From: Armatimonadota bacterium
GTDB lineage: Bacteria > Armatimonadota > UBA5829 > JAUSEB01
Length of the DNA stretch: 39,075 nucleotides
Assembly (NCBI GenBank): GCA_030649165.1
Contig: JAUSGG010000089.1
Span: 1 to 39,075, forward strand
Direction: 5' to 3'
In this document: positions 1-39,075 of the stretch, piece by piece
Position numbering within the stretch: position 1 is the first letter of the stretch
How the letters are laid out: every line of letters starts with the position of its first letter
Notes under the pieces: generated by a model
Told to the model about the DNA's origin: nothing
Databases searched by the model: none
Seen by the model: the letters and a program-made list of their open reading frames with translations, nothing else
Program-made: the position numbers and the translations under genes

Positions 1-408
1 ATGTCATTCCAAACGTATACCAAAAGAAGCCCCGGAGGACGTCATTCCGAGGAGGAACGACGAGGAATCTGCTTTTTCCGGAACTTACCACAGCAAAAGC
101 AGATTTCTCGACTCCGCTGGCGCTCCGCTCCTAAGAAAGCGCTCGGATTTGGACTGCGGGAACTTGTTGCCGCTTTGACCGGCTTGGGCAGTCCAGCGAC
201 CGCTGTCCCGGCGATTGAGCCGGTTAGAATGGGTGGCGACAAAGCAGCGATGAATCGCCGCAGTCCACATAGGCCGCTTTCTTTCCGAAATAACCCCGCC
301 TGCGGGGTCGGTTGCTCGAAATGACAATTCCCGGAAGACTGAACTGTTACAGGCGGGTTTGCGAGGTTTATGAGGGTTGTAAGGTTGTCCGGTCACCCAA
401 TGCCTGTC

Positions 409-448
409 CTGTGAGGTGGGTAACATACCTGTGAGGTGGGTAACATAC
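409..448. repeat. Perfect tandem direct repeat, 2 x 20 bp (ctgtgaggtgggtaacatac), with a partial third copy (ctgtc) just upstream
   Basis: Read directly: 409-428 and 429-448 are identical. The repeat lies ~90 bp upstream of the ATG at 537. Confidence 0.8.
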
Positions 449-536
449 TAGTGGTTGCGGATCGTGAAGCAATTCGCGGTCGTTTACCTCAGAACGAAAC
501 GGGTGATCACCACCGACGTTGAGGAGGCAAAGCACA

Positions 537-809
537 ATGAAGCTGCGTAAGTTAGCCCGACATATCTCTGTGATGATATTGTCGGTGTTCGTTGCAGTTG
601 TTCTCCTGCCCGCGGCCAGCTTTGCAAGCGTGTCAGGCAGGAAAAACACGACTATTGCATTAGCGGCGTTGTCGCTCTATTCGCTCTCCAAGGGCCGTAC
701 GACACAGGGACTGCTGCTCGGTGGCGGGACCTACTACGCCTATAAGCGATACGCCAAAGAGCGCGACAAGCAGAAAAGACATAGCCTTCGATACAGGTAT
801 CGGAGGTAG
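537..809 (+). CDS. Small hypothetical secreted/membrane protein (90 aa)
   Basis: ATG at 537 is preceded by GAGGAGG 9 nt upstream. The N-terminal hydrophobic stretch ISVMILSVFVAVVLLPAASFA looks like a signal peptide or TM helix. The C-terminal tail is basic. I recognise no homology. Confidence 0.35.
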   Translation: MKLRKLARHISVMILSVFVAVVLLPAASFASVSGRKNTTIALAALSLYSLSKGRTTQGLLLGGGTYYAYKRYAKERDKQKRHSLRYRYRR

Positions 810-1081
810 GGTGTCTTAGGGGCTTAAGCTCTTAGGGTTCCAAGGACCGAAGATTGAGAAAGGAAGGCGGAGGACAGCATTCTCCGCCTTTCCTGCTGCT
901 GTACGGTCGTAGGTGTTCCTGGGCTCCGTAAGCGTTCCTCAACCCTGTGACCACTATAACCCTATGACCCTAAGAATAAGAGAACCGAAGGTCGAACGCG
1001 CGGGCGTGTCTAAGTATTCCTACGGTCGGTTGCGGCGGACCGAATCGCCGCTTCCGAGATTTCACAAAAGGAGATATCCAC

Positions 1082-3142
1082 ATGTACCCAACAGCGCCCT
1101 TAGTATCGCCCGATCTAATCTGGTATGCGGTGATTGTGATCGCCGCGCTTCTGTTCTTGCCGTCGATCCGGGTGATCGGACCGACTCAGGTCGGCCTGGT
1201 CACAAAGCGGCTAAGCTTCAAGAAACTGTCTAATGACAACCCGATAGCATTTGAAGGGGAGGCCGGATATCAAGGCGACCTACTGATGCCGGGCCTGCGG
1301 TTCAAGTTGTGGCTGCTATACAAGGTCGAGAAGTTCCCGTGGGTGCAAATCCCGGCTGGAGAGATAGGCGTGGTTATCGCTCAGGTCGGTCAGCCGCTGC
1401 CTATCGGCGCGAAATCCGCGATATATAAGTCAGAGTTCGGGAATTTCAGCAATCTGACCCTTTTCATCGCACACGGGGGACAGAAAGGTGTGCAGCGCCC
1501 GGTGCTGCCGCCCGGCTCACTCGTCCCCGTCCATCCCGTTGGTTTCCTGGTTATCACAAGGCGGAAGGTGTACGGATTGCCGGTCACGCCGGAATTGCAG
1601 GACGTGGTATCGGCGGGCAATATTCTGACACCGGAGTCGTACGGTCTTTCGCCGGATCAACTGCAATTGGTCCGCATCGAGCCCGAGCCCGGCTCGCAGA
1701 GCAAGATGGTGGATATGGTCGGTATCGTGACAACTTACGAGGGCGATCCGCTTCCATCCGGAGACATTGCAAGCCGCCTTGACGGATTCTCGGACGTGGA
1801 CAAAATGGACAAAGGAGGCGCTCGCGACGCTGAGATCATCGATGCGCTTCTCGGCAGTAAGAACCATTTGCACAACAATTACCAAGATTTCCAGGCGTTC
1901 TTAGACAACGGTGGCAAGATCGGTCTTCAGCACGACCTGCTGCTGTACGGCGCTTACGCGCTGAATCCGTTCTTCGTGAGCGTGGAGTTGACGCCGATGC
2001 TGGTCGTGGAACAAGGCCAGGTGGCGGTCATCAAGGCATACGTGGGAATGGTGACGCAGGACACGTCCGGACCTGAGTTCAAGTTCGGGAGTCTGGTGAA
2101 ACCGGGGCATCGCGGCATATGGCAGGAGCCGCTGCGCACGGGCAAGTATCCGATCAACCCGAGGTGCTATCAGGCTGAGATAGTGCCGACCGCGATCCTG
2201 ACGCTCAACTGGGCGGAGACTGTGTCCCAAGCGCACAGCTTGGACGCGAGGCTGCAGCAGATTGTGGCCAAGAGCAGAGAGGGCTTCGTGTTCCGATTCG
2301 ACCTGCAGGTCCAGATTCACGTGCCGGATACGAAGGCGCCGAAGGTTATCTCGATGGTCGGGACGATGAGCAATCTGGTCAGCGAAGTGCTGCATGCGGC
2401 GGTGGGAAACCATTTCAGGGACAAACTGCAGAGCATGCCGGCAATCGTGTTCATTGAGACCAGGCAGCAGGTCCAGAACGAGGCGTTTGCCCACATCAGC
2501 CAGCAGATATCCGAGTATCACGTCGAGACAAAGGGCGTTTACATTCAGGATGTCATCCTGCCCGAGGCAATGGTGAAGGTGCTGACGGAACGCGAGATTG
2601 CGAACCAGGAGATTCAGACCTTCCAGAAGCAGAGATCGGCGGAAGAGCAGCGGATCACGATGGAAGAGGCCAAGGGCACGGCGGACATGCAGGCGAAGCT
2701 GGCGCAGTCGAAGGTCAACGTCGATATCGAGACCAACAACGCGAACGCGCAGAAGGCGAAAGCCGAGGGCGAGGCGACTTACATCCGCCAAACAGGAACG
2801 GCGAAAGGCGCGGAGGTCGAAGCGGTAGGGCTTGCGCGGGCGAAATCGTACCAGGCGCAGGTCCAGGCGTTGGGTCAGAGCCAAACGGCGCTGGTCAACG
2901 CGGTGACGGTTCTCGCGGAGCGCGGAGCGAAGTTCATGCCTGAGATACTGGTCGCGGGAGGCAACGGCTCAGGGTCCATGGACGGCTTGGCGGCCACGCT
3001 GATGCGGTACCTGGGCGGAGGCGGCCAGAAAGGTCAGGGACCCGAAGAAGCGATAGTGATGGAGACGGTGAAGCCGCCGGTGGAAACGCAGCTTGCTCCG
3101 CCTCCGCCGGAGCCCGAGCCGGAGCCGCCGAAGGGAGAATAG
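1082..3142 (+). CDS. Flotillin-like SPFH/band-7 domain membrane protein (YqiK-like)
   Basis: AAGGAG lies 9 nt upstream of the ATG. There is an N-terminal TM helix (IWYAVIVIAALLFLP) followed by an SPFH-like core (VIGPTQVGLVTKR...). The C-terminal region is EA-rich coiled-coil (EREIANQEIQTFQKQRSAEEQRI...AKAEGEATYIRQTGTAKGAEVEAVGLARAKSYQAQVQALG), typical of flotillins, with a Pro/Glu tail. Confidence 0.8.
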   Translation: MYPTAPLVSPDLIWYAVIVIAALLFLPSIRVIGPTQVGLVTKRLSFKKLSNDNPIAFEGEAGYQGDLLMPGLRFKLWLLYKVEKFPWVQIPAGEIGVVIAQVGQPLPIGAKSAIYKSEFGNFSNLTLFIAHGGQKGVQRPVLPPGSLVPVHPVGFLVITRRKVYGLPVTPELQDVVSAGNILTPESYGLSPDQLQLVRIEPEPGSQSKMVDMVGIVTTYEGDPLPSGDIASRLDGFSDVDKMDKGGARDAEIIDALLGSKNHLHNNYQDFQAFLDNGGKIGLQHDLLLYGAYALNPFFVSVELTPMLVVEQGQVAVIKAYVGMVTQDTSGPEFKFGSLVKPGHRGIWQEPLRTGKYPINPRCYQAEIVPTAILTLNWAETVSQAHSLDARLQQIVAKSREGFVFRFDLQVQIHVPDTKAPKVISMVGTMSNLVSEVLHAAVGNHFRDKLQSMPAIVFIETRQQVQNEAFAHISQQISEYHVETKGVYIQDVILPEAMVKVLTEREIANQEIQTFQKQRSAEEQRITMEEAKGTADMQAKLAQSKVNVDIETNNANAQKAKAEGEATYIRQTGTAKGAEVEAVGLARAKSYQAQVQALGQSQTALVNAVTVLAERGAKFMPEILVAGGNGSGSMDGLAATLMRYLGGGGQKGQGPEEAIVMETVKPPVETQLAPPPPEPEPEPPKGE

Positions 3143-3224
3143 ACTCGGGGTCTGTAGGTTTGTCAGGGGCTCAGGACTGGTCACTGTTCACCGTTCACCG
3201 TTCACTGGTCACTGACGGTCGTAG

Positions 3225-3262
3225 TTTGGGCTCGCGCGGGAGTGTGCGCGGGCCCTTTTTGG
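3225..3262 (+). terminator. Possible weak intrinsic terminator after the flotillin gene (cgcgc-N8-gcgcg followed by ggcccttttt)
   Basis: Short GC stem followed by a T5 run ~85-120 nt after the stop. The stem is marginal. Confidence 0.2.
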
Positions 3263-3542
3263 TAGTGGCAGCGTCTTATATAAAAGAGTCCAGGAATCCT
3301 GAGTACGGTCCTTTTCGACGCTCACTTTCGGGACAGCACGAGCGCAATCCCCTCTCCCTTGAGGGAGAGGGTTAGAGCCTGCCCTGAGCGAAGCGAATGG
3401 GGTGAGGGTAAAACGCCGCGTATTCCTGAACTGTTACTCTTATACAAGAATAGATTGAAGGGTGCGGGCGGACGAGGGGTCAAAGGAAAATGGACGCTTA
3501 TTCCAGCCGCGTTGCGGCAAATCGAGTTCGAGGTGAACGGAT

Positions 3543-6098
3543 ATGAAAAGTAGACGGTTTAGACTGGTGATGCTCGTTGTTCTGTTGGCGATCTTGTCTC
3601 TCGCGGGGAAGCTGGCGATCGGGAGGAGCGCTCTTGCTGACAACAAGTCTCAGGGCGCCGGACTGCAGCCGCCGTCGGAGATCACGCAGGGGCAATTGCG
3701 GGTTTTGGATAAACAGGGCCAACCGATCGGCCAGTGCCCGCTTAAGCACACGAGCGTGTCGGCCAGCATATCCGGCTTCGTCGCACGGGTGGACGTGACG
3801 CAGGAGTTTGTCAACACCTCCGGCGAGAAAATCGAAGCGGTGTACGTCTTCCCGCTGCCTCAGGACGCGGCGGTCGATAAGATGGAGATGAAGGTCGGCG
3901 AACGCACGATCAGAGGCGAGATCAAAAAGCGCGAGGAAGCGCGGCAAATCTACGAAGCGGCCAAGAAAGCTGGACACGTGGCGAGTCTTCTTGACCAGGA
4001 GCGGCCCAACATCTTCACGCAGTCCGTCGCCAACATCGTGCCGGGCGAGAAGGTCCTGATCAAGATTGGCTACGTGAACCTTCTGAAGTACGAGAACGGG
4101 CAGTACGAGTTCGTGTTCCCGATGGTGGTCGGTCCAAGGTACATCCCGGGAAATCCCACCGGACAGACGGGACAGGGCTGGGCGCCGGACACAGACCGCG
4201 TTCCCGACGCCTCGAAGATAACCCCGCCGGTCACCCCCGAGGGGACGCGCGCCGGACACGATATTTCGGTAGAAGTCGAGATTAACGCAGGGACGCCGCT
4301 TGGTGATGTCAGTTCGGTCCTGCACGAGGTAGACATCCGCCGCACGGCCGAAACGAGCGCGCGCGTGACGCTCAAGGACCAGGCCGGTATTCCGAATAAG
4401 GACTTCATACTGCGCTGCCAGGTCGCCGGCGACGCCGTGCGCACCGGCCTGCTCCCAAGCACGCGGGGCGACAACGACGGCTATTTCGCGCTGGTCCTGG
4501 TTCCGCCGAAAAGCCCAACGCCGGAGCAGATCGCGCCCAAGGAGATGATATTCGTCATCGACACCAGCGGATCGCAAATGGGCTGGCCGATCGAGAAGGC
4601 CAAAGAGACGATGAAGCTGTGCGTCGAGCAGATGAATCCCAACGACACTTTCCAGATGCTCGCGTTCTCCAATGAAGTTGTAAGCCTTTTCGACAGTCCG
4701 AAGCCGAACACCCCGGAGAACCGCGCGGGGGCGCGGGAGTTTCTGTCTTCCCGCCTTGGCGCCGGGGGAACTGAGATGCTGAAGGCGATCCTGGCGGCGT
4801 TGACTCCCCCACCCGACCCGGAGCGACTGCGGATAGTTTGTTTCATGACCGACGGGTATGTGGGGAACGATTTCCAGATCCTGGACTCCGTTAAGAACAA
4901 CGTGGGCGGCGCGCGGATGTTCTCATTCGGGATAGGCAACAGCGTAAACAGGTTCCTCTTGGACGGAATGGCTGACGCCGGACGGGGCGCGGTGGAATAC
5001 GTGACGCTGGAGGAGAAAGGCAGCCCGGTGGCGCAACGTTTCTACGACCGAATCTCGAAGCCGGTGCTCACGGACATATCGATAGACTGGGGAGGACTGC
5101 CGGTGGTCGAGACTTATCCGCGGCGGGTCCCGGACCTGTTCAGCTCGCAGCCGGTGATTGTCAAGGGACGCTATCTTCACGAGGGCGAGGGCACGATCAC
5201 CATTCGCGGCAAGCTCGGCGGCAAGGCGTGGCAGGAGCAGCTAAAGGTCGATCTTCCGGCGAAGGAAGACGACAACCCCGCTATTCCCACGCTTTGGGCG
5301 AGGGAGAAGATTCACGAACTGACGGCGCGCGACTATGCGGGTCTGCAGAGGGGGCAACCAGATGCGGAGGTCAAGGGACAGGTTACCGAAATCGCGCTCG
5401 AATACCAGCTTATGAGCCAGTATACCTCATTCGTCGCCGTTGAGGAGATGGTGGTGACGGAAGGCGGCAAGCCGAAGACCGTGGCGGTCCCGGTCGAGAT
5501 GCCGGAGGGCGTAAGCTACGAGGGTACCTTTGGTGGACGAGGATCGGGCAGCGTCGGGAAGGGCTATGCGTGGTCCGCGGTGACGGCCCGGATATCTAAA
5601 ACAGTGACTGCTTTTTCTGTGGGCGACCGGGCTGCGGCGCTGCCTGCGCCTGCATCCGCCGGCGCCCACTACTACGCCGCGCCGACGGTACCGTTCGCCG
5701 CCAAGCCATCGTCGGACGGCTTTCATGCGATGGACAGCCTGGCGGAAGGCGATCGGCCCCAGCAAGTAATAGCCAAACCGGGCCTGACACCCGCCGAGCG
5801 GAAGAGACAGCTCATCGCGGCGAGGCTGGACCCACTGCTCCAGGGGCTTTCGGCCAAGCTGGACAAGAAGGGCAACTATTCGCGGCGCGGCAAAGTAGAG
5901 GTAAAGGCCGGCAAAGTGCGAATCTCCATCAGAATGAGCGAGATATCCGCCGCCAATCTGGCGAAACTCAAGAAACTGGGATTCGTGCGATTGGCGTCGA
6001 GCAAGGCTGGGGCGACGGTGATCGGAACCGCCCATGTGAGCAAGCTGGAGATGCTGGCGCAGTTGGGATTTGTGCGGAGGATTGCGCCGGTGATGTAA
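3543..6098 (+). CDS. VIT (vault inter-alpha-trypsin) + von Willebrand factor type A domain protein, secreted/membrane-anchored
   Basis: GAGGTG RBS. There is an N-terminal signal/TM (FRLVMLVVLLAILSLAG). The VIT-like block is SASISGFVARVDVTQEFVN...AVYVFPLPQDAAVDKMEMKVGERTIRGEIKKREEARQIYEAAKK. The vWA MIDAS-type block is EMIFVIDTSGSQMG...FQMLAFSNEV.... Confidence 0.85.
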   Translation: MKSRRFRLVMLVVLLAILSLAGKLAIGRSALADNKSQGAGLQPPSEITQGQLRVLDKQGQPIGQCPLKHTSVSASISGFVARVDVTQEFVNTSGEKIEAVYVFPLPQDAAVDKMEMKVGERTIRGEIKKREEARQIYEAAKKAGHVASLLDQERPNIFTQSVANIVPGEKVLIKIGYVNLLKYENGQYEFVFPMVVGPRYIPGNPTGQTGQGWAPDTDRVPDASKITPPVTPEGTRAGHDISVEVEINAGTPLGDVSSVLHEVDIRRTAETSARVTLKDQAGIPNKDFILRCQVAGDAVRTGLLPSTRGDNDGYFALVLVPPKSPTPEQIAPKEMIFVIDTSGSQMGWPIEKAKETMKLCVEQMNPNDTFQMLAFSNEVVSLFDSPKPNTPENRAGAREFLSSRLGAGGTEMLKAILAALTPPPDPERLRIVCFMTDGYVGNDFQILDSVKNNVGGARMFSFGIGNSVNRFLLDGMADAGRGAVEYVTLEEKGSPVAQRFYDRISKPVLTDISIDWGGLPVVETYPRRVPDLFSSQPVIVKGRYLHEGEGTITIRGKLGGKAWQEQLKVDLPAKEDDNPAIPTLWAREKIHELTARDYAGLQRGQPDAEVKGQVTEIALEYQLMSQYTSFVAVEEMVVTEGGKPKTVAVPVEMPEGVSYEGTFGGRGSGSVGKGYAWSAVTARISKTVTAFSVGDRAAALPAPASAGAHYYAAPTVPFAAKPSSDGFHAMDSLAEGDRPQQVIAKPGLTPAERKRQLIAARLDPLLQGLSAKLDKKGNYSRRGKVEVKAGKVRISIRMSEISAANLAKLKKLGFVRLASSKAGATVIGTAHVSKLEMLAQLGFVRRIAPVM

Positions 6099-6156
6099 CT
6101 ACGTTTCGTGAATCTCCCAATGCCTCGGCAATATCAGACAATAGACAGAGTTCGCC

Positions 6157-9100
6157 CTATAGCTCCGTATTGAGATGCTCCCACGGCGGCAGGCCATCGG
6201 GGCGCGTAGGCAAGGGGAACGGCTCGTATCGGAATACATTGCCCGTTATCGCGACCGCGGGGTTACCCTCGGCGTTGTCTTTCGTTCCGGGAACCAGCAG
6301 AAAGCTGGCCGGCCCTTGCGGCGTTGGCTTCTCCCCGAACGTCTCTTTCCTGAGCCGCTCTTCCTCAGCCGTCTTTTCCTCCACGAATACATTCGTCACG
6401 AGGTTCTCCTGTAACATCTCGTTGAATATCAGATTCCCAGTCACAGCGCAGCGCTCCGCCAACAGAATGCAGACCGTTGGCAGGGCGGACTTGCTGCGAA
6501 TCTTATTCGCGTTTACGATCACCGAACTCGCGGTAAAGGCGTCGGTATCCCATACGACCAATCCGGGAAAGGTCGCGCGGTCGCCGGTCGCGGCGCAGAT
6601 CACCTCATTATTCGAGAAATCGAGCGAGAGCGCGGAGTGAACGCCGGTCTTAACTATCGCTTGCAGTTCGATGTCCCCGATTTGATCGTCGATGGCCTGG
6701 ATACTCACTAAAGGCTCCACGTGCGGAATCGGTTTGCGCAGTTCAACGAGGTTCGCCACATCCCCGGTGGGTGGCTCCGTCGCTAGACGTTCAGACCGAA
6801 CGTTAAAGGTCAAGCCGTTGTTGATTACAGCCCGCACAAACGCCCCCCGTTTCAACACTTTTTCATCTGTTTCGGAGATTCGATTCGGAGCGGGAGGCCT
6901 TGCCGTCTTTACCAGCGCCGATCGTCTGAGATCATAATCGTCCGGCAACGGATAGCCTCTTGCCAGCAGGGCGGTGAATTGCAGGACAGGATCGCGCGCC
7001 ACGCCCGACATTACCTCATAGAGACGTGCCGCCGGCTCCGCAACGGTCCTTGGCGCCATGATTTCGGTAGCAGACTTGACGGAAGGCAAAGAGGCCAGAT
7101 CGAACAGACAGAATCCTCCGTAACAGTCTCTCACGGTGTTCGACTCGATCTTTATGGCGCCTGCTGTCGAGAAGATCAGAGCCGCGGCCGCGATCCTCTC
7201 GAAGCAATTGTCCCGGAACAGAGCGTTGTCCAGCTTCGAAAGGACCACACGACCTCCCGCCTCGCCGGCCGCCATTTGGCTGTTCGGTGTCATACCATAC
7301 CCCATCAAGAACCGAGAAGCAGTACGGACATCCTCAGTTGAGAGAAAGCGGTTTCTCTGCACGGTCAGATGATCGCACTCTCCGCTCGCAAGCACGCCGG
7401 CTCCCCAAACCATGCGCTTCTCGCCGGCCGGATAGGCAAACCGGCAGTCCTCGATAGTCAGGTTCGTGCAGTCGAACAGGCGAATCCCTATGCAGACAAG
7501 AAGGTCCTTCAGAACGGCGGCGGCGTTCCCTTCCAAATCCCCGCGCTCTCGGTTTGCCAGCTTGTCCGGCATTTCAACCAGTGGGGGCGCGAATTCGATT
7601 CCGCGCAGCGTTATTCGATCCGCTCCGTCGATGAGGATGAGTCCCTGCTGGAACTTCTCGAGCGCCTTCTCGTCAGCTCTGAGGACCACCCCCTCTCGGC
7701 AGGCTTTCAGAACCAGGTTGGGGTTCTTGCGACCGAGTTTCAACGTCTGGGGCAGGATATACGTTCCAGGCATGAAGCACACCGTCGCGTCTTTGAGTCT
7801 GCTGAGAAGCTTTTGCAGCCTGCCGGCGTCTTTCGGTGTCACAACGTGTGTGCAACAGCCGATCTGTTTCCTTTGGGTAAGCTCGACAAGATTGTCGAAC
7901 TGCTTCCGGCAGTCCGCGAGACGCGAACCGGTGTCGTCCTGCTTCCACTCGATGACCGCCAATGGACACACCCACCGGCGTGGTCCGTCGGGCGGCTGGG
8001 CCTCCTTGAGGTAACGCCCCGGATAGGCCTGTGTGGGCGTCGCGGGACGCAAAGCAACAGTCCAGTAATCGCCGACGTGACAAGTCCCCTCTACGCTCAC
8101 CAACAAGCCAGTGTCTCCGACCTTCTGCTTCTGGGCGGGCAAATCCAATATACCGTTCCAGACACGCAGGAAGACAGAAGGATCGCTGGGACCGCCAGTG
8201 GCCAGCGAGAACTGAATGGGAGTCTGCAATACGACAGTCTGTTTGTCCCTGTCGTAACCCTCGGCCAGTGTGGTGACATGGCCGGTCTCGGCGGCGATAT
8301 ACTGTCCGTTGCTCAACATCACGTCGGATGGGAGAACTTCGACCACCTGAACCGCGCCGGGTTCGTGCGCGGCGTCGACCGGAACAGAATGCAATCTGAG
8401 TGTCTTCTTGTCATTCTGAACATCCACGCGGTAGATGAAAGAAGCGTTGTCGTAACCCCAGAGAAGCTTGTCAGGGGCGGCGACCTGAAAGCGGATCATC
8501 CTGTTTTCCGCATCAAGAAATCCGTAGTGGGCGTCGGGCTGGCATTTGTCCGTGGACGTCTCCGTCTTCTCGAACTCAATGCTCAGTTTCGCCGACGGCG
8601 CCAACCGGCATGTCTTGTCATCGTACTCGAGGCCGGCCTTCCCCCACCAGGCTTTCACCTCCGCAAGAGCGTCACCGCAGGTGTCCGCTTTCGTTGGATA
8701 CCGTACAATGCGCTGAATTATGCGGAGACGGGCCGCGGTATCCGGCCCGCCGAGCGCCACGTCCCTCAGGGCTTCGTCCTCGACTGCGCTGACCTCCTGT
8801 TCCCGCAGTTCCAAGCAGATCAACTCGCGTCCCGTTTGCAGGGCCGGGTCCGGCGTCAGCCAATCGGGCTGCGCGCTGTAAGTGCAAGGCTTCGCCAGCG
8901 ATACGCGCACTCCTCCCACGTACATCGTGCCGGGACCAATCGTCAGATCGCGCGAACCATCGTCCACGGTACCGATGAGATAGCCGTTGTCAGGAGTTCC
9001 GACTGGCCCGACGAAATCGAGCGCGTCATCAGATATCTCCTGGCTTAGAATATCCTGGACTTCGTTTGCGTCGGCGGCGACGGTAACCCTGCCTTGCTGT

Positions 9101-9162
9101 AGAACGACGCCCCGGTATTGCTGGTTCGGGTCGTAGGAAATTCGCTCCCTATCGCTTCCCAT
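6157..9162 (-). CDS. eCIS tail-fibre / receptor-binding protein candidate (1001 aa) with a right-handed beta-helix region
   Basis: It is the last gene of the minus-strand operon, with GAGGAGGG 6 nt upstream of the ATG. The mid/C-terminal region has parallel beta-helix-like repeats (NLTIEDCRFAY...LTVQRNRFLS...ALFRDNCFERIAAAALIFSTAGAIKIESNTVRDCYGG). Its position after the gpI-like gene mirrors P2 gpH. Confidence 0.5.
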   Translation of the reverse strand: MGSDRERISYDPNQQYRGVVLQQGRVTVAADANEVQDILSQEISDDALDFVGPVGTPDNGYLIGTVDDGSRDLTIGPGTMYVGGVRVSLAKPCTYSAQPDWLTPDPALQTGRELICLELREQEVSAVEDEALRDVALGGPDTAARLRIIQRIVRYPTKADTCGDALAEVKAWWGKAGLEYDDKTCRLAPSAKLSIEFEKTETSTDKCQPDAHYGFLDAENRMIRFQVAAPDKLLWGYDNASFIYRVDVQNDKKTLRLHSVPVDAAHEPGAVQVVEVLPSDVMLSNGQYIAAETGHVTTLAEGYDRDKQTVVLQTPIQFSLATGGPSDPSVFLRVWNGILDLPAQKQKVGDTGLLVSVEGTCHVGDYWTVALRPATPTQAYPGRYLKEAQPPDGPRRWVCPLAVIEWKQDDTGSRLADCRKQFDNLVELTQRKQIGCCTHVVTPKDAGRLQKLLSRLKDATVCFMPGTYILPQTLKLGRKNPNLVLKACREGVVLRADEKALEKFQQGLILIDGADRITLRGIEFAPPLVEMPDKLANRERGDLEGNAAAVLKDLLVCIGIRLFDCTNLTIEDCRFAYPAGEKRMVWGAGVLASGECDHLTVQRNRFLSTEDVRTASRFLMGYGMTPNSQMAAGEAGGRVVLSKLDNALFRDNCFERIAAAALIFSTAGAIKIESNTVRDCYGGFCLFDLASLPSVKSATEIMAPRTVAEPAARLYEVMSGVARDPVLQFTALLARGYPLPDDYDLRRSALVKTARPPAPNRISETDEKVLKRGAFVRAVINNGLTFNVRSERLATEPPTGDVANLVELRKPIPHVEPLVSIQAIDDQIGDIELQAIVKTGVHSALSLDFSNNEVICAATGDRATFPGLVVWDTDAFTASSVIVNANKIRSKSALPTVCILLAERCAVTGNLIFNEMLQENLVTNVFVEEKTAEEERLRKETFGEKPTPQGPASFLLVPGTKDNAEGNPAVAITGNVFRYEPFPLPTRPDGLPPWEHLNTEL

Positions 9163-9195
9163 TAAGCCCTCCTCTTCGAGCTGTGTATAAGATCA

Positions 9196-11301
9196 TCACG
9201 TCACGTAGACTATCACCGGAATCAGCCCAAGGGGCATGAATTCCTGGTATTTTATCAGCAGGCTGCGCTCCTTGACGGCATTCTTCTCTCGCGCGAACGC
9301 CCCCATCTCCGCTCCATCCCGCGCTCCCTCCGCGATGGAAGCGTCTACGGTCTCCAGGAGCTGAGCATAACCCGGCCGGCCGAACTCGCGTGAAGTGAAA
9401 AGCGGCTCTTCCGCCGCCAGTTCCACGCTTTCGTACTGTCTGGGCAGGGCGCTACCCGTGACCCACGCGGTGAAGCGCGCGCAGCCGTCCTGCCTATCCT
9501 CCACGGTCGTGAAACCGTTCAGAATGCACTCGCTGGCGCGCAGTCGATGCGCGCGACTCGGCCCCAGAACCGTGCAGCGGCTAAGGACCGCCTCGCCGTG
9601 AGCCAGATCGATGGCCTTCTCGCCCCCGATTGACTGAACGATGCTGTCCGTTATCTTCAACTCCTCGATCTCGCCGGAATCGTCCGTGATCGGCCCCAAT
9701 ATGCAGCGATCTATGGTCAAGCTCCTCACTTGTCCTATGATTCGCAAGCGACAGGGGACCAGGTTCCGGCCGTCCGCGGCCTTCGCATACCCACCGGACA
9801 GCGGATCGGCGTTGCCGGGATCGAGCGTGCAACACCTCAAGGTGACGGCGTCGAAGACACCGTCCACCACGACATCGCCGCCGCTGACAAAGAGACCATC
9901 CAACTCGAGTTCGCTGCCGGCCTTTCCAGTGAAAGTCCACGTGGAATTCTCTTTCAGCCGTATCAACGGACGCTCGTGGTTGTTGGCGCGAATCGCGATT
10001 CGCGTGACTTGGTCCTGATGGCCCACTGTTGCGCCGCTGTTCGGTTCGTAGGTCAGGGAGTCCTGTATGTCGACGGCTCCGACCCAGTTGGCGGCGAGCT
10101 TTGCCAGAGCCGTATCCAGGTCCCCGCCGGACGCTTCGACAGGTTCCGGCTGTTCAAGCAGTGTCCCGTCGGATATCCGACGGTTGTACGGCCCGGCTCC
10201 AATGTCGGACGCAAATCCGTAGTGGTACGACACGTGAATGTCGCTTCCGTCGTCCCCCTCTTGAAGAGTGAACCTGCCCCGCTCCGGATCGATCAGCGCT
10301 CGCTTGGCGCTGTCGCTCGGGTCCACCGTAACCTGATCGGCAGGAATAAGATCGTTCCCGTCCCCTTCGAACAAACCCAACGATTGATTCAGAAGGATAC
10401 CGCTGTTTTGTGAATCCAGCGCCGCGTAAAGGTTCTCTAATTCCACATTGAGCAACGGGCAACTGATCGCCGCGGGGAGCTGCCATTCCGCCGGAGAGAC
10501 CCACTCGTCCCCGACGGGCCTCATGCCCGCGGCAAACAGAGGTATATCGCGGCCTGTCGGGTCGAAAGTGTACTCGTCAGGGTGGTCTTCATCCCCGACG
10601 GGTTTTGCGTGGACAATGGGGAAACTCCTGAGCCGCCAAAGGAAGACGCCGAGGCGCGGAATATTATGCCAGCCGACCTGGCCGCGTCCACGGCGGAAGT
10701 CGGCGCTGTAGGAGAATTCGTCAAACGCGGAATGCGCTTTGCGGCCGGCGTACGCCGCTCTCAAATCCGCATACCCTCCGATGCAGGTTCGAGTCGAGCC
10801 GACGACCAGCCCCTGAGCCGTCTGGAGCATTCGATAGCCCTCCGGGTTCGCGGTTGCGGAAGGCTGACCGATCTCCGGGTCCAGGCTGTGGCGCGTTCGG
10901 CTCATCCGGCGGAAGAACTCGACAACTCGGGCGCTCCAACCGGTGGTGTTCGTGGCAAGTTCTTCCAGCAGCGCGACGGTCCCCTTGCGTCGTCGATAGT
11001 AGATGGTCTTGGCGACGTCCAACCTCTGACCGCGCGCGTCCAGCGCGGCAACCAGGTTGGTCGCCAACAGGTCGCCTATGTAAGGGATGATCCAGTCATC
11101 GCACGTCTCGATGGACTGGTCCTCCCACAGCCGGTCGATGCTCCGTCGCACGATCGCGGCCTGTCGTCCGATACGGTCCACCATCTCACGAAGCGGGCCT
11201 TTTTTGTCGAAGTCGGGCGTGTCTTCCGTGCGATATATCTCCGGCAGAAGATTCCACAACTTCTCGGCATAGTATTCTTCGTAGTTGTCGATATCGATCA
11301 A
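9196..11301 (-). CDS. P2 gpI-like baseplate wedge protein (Tail_P2_I family), Afp12-position
   Basis: The N-terminus matches the gpI family pattern (LLPEIYRTEDTP...DWIIPYIGDLLA...YYRRRKGTVALLEELATNTTGW). The first codon is TTG at 11301, with TAG-A-TTG coupling to the upstream gene. Confidence 0.6.
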   Translation of the reverse strand: MIDIDNYEEYYAEKLWNLLPEIYRTEDTPDFDKKGPLREMVDRIGRQAAIVRRSIDRLWEDQSIETCDDWIIPYIGDLLATNLVAALDARGQRLDVAKTIYYRRRKGTVALLEELATNTTGWSARVVEFFRRMSRTRHSLDPEIGQPSATANPEGYRMLQTAQGLVVGSTRTCIGGYADLRAAYAGRKAHSAFDEFSYSADFRRGRGQVGWHNIPRLGVFLWRLRSFPIVHAKPVGDEDHPDEYTFDPTGRDIPLFAAGMRPVGDEWVSPAEWQLPAAISCPLLNVELENLYAALDSQNSGILLNQSLGLFEGDGNDLIPADQVTVDPSDSAKRALIDPERGRFTLQEGDDGSDIHVSYHYGFASDIGAGPYNRRISDGTLLEQPEPVEASGGDLDTALAKLAANWVGAVDIQDSLTYEPNSGATVGHQDQVTRIAIRANNHERPLIRLKENSTWTFTGKAGSELELDGLFVSGGDVVVDGVFDAVTLRCCTLDPGNADPLSGGYAKAADGRNLVPCRLRIIGQVRSLTIDRCILGPITDDSGEIEELKITDSIVQSIGGEKAIDLAHGEAVLSRCTVLGPSRAHRLRASECILNGFTTVEDRQDGCARFTAWVTGSALPRQYESVELAAEEPLFTSREFGRPGYAQLLETVDASIAEGARDGAEMGAFAREKNAVKERSLLIKYQEFMPLGLIPVIVYVT

Positions 11302-11302
11302 T

Positions 11303-13762
11303 CTATCCCCCCGGAGTGACAGTTAGAGACTTACTCGTGAGCTGATAAAACCCACCCTCGCCGGGGTCGTGACGAATGTTGGTGTCCGGCGTCTTAGTGG
11401 AAAAGGAAAGCGCGCTCACGGCAATGACACCCGGAACACTCCGACAAGCGGCATATATCTGGCTGTCGAATATGGACTGCCCGATACGTATGACGTTCGC
11501 GCCAAAGAGTCCCTTGTCGGGATCCAACAACGCGGATCGAACACCGACCTCGACCATCCGGCCATCGTAGTCCGCATCGACGCGAATGGACAAGCTCAGA
11601 TCGACAGGAATCGGGTTCGCCGCTTCAACGACCACTGGACGATTGGGGTCGCCGGCGACCCGCAGCGCGGTCTGCGCGTCCTCTTTTGCCCGCTGATCGT
11701 CTCCAACGTAAACCTTTACCACGCCGCGCTGCTGCTGGGCGTCAAAGGACCAATACGCTCGCGCGCGCGATACGCTGGGAGTCTGCGCGGCAATGGCCTC
11801 ATAGTCGTCGGCTGACACGGCCCGGTTAAAGGCAAGCACGGATCGCGGGGCGTAACGACGAATCTGCTTCGGCGGGTCCGGATCGGCGCCTCCCCCGACC
11901 GACACCGGATTCTTGACGGACCGAAGGTTGGGAATGGGTTGGACAATCTCCGTCAGCGTTCCGGCAGGGACCGGTTCCGCTCCGCTGCCATACCGGTAGG
12001 TCGCTTTCACATTGTCTTTCCCCGTCGGGAGCCTTGCCCAGTTGACGCCGTCCCCGAACAGAACGTGTGTCTTGTTGTCCTCATCTTCTCTGGTCACGAA
12101 CACACGGGCATCGGGCGGTTGTCCGTAGAAACTGGAAACCTCTTTCCACTCGATGCCGTCTACCCAGACTCGCAGCGTGCTCCTGTAGCTCCCGGTCGAA
12201 GACGAGTCTTCGCTCAACAGGTACGTTAGAGGCGACTTCCCGAGGACGAACTCCTGTCCCGCCAGGCTCGCGCTTCCACTGCCAAGCGTCTCAAGCGAAA
12301 CGGTCTGTCCTTGAGAGACGGGGAGCAGCGCGAACAGCAGGCGCAGCGGCGCCGACAGTTCCGGCGGCGACTTGGACTCTGAGGTGATTACAATTGTCGC
12401 CGGCGACTCGGGGACCGTTGAAACCTTCACAACGTCGCCGCGTCCATGCGCGTCTTCTACAAACGCCGCCCCACTTGGAACCCCGTCCCCCGAGGCGGCG
12501 AGCAGCGTGTTGGACCCCCCAGAGATCGTTTCGGCGGGCGCGCCGATCAGCTCTCCTACATCCTGCCAACCGAATAGGACCTGCGCGCAGCCGTCCGGCA
12601 CGCCCTCCGCAAGGTCGATCTGGGTGTGCAAAACCGGAACGGCGGGGGTTGTGCCGGGGTCCTCCAGCTTACCGGGGTTGTTTGCATACCAGACAACCTC
12701 GCGGTAGCCCGTGACGATGACAATATAGAAGTCAGGATCTTCCCCCGGCGTCTCAAACAGCACACGCTCGCCAACGGCAATATCCCGAGACACCCCGACG
12801 AGATCGGCCAAGAAGCGGTCCGCTGGCGGGGGCAGGGGTGTCGCCTGCGCCGAGGGCGCGACGATGTCCGCAACAATCTTCGTATCGAGCTTTGCTATGG
12901 TGGACCCCTTGAGGTCGGCTACCATCTGCCCGCTGCCAGACTTGATAGGCTTCTTGCTTGCCGAGCCGCCGCCGAAGCTAAGCTTCCATATTTTGGAGGA
13001 ACGCGCGCTCTTCAGCAGCCTGTAATCCGCGGCCTTGGCCTCGTTGGGTACCTGCGGAGTTTCAGCAAACCATATCCTCGTATTCGGTTTTCCGCGCAAG
13101 TCCTTCTCCGGCTGCAACTGTTTGACCGTGAGCCATGCGTGGGATTGGTCCCCCGCGAGCAGCAGGCGGTCGCCAATCTTGACGGACGTTATCGCGCCTT
13201 TCAACAGCACACTGTCACCGGTCCCCATCAGATCAGGGTTCGGCGCCAGGTCCACATCCACGACATCCGGCGCTTGGATAACCGTCGCCGCGTCCAGTTC
13301 GAATATCCGCGGCTGCCGGCCCGGCCCGGGCTTGCTCCGAATCTGAAATCCCCTGGGCAGTGTCACCGGCCCTTGCCCCTGGATAAGCGCGGCGAGGTCT
13401 CCCCGCGCTCCTATACCCGGACGCGGACGGTAGCCGAGGACGCGGATGAGCCGCCGGACGCTCTCCGGCAGGCACGCCGTTCGCAGATACGCCTCGTTCG
13501 CGATGCGTTCGTTGTAGAATGTCAAGATGTCCGCCAGATACGCCCACCACTCCGCCATTTGGACCGCCAAATCACCGGTCACGCCGGGACGCCAGTTGAT
13601 GAGTTCCTTCTCAGAGAGCGCCGGATCGAGCGGAAGCAGGAGCGCCTGGCGGAACGCCGCGTAGTCCCCCGTGCGATAGGCGATCGCGGAGAAGCCCGGC
13701 TTGTTGGAAACGGCAATCGGGTGAATGAAAGTATCGCAGGGACAGGCGCGTTCTTTGCTCAT
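11303..13762 (-). CDS. Baseplate-J-like wedge protein, paralogue 2 (gp6/gp7-like; Afp11/12-like)
   Basis: ATGA overlap with the upstream gene, and GGAGGGAGG RBS. Baseplate_J-like motif: DLAVQMAEWWAYLADILTFYNERIANEAYLRTA...LIRVLGYRPRPGIGARGDLAA. Confidence 0.6.
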   Translation of the reverse strand: MSKERACPCDTFIHPIAVSNKPGFSAIAYRTGDYAAFRQALLLPLDPALSEKELINWRPGVTGDLAVQMAEWWAYLADILTFYNERIANEAYLRTACLPESVRRLIRVLGYRPRPGIGARGDLAALIQGQGPVTLPRGFQIRSKPGPGRQPRIFELDAATVIQAPDVVDVDLAPNPDLMGTGDSVLLKGAITSVKIGDRLLLAGDQSHAWLTVKQLQPEKDLRGKPNTRIWFAETPQVPNEAKAADYRLLKSARSSKIWKLSFGGGSASKKPIKSGSGQMVADLKGSTIAKLDTKIVADIVAPSAQATPLPPPADRFLADLVGVSRDIAVGERVLFETPGEDPDFYIVIVTGYREVVWYANNPGKLEDPGTTPAVPVLHTQIDLAEGVPDGCAQVLFGWQDVGELIGAPAETISGGSNTLLAASGDGVPSGAAFVEDAHGRGDVVKVSTVPESPATIVITSESKSPPELSAPLRLLFALLPVSQGQTVSLETLGSGSASLAGQEFVLGKSPLTYLLSEDSSSTGSYRSTLRVWVDGIEWKEVSSFYGQPPDARVFVTREDEDNKTHVLFGDGVNWARLPTGKDNVKATYRYGSGAEPVPAGTLTEIVQPIPNLRSVKNPVSVGGGADPDPPKQIRRYAPRSVLAFNRAVSADDYEAIAAQTPSVSRARAYWSFDAQQQRGVVKVYVGDDQRAKEDAQTALRVAGDPNRPVVVEAANPIPVDLSLSIRVDADYDGRMVEVGVRSALLDPDKGLFGANVIRIGQSIFDSQIYAACRSVPGVIAVSALSFSTKTPDTNIRHDPGEGGFYQLTSKSLTVTPGG

Positions 13763-16116
13763 TTTCCTCCCTCCACGTTGACCTTCAGCGAACCTGCGTC
13801 CGGTCTGTTCGGATCGTTGTCCACCCGGACGATCTCATCTTTGCCCACCGTGAGCGTAGAAGGCAGTTCCTGGTAATCGACCGTCCGACCCCGCCAGCGG
13901 TAATGGATCGAACACACGCCCGCGACTCCCTGGGCCTGCTGGACAGCGGCCTCCAGCGCGCTCCGCTCCAGCGGCATGCCGAATGAGAAGCGGTCGTAGT
14001 GGAAGAACCCGATGGTCCCATCCGGCGACTTTTCGGCGCTCAAGGCAGACAGCACGGCGGCTTCGACATCTCCCTGGAAGGCGTCCGGTTGAGCGCAGAC
14101 GTCGACCTGGAGGTCGAGCGAAGCGTAGCGCGGCTCCAGCGCATAGGATTCGTACCCCGCCATTCGATAGCGATTCAGCAAATCGATCAGCGTCTTATGG
14201 TTTTCTACGGCCAGCACATCAGTACCACGAGGGTCGACCGTCGTGAAAACGGTCAGCCAACTCCCCGTCCAGCGAAAACCCGTTCCGGCGCGCTGGACCC
14301 AGGGCAGCTCGCAGGCCGCTTTTTCATAATCCTCCGGTCTGACCGCGCGAAACTGCTTTGCCCGGAACCGCTGAGGAGCCAGTCTCTTAACGCGCTCGTC
14401 CGGCTCTTCGTCGACGCCTCCCTCCGCGGGGAATGGGTTCGTGACGGCATTCACGAACTCCGCTCCGGCAGCGGACGGATCCACCCGATTGATGCTGTCC
14501 GCGGCGACGTTCCCGGCCGATCCGTCCGAGACGCGGTACGTCACGGTGAAAGACGCGCCACTGTCGGGGACTTCACCGAAGACTCCGTCCCCGAATCGGA
14601 TGGTATAGCCATCGTCACCCGCGTAATCCTGCGCGATGTGCCCATTTGCCAATCGCGCGCACACGCCAAAACGAACGGCATCCAGCGTGAACGCCGATTC
14701 CGATTCGGCCGCCTGCAGCAGGCTTCGACGCCACGTCCACGCGCGCCCGCCGACGGCGTCGCGCTGAGTCAACTGTATCTCAGGCAGCGGGTCCGCCGCC
14801 GGGTCGTCCCGTCCAAGCCAGGCCAACGGTCCGCGGCGCAGCGTGTACAAGCGCTGGCGTACCGGCGACTGCGGCGCGCTATTGGGACCGGCGCGGACGA
14901 CGGCGGCCGTCGCGGTTTCGACGCTCGGAGAATCACCGTCAATCCGAAACGCTTCGATGAAGCGTCTTCCCTGTGTCGCCCAGACCAGATTCCCCGCCAC
15001 GACGGTCGCGCTCAGATCGTGGCAGTATTTCAGAGCGTCGTCCTCGCGCCAGTGAAGGAGCGTGATCTTCGCTTGGTACAGCGGATCGAATTCCTTCACG
15101 GGATCTCGGTCCAGCCGGACGATCTCCCGAACCGGCGGCGAACCCGGCGCCGACTGCGTCTCGATTAGAAGCAATTGGCCGATGGTAAGACCCATGTCAT
15201 GCCCCTGGACCCACATCTGAGTCGAACCGGCAAGCAGACAACGCTCGGTGTCGTCCCAGATGTAGGGATCGATGCGGTTCCATTTCGGGCTGACAACGAA
15301 ATCCGTCGGGTCCACCAGCCCACTCCCCGTCTCGAACCGGATGATCGCCCCATCCGGACCCTGGGCGCTGACCGGCAGGCCGGAGGGCAACGAATTGCCG
15401 CTAACGTTGAATTGCAGCAATACTCGGGCGGCGGTGGCCGGTCTTGGCTCATAGTCCACCAGACGCGCGTGCCGCACGATGGAACGGCGCTGGGTCGCCG
15501 TATCGAGATAGGCTTCGGCGGCAATGCGGTCCTGCGTGTAGCTCAGATCGTCCGCCAGGGCGCAAAGCGCCTCCATAAACATCATGCCTAAGTCGGCTTC
15601 CGAACGCTCCCGCCACTCCGGGTAGCGCTCGGCCGAGAAATCCAGAATCGCGCGCCGGAAGCTCTGGAAATCCTTGGCCATGTAGTCGATGGGCGGCAGA
15701 TCGGCGGGCAGGGTGGGGCAGGCGACCAGAGGACGCGCGCAATCCAGCTTCGACGGGCAGCCTGCTTTGAATGAAAACTGGGCGCTCGCGAAATACGGAT
15801 CGAGCACGTTGCTGATCTCCGGACCGCTGAGCGTCAAAGCGTAATTGGAGAAGTCGCCAGGCTCCTTCACCTTAAGGGTCAGGACCAGGTGTCCGCCGTC
15901 CTCTGTCCAGCCGGCAACGGACTCGACTGGAACGGTCGGAATAGTCTGGCCGCCGGTGATCGTCACCGTCTCGATCTTCTCCTTCACGGAGACCTTGTTG
16001 AAAAAGTGGGCGCGCAGCGTTGTCTGATCGTTCGACACCTCGACGAAGTCGATGCCGTTGAACTTGGGTATATCTTCGAGCAGGCTGGCCCGTCGGTCCT
16101 TTGATACTTCTGTCAC
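13759..16116 (-). CDS. Baseplate-J-like wedge protein, paralogue 1 (gp6-like; Afp11-like)
   Basis: It lies immediately downstream of gp25. It has a similar motif (MFMEALCALADDLSYTQDRIAAEAYLDTATQRRSIVRHARLVDYEPRPATAARVLLQ). Confidence 0.6.
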   Translation of the reverse strand: MTEVSKDRRASLLEDIPKFNGIDFVEVSNDQTTLRAHFFNKVSVKEKIETVTITGGQTIPTVPVESVAGWTEDGGHLVLTLKVKEPGDFSNYALTLSGPEISNVLDPYFASAQFSFKAGCPSKLDCARPLVACPTLPADLPPIDYMAKDFQSFRRAILDFSAERYPEWRERSEADLGMMFMEALCALADDLSYTQDRIAAEAYLDTATQRRSIVRHARLVDYEPRPATAARVLLQFNVSGNSLPSGLPVSAQGPDGAIIRFETGSGLVDPTDFVVSPKWNRIDPYIWDDTERCLLAGSTQMWVQGHDMGLTIGQLLLIETQSAPGSPPVREIVRLDRDPVKEFDPLYQAKITLLHWREDDALKYCHDLSATVVAGNLVWATQGRRFIEAFRIDGDSPSVETATAAVVRAGPNSAPQSPVRQRLYTLRRGPLAWLGRDDPAADPLPEIQLTQRDAVGGRAWTWRRSLLQAAESESAFTLDAVRFGVCARLANGHIAQDYAGDDGYTIRFGDGVFGEVPDSGASFTVTYRVSDGSAGNVAADSINRVDPSAAGAEFVNAVTNPFPAEGGVDEEPDERVKRLAPQRFRAKQFRAVRPEDYEKAACELPWVQRAGTGFRWTGSWLTVFTTVDPRGTDVLAVENHKTLIDLLNRYRMAGYESYALEPRYASLDLQVDVCAQPDAFQGDVEAAVLSALSAEKSPDGTIGFFHYDRFSFGMPLERSALEAAVQQAQGVAGVCSIHYRWRGRTVDYQELPSTLTVGKDEIVRVDNDPNRPDAGSLKVNVEGGK

Positions 16117-16117
16117 G

Positions 16118-16495
16118 TCAGATCACCCGCACTTCCATTTGCTTGCCCGATAGTGTCCCGATCAGCGTGTAATCTATCCGGATCAGCAGTGTGGACTCGC
16201 CGGCCTCTTCCGGCGGTATAACTTCGACATTGTTCACCTCGATCTTGCCCTCCAGCCATCGGTCCAGCGCCTGGAAGACGAGCAACTGGACCGTGGCGGT
16301 CAACGGCTCGGAAAGCGGCGCGAAGATCAACTGCCGCAGCCCGCAGCCGAACTCCGGCAGGTTCACCCGCTCGCCCGGCGAGGTCAGCAGAACCTGCCGG
16401 ATCATCTGCTCCACGTGAGATTCATATCCGGTCTGCGCCGCCTGCCCCGATGCGGGGTCTATCCGAAACGGATAAGCGTAATCATGACGGTTCAT
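16118..16495 (-). CDS. Baseplate wedge protein gp25/GPW family (Afp9/TssE-like)
   Basis: YPFRIDPASG...LLTSPGERVNLPEFGCGLRQLIFAPL...VQLLVFQALDRWLEGKIEV matches the gp25 lysozyme-like baseplate family. ATG at 16495. Confidence 0.85.
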   Translation of the reverse strand: MNRHDYAYPFRIDPASGQAAQTGYESHVEQMIRQVLLTSPGERVNLPEFGCGLRQLIFAPLSEPLTATVQLLVFQALDRWLEGKIEVNNVEVIPPEEAGESTLLIRIDYTLIGTLSGKQMEVRVI

Positions 16496-16506
16496 AGATG
16501 CTTTTC

Positions 16507-16881
16507 CTACCTCCCCGACACGCGGGGCTGAGTGAACTGGATAATGGCTGTTCCCTGAACAGCCTGGTCAGCGGCGACGCACAATCCGACGCTCGCCTCC
16601 GTCAGGTCAAAATCGCCGCTGGACTTACTCTGCGCGGCGGGCTGGACCCAGCGCACCTCCACGCACGGATGCGCCACCGTGCCGATGAAGAACGGACATC
16701 CCACGACCAAGAACGTGTCCGAAGATCGCAATAGCGGATCTCCCGCCGCCTTCGATCGAGTATTCGTCGTTATCGCATTGACCGTGCCCCCGTGGGGGCA
16801 GGTTATGACGCTTGATGTTGTAAGTAAGCCTGACAATTGTTGGACCTCTCGCAAACCTATCTGCGCCCGGCATATCTCCAC
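16507..16881 (-). CDS. PAAR-like spike-tip protein (DUF4280 family); start uncertain (GTG at 16881)
   Basis: VITCPHGG...GCPFFIGTVAHPCVEVRWVQ...GLCVAADQAVQGTAIIQF fits the DUF4280 Cys/His pattern. It lies 11 nt upstream of gp25. Confidence 0.6.
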   Translation of the reverse strand: MEICRAQIGLREVQQLSGLLTTSSVITCPHGGTVNAITTNTRSKAAGDPLLRSSDTFLVVGCPFFIGTVAHPCVEVRWVQPAAQSKSSGDFDLTEASVGLCVAADQAVQGTAIIQFTQPRVSGR

Positions 16882-16980
16882 TCAAAGTGTAGGAACATCG
16901 CATCTGCGCTGCTTCCAAGATCGTCAATTGTTCGCATTCGTGTAACGGCCTATTGTTGAGAGCATTCTGCCGTTCTGTCG

Positions 16981-18432
16981 TCACCGCCCCCTCGCAGTAA
17001 GACGGCGGACCAGAGCGAAGTAATGGGAATTGATGAACGAATCCGGTGTGTAGGTTCGCAACACCGCAACCGTGTAGAATCCCTCCGAGTACAAGTGTAC
17101 CTTCAACGGATTCCACCAGGAGGTTCCCCAATCGCGGGGATAAAGGTTCCGCATCTGAAGCTCGCCCTCGAACTGAACGCGCACCTCACCCCGTGCAGCC
17201 GCCTCTTCCGACACACCATGGCCCCCTGCAATCTCAGCCATCGTAACAGCAGGCCCGGTAGTAAACCCTCCGGTCGCAAACTCGACGGCTTTAGGTGCGA
17301 TGAGTTCCTTAACGCGCCCTGCATGGCGGGGGTCGCCGTATTCGGTAAGCAGTTGCCAGAACAGGCTCTCGCCAGGGGACAGACTCTCGCCCCTCGCTTG
17401 AGAGTCCGATATCAACTCAGCGATAGCTTGGCGATATACCTCGTGGACGAACTCATTGCAGTTGACAGTTCGAAGGTCGTCCGCAGTGGAGAACGGGTTG
17501 CCTGGGATTCTCAAGTACCGTCGTCCCTCGATGATGCTGACAGCTCGATCACGGATCTGAGAGGCACAAGGTCCCCGAAACCTTAGGACAGCGCCGCCGC
17601 GCGCATTGGCGGGATCAAAGAAAGACCTGGTGGTTACGGTCTCGTAACCATTCGCTTCCGTGTGGTGGACCGTGCCGCTGTCCAGTGCAATCCCTCCGTG
17701 GTTGTACTGCTCGCCAATGATGGTGACAAGCGGATTCTTGCCTGAAAAGGTACCTGCCCTGACGACTACATCGCCGGGCTCGATTTCCTGCTGTCCCGCC
17801 GTCAGGCCGGACGCATCTACCGTCTCTTGTGCGCCAACAGCTTGACAGGCCAGACCGATCCCGGTTCGCAGCATAATATCTATGGTTGCTAGATTGGAAG
17901 TGACCGAGCGACTGGCATGCGCCGCCTCTCTCTCCATTGGGAGCGACGACGGTGACGTACACGCGACAGCGCCGCTCGCACATTGCTGTAACGTATGCGC
18001 GATCTCGTGGGCAAGCAATCCCCTGCCCGCACTCGTACCCGGCGAGTACTGTCCTGCACCAAATGCCACATCCCTCCCCACCGTATAAGCCAGCGCCCCC
18101 ACCGCCCTTGCCGACTCCGCCGCCTTCGCATCCGTATGCACTCTCACATCGCCGAAATCGTGCGCGAACCGCTCCTCCATGAACCCGCGAATACCCGGCC
18201 CCAGCGGCTCGCCCGGCGAACGCAGAACCTCGTGCACGATCGGCGGTACGCCGCCGGGCGCGACTTGACTGGGGCGAAGCTGCTGTCGCTCCCTTTTTGG
18301 CATCCGCAAGAGAGCCTGATTGCCCGGCCCCTGCCCTGCCTCAACGACGCGCCGGCCAGGCGATCTTGCCAACTCCGCCTTTGCCGACTCTCGGGTCGTC
18401 TTGTTTTCAGTAGTCACGGTGCGTGTTTTCAC
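16981..18432 (-). CDS. DUF4157 (zincin-like HExxH) domain protein with ~320 aa uncharacterised C-terminal domain; eCIS cargo/effector candidate B
   Basis: FMEERFAHDFGDVRVHTDAKAAESARAVGALAYTVGRDVAFGAGQYSPGTSAGRGLLAHEIAHTLQQ is a canonical DUF4157 block. The C-terminal region, with NHGGIALDSGTVHHTEANG, is unrecognised. Start is GTG at 18432. Confidence 0.7.
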   Translation of the reverse strand: MKTRTVTTENKTTRESAKAELARSPGRRVVEAGQGPGNQALLRMPKRERQQLRPSQVAPGGVPPIVHEVLRSPGEPLGPGIRGFMEERFAHDFGDVRVHTDAKAAESARAVGALAYTVGRDVAFGAGQYSPGTSAGRGLLAHEIAHTLQQCASGAVACTSPSSLPMEREAAHASRSVTSNLATIDIMLRTGIGLACQAVGAQETVDASGLTAGQQEIEPGDVVVRAGTFSGKNPLVTIIGEQYNHGGIALDSGTVHHTEANGYETVTTRSFFDPANARGGAVLRFRGPCASQIRDRAVSIIEGRRYLRIPGNPFSTADDLRTVNCNEFVHEVYRQAIAELISDSQARGESLSPGESLFWQLLTEYGDPRHAGRVKELIAPKAVEFATGGFTTGPAVTMAEIAGGHGVSEEAAARGEVRVQFEGELQMRNLYPRDWGTSWWNPLKVHLYSEGFYTVAVLRTYTPDSFINSHYFALVRRLTARGR

Positions 18433-18443
18433 TCATTCAGCCT

Positions 18444-18725
18444 TCAGGCGGCCTGCGTCGGCCCACCGAACATCTTCTCGACCACAGCCGTCAAGATCGG
18501 GCCGGCATGGTCAATGATCTCGGCGGAGTAGATCCACCCGCCGCTGTCGTGGCCGCGGATCATGATCGCGCGGTTCTCGTAATCCTCCAGTCGGATTTCG
18601 GCGCTCTCCGGCGGGCGAGCCTCCTGCATCCCCATGCCGGTCAACCTCGCGCTGCCGCCGGCTCCTGCGGGCGACAGACGGTGGAATTCGCCGCCCTTCA
18701 CGATACCGAACATTTCCTCGTTCAT
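18444..18725 (-). CDS. Small hypothetical protein (93 aa), no TM segment; possible immunity/accessory protein
   Basis: ATG at 18725 with AAGGAGG 7 nt upstream (the tool-reported first M at 18728 is TTG). It lies downstream of the CHAP gene. Confidence 0.4.
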   Translation of the reverse strand: MNEEMFGIVKGGEFHRLSPAGAGGSARLTGMGMQEARPPESAEIRLEDYENRAIMIRGHDSGGWIYSAEIIDHAGPILTAVVEKMFGGPTQAA

Positions 18726-18789
18726 CAATGCGCCTCCTTATCAAAATGAAGTATCTGACATCAGACGAGAGACAACAGACCCGTAGTCT

Positions 18790-27443: not shown

Positions 27444-28336
27444 TACCCTTGCCTCAGTCCAAAGAGTGATGTAAATCCGCGCGCAAGCGCTCCGGCAGGC
27501 CGCGGTCTCGCAGGCTGCCGCGCCGGAGGCTTCGGTGTCGGCGCCTCTACGACCTGCACATCAATAGAACCGATGTGTACGGCCGCGGGCTGCTTTGCCG
27601 GCTCTTGCGCGGGCGCGGAATGCGAAGCCGGAGGCGCCGCAACGTTGTCGGACTGGCGCTCACGCGGCGCCGAAGAAGGAAGCAGTATCGGGTGACGGCG
27701 CGCCTGTGAAGGTGTCCCCCTCCTTCTCCTCGGCGTTTCGAGTCGGAGCGCCTCGGCAAGCTCCGCCGGTCGATCCGGTGGGAATACCTCTGGCTTGGGA
27801 GCTGCGCTGGAATTGACGGTCTCAGGCTGACTCAGGCTTTCCGCGCGGCTAACTTCCTTGTGTGAGGTCTCCGCCGGCTTCTTCCGAAGTCGGGCCGCGG
27901 ATGGTATTTCGCCGTCCAATGGAGACAATGGGGATTCCGAATTCGTGCTCGGCTCGCCCGCGAGCGACGCTCGCGTCCGCGGCGGCTTCGGCGACGGCGT
28001 CAGCTTCAGATCCTTCGGTAGCAGAGCGCCGGCGTCGCTGCCGAAGGATGCGCCAGATTGCCGATCCCTCGGTTGCATAGCGCCGGCGTCGCTGCCCAAA
28101 GACGCGCCAAATTGCCTATCCTTCGGTTGCACAGCGCCGGCGTCCCTGCCCAAGGACGCGCCAAATTGCCTATCCTTCGGTAGCAATGCGCCGGCGTCGC
28201 TGCCGACGGGCAGGCCGGATTCCTCGACCGGTGGTAGGGGGTCCTGTGTCCGCACGAACCGGCGCGGCGGCGTCAGTACCTGTAAACCAACGGGCTTCCG
28301 ACCCGCAATCCGGCCAAAGTATGATATCCGGGACAT
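27443..28336 (-). CDS. Pro/Ala/Ser-rich repeat protein with 4 tandem 18-aa repeats (DAGALLPKDRQFGASLGS); possible tape-measure-like or linker component
   Basis: The ORF is tightly coupled on both sides (TGATATG; TAATG). 54-bp tandem DNA repeats at 28013-28228. The composition is low-complexity. No family is recognised. Confidence 0.5.
   Translation of the reverse strand: MSRISYFGRIAGRKPVGLQVLTPPRRFVRTQDPLPPVEESGLPVGSDAGALLPKDRQFGASLGRDAGAVQPKDRQFGASLGSDAGAMQPRDRQSGASFGSDAGALLPKDLKLTPSPKPPRTRASLAGEPSTNSESPLSPLDGEIPSAARLRKKPAETSHKEVSRAESLSQPETVNSSAAPKPEVFPPDRPAELAEALRLETPRRRRGTPSQARRHPILLPSSAPRERQSDNVAAPPASHSAPAQEPAKQPAAVHIGSIDVQVVEAPTPKPPARQPARPRPAGALARGFTSLFGLRQG
28013..28228. repeat. 4 x 54-bp in-frame tandem repeat inside gene 27443-28336
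   Basis: Units start ccttcggtagcagagcgccggcgtcgctgccgaagg..., and each contains a palindromic core. Confidence 0.8.
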
Positions 28337-28337
28337 C

Positions 28338-29108
28338 TCAGGAGCCTCCCTCTTGTCGTATCAACTCCGCGTAGCCGGCGCGCCGCTTAGCGGGGAGGGC
28401 CAGAATCGCCGTTTCCGGCCAGTGGTAGCGCCCCGCCAGCAGATGGACTTCTTCGTACAAGAACTTCGCACGATCGCGCAGTTCCTGGAGCGTGAACCGC
28501 TGAACATCGAAATATACGCTGACTGTCGCCTCGCACTCCGGACATTTGCCCACGGCTTCGTGCGAAAGACTTGGCGCAAGAGCCTCAAGGGCGTTCTCCA
28601 CCCGGCGCAGCATTCGAGGTGAAAGCTGGACCGGCAGAACACAGCGCCGGATCGCCTCCCGGTCCGATTGCGGGTGGCCGGCGACCGCAATCTGATCGGA
28701 CGGTGTCGGCAGGCGGAACGAGACCGGCGCATCGCGGAATCGAAACCATCCCGCCTCGTCCGAGCGCTCGACACCTCGTGGCCGGCGGGGCCGGTGGTGC
28801 GCCAGATAATCCGTAATGCGAAAGTCAACGTCGATCCGGGCGCCGCACTCTTCAGCCGGACATCTTACGTCCGTGAGAATGTGATCGCCAAAGACGTGCC
28901 GTCGCACCATCAACAGCAGGGCCTCGAAGTCCGTTACGCACACAGACTCCCACTCGCAGGCCGCCCCGTCGGCAGGCTGCGCCAGACGCGCGGTCAGCGC
29001 CAGCGCCAGTGCGGAATCGCACTCGCGGGCATCGAGCAGGAGCGTCTCTTCCTCACCGGTAGGCTCCCGCAGGATCACATCCAGTCCGCTGACCGGCAGT
29101 CGAGCCAT
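28338..29108 (-). CDS. Hypothetical eCIS-associated protein with two CxxC...C zinc-ribbon-like pairs
   Basis: CPAEECGARIDVDF and CPECEATVSVYFD. It lies between the tube and repeat-protein genes, in the chaperone/tape-measure region of P2-like order. Confidence 0.45.
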   Translation of the reverse strand: MARLPVSGLDVILREPTGEEETLLLDARECDSALALALTARLAQPADGAACEWESVCVTDFEALLLMVRRHVFGDHILTDVRCPAEECGARIDVDFRITDYLAHHRPRRPRGVERSDEAGWFRFRDAPVSFRLPTPSDQIAVAGHPQSDREAIRRCVLPVQLSPRMLRRVENALEALAPSLSHEAVGKCPECEATVSVYFDVQRFTLQELRDRAKFLYEEVHLLAGRYHWPETAILALPAKRRAGYAELIRQEGGS

Positions 29109-29114
29109 AGGCGT

Positions 29115-29624
29115 CTATAGTTCCTTCGGCTCTTGCAGAGACCGGTCGTGTTCCCAGCCCTCATGCTCCAGCTTGATATGCTCGATGGCAACTGCGTTCG
29201 CCCCGGCGTCCAGGTCGGATATCGCCTGATACTCGGACACCCAACAATTGTGAATTATGTAACGATGTACCGGCTGGCCCGCCTCGTTGAGCAGGTCTAT
29301 CCTCACTTCCCTGCGCAGGCTAGCCAGCGATGATGATGCGGCGCCTTTGTCCAATACCTGCGGCGCGTTGGCCCAATCCTCGAAATCGGGGTCGTGTGTA
29401 AGTCCTCGTTCGAGCGTGATGGGATCGTACTTCGTGCGCCCCATTCCCTTGCGTATGATCGTGTCCCCGCCCTGCTTGTACTCGATCGGGTCCGTCGACC
29501 TCTTCAGGCCGTTCACTTTGCTCACTCCCGCGACCGGCGTGGTGGATTGTCCCAGGAACACGAGGAAACGGAATGTCTTATAAGGGTCGAAACGACTAGT
29601 GTTGACGTTGAACTGCTTGGGCAT
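29115..29624 (-). CDS. Tail tube protein (T4 gp19 / Afp1-Afp5 family)
   Basis: GGAGGAG RBS 6 nt upstream. FRFLVFLG...GVSKVNGLKRSTDPIEYKQGGDT...ITLERG is the typical tube family pattern. Confidence 0.85.
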   Translation of the reverse strand: MPKQFNVNTSRFDPYKTFRFLVFLGQSTTPVAGVSKVNGLKRSTDPIEYKQGGDTIIRKGMGRTKYDPITLERGLTHDPDFEDWANAPQVLDKGAASSSLASLRREVRIDLLNEAGQPVHRYIIHNCWVSEYQAISDLDAGANAVAIEHIKLEHEGWEHDRSLQEPKEL

Positions 29625-29635
29625 GTGATCTCCTC

Positions 29636-31243
29636 CTATGACTGGGCCTGGCCCGCGAGCTGAGCGATCTTGATAATGACGAACTCGGCCGGTTTCAGCG
29701 GCGCGAACGCGACGATGATATTAACGATGCCATTGTCGATGTCCTGCTGCGTGGTTGTCTGGTCGTCGCACTTCACCTGGAATGCCTGACTGGGTGTGGA
29801 CCCCTGGAATGCCTGCTGTCGGAACAGTGAGAGCATGAAGGACTCTATGCTCGTGCGTATAGCGACCCACAACGGTTTATCATTTGGCTCGTGAACCACC
29901 CATTTCAGGTTGTCGTAAAGGGTCTGCTCGATGAAGAGAGCCATGCGACGGACCGGAACATATCGCCAATGCTTAAACGCCTCGTTTTCCGTGACCAGTG
30001 TCCTGGCGCCGAAGACCACGGTTCCTTTTCCAGGGAATGTCCGTAGACAGTTCACGCCCTTCGGATTGAGGGTTCCCTGCCTCATATCGGTCATCCGGCC
30101 GCGGTCCGCCACCCTGGTCGCATTCTTGACGATCGTCTCCAGCCCGGCGGGCGCCTTCCAGACTCCCCGATTGGTGTCGGTTCGGGCGTAGATACCTGCC
30201 ACATAGCCGCTCGGTGGGAGTTCGATAGTATCCCCCGTGTAAGGGTCCTGCGACTCGAGGTACGGGAAGTACAGCGCGCCGTTGGGGCTCTTGGGCATGT
30301 CCACTGTGAGCTTTTCCATCTCCAGCAGACCATCCATCCCGTCGGCGGAGGCATTCGCCGGCGGGTCCACGATCATGAAGGCGCGCTTTCGTTCACAGAA
30401 CGCGAGCCCCTGGCTCAGAACACCGTAGTCGTGGATTCCCGGAAGGACGAGCAGGTTGAAGATGTCGATCTTATCCAGCGAGCTATGTTCACGGAAGACG
30501 GGCGTGAAATCACCGGGGGCGAACATATTCTCATTCTCAAGAGTTGGCCAGACTGACGTCGAGACCTTCCCATCGGAAAGCTGGTAAGCGGTTGCCCCGG
30601 GGTTGAGTGAGACCTTTGCCAGCCCGGACACGTCGTTGATGCGTGTCTCAATGAAGTTCGGGTCCTTCTGGTCGCCCTTTTTGTCCGTCAGCGTGACGCC
30701 GCGATACGTCTCCACCCGTGAGCCGTAGGTGATGGTGATGTCATAGGTCTGCTCGGATAAGTCAGGCTGTTTGACCGTTACGATCATAGGCAGCAAGTCT
30801 ACAGGTTCCAGAGAGGTGAAGAGAACGCCAACGCCGCTGGTTCCTCCCTCGACCAGAACGCTGCCGGCGTCCTTGGTGAGTGGCTCTCCCGAGAGATCGG
30901 TGACTAGTTTCCCCGAGAAATCCTTGAGCTCCTCCCCCTTGTTGGCATAGGGATACTTGGGTCTCAGACCAATGACAAACGCGTTCGCCCCGTCGTTCAG
31001 GAAAAACTGATAGACCGCGTAAGCGACGTCGTTGTCGAACAGGCCGCTCCTGTACAATCCGCCGAACTTTTGCTCGTATTCGGCGAAACTGAGCACGCGC
31101 TCTGCTTGCTCAAACTTCTTGGTCTTGAATGGGTGGGTATAGCCGACAAACACGGTGATGGATGTAGCCGCCCCGGTGATGGTGTGGGTCGCGGGCGGAA
31201 GTTCTTCGATGTAGATTCCCGGATACGTAGGTGTGACCGGCAT
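29636..31243 (-). CDS. Contractile tail sheath protein (Afp2-4-like)
   Basis: The N-terminus TYPGIYIEE is a hallmark of eCIS/phage sheath proteins. GAGGAGG RBS. 535 aa. Confidence 0.9.
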   Translation of the reverse strand: MPVTPTYPGIYIEELPPATHTITGAATSITVFVGYTHPFKTKKFEQAERVLSFAEYEQKFGGLYRSGLFDNDVAYAVYQFFLNDGANAFVIGLRPKYPYANKGEELKDFSGKLVTDLSGEPLTKDAGSVLVEGGTSGVGVLFTSLEPVDLLPMIVTVKQPDLSEQTYDITITYGSRVETYRGVTLTDKKGDQKDPNFIETRINDVSGLAKVSLNPGATAYQLSDGKVSTSVWPTLENENMFAPGDFTPVFREHSSLDKIDIFNLLVLPGIHDYGVLSQGLAFCERKRAFMIVDPPANASADGMDGLLEMEKLTVDMPKSPNGALYFPYLESQDPYTGDTIELPPSGYVAGIYARTDTNRGVWKAPAGLETIVKNATRVADRGRMTDMRQGTLNPKGVNCLRTFPGKGTVVFGARTLVTENEAFKHWRYVPVRRMALFIEQTLYDNLKWVVHEPNDKPLWVAIRTSIESFMLSLFRQQAFQGSTPSQAFQVKCDDQTTTQQDIDNGIVNIIVAFAPLKPAEFVIIKIAQLAGQAQS

Positions 31244-31294
31244 AATTCCTCCTCAAATCTTGTCTTGGATGCCCCCGCTCCGGCGCGGCCCGCG

Positions 31295-32113
31295 CTACCG
31301 GGCCGTCACGGTCGCCGACGCGGGCTTCGCGTCGACCTTCTGTTCACCGCCGCTCAGGACTACAGTCTCCCCCTCTTGAGGAAGAGCATATTTCCCGCCC
31401 GGCGGTTCAGTTACTTTGATGAGATAGGCGGGGTGATCGAGCTTGCTGACGATATCGGCAGCGCTGATCGTCGTGAACTCTTTCTCCCAGGTGACTTCCA
31501 GTTTGAACGTCTTGCTGTTGCTGTCCACGGTAATCTTAGCCGTGGTGTGGTTGCCTGACTGGCCGTGCTTCTTGGCCTCCAACGTAAAGGCTATGGCGTT
31601 TGGATCGCCCGCTTCAGGCACGTCGACCTTTGACGCATCGCTGGCGTTCCCGCCCTTCAGCGGATAGGACCCATCCTCCGGGAGCTTCGACGAAGGCGCA
31701 CCTTTGACGTGAACAAGTCCTGGACTTGCCAGTGGATTCGCGTCCGTTCCCAAGACCGCATCGATGAACGAGGGTGGGGTCTCAATGCTCAAGGCATTAT
31801 GGGTTTCTGTCTTTGTGACGACGGCATCGAAAGTGCCAGACTGGACGTCGACCTTGCTGAAGGTGATCTTAATTCCGTCTCCCGCCGGTCCAGGATCAAC
31901 GGCGTGGATCACCATAGCCGGTTTTGGCGGCCCTGCTTCCGAGGGAACGATCAAGCCAATCTTGACCAGATGCTCGATCAGCTTCTCCGATTCAGGCACG
32001 TCTTTGAGCTGGCCGTTGTCAAAGCGGATGTCTGACAGCGGAGTGGCTTGCAGTTTACCGTCAGCGTCGGTATACTTCACGGGGCCGCGTCCTACAGCGC
32101 CTCTTTCTGTCAT
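31295..32113 (-). CDS. First gene of the operon, beta-rich hypothetical protein (272 aa); start moved to the internal ATG
   Basis: GGAGG lies 7 nt upstream of the ATG at 32113, and the promoter lies immediately upstream. No recognisable family. Confidence 0.5.
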   Translation of the reverse strand: MTERGAVGRGPVKYTDADGKLQATPLSDIRFDNGQLKDVPESEKLIEHLVKIGLIVPSEAGPPKPAMVIHAVDPGPAGDGIKITFSKVDVQSGTFDAVVTKTETHNALSIETPPSFIDAVLGTDANPLASPGLVHVKGAPSSKLPEDGSYPLKGGNASDASKVDVPEAGDPNAIAFTLEAKKHGQSGNHTTAKITVDSNSKTFKLEVTWEKEFTTISAADIVSKLDHPAYLIKVTEPPGGKYALPQEGETVVLSGGEQKVDAKPASATVTAR

Positions 32114-32139
32114 AGATTTCCCTCCTCCCTGATTCTTAG

Positions 32140-32180
32140 TTTGGCGATTATATCCCGCCTCCTGGATAATTGTCAAGTAT
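32140..32180 (-). promoter_or_regulatory. Near-consensus sigma70-type promoter for the eCIS operon (-35 TTGACA, 18-bp spacer, -10 TATAAT on minus strand)
   Basis: Plus-strand tgtcaa at 32171-32176 and attata at 32147-32152 are the reverse complements. The predicted +1 is ~25-30 nt upstream of the ATG at 32113. Confidence 0.5.
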
Positions 32181-32272
32181 TATTAGAATGATTTTCCAAA
32201 CTTTTGCTAAGGGGGGGATCCCACATTCAGGCCTGTGACGATTATCTGCTTCAGCCATTCTCAAGAGCGTCT

Positions 32273-33253
32273 TTACCGCGGCAGATCGAATGAGAAACCG
32301 CCGGCGCGTGCCCCGCGGACGATTTCGGGAAGCGCATCGACTGTTTGAGAAACCCCAGCGTGCAGGAGTATGACGCTTCCGGGTTTGATTGCGAGCAAAA
32401 CGCGGCGCGTGATCTCGGACTCCCCGGGACGGGCAAAGTCATAAGGGTTCACCACGGTCTCCGGCAGCGTCTCGCCGTTCAGCCTGCGGCATCCCGATTT
32501 GCCAGGCGGACGATAAAGGATCGGCGGGTTTATACCCAACGCCTCAAGCGCCCGCGCGCACTTTGGCAGGTTCATCTCCGCGGATTGGTGGTCCCAGCAA
32601 TGAATTTGCAGTGAATGCCCTTCTCTTGACGCTCTTCGCACGATATCCGCGGAACCGCTGAGACGGTTGCAGACGCAGAAGAACGCCGCCTGAACGCCCT
32701 GAGCGCGAAGCGCATCGAGAAGAGCGTCGTCCAATGCACTATCCTTGCTCGGAAAGTCGTCAAAGGTGAGGTAGATCGGGCCGGCCGACGCCGCCGCGCC
32801 ATTGAGAGCCGCGCGGACGGCGCCGACAACATCCGCTGAACGGATTATTCCATGCCTGGCGAAAGTCACCCTGCCGGTGGTCTCAACGACGACCGTGTAC
32901 GGTATTCGGTCCACCTCAAGCTCGGCGGTGAGGGTCCTTCCGGCATCGAGGAGCACGATGCCGCCGATTTTCCCGCGGGCGACGTCGGCCCACCGGCCAT
33001 CGATGGAAACAGTGAGAAAATCGACCGGCAGGCCGGAAAGCGCTCGGTCGGCCCGCGCGATGCGTTTGCCGTGCTCTTTCCAGGTGTCGCACCAGAAGGC
33101 GCAGAAGGAGATCACCGTCACCCTGCCCGGGATCCAGCGGCGGGTTGGGCCATCGAGCGACGTGAGAGAGAAGGGCTTCAGGGTGTCGCCGGGTAAAGGC
33201 GCGCCGGCCGCGGGCGGGACCCCGGCGGCCAGCAGCCCGGCGGTTAAAACCAC
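32273..33253 (-). CDS. Secreted polysaccharide deacetylase (NodB-homology) with N-terminal redoxin-like domain; start uncertain (GTG at 33253)
   Basis: IYLTFDDFPSKDS...GHSLQIHCWDHQ is NodB-like. An upstream TlpA-like segment (VTVISFCAFWCDTWKEHG) lacks a CxxC. The tool ORF's N-terminal 109 codons run across the repeat element and are probably untranslated. Confidence 0.6.
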   Translation of the reverse strand: MVLTAGLLAAGVPPAAGAPLPGDTLKPFSLTSLDGPTRRWIPGRVTVISFCAFWCDTWKEHGKRIARADRALSGLPVDFLTVSIDGRWADVARGKIGGIVLLDAGRTLTAELEVDRIPYTVVVETTGRVTFARHGIIRSADVVGAVRAALNGAAASAGPIYLTFDDFPSKDSALDDALLDALRAQGVQAAFFCVCNRLSGSADIVRRASREGHSLQIHCWDHQSAEMNLPKCARALEALGINPPILYRPPGKSGCRRLNGETLPETVVNPYDFARPGESEITRRVLLAIKPGSVILLHAGVSQTVDALPEIVRGARAGGFSFDLPR

Positions 33254-33333
33254 GGCTGTGACTACGCAAAGTCGGCCTGCGCCGACTAGTCTCGCCCAGA
33301 CGCCCTCCAGGTAAGGTACCTGGAGGGATAGGG
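33241..33333. repeat. Repeated palindromic element, copy 1 (hairpin agtcggc-N4-gccgact plus 11-bp inverted repeat ccctccaggta-N3-tacctggaggg)
   Basis: Near-identical to 33677-33766 and partially to 38886-38933. Confidence 0.8.
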
Positions 33334-33380
33334 TACAAGGTACGTGGAGGGATAGGGTACAAGGCGCCTGGAGGGGTAGG
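33306..33380. repeat. Three tandem ~24-bp repeats (ggagggatagggtacaaggtacgt-like) extending from the palindrome
   Basis: Read directly: ggagggatagggtacaaggtacgt / ggagggatagggtacaaggcgcct / ggaggggtagggtacgtgag. Confidence 0.7.
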
Positions 33381-33676
33381 GTACGTGAGTTGGTGGTTGG
33401 TGAGCGTGTTAACATTTTGGTCATCCGAGGCGCGGTGGGCCGTTTTCTCCTGATTTTGCGTTTTTCCGCACGAAACTGCTTTGAAACAGTTCTATTTTCG
33501 CACGATTCAGCATGGTAATCGTACCTAAACCGCACCGAAACCCGTGTACAAAGGTGTGAAAACGCGCGAAACCGCCGCAAAACTGAGTGAAACTGGTTGA
33601 GAATTGAGAGGGCTGGTTGACCAGCCCAGACCGGTTAGCGGTTAGCGGCTGTCTCCTTCGGCAGCCCTTGGCCAGG

Positions 33677-33766
33677 CGGTTGAAACCACGGCTACGACTA
33701 CACAAAGTCGGCCTGCCGACTATTCTCTCCCAGACGCCCTCCAGGTAAGGTACCTGGAGGGATAGG
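33677..33766. repeat. Repeated palindromic element, copy 2 (intergenic)
   Basis: 90 nt, ~90 percent identical to copy 1 including both hairpins. Confidence 0.8.
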
Positions 33767-33880
33767 AAAAGGATCGCAAAGTCCGCGGTTGGTTCCACAA
33801 GTCCGTTCCCGCATCACGATAGGGCTCCTGGTTTGCTGACGACTGAAAGCTGATAGCTTAATCTTCCCCAGCGCATCAGG

Positions 33881-36800
33881 TTACTTCTTCACTTGGACTG
33901 TCGAGGTCGCAGTGTTACCGCTGACCGCCGGACGGCGGATGATCTCGGCGGAAGCCGGAAGGGCTGTAACCACCCCTTCCGATTCGGCCCGGAGATAATA
34001 GCGGAAGTAGATTGGCTCTCCGAAGGACCGCATATAGTGGATAACAGCGGCGTCGCGCACCTCTTCGCGCGCCCAGGCCCCGTTACGGTCGGAATCGACG
34101 AACTCGAAGCCGGCCGGTATCGGTTCGACAACCCGGATACCGTCGGGTTTGTCGTCGGGCCAGACGAGCACGGTGCATCGGACCGGCGACGAGGGCTTGA
34201 GCGAACCTGCGAGTTCCTGCCACACTCCGGCGTCGTTTTGGGACTCGTATCTCCGCAGAAGACGCATTCCAATGCTGGACTCCTGCTCCGCGGGCCTGTG
34301 CACGCGGGCCTCGACAGAGAAGAAAACGCTGCCACCGCCGGTCCTGGTGAGCGAGATCGTGTTTGCCCCACTCTTCAGCAGACTTCGCGGAACCGATGCG
34401 CGAACGGGCTTGCCGCTCTCTTCCTCATATTCGACCGCGGCGCCGTTTACCTTAATCTCCGGCTTGCCCGGCTGCGCCGGCTGTGGATGCTTCTTCAGAT
34501 ACGCGGCAAGGGCAAAAGCGGCCTCTGCCTGCTCGTCGTTGGAAAGCCAGGTGTAGTCGTCGGGCCTCGCCAGCCATTCGGCGAGTTTCGCCTGAAGCTC
34601 GTCGCCCTGAGAGGTCGCGGCGAGCACGGTCAACGCGCGGGCGGTCGCCTCCACCGTGGTGGCGGACCAGCCGGGCTTGTCGCCTACGGGCAGGTAAGCT
34701 GTGTCGGGACCGTCGACCGCATCCTTTAGAACAGACTGGATAGCCTCTTTCGCCCAATCCATCTTCGAGGCTTTCGCATACGCCTCCGCGAGGGCCATTC
34801 GGGCGTAGGGGGAAAGGTCGGCGCCGCGCCTGTGAACTTCGTCCAGCAGCCGGTCGCGCCGAATATAGACGCCTTCAGCGATGCCCGACGGCGACACCGC
34901 AAACTCCGCAAGGGTAATGGCTGACGCAAGAAGCGCTTTGTGCTCCCAAAGGTTCGTTTGGCCGTATAGCAAATCCGCGCCACTTATACCTCGCGCGAGT
35001 AGATCGTCGGGAACGGTGATCCTCGCGGCCCGCGCGCGGGCAAGAGCGGTGAGGACTCGCGCCGTGGTCACGGGATCCCACGCGTCGGTTTCCCACCAGC
35101 CCCATGCGCCCGATCCCTGCTGGTAGCGGGAGAGAAGCGCCAACGATTCGCGAACGTCTTCCGACGCATTGGCGGCCCCAACTACGCACGCCGCCAGCAG
35201 TTGGTCGGCGGCGGCCGATGTGGAGTAGCGGCCTGAATCCAGGACCTCGCGCGCCAGGTCGTCCGCGACCTGTTTCAGCCCGGCGCGGACGGTTATGGTG
35301 ACCCTGCTCGCCGGTTCGATGCGGTCTTCGGGAAGGTCGAGCGTCACGGTCTTCTCGTTTTGCAGCGCTCCGCCTACGAGAATCCTGCGCTCGATCCCTT
35401 TTGGAGCGATGCGCAGGTTCACCTTGAGCGCGTCGGACATTTCCTCAACGCTCCCGGCGGGAACGTCAGTGGCGAAAAGCGCGCCGGTGATCGACGCTTC
35501 GCCGGACTCGGGAAGCGTCGGCGCGCCGATCGTCCATTCGACCGTCGCCTCTCCCTTAGCCGGAACGTTGACCTTCCGGGCAGGCGACCCCTCGATCGTC
35601 AGTCCCTCCGCTGCAAGCTCCACGTGGAACTCGTGGGCACGATCGGCACGGTTGTTGATCGTGCCGATGAGCCGCAGCGTGTCGCCCTGGACCATCTGCC
35701 TGGGCACGGCGAGACGGAGCATTACGGGACGGGAAGCCTGGACGTTGGTCTGGGCCTTGCCCGTTTTGGTGTCCCCGGTGATCGCGAGCGCCTTGCCGCG
35801 CCAGGACGTAAGGTTGCCGGGGACATCGAAGCTGACCGTGGCCGTGCCGTCCATATCGGTCATAAGATTGGCATTCCAGTAGGCGGTATCCAGGAATCTC
35901 TGGCGTACGCCTGCAAGTTTCGCGCCCGGAGGCAGCGCCGACCTGAACGCGGGCAGCAAAGCGGAACGCCCCGTCTCTGGAGCGCCTTGAAATGCGCCGC
36001 CGGACATCTCTTCGGGAGCCGAACTGTTAGTTGCTACACCGTTCTCCCGGATTCCCCAGAACTGGGCGTAGGGGTCACGAGTATTATCAGGTTTGATGGC
36101 GTAAATCGACTCGTCCACGACCGAAACGGATGCTTCGGCGGGAATGGGCTTGCCGTTCAATGCCTTTGTGCGGACCGTCCAAACAGCGGTATCGCCGGGG
36201 CGGTAGGCTTTCTTGTCCGGCTCGACGCTCACCGTAAGTTTCCTGGTGCGGTCGGGTATCGGGAGGAGGGCGTTGGCCGATACTCGATAGCTCTTAGACC
36301 ACTGCTCCGCCTCGGCGTACGCGTTGGGGGACATCTCCACGCTGGTTTTGACTTTCCAGAGGAAGCTCTTCGTGTTTGCAGGAAGGACGAGATATTCGAA
36401 TATGTCCAACCCGCTCACGGTCAGAAGTACTGGGCGCGGAGTGTTCGAGTTCACCCAAATGCCGGTGGTCCGGCCCGGCTCGTAACTCCGCCGGTCGGGT
36501 TTGAGGGTAAGGACGGGGCCTTGCTCTTCCTTCTCGAACTTCGCCGAAGGTCCCGCGGTCCAGACGGTCAGTTGCGCCGATGCCTTACGGCCAGTGCGGT
36601 CCAAGGCGGTGGCGAGTATAGACAGGTTACCGGCCGCCTTCGCGGGAACCCTGGCCGCCGCTTTGCCGCTCGCGGGGATTGTCACCCGCGTCCTGGTGAG
36701 CTCTTCACGCTTGTAGCGATGCTCCTTCTCGTCCCACACCAGTTTTCCCACCGCAACCGTAACTTTCGCGGCTGCCGGCTTGCCGTCCAAATCGACCGCC

Positions 36801-38251
36801 CGAAGCTGAATCGGGATGAGGGAGCCTAGCGGCGCGACGAGGACATCCGTACTGATCCCCAACCGGATTTCGGCCGAGTACGCGGGCGCGCCCGCAGACG
36901 CCTCCACCTGGCGGCGCGACGTGTCTGTCGTCGTGCACTTTATGCGATAAATCGAGTCGGGCGCAGCCTTGTCCGTCTTAATGGGAATGGAGACCTTTCC
37001 GTCCTTGTCGGTGTAGACTGTTCCCTCCGCGATGAACTGATCGGAACGGTACACGTCGGACTCGTCCATATTGCCGCTCCAGTCGGCATACCAATCTCCT
37101 GTCTCGTCGCGGCTTCCGTAGTAGAAGTTGTTTGCGCGTCTGACCTGGTAATGGACCTGCGCCTGCGGCAGCGGCGCGCCGAAGTAGTAGCTCGCCGCGA
37201 CGTTGAAGACGATCTCCTGGCCCGCAAGGTATCGTTTGGCGCCGGGACTAACGTCCACCTTGAACTCCGGCTTACGGTATTCCGCCACGTCAAAAGAGTG
37301 GTAGGCTTCCACTTCGCCCACCGCAACCACGATGCTGTAGCTCCCGAGAGATCCTTCCGACGCGAGCCGGACCTCGCCGGAGAGGGAGCCTATGGCGTTG
37401 GTCGTAAGCTTCTTATCGTAGAAAGCATTGTCTTTGGAGTCTCGCGCCTGCACGCTGCACGTCTTGTTGGCAAGGGGCACATAGCCCCTCCCCTTGGTAT
37501 GCCTGAGTATTGCCTTGAACATCACGGTCTGGCCGGGTCGGTAGATAGGACGGTCGGTCTGAAAGTGGACCACGAGTTGGCCGTCCGTGTTTGTGGCGCC
37601 GCAGGGGACCGCCGCAAGGTCTCTCCCGCGGGTGACGATAATCGTCTGGTTCTCTCGTGGAGGTGTTTGGAGTATGAACACACCGTCCGGACCGGTCTCA
37701 CCGCTCTTGACCTGCTTTCCGCTGTTCTCGTAAAGCGTCACTTCCGCGCCGCGTATCGGCCGGCCGGTCTTTGCGTCGGTAACCCAGGTGAGGACGCGCT
37801 TCTGAGAACGCTTTACCACGACGGACAGGTTGGTGACGTTGACCACGGCCCAGGCTTCCCTGTCGCCGCCTGAGGCGGTGAGAACGTAGATTCCCGGCGC
37901 CAGAGGCGGAAGGTTGGTTTGTTTGCCGCGGTACATGTCTTCCTGATAGCGACTGGGACGCTCCCCCTTGGCGATCATCGAAACACCCCACTGCTTCACG
38001 ACTTCACCGCCCGAAGGCTTCATGGGCTTCCCTCGCCCGATGAGCAATCGCACATCCCGGACTCGGCGCGCTGTGATATGCACAAGACCGACATTGCGCG
38101 TGTTCAGGTTGATCCTGATCTTTGGACCCGGCGCGACGTCGCGCGCGACCCAGATCGAAACTTCAGTCTTAGGCGCCTGCCGCGCCGCGAAAACCGCTAT
38201 CGGCGTTAAGAGCAGGACAAATGCAGTCAACCAGCGATTGCAGCTTTTCAT
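33881..38251 (-). CDS. Giant secreted alpha-2-macroglobulin-family-like protein (~1456 aa); start set to the signal-peptide Met
   Basis: Signal peptide MKSCNRWLTAFVLLLTPIAVFAA. Many beta-sandwich (MG-like) repeats. A segment PGNLTSWRGKALAITGDTKTGKAQTNV resembles the A2M family. No CxEQ thioester motif was seen. Confidence 0.5.
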   Translation of the reverse strand: MKSCNRWLTAFVLLLTPIAVFAARQAPKTEVSIWVARDVAPGPKIRINLNTRNVGLVHITARRVRDVRLLIGRGKPMKPSGGEVVKQWGVSMIAKGERPSRYQEDMYRGKQTNLPPLAPGIYVLTASGGDREAWAVVNVTNLSVVVKRSQKRVLTWVTDAKTGRPIRGAEVTLYENSGKQVKSGETGPDGVFILQTPPRENQTIIVTRGRDLAAVPCGATNTDGQLVVHFQTDRPIYRPGQTVMFKAILRHTKGRGYVPLANKTCSVQARDSKDNAFYDKKLTTNAIGSLSGEVRLASEGSLGSYSIVVAVGEVEAYHSFDVAEYRKPEFKVDVSPGAKRYLAGQEIVFNVAASYYFGAPLPQAQVHYQVRRANNFYYGSRDETGDWYADWSGNMDESDVYRSDQFIAEGTVYTDKDGKVSIPIKTDKAAPDSIYRIKCTTTDTSRRQVEASAGAPAYSAEIRLGISTDVLVAPLGSLIPIQLRAVDLDGKPAAAKVTVAVGKLVWDEKEHRYKREELTRTRVTIPASGKAAARVPAKAAGNLSILATALDRTGRKASAQLTVWTAGPSAKFEKEEQGPVLTLKPDRRSYEPGRTTGIWVNSNTPRPVLLTVSGLDIFEYLVLPANTKSFLWKVKTSVEMSPNAYAEAEQWSKSYRVSANALLPIPDRTRKLTVSVEPDKKAYRPGDTAVWTVRTKALNGKPIPAEASVSVVDESIYAIKPDNTRDPYAQFWGIRENGVATNSSAPEEMSGGAFQGAPETGRSALLPAFRSALPPGAKLAGVRQRFLDTAYWNANLMTDMDGTATVSFDVPGNLTSWRGKALAITGDTKTGKAQTNVQASRPVMLRLAVPRQMVQGDTLRLIGTINNRADRAHEFHVELAAEGLTIEGSPARKVNVPAKGEATVEWTIGAPTLPESGEASITGALFATDVPAGSVEEMSDALKVNLRIAPKGIERRILVGGALQNEKTVTLDLPEDRIEPASRVTITVRAGLKQVADDLAREVLDSGRYSTSAAADQLLAACVVGAANASEDVRESLALLSRYQQGSGAWGWWETDAWDPVTTARVLTALARARAARITVPDDLLARGISGADLLYGQTNLWEHKALLASAITLAEFAVSPSGIAEGVYIRRDRLLDEVHRRGADLSPYARMALAEAYAKASKMDWAKEAIQSVLKDAVDGPDTAYLPVGDKPGWSATTVEATARALTVLAATSQGDELQAKLAEWLARPDDYTWLSNDEQAEAAFALAAYLKKHPQPAQPGKPEIKVNGAAVEYEEESGKPVRASVPRSLLKSGANTISLTRTGGGSVFFSVEARVHRPAEQESSIGMRLLRRYESQNDAGVWQELAGSLKPSSPVRCTVLVWPDDKPDGIRVVEPIPAGFEFVDSDRNGAWAREEVRDAAVIHYMRSFGEPIYFRYYLRAESEGVVTALPASAEIIRRPAVSGNTATSTVQVKK

Positions 38252-38804
38252 CCTCTGAACCTTTCTGCCCTGAGGCGGTAGAGTTGACACGGGGATCCCT
38301 CAGAGATGCCCGCTTTCTTGTAAGCCCACTTGAGCCGGACCTTTGGGTCTTTTCCTTCCGTACGATGCCGGCTCGCCCGCCGGCCTTCAAAACCAAGCCG
38401 TCCGCGGGCGCAAGCGAGCTTACATCCCCAATTGGCTCCGTCCGTTCCACGATTGTGATTGTGACGTGGAAATCCTTGAGGTCATTGCGGGTGAGCGGGC
38501 GATAGCGCGGGTCGTGGGAGGCGGCGGCGCGAGCCGCAAGGACGACTTCCTCTTCGAGAGAGCGGCTTCGCACATCGAGCGAGCCCCGGCACCCCACAAC
38601 GCGGCCTTTTATCTCGATAGTGACGAACACCGGACGCGCCGGGGATTTGCTTCTGATTGCGGGTGGAGCCTTTGCTTCGACTTCAGCTTTGACGGCCTCG
38701 CGGGCAAGCGCCAGGAGCTTGTCCTGGTTGTATGTGCGAGACGCGCTCGCCGGCAAGGTGAGCGCAAGCGCGGCCAGAGTGAGCGCTGAGCGTGAAGATA
38801 TCAT
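38169..38804 (-). CDS. AMMECR1-domain protein; C-terminal ~60 aa atypical and overlapping the next gene start (possible frameshift)
   Basis: RPVFVTIEIKGRVVGCRGSL...AARAAASHDPRYRPLTRNDLKDFHVTITIV fits the AMMECR1 core. The tail after DGLVLKAGGRAGI does not. Confidence 0.55.
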   Translation of the reverse strand: MISSRSALTLAALALTLPASASRTYNQDKLLALAREAVKAEVEAKAPPAIRSKSPARPVFVTIEIKGRVVGCRGSLDVRSRSLEEEVVLAARAAASHDPRYRPLTRNDLKDFHVTITIVERTEPIGDVSSLAPADGLVLKAGGRAGIVRKEKTQRSGSSGLTRKRASLRDPRVNSTASGQKGSEDEKLQSLVDCICPALNADSGFRGAAGA

Positions 38805-38885
38805 ACAGGCCTCCGGTCCACGTTTCTCCGCGTTGATTAAGACGACGGGAAGCAGGCAAGCGTTCCATGCCGAGACGAGCCCCGG

Positions 38886-38933
38886 CGGTTGAAACCACGA
38901 CTACGACTACGCAAAGTCGGCCTGCGCCGACTA
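38886..38933. repeat. Repeated element, truncated copy 3 (first ~48 nt with the agtcggc...gccgact hairpin)
   Basis: cggttgaaaccacgactacgactacgcaaagtcggcctgcgccgactag, ~80 nt upstream of the AMMECR1 start. Confidence 0.75.
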
Positions 38934-39075
38934 GCCCGCATTATTCACGAATACCGAGTTGTACCGCCCCTCGATACGGTCCCAGAGGACCTACTCGGGG
39001 ACACGGACTTGTTGTTTTCGTGCTGGAAAAGTATAACTCCGCGTTCCCGAGTAGCCGCTCCGGCGGCGTATCGAG

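What the first reader, a model, noticed from the sequence alone, without database searches (positions are those of the whole stretch)
6157..32180. Complete extracellular contractile injection system (eCIS) in a single 26-kb operon with P2-like gene order
Family-level sequence signatures are visible for the sheath, tube, tandem-AAA+ ATPase (Afp15-like), DUF4255 cap, LysM/gpX, gpD, gpV, PAAR-like DUF4280, gp25, two baseplate-J proteins, gpI and a beta-helix fibre. All lie on one strand with overlapping stops and starts. The order (sheath, tube, ..., X, D, V, ..., W, J, I, fibre) follows phage P2. The window has no capsid, portal, terminase, integrase or lysogeny genes, and the ATPase plus DUF4255 cap are eCIS hallmarks rather than phage or T6SS ones. 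This layout differs from the canonical Afp/PVC order, where tube and sheath are first and the tape measure, ATPase and cap are last. It is likely an under-described eCIS lineage.
Basis: partly seen in the sequence, partly recalled or inferred. Interest (0 to 1): 0.8.

Follow-up and report, generated by a model that had tools for sequence, protein, structure and literature searches.

The report
Phage-tail-like injection system, lineage II
This is a complete gene cluster for a phage-tail-like protein-injecting nanomachine (a contractile injection system) in an uncultured Armatimonadota bacterium; it is real and intact, but it belongs to a widespread, already catalogued and experimentally unstudied lineage, so it is a new member and not a new kind.

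Summary
Window 6157-32176 (minus strand) is one tightly packed operon of 22 genes behind a perfect sigma-70 consensus promoter. It encodes sheath, tube, tape measure, Pvc16-type cap, AAA+ ATPase, tube initiator, split hub and spike (gpD + gpV), a DUF4280/PAAR-like tip, gp25, two baseplate-J proteins, a gpI-like adaptor and a DUF6519 + beta-helix fibre. The flanks are cellular genes. There are no head, integrase or tRNA genes, and no close phage relatives.

- The gene order is that of phage Mu, not P2.

The same order recurs in about 65 species-level genomes across many phyla, which indicates horizontal spread. Gene content matches dbeCIS subtype IIa. The fibre and adaptor match the "eBAP5/Tail_P2_I" type described in 2026.

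An extracellular mode of action is likely, because the locus has a fibre and no membrane proteins. It is unproven: the closest characterised relatives are cytoplasmic (Streptomyces) or membrane-anchored (haloarchaea).

Verdict: new member of a known kind, moderate interest.

The parts
32147..32176 (-). Operon promoter: TTGACA-18 nt-TATAAT, a perfect sigma-70 consensus
   Evidence: 12 of 12 matches. Shuffles of the region give a mean of 0.9 sites at >=9/12. It lies 34 nt upstream of the up293 ATG, which has the RBS GGGAGGAGGG.
31295..32113 (-). up293: conserved first gene (272 aa), function unknown. Its C-terminal ~200 aa domain also occurs inside DUF6519 fibre proteins, and its fold weakly resembles the outer domains of tail sheaths.
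29636..31243 (-). Contractile sheath (Cis2/Afp2 equivalent)
   Evidence: Pfam Phage_sheath_1 and Phage_sheath_1C. Closest solved sheaths: Streptomyces CIS 8bky (E=9e-62) and H. borinquense 9ezm (E=4.5e-57).
29115..29624 (-). Inner tube (Cis1/Afp1 equivalent)
   Evidence: Pfam Phage_T4_gp19, E=1.8e-35.
28338..29108 (-). T4_baseplate-like protein with four invariant Cys. It occupies the position of the Mu/P2 tail-assembly chaperone.
   Evidence: Pfam PF12322, 33.4 bits against a cutoff of 24.5. PHROG_150 'baseplate hub', E=2e-8. Conserved in 64 loci. C83, C88, C189 and C192 are invariant. No similarity to Mu gp41.
27443..28336 (-). Tape-measure candidate (Cis14-like): conserved termini and a low-complexity Pro/Ala-rich middle that includes a 54-bp x 3.6 tandem repeat (28009-28204)
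   Evidence: No family hit. In 64 loci the ORF in this slot keeps the N-terminal 'SYL..IA...L.PPR' and the C-terminal 'VHIGSIEVxI...LARGF.S.FGLRQG', while its length varies from 167 to 515 aa. Tandem repeat. The role is inferred from position and behaviour.
26181..27443 (-). Tube/sheath terminator cap (Cis16/Afp16; Pvc16_N, formerly DUF4255) with a C-terminal IPT/TIG-like extension
   Evidence: Pfam Pvc16_N, E=1.8e-28; TIG is sub-threshold.
24100..26199 (-). AAA+ ATPase (Cis15/Afp15-like): winged-helix domain, degenerate D1 and canonical D2. The likely start is ATG 26184.
   Evidence: Pfam AAA (E=1.7e-30) and WHD. Degenerate P-loop in the N-terminal half. Start codon.
23868..24098 (-). orf76: conserved small gene (76 aa), not in the default ORF list, immediately upstream of the tube initiator
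   Evidence: tblastn finds it in more than 45 related loci, always just upstream of cis7, including loci that have no ATPase there. Gene-like GC3. No Pfam or PHROG hit.
23027..23680 (-). Tube initiator (Cis7/Afp7 N-terminal equivalent)
   Evidence: Pfam CIS_tube, E=3.8e-4, below the cutoff for the window copy. 19 of 25 orthologues hit CIS_tube, best E=4.6e-6.
22741..23016 (-). X91: small conserved baseplate protein, possibly LysM-like (gpX/gp53 class)
   Evidence: Conserved in 79 loci. PHROG_7145 'baseplate wedge subunit', E=4e-4. Weak LysM hints. The single-sequence AF2 model was unusable, pLDDT 58.
21610..22737 (-). Baseplate hub (gpD / gp27-like; Cis8a)
   Evidence: Pfam Phage_GPD. NCBI names it 'contractile injection system protein, VgrG/Pvc8 family'.
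21101..21598 (-). Spike (gpV / gp5 OB-fold; Cis8b)
   Evidence: Pfam Phage_base_V, E=8e-29. Start ATG 21598.
19696..21075 (-). Cargo candidate 1: hydrophilic N-terminal leader + DUF4157/eCIS_core (HELTH) + Cys-rich C-terminal domain of unknown function
   Evidence: Pfam eCIS_core, E=8e-31. Domain layout. The C-terminal domain has no PDB relative by sequence.
18790..19545 (-). PG_binding_1 + CHAP peptidoglycan hydrolase, in the variable cargo island
   Evidence: Pfam. No homologue in any of the 80 related loci.
18444..18728 (-). orf94: small ORF in the cargo island. Gene-like composition and a strong RBS; function unknown.
   Evidence: RBS AAGGAGG. GC3 0.84. No family hit. No homologue in related loci.
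16981..18432 (-). Cargo candidate 2: N-terminal leader + DUF4157/eCIS_core (HEIAH) + unrelated C-terminal domain
   Evidence: Pfam eCIS_core, E=4.5e-30. Its leader (aa 7-57) is 40% identical to that of candidate 1. The C-terminal domain has no PDB relative by sequence.
16507..16881 (-). PAAR-like DUF4280 spike tip (Cis10/Afp10 equivalent). The likely start is TTG 16836.
   Evidence: 16 of 25 orthologues hit DUF4280 and 3 hit PAAR_motif. The orthologue consensus starts at M..LLNTSS, which supports the later start.
16118..16495 (-). gp25/gpW baseplate wedge (Cis9)
   Evidence: Pfam GPW_gp25, E=3e-18.
13759..16116 (-). Baseplate J-like protein a (Cis11a)
   Evidence: Pfam Baseplate_J. The closest solved chain is the Streptomyces CIS baseplate protein 9gtp, E=2e-9.
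11303..13762 (-). Baseplate J-like protein b (Cis11b)
   Evidence: Pfam Baseplate_J.
9196..11301 (-). gpI / Mu gp48-like baseplate adaptor (weak assignment), 701 aa
   Evidence: Position after the J proteins and before the fibre. Weak Tail_P2_I and Phage_Mu_Gp48 hits in orthologues. Conserved in 66 loci. PMC12923769 reports a Tail_P2_I gene upstream of DUF6519 fibres.
6157..9162 (-). Tail fibre: N-terminal DUF6519 (eBAP5 baseplate anchor) + right-handed beta-helix
   Evidence: Pfam DUF6519 (E=2.7e-12) and Beta_helix (E=3.4e-6). Literature.

Best explanation
The region is a single operon for a phage-tail-derived contractile injection system (CIS) of lineage II, most probably of the extracellular (eCIS) type.

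Proposed mechanism:
1. The baseplate forms from the gpD hub, gpV spike, DUF4280 tip, gp25, two J-like proteins and the gpI-like adaptor.
2. The tube initiator and tape measure set the length of a gp19-type tube. The tube is wrapped by the sheath and closed by the Pvc16-type cap.
3. The AAA+ ATPase loads the two DUF4157 proteins into the tube through their shared N-terminal leaders.
4. After release from the producer cell, the DUF6519/beta-helix fibres bind a carbohydrate-bearing target surface.
5. The sheath contracts and drives the spike, tube and cargo into the target.

What is shown: gene identities, their order, their conservation, and the absence of phage head genes and membrane-protein genes.
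What is inferred by homology with AlgoCIS, Afp and PVC: assembly, ATPase-driven loading, release and targeting.

The confidence of 0.7 applies to the whole statement, including 'extracellular'. That it is a non-phage CIS locus is about 0.95.
For: - Core families are recovered.
- One strand, tight junctions and a consensus promoter.
- The cap plus AAA+ ATPase plus DUF4157 set is the eCIS-enriched 'core' reported in PMC8213781.
- The order is conserved in about 65 genomes.
- No head, integrase or tRNA genes, and cellular flanks. No close phage relative: the sheath is at most 34% identical, and the hub has no hit in 50,697 phage records.
- The two DUF4157 proteins have a leader + DUF4157 + variable C-terminal domain. 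This matches AlgoCIS Cgo1/Cgo2, which sit in the tube lumen and are loaded by the AAA+ protein Alg15.
- The fibre type (DUF6519/eBAP5, beta-helix, Tail_P2_I adaptor) is described as an eCIS tail fibre.
- No operon protein has a predicted transmembrane helix. The cytoplasmic and anchored CIS, by contrast, use TM adaptors or anchors.
Against: - There is no experimental evidence for any member of this bacterial lineage.
- The closest characterised sheath and baseplate proteins come from a cytoplasmic CIS (Streptomyces) and a membrane-bound CIS (Halogeometricum, clade IIa), neither of which is released.
- The gpI-like and LysM-like assignments are weak.
- No lysis cassette was identified for particle release, unless the CHAP protein does that job.
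- The TM screen was a simple hydropathy scan.
- An anchor could be encoded elsewhere in the genome, since the contig is only 39 kb.
Confidence: 0.7

Rival explanations
1. The machine works inside or attached to the producer cell and is not released. It could be a membrane-anchored, contact-dependent T6SS-like system, as in Halogeometricum (clade IIa). It could also be a cytoplasmic, stress-triggered cell-death device, as in Streptomyces (IId) or Anabaena tCIS.
For: - The closest solved sheaths are Streptomyces CIS (E=9e-62) and H. borinquense (E=4.5e-57), ahead of Afp/PVC (about 1e-41).
- The closest solved Cis11 is from Streptomyces CIS.
- The layout of two structural subclusters split by a DUF4157-bearing region, with split Cis8 and two Cis11 genes, matches the haloarchaeal cluster description. 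There, Cis12/13 were proposed to contact the membrane.
- A peptidoglycan hydrolase in the island would also fit self-lysis.
Against: - None of the 22 operon proteins has a TM segment. The haloarchaeal system correlates with a 6-TM anchor gene, and Streptomyces uses TM effectors and the TM adaptor Sco4242/CisA.
- The Streptomyces cluster lacks a conventional fibre. This locus has a 1001-aa DUF6519/beta-helix fibre of the class catalogued as eCIS receptor-binding fibres.
- The only neighbouring membrane protein, the deacetylase, is not conserved with the locus.
Confidence: 0.2
2. It is the tail module of a (defective) Mu-like or P2-like prophage, or an R-type tailocin that kills by membrane puncture without protein cargo.
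For: Every structural family is shared with myophage tails, and the order is collinear with the Mu tail module.
Against: - No capsid, portal, terminase, integrase, repressor or tRNA on the contig, and cellular genes on both flanks.
- The locus has a Pvc16-type cap, an AAA+ ATPase and two DUF4157 proteins, which are eCIS-enriched markers.
- The hub has no hit in 50,697 phage genomes, and the best phage sheath is 27-34% identical.
- The same head-less order recurs in about 65 genomes of many phyla.
Confidence: 0.04
3. The locus is a decaying, non-functional remnant.
For: It comes from a MAG and there are no expression data. Three junctions are longer than usual.
Against: - All 22 ORFs are intact with gene-like GC3.
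- Most have strong RBSs, and there is a perfect promoter.
- Every structural gene is conserved at 40-75% identity with relatives, in the same order.
Confidence: 0.04

Closest known systems
dbeCIS subtype IIa (Chen et al. 2019, PMC6899500); characterised representative: Halogeometricum borinquense CIS (PMC11566945)
   Same: - Two Afp11/Cis11 genes, and Afp8 split into gp27-like and gp5-like ORFs.
- An Afp10 (PAAR-like) protein and divergent Afp12/13-like genes are present, and no Afp6 was detected.
- Structural genes sit in two blocks separated by a variable region that carries DUF4157 proteins.
- The sheaths are related (E=4.5e-57).
   Different: - The host is a bacterium, not an archaeon.
- There is no 6-TM anchor gene.
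- The fibre is DUF6519 + beta-helix.
- A tape-measure candidate is present, whereas cis14 was not found in H. borinquense.
- The haloarchaeal system is membrane-bound and contact-dependent, and that is unknown here.
- Placement in the Afp11 tree was not tested.
eBAP5 / Tail_P2_I-type eCIS (PMC12923769, 2026)
   Same: An N-terminal DUF6519 anchor, a C-terminal beta-helix (pectin-lyase-like) region, and a fibre directly downstream of the gpI-like gene and the Baseplate_J genes.
   Different: - That paper associates eBAP5 mainly with Actinobacteriota. Here the host is Armatimonadota, and relatives span at least 8 phyla.
- The Tail_P2_I identity of the adaptor is only weakly supported here.
- The paper rests on predictions, with no particle structure for this type.
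AlgoCIS of Algoriphagus machipongonensis (PMC8894135; bioRxiv 10.64898/2026.05.27.728243)
   Same: Cargo built as a disordered N-terminal leader + DUF4157 + variable C-terminal domain. The two cargos of one system have similar leaders, and an AAA+ ATPase is encoded in the operon.
   Different: - The sheath is more distant (7adz, E=3e-40).
- The gene order and fibre type differ.
- Cargo loading by the ATPase has not been shown here.
Streptomyces coelicolor CIS (IId; PMC10066040)
   Same: It has the closest solved sheath (E=9e-62) and the closest solved baseplate J protein. Both are lineage II.
   Different: CIS-Sc has a single Cis11 and an unsplit Cis8. It has no conventional fibre, uses TM-containing effectors and a TM adaptor, and is cytoplasmic.
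Afp / PVC (subtype Ia)
   Same: The same core parts list: tube, sheath, spike, gp25, J, cap, AAA+ and fibre.
   Different: - Afp and PVC have several sheath and tube paralogues, a fused VgrG-like Afp8 and a single Afp11.
- Their tape measure, ATPase and cap lie at the 3' end. This follows from the afp1-16 numbering, which tracks gene order (my own knowledge).
- Their effectors lack DUF4157.
- The sheaths are less similar (about 1e-41).
Phage Mu tail module (AF083977)
   Same: Collinear order: sheath, tube, chaperone position, tape measure, hub proteins, spike, gp25-like, J-like, I-like, fibre.
   Different: - Mu has head genes and terminator proteins upstream.
- Mu has no Pvc16 cap, AAA+ ATPase or DUF4157 cargo, and only one J-like gene.
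- Sequence similarity is negligible.

Membership tests
Contractile injection system of the eCIS/Afp-PVC superfamily | Contractile sheath and gp19-type tube | tested here: met
   Pfam Phage_sheath_1, Phage_sheath_1C and Phage_T4_gp19, all above cutoff.
Contractile injection system of the eCIS/Afp-PVC superfamily | Baseplate core: gp25, Baseplate_J, gp27/gp5-type hub and spike | tested here: met
   GPW_gp25, Baseplate_J x2, Phage_GPD and Phage_base_V.
Contractile injection system of the eCIS/Afp-PVC superfamily | Afp16/Pvc16-type cap (DUF4255) and Afp15-type AAA+ ATPase in the locus | tested here: met
   Pvc16_N, E=1.8e-28; AAA, E=1.7e-30.
Contractile injection system of the eCIS/Afp-PVC superfamily | No phage head, packaging or lysogeny genes linked to the tail genes | tested here: met
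   None on the 39-kb contig, cellular flanks, no tRNA. Sequence beyond the contig ends cannot be tested.
Contractile injection system of the eCIS/Afp-PVC superfamily | Particles are released and act extracellularly | not testable with these tools
   Only indirect evidence: a fibre is present and there are no TM proteins.
dbeCIS subtype IIa | Two afp11 copies (a feature of IIa and IIc) | tested here: met
   Two adjacent Baseplate_J genes. Criterion.
dbeCIS subtype IIa | afp8 split into gp27-like and gp5-like ORFs (a feature of IIa, IIb and IIc) | tested here: met
   Separate Phage_GPD and Phage_base_V ORFs.
dbeCIS subtype IIa | afp10 (PAAR-like) present (absent only from IIb) | tested here: met
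   DUF4280 or PAAR hits in 16 and 3 of 25 orthologues; the window copy itself has no hit.
dbeCIS subtype IIa | Divergent afp12/afp13-like genes present (a feature of IIa and IIb) | tested here: inconclusive
   The fibre is clear (DUF6519 + Beta_helix). The adaptor is only weakly Tail_P2_I / Mu gp48-like, and PMC12923769 says eBAP5 loci largely lack true Afp12.
dbeCIS subtype IIa | Placement within the IIa clade of the Afp11 phylogeny | not tested
   No dbeCIS reference sequences were available. The supplement is not held as text.
eBAP5 / Tail_P2_I-type eCIS baseplate | Fibre with an N-terminal DUF6519 anchor | tested here: met
   PF20129, E=2.7e-12, 46.5 bits against a cutoff of 22.4.
eBAP5 / Tail_P2_I-type eCIS baseplate | Tail_P2_I adaptor gene immediately upstream of the fibre | tested here: inconclusive
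   The position is right. Only 3 of 15 orthologues reach E=0.011 for Tail_P2_I, and hhalign against P2 gpI gave E=0.43.
Type VI secretion system (canonical) | Two-part TssB/TssC sheath, ClpV recycling ATPase and TssJLM membrane complex | tested here: not met
   The sheath is a single phage-type protein. The only ATPase is Afp15-like. No membrane protein is encoded in the operon.
P2-like tail gene organisation | Operon V-W-J-I-H-G separate from and preceding FI-FII-E-T-U-D, with X in the lysis/head operon | tested here: not met
   P2 annotation compared with the window order. The window is collinear with Mu.

The most novel reading that the evidence does not exclude
This very widespread bacterial lineage may build a particle that differs from all solved CIS. 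It would include two conserved, uncharacterised components:
- up293, a sheath-outer-domain-like module that in some relatives is fused into the fibre.
- The 76-aa protein encoded just upstream of the tube initiator.

Its mode of action may also not be extracellular, given that its nearest characterised relatives are cytoplasmic or membrane-anchored. If so, a CIS type found across soil and freshwater phyla would define a new structural or functional class.
Probability: 0.15. Interest if true: 0.6.

Novelty: new member of a known kind. Interest (0 to 1): 0.35.

Why it matters
The locus documents a complete CIS in Armatimonadota. I found no paper in the searched library that mentions CIS together with this phylum.

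It also belongs to one of the most widely spread yet experimentally untouched CIS lineages. Cultured carriers are available for study, including Archangium minus, Nitrosospira multiformis Nl18, Polyangium fumosum, Rhodococcus spelaei and Paraburkholderia.

Practical value lies in three things:
- Two defined cargo slots, each carrying DUF4157 proteins with leader sequences.
- A modular fibre.
- Two unannotated conserved components that any structural study of this lineage will need to place.

It does not change the current picture of how CIS work.

Tried and rejected
- **Profile searches against PDB sequences.** Family alignments of X91, the PAAR-like protein, the gpI-like protein and the T4_baseplate-like protein gave nothing significant.
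- **hhalign against phage proteins.** Comparisons with P2 gpI, Mu gp48, P2 gpX and Mu gp41 were all non-significant.
- **Cargo C-terminal domains.** Neither has a PDB relative by sequence or a Pfam hit.
- **Haloarchaeal reference cluster.** I tried to fetch it through the plasmid collection, but no haloarchaeal plasmid was among the matches.
- **dbeCIS supplement.** It is not held as text, so the Afp11 phylogeny was not done.
- **The 187-bp spacer upstream of cis7.** It has no promoter, no terminator and no unusual folding (z = -0.6).
- **Rfam.** No matches in the window.
- **Long antisense ORFs.** They have shadow-frame GC patterns and no family support, so I rejected them as genes.
- **ORFs 16625-17131 and 33421-33798.** Rejected because of low GC3 and overlap with real genes.
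- **Upstream polysaccharide deacetylase.** Rejected as part of the system because it is not conserved in any other organism's locus.

Full report
**Source and frame.** The window is an entire 39,075-bp contig of an Armatimonadota metagenome-assembled genome. The sheath protein's exact match in the public collection carries that name, and its longest contig is 39,075 bp. GC content is 55-65% throughout, with no compositional island. All genes of interest are on the minus strand.

**What is there, 5' to 3' on the minus strand.** A perfect TTGACA-18-TATAAT promoter lies at 32176-32147 (12 of 12 matches). After it come 22 ORFs:
- up293 (31295-32113)
- sheath (29636-31243)
- tube (29115-29624)
- a T4_baseplate-like protein (28338-29108)
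- a Pro-rich tape-measure candidate (27443-28336)
- Pvc16_N cap (26181-27443)
- AAA+ ATPase (24100-26199)
- orf76 (23868-24098)
- CIS_tube tube initiator (23027-23680)
- X91 (22741-23016)
- gpD hub (21610-22737)
- gpV spike (21101-21598)
- DUF4157 protein a (19696-21075)
- PG_binding_1+CHAP (18790-19545)
- orf94 (18444-18728)
- DUF4157 protein b (16981-18432)
- DUF4280/PAAR-like protein (16507-16881)
- gp25 (16118-16495)
- Baseplate_J a (13759-16116) and Baseplate_J b (11303-13762)
- gpI-like protein (9196-11301)
- DUF6519 + beta-helix fibre (6157-9162)

Junctions are -19 to +51 nt except for three longer gaps. Long antisense ORFs have the GC1>GC3 shadow pattern and no family support. The flanks encode an SPFH protein, a VIT-VWA protein, a polysaccharide deacetylase, a bacterial alpha-2-macroglobulin and AMMECR1. 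There are no tRNAs and no Rfam matches.

**Checking the weakly supported genes.** Several ORFs had no Pfam or NCBIfam hit. I mapped all window proteins onto 80 related loci retrieved with a hub-protein alignment, built family alignments and scanned every member.
- PAAR-like protein: 16 of 25 orthologues hit DUF4280.
- Tube initiator: 19 of 25 hit CIS_tube.
- X91: only weak LysM or 'baseplate wedge' signals.
- 701-aa protein: only weak Tail_P2_I or Mu gp48 signals. The hhalign comparisons were not significant.
- ATPase: one canonical AAA module plus a relic P-loop upstream.
- Tape measure: assigned from behaviour. In 64 loci the ORF in that slot keeps conserved N- and C-terminal motifs, while its low-complexity middle varies from 167 to 515 aa. 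The window copy contains a 54-bp x 3.6 tandem repeat.

**Conservation and spread.** The order (up293)-sheath-tube-T4bp-TMP-[cap-ATPase]-orf76-Cis7-X91-gpD-gpV-[cargo]-PAAR-like-gp25-J-J-gpI-fibre recurs in about 65 species-representative genomes. These include Acidobacteriota, Cyanobacteriota, Myxococcota, several proteobacterial classes, Actinomycetota, Planctomycetota, Chloroflexota and Armatimonadota. Hub identity is 54-68% whatever the phylum. The one other Armatimonadota locus (L030, 64%) is no closer than the cyanobacterial or acidobacterial ones, which points to horizontal transfer.

Thirty-nine loci carry the cap and ATPase in the middle, as here, and 25 do not. Among the 8,000 sheath candidates that were scored, 6,234 reached E<=1e-20.

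**Not a prophage tail.** Besides the missing head and lysogeny genes, the hub protein has no hit in 50,697 phage genomes, and the best phage sheath is 27-34% identical.

**Gene order.** P2 has V-W-J-I-H-G, then FI-FII-E-T-U-D, with X elsewhere. The window is collinear with the Mu tail module: sheath, tube, chaperone, tape measure, gp43, hub, spike, three wedge proteins and fibre. Into that frame it inserts the cap, the ATPase and the cargo.

**Cargo.** Two slots vary among relatives:
- Spike to PAAR-like gene: occupied in 12 of 69 loci, with inserts of 1-3 kb. The window's 4.2-kb insert is larger than any of these.
- ATPase to Cis7: occupied in 10 of 46 loci.

The inserts usually carry DUF4157. 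The CHAP protein and orf94 have no counterpart in any related locus, so they are locus-specific.

The two DUF4157 proteins share a hydrophilic leader (40% identity over about 50 aa) and the HExxH-containing DUF4157 domain (41% identity). Their C-terminal domains are unrelated. AlgoCIS Cgo1 and Cgo2 have the same architecture. Those proteins sit in the tube lumen, need the N-terminal region for loading, and depend on the AAA+ protein Alg15. DUF4157 is an eCIS-enriched marker that is linked to toxins. The functions of the two C-terminal domains remain unknown.

**Classification.** The text of Chen et al. 2019 gives subtype criteria:
- Two afp11 copies occur in IIa and IIc.
- Split afp8 occurs in IIa, IIb and IIc.
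- afp10 is absent only from IIb.
- Divergent afp12/13 occur in IIa and IIb.

The only subtype that fits all four is IIa. The one characterised IIa system, from Halogeometricum, is likewise described as two structural subclusters separated by a DUF4157-bearing region. I could not run the Afp11 phylogeny.

The fibre matches 'eBAP5' (DUF6519), which is reported to sit downstream of a Tail_P2_I adaptor and often to end in a pectin-lyase beta-helix. [quoted passage not shown] In line with that, the 2021 eCIS survey lists Desulfocarbo with one genome and no eCIS. Yet Desulfocarbo indianensis carries a full syntenic locus (L050).

**Mode of action.** Three things argue for an extracellular mode: a large fibre of the eCIS class, no TM segment in any operon protein, and no conserved membrane-protein neighbour. 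One thing argues for caution. The nearest solved sheath and baseplate proteins come from the cytoplasmic Streptomyces CIS and the membrane-bound haloarchaeal CIS. I put extracellular action at roughly 0.65-0.7 and anchored or intracellular action at about 0.2.

**New small observations.**
- orf76 is conserved in more than 45 loci, directly upstream of Cis7. It is present even where the ATPase is encoded elsewhere.
- up293 leads the operon in 27 loci and has 502 cluster-level relatives. Its C-terminal domain is embedded in DUF6519 fibre proteins in other organisms (33% identity, E=4e-20) but not in this window's fibre.

**Verdict.** This is a real, complete, probably functional lineage-II CIS operon. 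It is a new member of a known and recently catalogued kind, and its gene order is Mu-like, not P2-like. Interest is moderate.

Noticed in passing
window 23868-24098 (-): An unlisted 76-codon gene sits directly after the ATPase stop codon. It is conserved in more than 45 related loci, always just upstream of the tube initiator, and has no family hit.
   Followed up: yes
window 31295-32113 (-); P0319 residues 486-691: The C-terminal domain of up293 also occurs inside DUF6519/beta-helix fibre proteins of other organisms (a gene-fusion link). Its predicted fold weakly resembles the outer domains of tail sheaths.
   Followed up: partly
window 32147-32176 (-): A perfect 12/12 sigma-70 consensus promoter (TTGACA-18-TATAAT) heads the operon. 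A perfect consensus promoter on a large, costly operon may imply strong or tightly repressed expression.
   Followed up: partly
window 28009-28204: A 54-bp tandem repeat (3.6 copies, 88% matches) encodes an 18-aa repeat inside the tape-measure candidate. This could be a way to vary particle length.
   Followed up: partly
L050 (Desulfocarbo indianensis SCBM): This genome carries a full syntenic locus, yet the 2021 eCIS survey (PMC8213781, Supplementary Data 6) lists the genus with 1 genome and 0 eCIS. Earlier catalogues may have missed this lineage.
   Followed up: partly
L018, L019, L023, L025, L027, L070 and others (25 loci): A second architecture lacks the cap and ATPase between the tape measure and Cis7. 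In L019, L025 and L070 an ATPase or DUF4157 gene lies upstream on the opposite strand.
   Followed up: partly
plasmids NZ_CP109276.1 and NZ_CP109103.1 (Streptomyces anthocyanicus): Streptomyces plasmids encode a Cis11a homologue 48% identical over 99% of its length. This looks like a second, plasmid-borne CIS of this lineage in a genus known for its chromosomal IId system.
   Followed up: no
window 28338-29108 (-): The T4_baseplate-like protein has four invariant cysteines (C83, C88, C189, C192) across 25 orthologues, which suggests a zinc-binding site.
   Followed up: no
window 16981-18432 (-), residues ~240-335: The C-terminal domain of DUF4157 protein b contains His-rich motifs and 'NCNEFVHEVY'. 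From memory this resembles the permuted papain-like LRAT/NlpC-P60 catalytic motif. No database hit supports it.
   Followed up: no
window 23681-23867: A 187-bp spacer with hairpins separates orf76 from Cis7. Relatives have only about 25 bp here. No promoter or terminator was found, and the folding energy is ordinary (z = -0.6).
   Followed up: yes
window 33881-38804 (-) and 3543-6098 (+): The neighbours are a 1,469-aa bacterial alpha-2-macroglobulin, whose listed start overlaps an AMMECR1 gene by about 120 bp, and a VIT-VWA protein. Neither is conserved with the CIS locus.
   Followed up: no

Follow-up and report, generated by a model that had tools for sequence, protein, structure and literature searches.

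The window analysed here, a stretch of 39,075 nucleotides on contig JAUSGG010000089.1 of an Armatimonadota MAG (GCA_030649165.1), carries an eCIS locus whose genes, coding for sheath, tube, AAA ATPase, Pvc16 cap, spike, gp25 and Baseplate_J proteins, all lie on one strand between positions 6157 and 31243. Two DUF4157 proteins, A and B, are encoded among them, and protein B is the subject of this analysis. The genes relevant to its context are as follows:

6157-9162: tail fibre
16118-16495: gp25 gene (Pfam), after the PAAR-like gene
16507..16881, minus strand: small conserved protein without a Pfam match, directly downstream of the protein B gene, which we read as a PAAR-like spike tip
16981..18432, minus strand: protein B gene (ORF list), GTG start, encoding a 483 aa DUF4157 protein
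19696..21075, minus strand: second DUF4157 protein (A), 459 aa, a putative cargo (Pfam eCIS_core at aa 197-273, E 7.9e-31)
24100..26199, minus strand: eCIS AAA+ ATPase (Afp15/Pvc15/Alg15-like; Pfam AAA and WHD), presumed from the literature to be the cargo loader

The protein B gene lies in the block of baseplate genes, with the spike genes on one side of it and the PAAR-like and gp25 genes on the other. Homologues are found in eCIS operons at four other loci (L005, L006, L009 and L010; five with the window), and their position varies, following the ATPase gene in L005, L006 and L010 and preceding the PAAR-like gene in the window and in L009. The small downstream protein has a counterpart at the same position in the syntenic L009 (53% identical) and in L005 (32%). 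Structural genes of L009 are 40-77% identical to those of the window but the protein B homologue only 33%, whereas the homologues in the more distant L005 and L010 are 58% identical. By these sequence comparisons, cargo identity is decoupled from machine identity. The two DUF4157 genes also have a GC3 of 0.65 against 0.74-0.75 for the structural genes. No conserved neighbour that might be an immunity gene was found among the genes flanking the homologues at the seven loci compared, and the 94-aa ORF upstream (18444-18728) has neither a counterpart in related loci nor a family match. An adjacent gene combining PG_binding and CHAP hints at a peptidoglycan-related theme in the neighbourhood, an observation that counts against a lipid-directed reading of protein B. 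Some homologues lie away from any eCIS, namely the standalone proteins of L002 and L003 and the DUF4157 fusion of L007.

Protein B is MDO8586985.1 (100% database match), recorded as a 'DUF4157 domain-containing protein' from an Armatimonadota MAG, and its parts are arranged as follows:

18247..18432, minus strand: N-terminal region, aa 1-62, predicted to be disordered, low-complexity and rich in Arg, Pro and Gly
17980..18207, minus strand: DUF4157 / eCIS_core domain, aa 76-151 (Pfam PF13699, E 4.5e-30; pLDDT 85-94)
17995-18009, minus strand: HEIAH (HExxH) motif, aa 142-146, within DUF4157
17791..17973, minus strand: linker, aa 154-214, conserved in neither sequence nor length (alignment A1; pLDDT 27-42)
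16984..17790, minus strand: predicted C-terminal effector domain, aa 215-483, a circularly permuted NlpC/P60 papain-like cysteine hydrolase of YaeF/YiiX-like type
17068..17331, minus strand: insertion or extension, approximately aa 368-455 (about 90 aa), without counterpart in YiiX sequence alignments

Residues 1-62 have a pLDDT of 27-32 and no secondary structure in the full-length model, values which are a proxy only for a loading sequence, and no signal peptide or transmembrane segment was seen among them (maximum hydropathy 1.33). By analogy with the AlgoCIS cargos Cgo1 and Cgo2 (preprint 10.64898/2026.05.27.728243), this region would act as the cargo-loading sequence. It is followed by the DUF4157 region, which extends from about aa 67 to 153 in the layout of protein B (Pfam eCIS_core, PF13699, is the former DUF4157). 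The first-pass annotation had taken the remaining ~320 aa (aa 160-483 and the stop codon, 16981-17955) as a single domain matching nothing; instead, only aa 215-483 fold as a domain, and aa 160-214 belong to the linker, which is not conserved (pLDDT 27-42). Homologues with blocks of invariant residues indicate that the C-terminal region is a real coding sequence under selection.

Direct sequence searches with the C-terminal 324 aa returned no match in Pfam (E<=1), NCBIfam, PHROGs, PADLOC (E<=0.01) or PDB sequences (phmmer, E<=10), and the close-subfamily profile A2 gave noise matches only against PDB sequences. To that extent the region is accurately described as unrecognised by sequence. By fold and by profile, however, it does match. 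When Foldseek, one of the searches that the first-pass annotation had proposed, was run against the PDB, only 2if6 and 3kw0 fell below E 1e-3, and matches among BFVD structures carry the annotations 'Permuted papain-like amidase YaeF/YiiX C92', poxvirus OPG091 and LRAT. The papain-like alpha+beta core of the predicted model can be superimposed on solved PPNE structures, its pLDDT being 85-98 in a model of the C-terminal domain based on no more than 14 sequences. Three structure searches, independent of one another, and the sequence profiles all point to the same family with the same residue register. The family profile matches YiiX with E 1.4e-10 and 3kw0 with E 1.2e-6 (hhalign probability 97%). 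To check for circularity, five C92-type rows were removed from the alignment, after which hhalign still gave the same register (probability 88%, E 3e-6) and the hmmsearch match to YiiX became weaker (17.5 bits, E 0.02 at PDB size); the close subfamily alone gives a modest match to YiiX (hhalign probability 65%, E 6e-5). Pfam Peptidase_C92 (PF05708, YaeF/YiiX; gathering threshold 27 bits) has no match in protein B even at E<=1, and its threshold is passed only by remote members of the HMM-defined family (40-48 bits). By the curated model the domain is thus not a member of PF05708 but belongs to a sister family in the same clan. Collectively, sequence profiles and predicted structures indicate that aa 215-483 is a very divergent circularly permuted NlpC/P60 cysteine hydrolase, closest to E. 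coli YiiX.

The family is tiny and rare. Thirteen homologues with 35-67% identity were recovered from a database of 5.8 billion proteins, and an HMM search of 1.84 billion representatives defines 61 clusters. Among the proteins reached by this search are some with matches of their own to Pfam Peptidase_C92 (best E 2e-12), and identity within the family falls to ~20%. Across 185,579 species genomes, a scan with the close alignment picked up no more than two loci. The named source phyla are Armatimonadota, for protein B, and Planctomycetota, for two other homologues. In family proteins the domain forms the C-terminus or lies in the C-terminal half; about a third (~24 of 69) are fused to DUF4157, and the rest have other long N-terminal regions.

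Alignment with YiiX, for which His49 and Cys128 are the published catalytic residues (PMC3142127), allows the following elements of a putative active site to be assigned:

17698..17700, minus strand: His245 (NHGG motif), predicted catalytic histidine, aligned with YiiX His49
17656..17670, minus strand: VHHTE, aa 255-259, the strand after the His strand, with His256, His257 and Glu259 as candidates for the third (polar) catalytic residue
17488..17505, minus strand: PGNPFS, aa 310-315, without variation in the close subfamily, where YiiX has its Tyr115-Asp116 oxyanion element
17458..17460, minus strand: Cys325 (TVNCNEF motif), predicted nucleophile, aligned with YiiX Cys128

His245 and Cys325 are the only residues invariant across the 46 members aligned; in a 24-sequence alignment Asp221 and Arg225 are invariant as well. 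Their order is the permuted one, with His245 preceding Cys325 and the candidate polar residues likewise N-terminal to the cysteine, which starts a long helix (aa 325-346) in both predicted models. The first-pass annotation had pointed to a hydrolase-like active site in the string GQQEIEPGDVVVRAGTFSGKNPLVTIIGEQYNHGGIALDSGTVHHTE (aa 213-259; window positions 17656-17796). This was correct in so far as the string contains the invariant His245, aligned with YiiX His49, but the presumed nucleophile, Cys325 of NCNEF, lies ~80 residues downstream and had been missed. In the close subfamily, conservation is at least 90% at each of the three candidates for the third residue, His256, His257 and Glu259; hhalign aligns Glu259 with YiiX Glu64, while MAFFT favours His256 or His257. 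Relatives carry the motif IHD, with H-D at positions 256/257, and in C92-type members an Asp is aligned with His256.

The oxyanion element differs from that of YiiX. Tyr115 of YiiX and its equivalent Tyr127 of BcPPNE are strictly conserved and catalytic (PMC3142127), and this fourth catalytic residue is absent at the aligned position in protein B, where Gly311 corresponds to Tyr115 and Asn312 to Asp116 (the alignment in this loop being approximate). Trp or Phe takes the Tyr115 position in other subfamilies and relatives. With Gly311 in place of the tyrosine, the chemistry of the oxyanion site may not be that of YiiX and BcPPNE, and perhaps the same is true of the substrate.

A further departure is the family-specific insertion. 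YiiX sequence alignments end near aa 367, although one HMM alignment reaches ~aa 380, and matches of C92-type relatives stop at profile position ~203-214, before the insertion. The segment contains an invariant FEG at aa 421-423, varies from 70 to 100 aa between subfamilies and is predicted with a pLDDT of 82-94 in the model of the C-terminal domain. The idea that the last ~115 aa form a separate known domain was rejected, as the final strand-TP-helix-strand, judged by sequence, looks like the YiiX C-terminus and it is the intervening part that varies (70-100 aa).

Several known systems resemble protein B in part. YiiX is a small exported stand-alone protein, whereas the domain described here makes up the C-terminal part of a DUF4157 protein from an eCIS, and the two are further set apart by the change from Tyr115 to Gly311, by the ~90-aa insertion with its invariant FEG, for which YiiX has no counterpart, and by the lack of a PF05708 match in protein B. 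A permuted NlpC/P60 core is likewise found in the T6SS effectors TseH of V. cholerae (6v98, Pfam DUF6695) and Tox-Act1 of Salmonella. [quoted passage not shown] No match to Pfam DUF6695 or DUF4105 was found in protein B, which by sequence places it outside the T6SS toxins, and in structure its predicted model is nearer to the YiiX clade than to TseH or Tox-Act1. The routes of delivery would also differ, TseH and Tox-Act1 using the T6SS and protein B, with its disordered N-terminus and DUF4157, an eCIS; moreover, Tox-Act1 is accompanied by Imm-Act1, whereas protein B has no conserved adjacent immunity gene. Structural similarity to the LRAT and PLAAT (H-RAS-like suppressor) phospholipase A-acyltransferases and to viral H-box/NC proteins is much lower than to YiiX, and, in contrast to LRAT/PLAAT, protein B has no Pfam LRAT match and no C-terminal membrane anchor. 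The NCEHF motif of LRAT/PLAAT-type enzymes may be comparable to the NCNEF of protein B.

In overall layout the closest likeness is to the EATs (Geller 2021; Danov 2024) and to Cgo1 and Cgo2 of AlgoCIS, which share with protein B a disordered N-terminal region, a DUF4157 HExxH domain, a linker and a variable C-terminal effector, and whose genes likewise lie in eCIS operons that code for an AAA+ ATPase. DUF4157-type EATs differ in having C-terminal domains of other families, and the protein B gene lies in the baseplate block and not at the operon 3' end. The main text of the eCIS surveys and the part of their supplements that was covered contain no Peptidase_C92, LRAT or permuted NlpC/P60 domain (Geller 2021; Danov 2024). 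Both the architecture (disordered N-terminus, DUF4157, variable C-terminal domain) and the location in an eCIS operon fit the proposal of the first-pass annotation that protein B is an eCIS-delivered cargo or toxin (PMC8213781; preprint 10.64898/2026.05.27.728243). That annotation had named a confident match to a non-toxic structural family as grounds for abandoning this view; the matched family is one of enzymes and includes known toxins. A toxin built on permuted NlpC/P60 is not a new concept, because the T6SS effectors TseH and Tox-Act1 use the same fold (PMC12994826).

On balance we favour, at somewhat better than even chances, the reading that protein B is an eCIS cargo whose permuted NlpC/P60 Cys-His hydrolase domain acts most likely on membrane lipids; by analogy it is probably an injected lipid-cleaving toxin. 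In such a cargo a disordered loading region (aa 1-62) would be followed by DUF4157, a flexible linker and an enzymatic C-terminal domain. His245, oriented by His256, His257 or Glu259, would activate Cys325, and the resulting thiolate would attack an acyl carbonyl to form a thioester intermediate that is resolved by hydrolysis or transfer. By analogy with permuted members, the likeliest substrate would be a fatty acid bound through an ester or amide linkage in membrane lipids or lipoproteins, and the target membrane would be damaged by the injected enzyme acting as a deacylase or in the manner of phospholipase A. The analysis itself shows the fold class, the Cys/His dyad conserved in permuted order, the modular layout and the repeated occurrence in eCIS loci; that the protein is loaded, delivered and toxic, that it acts on lipids and which organism it targets are matters that we infer. 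The base of the analogy is every characterised permuted member, that is, YiiX (with its bound fatty acid), PLAAT/LRAT, LnsA, Lnb, Tox-Act1 and TseH. Permuted NlpC/P60 enzymes are lipid-directed (PMC12994826, PMC3142127, PMC7387801), and Tox-Act1 and TseH are phospholipase toxins (PMC12994826). As Xu et al. proposed for YiiX the activity of a lipid-amino-acid amidase rather than a phospholipase, 'lipid' as the substrate of protein B is a class-level guess. It is rather unlikely that the domain instead hydrolyses peptidoglycan as an amidase or endopeptidase, in the manner of canonical NlpC/P60 and CHAP enzymes, whether to help the particle through a bacterial cell wall or to lyse bacterial prey.

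It is also conceivable, if unlikely, that protein B is an accessory enzyme of the producer and not an injected toxin, serving particle maturation, cargo processing or release, or the remodelling of envelope lipids or lipoproteins for lysis-dependent release. The function of DUF4157 is unknown and the domain is dispensable for loading (preprint 10.64898/2026.05.27.728243), the gene lies in the middle of the baseplate block whereas toxins are usually found at the 3' end, standalone homologues exist outside eCIS loci, and the permuted NlpC/P60 proteins LnsA and Lnb are housekeeping lipoprotein acyltransferases (PMC12994826, PMC7387801), all of which would suit such a role. However, variation in operon position and a divergence decoupled from that of the structural genes are what one typically sees in exchangeable cargo and not in a fixed assembly factor. 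Furthermore, the scheme of disordered N-terminus, DUF4157 and variable C-terminal domain is that of experimentally loaded cargo (preprint 10.64898/2026.05.27.728243), and many other DUF4157 fusions are validated toxins (Geller 2021; Danov 2024).

Similarly unlikely is a protease or deconjugase that acts on eukaryotic target proteins and not on bulk lipids, such as a PPPDE-like deSUMOylase or deubiquitinase, or a peptidase of lipidated proteins. The domain resembles PPPDE far less than YiiX, and ubiquitin- or SUMO-binding features were not identified in protein B. A lipase that is made in the cytoplasm and acts in the periplasm or outer leaflet would account equally well for the absence of an immunity gene; indeed, Tox-Act1 is non-toxic in the cytoplasm (PMC12994826). 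Finally, a catalytically dead scaffold or pseudoenzyme, or an NlpC/P60 similarity that is a modelling artefact, for which the missing canonical Tyr, a model from only 14 sequences and the lack of a direct Pfam match to the C-terminal domain might speak, is highly improbable, given that His and Cys are the sole invariant positions down to ~20% identity, that three structure searches and the sequence profiles agree on family and register and that the core reaches a pLDDT of 85-98.

A bolder version of the lipid-directed cargo reading sees in the domain the first member of a separate, hitherto undescribed branch of permuted NlpC/P60 enzymes specialised as contractile-injection cargo, in which the FEG insertion and an Asn-based oxyanion site give a chemistry or substrate unlike those of YiiX, PLAAT, TseH or Tox-Act1. 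This is a tentative possibility that we regard as doubtful. Were it correct, the activity might be, for example, a PLAAT-like rupture of eukaryotic organelle membranes, or the deacylation or transacylation of the target's lipoproteins or lipid A, and with protein B a lipid-directed effector of the NlpC/P60 type would be known from an eCIS for the first time.

The fold, the delivery principle and the toxin concept are already known, and what is new is a family within a known enzyme superfamily. Its significance lies in the fact that 983 of 1130 DUF4157-bearing eCIS toxin candidates are without an annotated effector domain (PMC11297309). For protein B an enzyme class can now be named, and His245 and Cys325 offer two residues for mutation. 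The use of permuted NlpC/P60 domains as weapons would extend from the T6SS, with TseH and Tox-Act1, to the eCIS, and a compact (~270 aa), rare enzymatic payload would be added from little-studied phyla. If it is lipid-directed, it would represent a membrane-damaging cargo of possible use for engineered eCIS delivery.

Protein B, a DUF4157 protein with a GTG start (16981..18432, minus strand; 483 aa), is identical to MDO8586985.1, a GenBank entry from an Armatimonadota MAG whose sole annotation is 'DUF4157 domain-containing protein'. The eCIS_core domain (PF13699, formerly DUF4157) lies at aa 76-151 (Pfam, E 4.5e-30), with HEIAH at aa 142-146. AlphaFold models were made of the full-length protein and of its C-terminal 324 aa (pLDDT 79 for the latter, 85-98 in its core).

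Regions of protein B
aa 1-62: N-terminal region; disordered (pLDDT ~30), Arg/Pro/Gly-rich, without signal peptide or transmembrane segment
aa ~63-153: DUF4157; pLDDT 85-94
aa 154-214: linker; unconserved, low confidence
aa 215-483: C-terminal domain (CTD); compact alpha/beta domain

The first-pass annotation had treated aa 160-483 (16981-17955) as a single unrecognised domain of ~320 aa. The lack of recognition was borne out, as this region has no match in Pfam, NCBIfam, PHROGs, PADLOC or PDB sequences, yet it is conserved: a search of 5.8 billion proteins returned 13 homologues of the C-terminal part (35-67% identity), aligned over the long invariant blocks GDV, YNHGG, VHHxE, GGAVxRFxG, RYxxIPGNPFS, TVNCNEF, FEG and TP..F..S..F. 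Its extent has to be revised, because the alignments and AlphaFold models resolve it into ~55 aa of linker and a domain of ~270 aa.

The CTD very probably has a permuted NlpC/P60 fold and is predicted to be a Cys/His enzyme. When its model was compared with the PDB (Foldseek), only 2if6 and 3kw0 matched below E 1e-3, and the viral models matched are annotated as 'Permuted papain-like amidase YaeF/YiiX C92', poxvirus OPG091 and LRAT. Against PDB sequences, a family-wide profile that includes C92-type rows finds the E. coli enzyme YiiX at E 1.4e-10 and 3kw0 at 1.2e-6, and hhalign aligns it with YiiX at 97% probability; with the C92-type rows left out the probability is 88% (E 3e-6) in an unchanged register, and the close subfamily alone reaches E 6e-5. 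An HMM of that subfamily retrieves only 61 proteins at E<=1e-3, the most remote of which score on Pfam Peptidase_C92 (PF05708; E down to 2e-12).

In all alignments made, His245 (NHGG) and Cys325 (NCNEF) pair with His49 and Cys128, the published catalytic residues of YiiX (PMC3142127). They are the only invariant columns among 46 members, and are joined by Asp221 and Arg225 in an alignment of 24 sequences. His245 lies N-terminal to Cys325, which starts a long helix, and this order indicates the circularly permuted NlpC/P60 arrangement; His256, His257 and Glu259 are candidates for the third triad residue. A motif at aa 213-259 (17656-17796) had earlier been proposed as a possible hydrolase active site. 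It does contain the strand with the His and the HHxE strand that comes after it, but misses the nucleophile Cys325, so that, given the alignment of both residues with YiiX, half of the active site had been caught.

The CTD is a sister family of PF05708 within the permuted NlpC/P60 group and not a member of it, because its Pfam score is sub-threshold, a Tyr is replaced, the third triad residue is ambiguous and a ~90-residue segment is added. Unlike the YiiX family, protein B passes no Pfam threshold for the CTD. The strictly conserved Tyr, which serves YiiX and BcPPNE as a fourth catalytic residue, aligns with Gly311 of the invariant PGNPFS in protein B and with Trp or Phe in other subfamilies; YiiX Asp116 corresponds to the conserved Asn312. 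The extra segment (aa ~368-455, with an invariant FEG) has no counterpart in sequence alignments to YiiX and differs in length among subfamilies. The fold, the permuted active site, toxin use in a contractile system (T6SS) and DUF4157-toxin fusions are already known, which tempers the first-pass description of a candidate novel toxin domain, of which the active-site His strand stands. What is new is a rare family (61 clusters among 1.84e9 cluster representatives; two loci in 185,579 species genomes) without a Pfam model, its family-specific insertion, the non-canonical oxyanion position and the association with extracellular contractile injection systems (eCISs). The pairing of eCIS and permuted NlpC/P60 is not mentioned in the eCIS surveys, the accessible part of their supplements or the literature covered by full-text search.

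The minus strand of the window encodes a complete eCIS.

Genes of the eCIS operon
29636-31243 (-): sheath
29115-29624 (-): tube
26181-27443 (-): Pvc16-type cap
24100-26199 (-): AAA+ ATPase
23027-23680 (-): second tube-like protein
21610-22737 (-): gpD hub
21101-~21620 (-): Phage_base_V spike
19696-21075 (-): DUF4157 protein A
18790-19545 (-): PG_binding_1 + CHAP endolysin-like protein
18444-18728 (-): 94-aa ORF
16981-18432 (-): DUF4157 protein B
16507-16881 (-): conserved small protein, read as PAAR-like
16118-16495 (-): gp25
13759-16116 and 11303-13762 (-): two Baseplate_J proteins
6157-9162 (-): DUF6519 fibre

The spike gene appears in the ORF list as a mechanical ORF of 246 aa (21101-21841, minus strand) overlapping the hub gene, and is 34-57% identical to the annotated base_V genes of four other eCIS loci (L005, L006, L009 and L010). 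The listed ORF probably over-extends upstream: the gene would start close to 21620, directly behind that of the hub. Protein A (459 aa; eCIS_core at aa 197-273) is a second putative cargo, whose flanks (~196 aa N-terminal, ~185 aa C-terminal) match no family; the corresponding L009 gene has a weak Peptidase_C39_2 match. The 251-aa PG_binding_1 + CHAP protein between the two DUF4157 genes has many PHROG endolysin matches and lacks both DUF4157 and a long N-terminal region. Possible roles are release by lysis and wall piercing as an accessory; its presence could also mean that this eCIS targets bacteria. The 94-aa ORF fills the gap between the CHAP and protein B genes, with a TTG start and a stop 11 nt ahead of the protein B start; its GC3 of 0.84 suggests that it is truly coding, and a chaperone or immunity protein is possible. 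Pfam, PHROG and PADLOC searches gave nothing for this ORF, and it has neither a transmembrane segment nor a homologue in related loci. On the sheath side, past an unannotated ORF (31295-32176), lie genes for a polysaccharide deacetylase-domain protein (32273-33580, minus strand) and a bacterial alpha-2-macroglobulin (1469 aa; 33881-38290, minus strand).

Homologues of protein B lie within eCIS operons at the same four loci. L009, from a groundwater metagenome, is syntenic with the window gene for gene and has its homologue in the same slot, between the spike and the PAAR-like/gp25 genes, whereas in L005, L006 and L010 (a Zavarzinella MAG) the homologue directly follows the AAA ATPase and adjoins other DUF4157 genes. 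Neither slot is at the 3' end, where surveyed eCIS toxins typically lie. The structural genes of L009 and the window are 40-77% identical but their protein B homologues only 33%, while in L005 and L010 the machines are more distant and yet the cargo is 58% identical to protein B. By these sequence comparisons, cargo and machine are decoupled. A GC3 of 0.65 in the two DUF4157 genes, compared with 0.74-0.75 in those encoding the sheath, ATPase, baseplate J and CHAP proteins, is likewise consistent with a history of the cargo genes unlike that of the machine.

Throughout the family the domain occupies the C-terminal part, preceded by DUF4157 in ~24 of 69 proteins and in several others by different long, unannotated N-terminal regions; stand-alone copies also occur, and L002, L003 and L007 carry copies away from any eCIS. 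A stand-alone homologue of 284 aa (43% identity) is encoded at L003 (1-2163; Pirellulales MAG JAFGFZ010000098.1), where genes for a DUF6861 protein and a DcrB-family protein precede it; enzymes of this family may there have a further context of delivery or immunity. P0048, a family member of 929 aa (L008, 41-2830), has the domain at its C-terminus behind ~670 unannotated residues, and its region, rich in genes of mobile elements and conflict systems (an integrase, a PIN/MazE pair, a MafB19-like deaminase protein and restriction-modification genes), suggests a polymorphic-toxin-like use outside eCISs. No neighbouring gene is conserved across the homologue loci compared, and hence no immunity candidate emerges.

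Protein B is likely to be an eCIS cargo. It shares the NTD-DUF4157-CTD layout of the AlgoCIS cargo, whose loading is experimentally established and requires the disordered NTD, with DUF4157 dispensable and the AAA+ protein of the system as mediator (preprint 10.64898/2026.05.27.728243), and eCIS surveys describe a pattern of DUF4157 toxins that it matches as well (PMC8213781, PMC11297309). The substrate of the CTD is tentatively taken to be a lipid, with the permuted clade as the best guide. PLAAT and LRAT are phospholipase A/acyltransferases. A fatty acid was present in the YiiX crystal, and the S1 pocket of PPNEs is hydrophobic (PMC3142127). LnsA, which belongs to the two-component LnsAB system, and Lnb, the N-acyltransferase identified in Bacteroides, are implicated in lipoprotein N-acylation (PMC12994826, PMC7387801). 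Tox-Act1 and TseH are phospholipase toxins of T6SSs; their toxicity depends on the His and Cys and, for Tox-Act1, is confined to the periplasm (PMC12994826). The CHAP neighbour hints instead at a peptidoglycan hydrolase, but none of the four related eCIS loci (L005, L006, L009 and L010) has that gene, and the CTD matches lipid-type members best. Other alternatives are a deconjugase or protease directed at eukaryotes, a non-injected accessory enzyme and, finally, a pseudoenzyme. As an injected enzyme, protein B would be loaded through aa 1-62 and the ATPase, and after injection would act by a Cys325-His245 thioester mechanism. A lipid-directed acyl hydrolase would be harmless in the producer cytoplasm, which would also account for the absent immunity gene.

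Follow-up and report, generated by a model that had tools for sequence, protein, structure and literature searches.

Small repeats, probably selfish, nested in an Armatimonadota operon junction, with a palindrome that flanks a RAYT transposase gene

What kind of element is repeated at the 5' ends of a set of minus-strand genes on an Armatimonadota contig? A preliminary description of this window, by which we mean the whole 39,075-nt stretch of DNA analysed, had proposed three copies of one ~50-90-nt palindromic element, read either as a REP/MITE-like repeat or as a shared 5' leader, operator or attenuator. We found that the three copies are real and that the supposed single element joins members of two repeat families that are independent of each other, a perfect palindrome (module A) and a two-hairpin core (module B). 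We read the set as a pile-up of no fewer than two unrelated kinds of very small, probably selfish repeat characteristic of Armatimonadota; the REP/MITE-like reading agrees with our results, since the palindrome family is dispersed and flanks a REP-associated tyrosine transposase (RAYT) gene and the core forms a second dispersed family.

The core lies at plus-strand positions 33236-33289, 33672-33725 and 38881-38934, its copies being 76-93% identical; a 21-mer from it matches three times in the window and never in 100 shuffles. A covariance model (R1), together with alignment for copy 2, places the copies on the minus strand at 33228-33296 (80.7 bits), 33664-33730 (76.3 bits) and 38873-38941 (78.5 bits), with hairpin 1 at 33270-33287, 33706-33721 and 38915-38932 and hairpin 2 at 33240-33253, 33676-33689 and 38885-38898, respectively. 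Copy 3, which lacks a palindrome, is 93% identical to copy 1. The 7-bp-stem hairpin thought to be common to all three, AGTCGGC-CTGC-GCCGACT, is hairpin 1, and is exact in copies 1 and 3; direct reading shows that copy 2 has lost 2 nt but keeps its pairing as AGTCGG-CCTG-CCGACT, a stem of 6 bp.

Beside copies 1 and 2, as originally described, stands an 11-bp perfect inverted repeat, CCCTCCAGGTA-AGG-TACCTGGAGGG (11+3+11, on neither strand in particular), at 33303-33327 and 33737-33761, for which the chance expectation is 0. The 24-bp tandem array assigned to both long copies is attached to copy 1 (33313-33384; period 24, 3.0 copies, 89% matches, again unstranded) but to no other; it opens with the right arm of palindrome copy 1 as its first unit, and every unit holds a right-arm half-site (TACCTGGAGGG, TACGTGGAGGG and CGCCTGGAGGG). 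Similarity between the two composites reaches further upstream, matching 33388-33401 with 33780-33793, and the locally duplicated segment is longer in copy 1 (~166 nt) than in copy 2 (~122 nt). Between them lies a low-GC spacer (33385-33671, minus strand) rich in short-period repeats: GTTT(C/T/A) motifs in a phase of 9-11 nt over 33476-33597, GAAAC at a density ~16-fold that of the whole window, a CGGTTAG repeat of 2.4 units at 33632-33648, and a pair of hairpins that follows core copy 2 immediately. The spacer gave no Rfam, promoter or terminator match.

A third repeat family, represented by its terminal part (38935-39075, minus strand), abuts core copy 3 and reaches the contig end; it consists of a long imperfect hairpin with arms at 38970-39019 and 39026-39075, followed by a box, GTGAATAATGCGGG, at 38948-38935. 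The same box follows long hairpins in L038 and L061 (twice each), L042/L073, L046 and L072. The 39-kb window holds only two palindromes and three cores, all inside 5.7 kb; gene and domain annotation places no RAYT gene in it, and we found neither terminal inverted repeats nor target duplications bordering the core or the 627-nt block between the deacetylase and A2M genes. A Logan contig (L002) stops 30 nt into the 38-nt stretch that palindrome copies 1 and 2 share exactly, and continues unbroken across core copy 3; because it reads through that copy, it argues against many near-identical core copies in that sample.

How widespread is the palindrome? A search of JGI metagenomes returned at least 120 exact matches, where by our estimate 22 specified bases would give well below 1 by chance. 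These amount to at least 116 non-redundant sites, spread over about 20 samples on Armatimonadota-like metagenome contigs and set in unrelated flanks, a family size that holds at the level of the lineage. The GC content of these contigs is 0.607, against 0.605 for the window, and in L020, the only contig tested in this way, all named close homologs of the dehydrogenase are from Armatimonadota. Among the matches listed, the family follows the pattern CCCTCCAGGTA-NNN-TACCTGGAGGG within a conserved unit of ~33 nt, YSAT-[25]-ATSR; 60 of 116 copies have AT on either side, the consensus of the flank reads Y-S-A-T, and no GTAG is conserved. Some 84% of the listed copies lie outside strongly coding ORFs, and only 3 of the 66 intergenic ones fall between divergent genes. 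Arrays of truncated palindromes stand beside a full palindrome, as in the window, in L026, L046, L061, L070, L100 and L119, and short-period repeats (heptamers, 8-11-mers) occur around the copies, spacer-like ones bordering the elements in L034, L127 and L131. In the open-access literature we found no report of REPs in Armatimonadota or Armatimonadetes, and the open-access papers containing either 11-mer arm were, judged by their titles, unrelated studies.

Part of the family resides inside proteins. Sixteen of 98 copies among the matches listed are in-frame within long ORFs, with a frame use of 13:3:0, and their host genes encode SMC, IDH, AroA, UvrC, TruB and others. The reading frame remains unbroken because each insertion adds 27 nt; the translated palindrome reads IPPG[I/M/L][I/L]PGG. 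In the L020 dehydrogenase the resulting 9-residue insert is absent from 119 of 119 close homologs, and L131 preserves the corresponding empty site in its DNA, CTC-AA-GGCC against CTC-AT-[25 nt]-AT-GGCC in L020, a difference of 27 nt. This one DNA-level empty site reads AA instead of AT and leaves a 2-nt target duplication unproven.

A candidate for the enzyme that moves the palindrome is found on contig L126, where the ORF at 1803-2348 matches the NCBIfam model for REP-associated tyrosine transposases (NF047646; 105 bits, cut-off 80) and Pfam Y1_Tnp, and has as its sole PDB match 4ER8, TnpA-REP. The ATG of this gene is preceded at 17 nt by a truncated inverted palindrome, and its stop codon is followed at 7 nt by a full one. 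The flank of the L126 palindrome matches the window's 24-nt array unit, and palindrome copy 1 in the window shares its two flanks, CG and ATAGG, with the palindrome 3' of the RAYT gene. L109 carries a decayed RAYT with palindromes upstream. This arrangement suggests that the palindrome is mobilised by a RAYT; the core has no copy beside either gene, and we linked no transposase to it.

The core nevertheless forms a family of its own, with 16 copies (the three in the window and 13 on other contigs) of ~60 nt and two hairpins. Covariation is strong: 100% of the cells at paired positions are paired, where shuffles give 81% and slid partners 25-51%, and both sides have changed in 6 of 12 pairs; the single-stranded segments ACTTYGYG and GTTGCC and the loop TTCA are conserved too. 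Nine of the 13 independent loci lie upstream of a gene in sense orientation, which is not significant (binomial ~0.13, our estimate) yet would still allow a role at the RNA level; three copies are in antisense orientation or sit at the 3' ends of genes. The genes downstream are unrelated (mtnA, an M16 peptidase, a glycosyltransferase-like membrane protein and a DUF6259 protein), and the distance from core to start codon ranges from overlap to about 150 nt. No palindrome adjoins a core outside the window, and we saw no terminal inverted repeats or duplication at the core's own ends. Nothing in the window or in 10 loci reached an Rfam gathering threshold, and the core has no Rfam family; a sub-threshold match to htlv_FSE was rejected as a trivial hairpin. 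An exact core 21-mer occurred nowhere in JGI metagenomes or viral contigs and gave one chance match, without flank similarity, in GTDB representative genomes; a comparison of its six-frame translations with 5.8 billion proteins brought up no element-encoded peptide. There was no clean empty site for the core, the gene order downstream of the L020 dehydrogenase being different in L131 and L132. Several other identities were rejected on inspection: an integron attC site, for want of an R'/R'' consensus; template or variable repeats of a DGR, there being no reverse transcriptase or adenine-specific differences; a tRNA-derived element, with no T-arm geometry; and the left and right ends of an IS200/IS605 element, the two hairpins being dissimilar.

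We wondered how these repeats have affected the genes around them. In five relatives, AMMECR1, A2M and the deacetylase are packed into a tight operon whose junctions measure -4 to +4 nt, and both modules are absent. The window retains the same order on the minus strand: a frameshifted AMMECR1 gene (38169-38804), the alpha-2-macroglobulin (A2M) gene (33881-38290) and, from annotation and homologs, a thioredoxin-like or polysaccharide deacetylase gene (32273-33253), annotated by NCBI as MDO8587001.1, 326 aa, with a GTG start at 33253-33251. Its A2M-deacetylase junction, however, spans 627 nt and is repeat-derived. In the part left beyond the composites (33762-33880, minus strand), an ATG CGC at 33876-33871 stands exactly 4 nt past the A2M stop codon (33883-33881), where the relatives' deacetylases start; the frame from this ATG ends after 20 codons, and it may be a relic of the deacetylase start. 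Core copy 1 overlaps the annotated start and signal-peptide codons, as had been noted: the GTG falls inside hairpin 2, and the copy contains it along with about the first 8 codons (MVLTAGLL). Core copy 3 ends (38881) 76 nt upstream of the AMMECR1 ATG (38804), close to the ~80 nt first given. Promoter and terminator scans found nothing above chance, the window contains no regulator gene, and the complete junction, compared by BLASTN with plasmids and phages, gave no match. Judged from the sequence, the element supplies both the annotated start of the deacetylase and the N-terminal part of its signal peptide, with MVLTAGLLAAGVPPAAGA as a putative N-terminal export signal; for this reason, neither secretion nor co-transcription with A2M should be assumed. 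What looks like a 627-nt regulatory region is repeat debris splitting a conserved operon junction, which corrects the annotation logic.

We propose that the feature in the window is probably a nest of small selfish repeats, comprising more than one element. Module A would be the REP of a REP/RAYT system in Armatimonadota. Its spread through genomes would most likely proceed by way of a single-stranded hairpin on which a REP-associated tyrosine (HUH/Y1) transposase acts, and each insertion would place the palindrome plus AT on each side, 27 nt in all, so that the frame is kept. Truncated half-copies would then expand beside the palindrome, probably by slippage, to give the array of 3 x 24 nt. 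Module B, which contains the 7-bp hairpin, would be a separate dispersed element of ~60 nt whose two hairpins are held by compensatory changes. One B copy would have landed upstream of AMMECR1, beside the third kind of repeat, and an A+B composite in the formerly tight A2M-deacetylase junction; local duplication of this composite around the short-period-repeat spacer would have widened the junction from ~4 nt to 627 nt, and, as a by-product, core copy 1 would now supply the deacetylase with its annotated start codon and about its first 8 codons. We infer the mobility by way of a RAYT, the slippage, the local duplication and any effect of the repeats on expression.

Must these elements be selfish? 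A cis-acting 5' leader, operator or attenuator, made of the core with or without the palindrome and co-regulating AMMECR1-A2M and the deacetylase, perhaps along with a downstream contractile injection system, seems to us quite improbable. All three window cores are sense to the genes, copies 1 and 3 sit at gene 5' ends, the deacetylase GTG is within hairpin 2, most family loci are upstream and sense, the covariation indicates selection on pairing, and a perfect 11+3+11 palindrome is operator-shaped. Yet the five relatives have the orthologous operon without either module and without intergenic room for one; elsewhere the cores precede unrelated genes at varying distances, or are antisense or 3' to them, and window copy 2 precedes no gene at all. 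We also found no regulator gene in the window, and no promoter or terminator consensus or Rfam family to support a leader, and the palindrome stands at more than 100 unrelated sites, some inside ORFs. With unrelated neighbours, both orientations and positions within reading frames, the regulatory half of the preliminary description is not supported. A milder form, in which the core is selfish in origin and was spread by transposition, and is kept here as a domesticated structured RNA acting on mRNA fate (such as a pair of hairpins that stabilise the 5'/3' ends, or a site of processing), is unlikely. The compensatory changes that preserve both hairpins, the conserved single-stranded segments and the mild sense bias would all suit such a role, and REPs in other bacteria have been reported to affect mRNA stability; proposed cellular roles of REPs are also mentioned in PMC3116915. 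Hairpin conservation is equally expected, however, if a transposase recognises the folded single strand, as in REP/RAYT and IS200/IS605 systems (PMC3116915), and antisense and in-ORF copies do not fit a single RNA role.

Two further readings concern the origin of the core. If the feature were simply a local segmental duplication of the native deacetylase 5' region, coding for its signal peptide and without any mobility, the in-frame sequence upstream of the GTG, GRLCVVTAVVLTAGLLAAGVPPAAGA, which resembles the homologs' signal peptides in length and shape, would be accounted for, as would the locally duplicated look of copies 1 and 2 (~122-166 nt). This is very improbable: the same element encodes the same peptide at unrelated loci, as in L065 (..AVSTAGLLA.., GGGRLRVPVAAVSTAGLLA), 13 further copies lie on other contigs, copy 1 has no in-frame upstream start codon, and compensatory stem changes point to selection on pairing and not on peptide. 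We rejected the core as a native signal-peptide sequence on the shared peptide and these stem changes. Scarcely credible is a solitary CRISPR-derived repeat. Hairpin 1 and its flanks in copies 1 and 3 do score 29.7 bits against Rfam CRISPR-DR28 (RF01356), whose loop and flanking bases are identical to the core's and from which the stem changes are compensated, but the gathering score is 35 and the match covers only 24 of the ~60 conserved nt; moreover, each family member stands alone between unrelated flanks, an array with regular spacing is absent, and the 39 kb contain no cas gene.

Returning to the nest of selfish repeats, we tentatively suggest something broader: that Armatimonadota may possess a RAYT-associated REP which, as a 25-nt perfect palindrome with a frame-keeping 27-nt footprint, colonises essential genes (SMC, UvrC, TruB, AroA, IDH) and is tolerated there as a Pro/Gly loop of 9 residues, together with a 60-nt element, hitherto undescribed, whose two hairpins covary as in an RNA and which can donate start codons and hydrophobic N-termini, apparently so for the deacetylase. 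If true, the palindrome may be the smallest protein-invading mobile element of which we are aware, and would be a bridge between REPs and the in-gene palindromes of Rickettsia. A RAYT gene is here linked to a perfect REP of extremely small size, often found within genes, and this offers a tractable system for studying target choice by HUH/Y1 transposases and the tolerance of proteins to selfish insertions; the core adds a structured repeat family missing from Rfam. Repeats of this kind are open to misreading as riboswitches, operators or CRISPR repeats, and they break metagenome assemblies, contigs here ending at repeats. At least one possible assembly mis-join was observed.

How do the two modules compare with known systems? 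The core resembles CRISPR-DR28 in hairpin 1 only, below threshold, and lacks the array and cas genes of a CRISPR repeat; it is not conserved upstream of orthologous or related genes, as a cis-regulatory leader, riboswitch or attenuator would be. It has no terminal inverted repeats, in which it differs from MITEs, and with two different hairpins instead of one palindrome and no adjacent RAYT it falls outside REP/RAYT systems. The palindrome is MITE-like in being non-autonomous with inverted-repeat ends, and AT on both flanks (60 of 116 listed copies) would fit a 2-bp target duplication. MITEs, however, derive from an IS and range from roughly 50 bp upwards to about 500 bp, and the palindrome is 25 nt; we found no parent IS, and the enzyme that goes with it belongs to the Y1/HUH transposases, a class that typically makes no target duplication. 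Published MITE examples measure ~150-235 bp (PMC10969869).

Cyanobacterial small dispersed repeats (SDRs) are closer in size: the palindrome, at ~25 nt, likewise forms a hairpin and has short-period tandem repeats alongside. Elhai et al. are said to have described, in 2008, SDRs of 21-27 nt and heptamer tandem repeats. The palindrome differs from them in sequence and phylum, and we know of no RAYT link or in-frame gene colonisation among SDR features. Both SDRs and heptamer tandem repeats are mentioned in PMC3116915. The Rickettsia RPEs, for which PMC10969869 names no transposase, are palindromic selfish DNA of ~150 bp lying in-frame in unrelated metabolic and housekeeping genes (PMC10969869). 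The palindrome shares with them the in-frame insertion, the conserved translated peptide and an apparent tolerance in loops; it differs in adding 27 nt (9 residues), in flanking a RAYT gene, and in phylum and lifestyle. It works like an RPE and, by size and taxon, is not one.

The nearest match is with REP sequences and REPINs, which are mobilised by RAYTs in E. coli, Pseudomonas and Nostoc (PMC3116915). Like them, the palindrome is short, has many dispersed copies, stands beside a RAYT gene (L126, L109), forms tandem arrangements, and is mostly intergenic and rarely between divergent genes. It differs in being a perfect 11+3+11 palindrome where REPs are imperfect, in placing ~16% of its listed copies in-frame in housekeeping genes where REPs are by definition extragenic, in its phylum, Armatimonadota, and in having YSAT flanks and no GTAG, a tetranucleotide that belongs to enterobacteria and may differ between RAYT clades. 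Of the features that mark a REP/RAYT system, the palindrome shows a short repeat (about 20-40 nt), dispersal and a flanking RAYT; it lacks the conserved tetranucleotide and departs in part from an extragenic location.

The repeats noted in the window, which is one complete 39,075-bp contig of an Armatimonadota MAG at NCBI, represent two or three dispersed families, and they are confined to one 5.7-kb stretch within its 39 kb. A repeat search recovered three direct copies of a 54-nt core (33236-33289, 33672-33725 and 38881-38934; 76-93% identity), an additional 52-nt stretch common to core copies 1 and 2, and a 24-nt unit repeated three times in tandem (33313-33384); in dinucleotide-preserving shuffles, neither a core 21-mer nor the 25-nt palindrome (33303-33327 and 33737-33761) had any match. 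The copies, hairpin and array of the preliminary description were thereby borne out. Core copies 1 and 3 retain the whole 7-bp hairpin AGTCGGC/GCCGACT; read from the sequence, copy 2 has lost two bases and the remainder pairs as a 6-bp stem. Copies 1 and 2 are composites of palindrome, linker and core, their shared segments (about 166 nt in copy 1 and 122 nt in copy 2) spaced 434-436 nt apart, and copy 3 is a bare core without a palindrome.

Scanning JGI metagenome contigs with the palindrome query CCCTCCAGGTA-NNN-TACCTGGAGGG matched at least 120 stretches, where we estimate the chance expectation for its 22 specified bases at well below one. With duplicates removed, at least 116 sites remain; their flanks are unrelated, and they come from about 20 samples. 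Conservation reaches (C/T)(C/G)AT-[25 nt]-AT(G/C)(G/A), with AT on both flanks at 60 of 116 sites among the matches listed. These contigs have the GC content of the window, and for a housekeeping gene on L020, the one contig tested, every close homolog with a name was from Armatimonadota. Tandem arrays of truncated palindromes adjoin a full palindrome on other contigs (L026, L070, L061, L046 and L100; units of 12, 20, 21 and 24 nt), the same architecture as the window's array; such arrays would arise by slippage. Two contigs, at L020:3860 and L067:735, agree on the left as far as the palindrome and differ to its right, which points to recombination between copies of the palindrome or to a mis-assembled metagenome at this repeat. 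Another locus, L072:250-760, is a dense mosaic of all repeat types: a tandem repeat of about 200 nt with three full and three variant palindromes (CCCTCCAGGAATCTTTCCTGGAGG), a GGCTACGGCGTGGTTG segment resembling part of the core, a GAATAATGC(A)GG box and GGAGAGC heptamers.

The palindrome is tied to a transposase by a 2.5-kb contig, L126, encoding a 181-residue protein that scores 105 bits, over a cut-off of 80, against NF047646, the NCBIfam equivalog model for REP-associated tyrosine transposases (RAYTs). This protein matches Pfam Y1_Tnp, and its only solved relative is E. coli TnpA-REP (4ER8). A truncated inverted palindrome lies 17 nt upstream of the RAYT ATG, a full palindrome 7 nt past its stop and a variant palindrome at the contig end; the downstream palindrome and the module in the window have about 50 nt in common, and these take in the flank GGAGGGATAGG(G)T(A/G)CAAGG(A)TACGT, the unit of the window's array. 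On L109, palindromes likewise precede a decayed RAYT fragment. REPs typically have few copies between divergent genes, and three of the 66 intergenic palindromes among the matches listed are so placed. REPs and REPINs are recognised operationally by their closeness to a RAYT gene, and tandem REP arrangements have been described (PMC3116915); by analogy with REP/RAYT and IS200/IS605 systems, the RAYT would mobilise the palindrome as a single-stranded hairpin (PMC3116915). A further Y1_Tnp (IS200/RAYT-like) protein, just 26% identical to that of L126, is encoded at L010:18068-18574, about 8 kb from the operon of a relative that has neither repeat family.

Among the matches listed, 16 of 98 testable palindromes are embedded in long ORFs with coding signal on each side separately. 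Their hosts include genes for SMC, an isocitrate/isopropylmalate-type dehydrogenase, EPSP synthase, UvrC, TruB, an M16 peptidase and, with two copies, a DegT-type aminotransferase. Frame use is 13:3:0, a split that by our own calculation would be very unlikely under even use (chi-square about 17, 2 degrees of freedom): 13 read IPPG(I/M/L)(I/L)PGG, three DPSRY(D/H)TWRD and none SLQV.YLEG. The dehydrogenase's nine extra residues are absent from all 119 other homologs listed (79-90% identity), and at the DNA level the empty site CTC-AA-GGCC on L131 compares with the filled site CTC-AT-[25 nt]-AT-GGCC on L020, a net gain of 27 nt. For TruB and EPSP synthase, the alignment to solved structures continues unbroken on both sides of the insert, and the insert itself falls in a gap, which rules out assembly chimeras. 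In the window's own palindromes the sole frame open throughout is SLQV.YLEG, never found in real genes, which supports their being non-coding.

The core is a second, independent family rather than part of the single element first proposed. A BLAST search followed by a covariance model of the hairpins built from seven copies, a check set beforehand, yielded 16 copies, three in the window and 13 on palindrome-bearing contigs (two each on L018, L065 and L100; others on L020/L106, L030, L034, L041, L074 and L127), with the consensus YYCCCAGTC-NN-C-GNAG-G-NN-GACTTYGYG, 5-6 nt, GTTGCC-KCGRW-TTCA-WYCGM-(C/A)GG. All 175 cells pair, against 81% in shuffles and 25-51% with slid partners, and six of the 12 pairs vary on both sides, over 31 cells, so selection acts on the pairing of both hairpins. 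No core on the metagenome contigs has an adjoining palindrome, so the palindrome-linker-core layout of copies 1 and 2 would be a local composite, later duplicated. Core contexts are mixed: nine loci lie 0-150 nt upstream of a gene in sense orientation, three run antisense or sit at a gene's 3' end, and one, on L065, lies within an N-terminal coding region inside a 149-nt tandem duplication. There (L065:10250-10599) the duplicated 5' end of a membrane-protein gene takes in Shine-Dalgarno, ATG and in-frame core, and the final stop codon of the upstream duplicate overlaps the real ATG. At L018:4321-4445 two cores stand head-to-head as a REPIN-like inverted doublet, their 5' ends overlapping by 10 nt, one runs antisense over the final ~25 codons of a gene, the other starts 65 nt ahead of mtnA, and between them is a perfect extended -10 (TGTATAAT). 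The core could be linked to no transposase, no empty site and no Rfam family; a sub-threshold CRISPR-DR28 match to hairpin 1 was discounted, as the window has no array and no cas gene. The core-bearing contig L074 also carries an unrelated cobalamin riboswitch (8149-8341; RF00174, 88.9 bits).

How did these repeats come to lie at the deacetylase start? On the minus strand AMMECR1 (38804-38169), alpha-2-macroglobulin (A2M; 38290-33881) and a thioredoxin-like/polysaccharide deacetylase fusion (33253-32273; MDO8587001.1, 326 aa) precede a ~26-kb contractile injection system cluster. As first described, core copy 1 overlaps the deacetylase start: the NCBI start is a GTG at 33253, within the second hairpin. 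We compared the DNA around five of the closest deacetylase homologs (L003, L004-7, L008, L009 and L010); these closest homologs are just 50-58% identical. The three genes are adjacent in all five loci, with an A2M-deacetylase junction of -4 to +4 nt versus 627 nt in the window, and both modules are absent from all five, which makes the 627-nt block DNA added in this lineage and not a conserved regulatory region. Exactly 4 nt past the A2M stop, at the relatives' deacetylase start position (MR...), stands an ATG CGC whose frame ends after 20 codons and which may be the stranded original start. On L065 the element encodes ..GGGRLRVPVAAVSTAGLLA.., which agrees with ..GAGRLCVVTAVVLTAGLLA.. as read in frame in the window; the deacetylase thus has an N-terminal signal-peptide-like sequence that is element-encoded, not native. 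One or more insertions would have struck the deacetylase 5' end, after which the gene would have taken over a GTG in the core; the long ORF through the repeats (32273-33580) is open merely by chance.

The neighbouring genes have features of their own. AMMECR1 is frameshifted at about 38358-38360: relatives align up to ..GGRAGIV in one frame and switch to another for the part from EGKDPKVRLKW.. as far as the normal C-terminus, which adjoins the A2M start. Since the identical 211-aa product is also called on the independent Logan contig L002, the gene is a true pseudogene or else both contigs carry one error via the same reads. Directly downstream of the deacetylase, a complete-looking extracellular contractile injection system (6157-32176, minus) comprises sheath, gp19-type tube, two baseplate J proteins, GPD hub, two eCIS-core proteins, Pvc16, AAA ATPase and a CHAP/PG-binding protein; in the relatives, other genes come after the operon. 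Its ORF 27443-28336 holds 3.6 in-frame copies of a 54-nt unit (28009-28204; 18-residue repeats, GSDAGALLPKDRQFGASL...), itself an imperfect palindrome (CCTTCGG..CCGAAGG), which occurs outside a gene as a single copy at 23814-23860, in the intergenic gap 23680-24100.

A third family shows in a 14-nt box, GTGAATAATGCGGG (38948-38935), just upstream of core copy 3; the box recurs on six other contigs as the end of long-hairpin repeats; in the window it follows a hairpin with 50-nt arms that reaches the contig end. The 287-nt spacer between the composites is of low GC, with GTTT(C/T/A) every 9-11 nt across about 117 nt and CGGTTAG x 2.4, and comparable 7-11-nt repeats adjoin elements on other contigs; we read it as further repeat-prone intergenic filler. 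A sigma-70 consensus scan of the spacer found no promoter, although one is possible. Short-period tandem repeats (ACTGTTC x 5.6, a 20-mer x 2 and heptamers) also occupy intergenic positions 3176-3214, 408-448, 2914-2929 and 33632-33648.

With at least 116 palindrome sites and 13 cores on other contigs, the elements are not unique to the window. Their copy number in the source genome may nevertheless be low, given their confinement to 5.7 kb, the absence of the exact core 21-mer from GTDB representatives, JGI metagenomes and viral contigs, and the unbroken passage through core copy 3 of L002, this organism's one Logan contig; L002 breaks inside copy 2's palindrome because a 38-nt stretch is exactly common to copies 1 and 2. 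The proposal of a shared regulatory leader finds no support, both modules being absent from the relatives' operon loci. A REP-like reading is right for the palindrome, given its RAYT adjacency and dispersal, and plausible for the core, which is an undescribed structured repeat. Heptamer arrays, common beside elements elsewhere (for example TCGTCAG x 6 past the L131 dehydrogenase), recall the heptamer repeats of heterocystous cyanobacteria. The palindrome itself is a new REP/RAYT family with in-frame gene invasion like that of Rickettsia palindromic elements, for which such in-gene insertion has been described, at about one-fifth of their size (PMC10969869).
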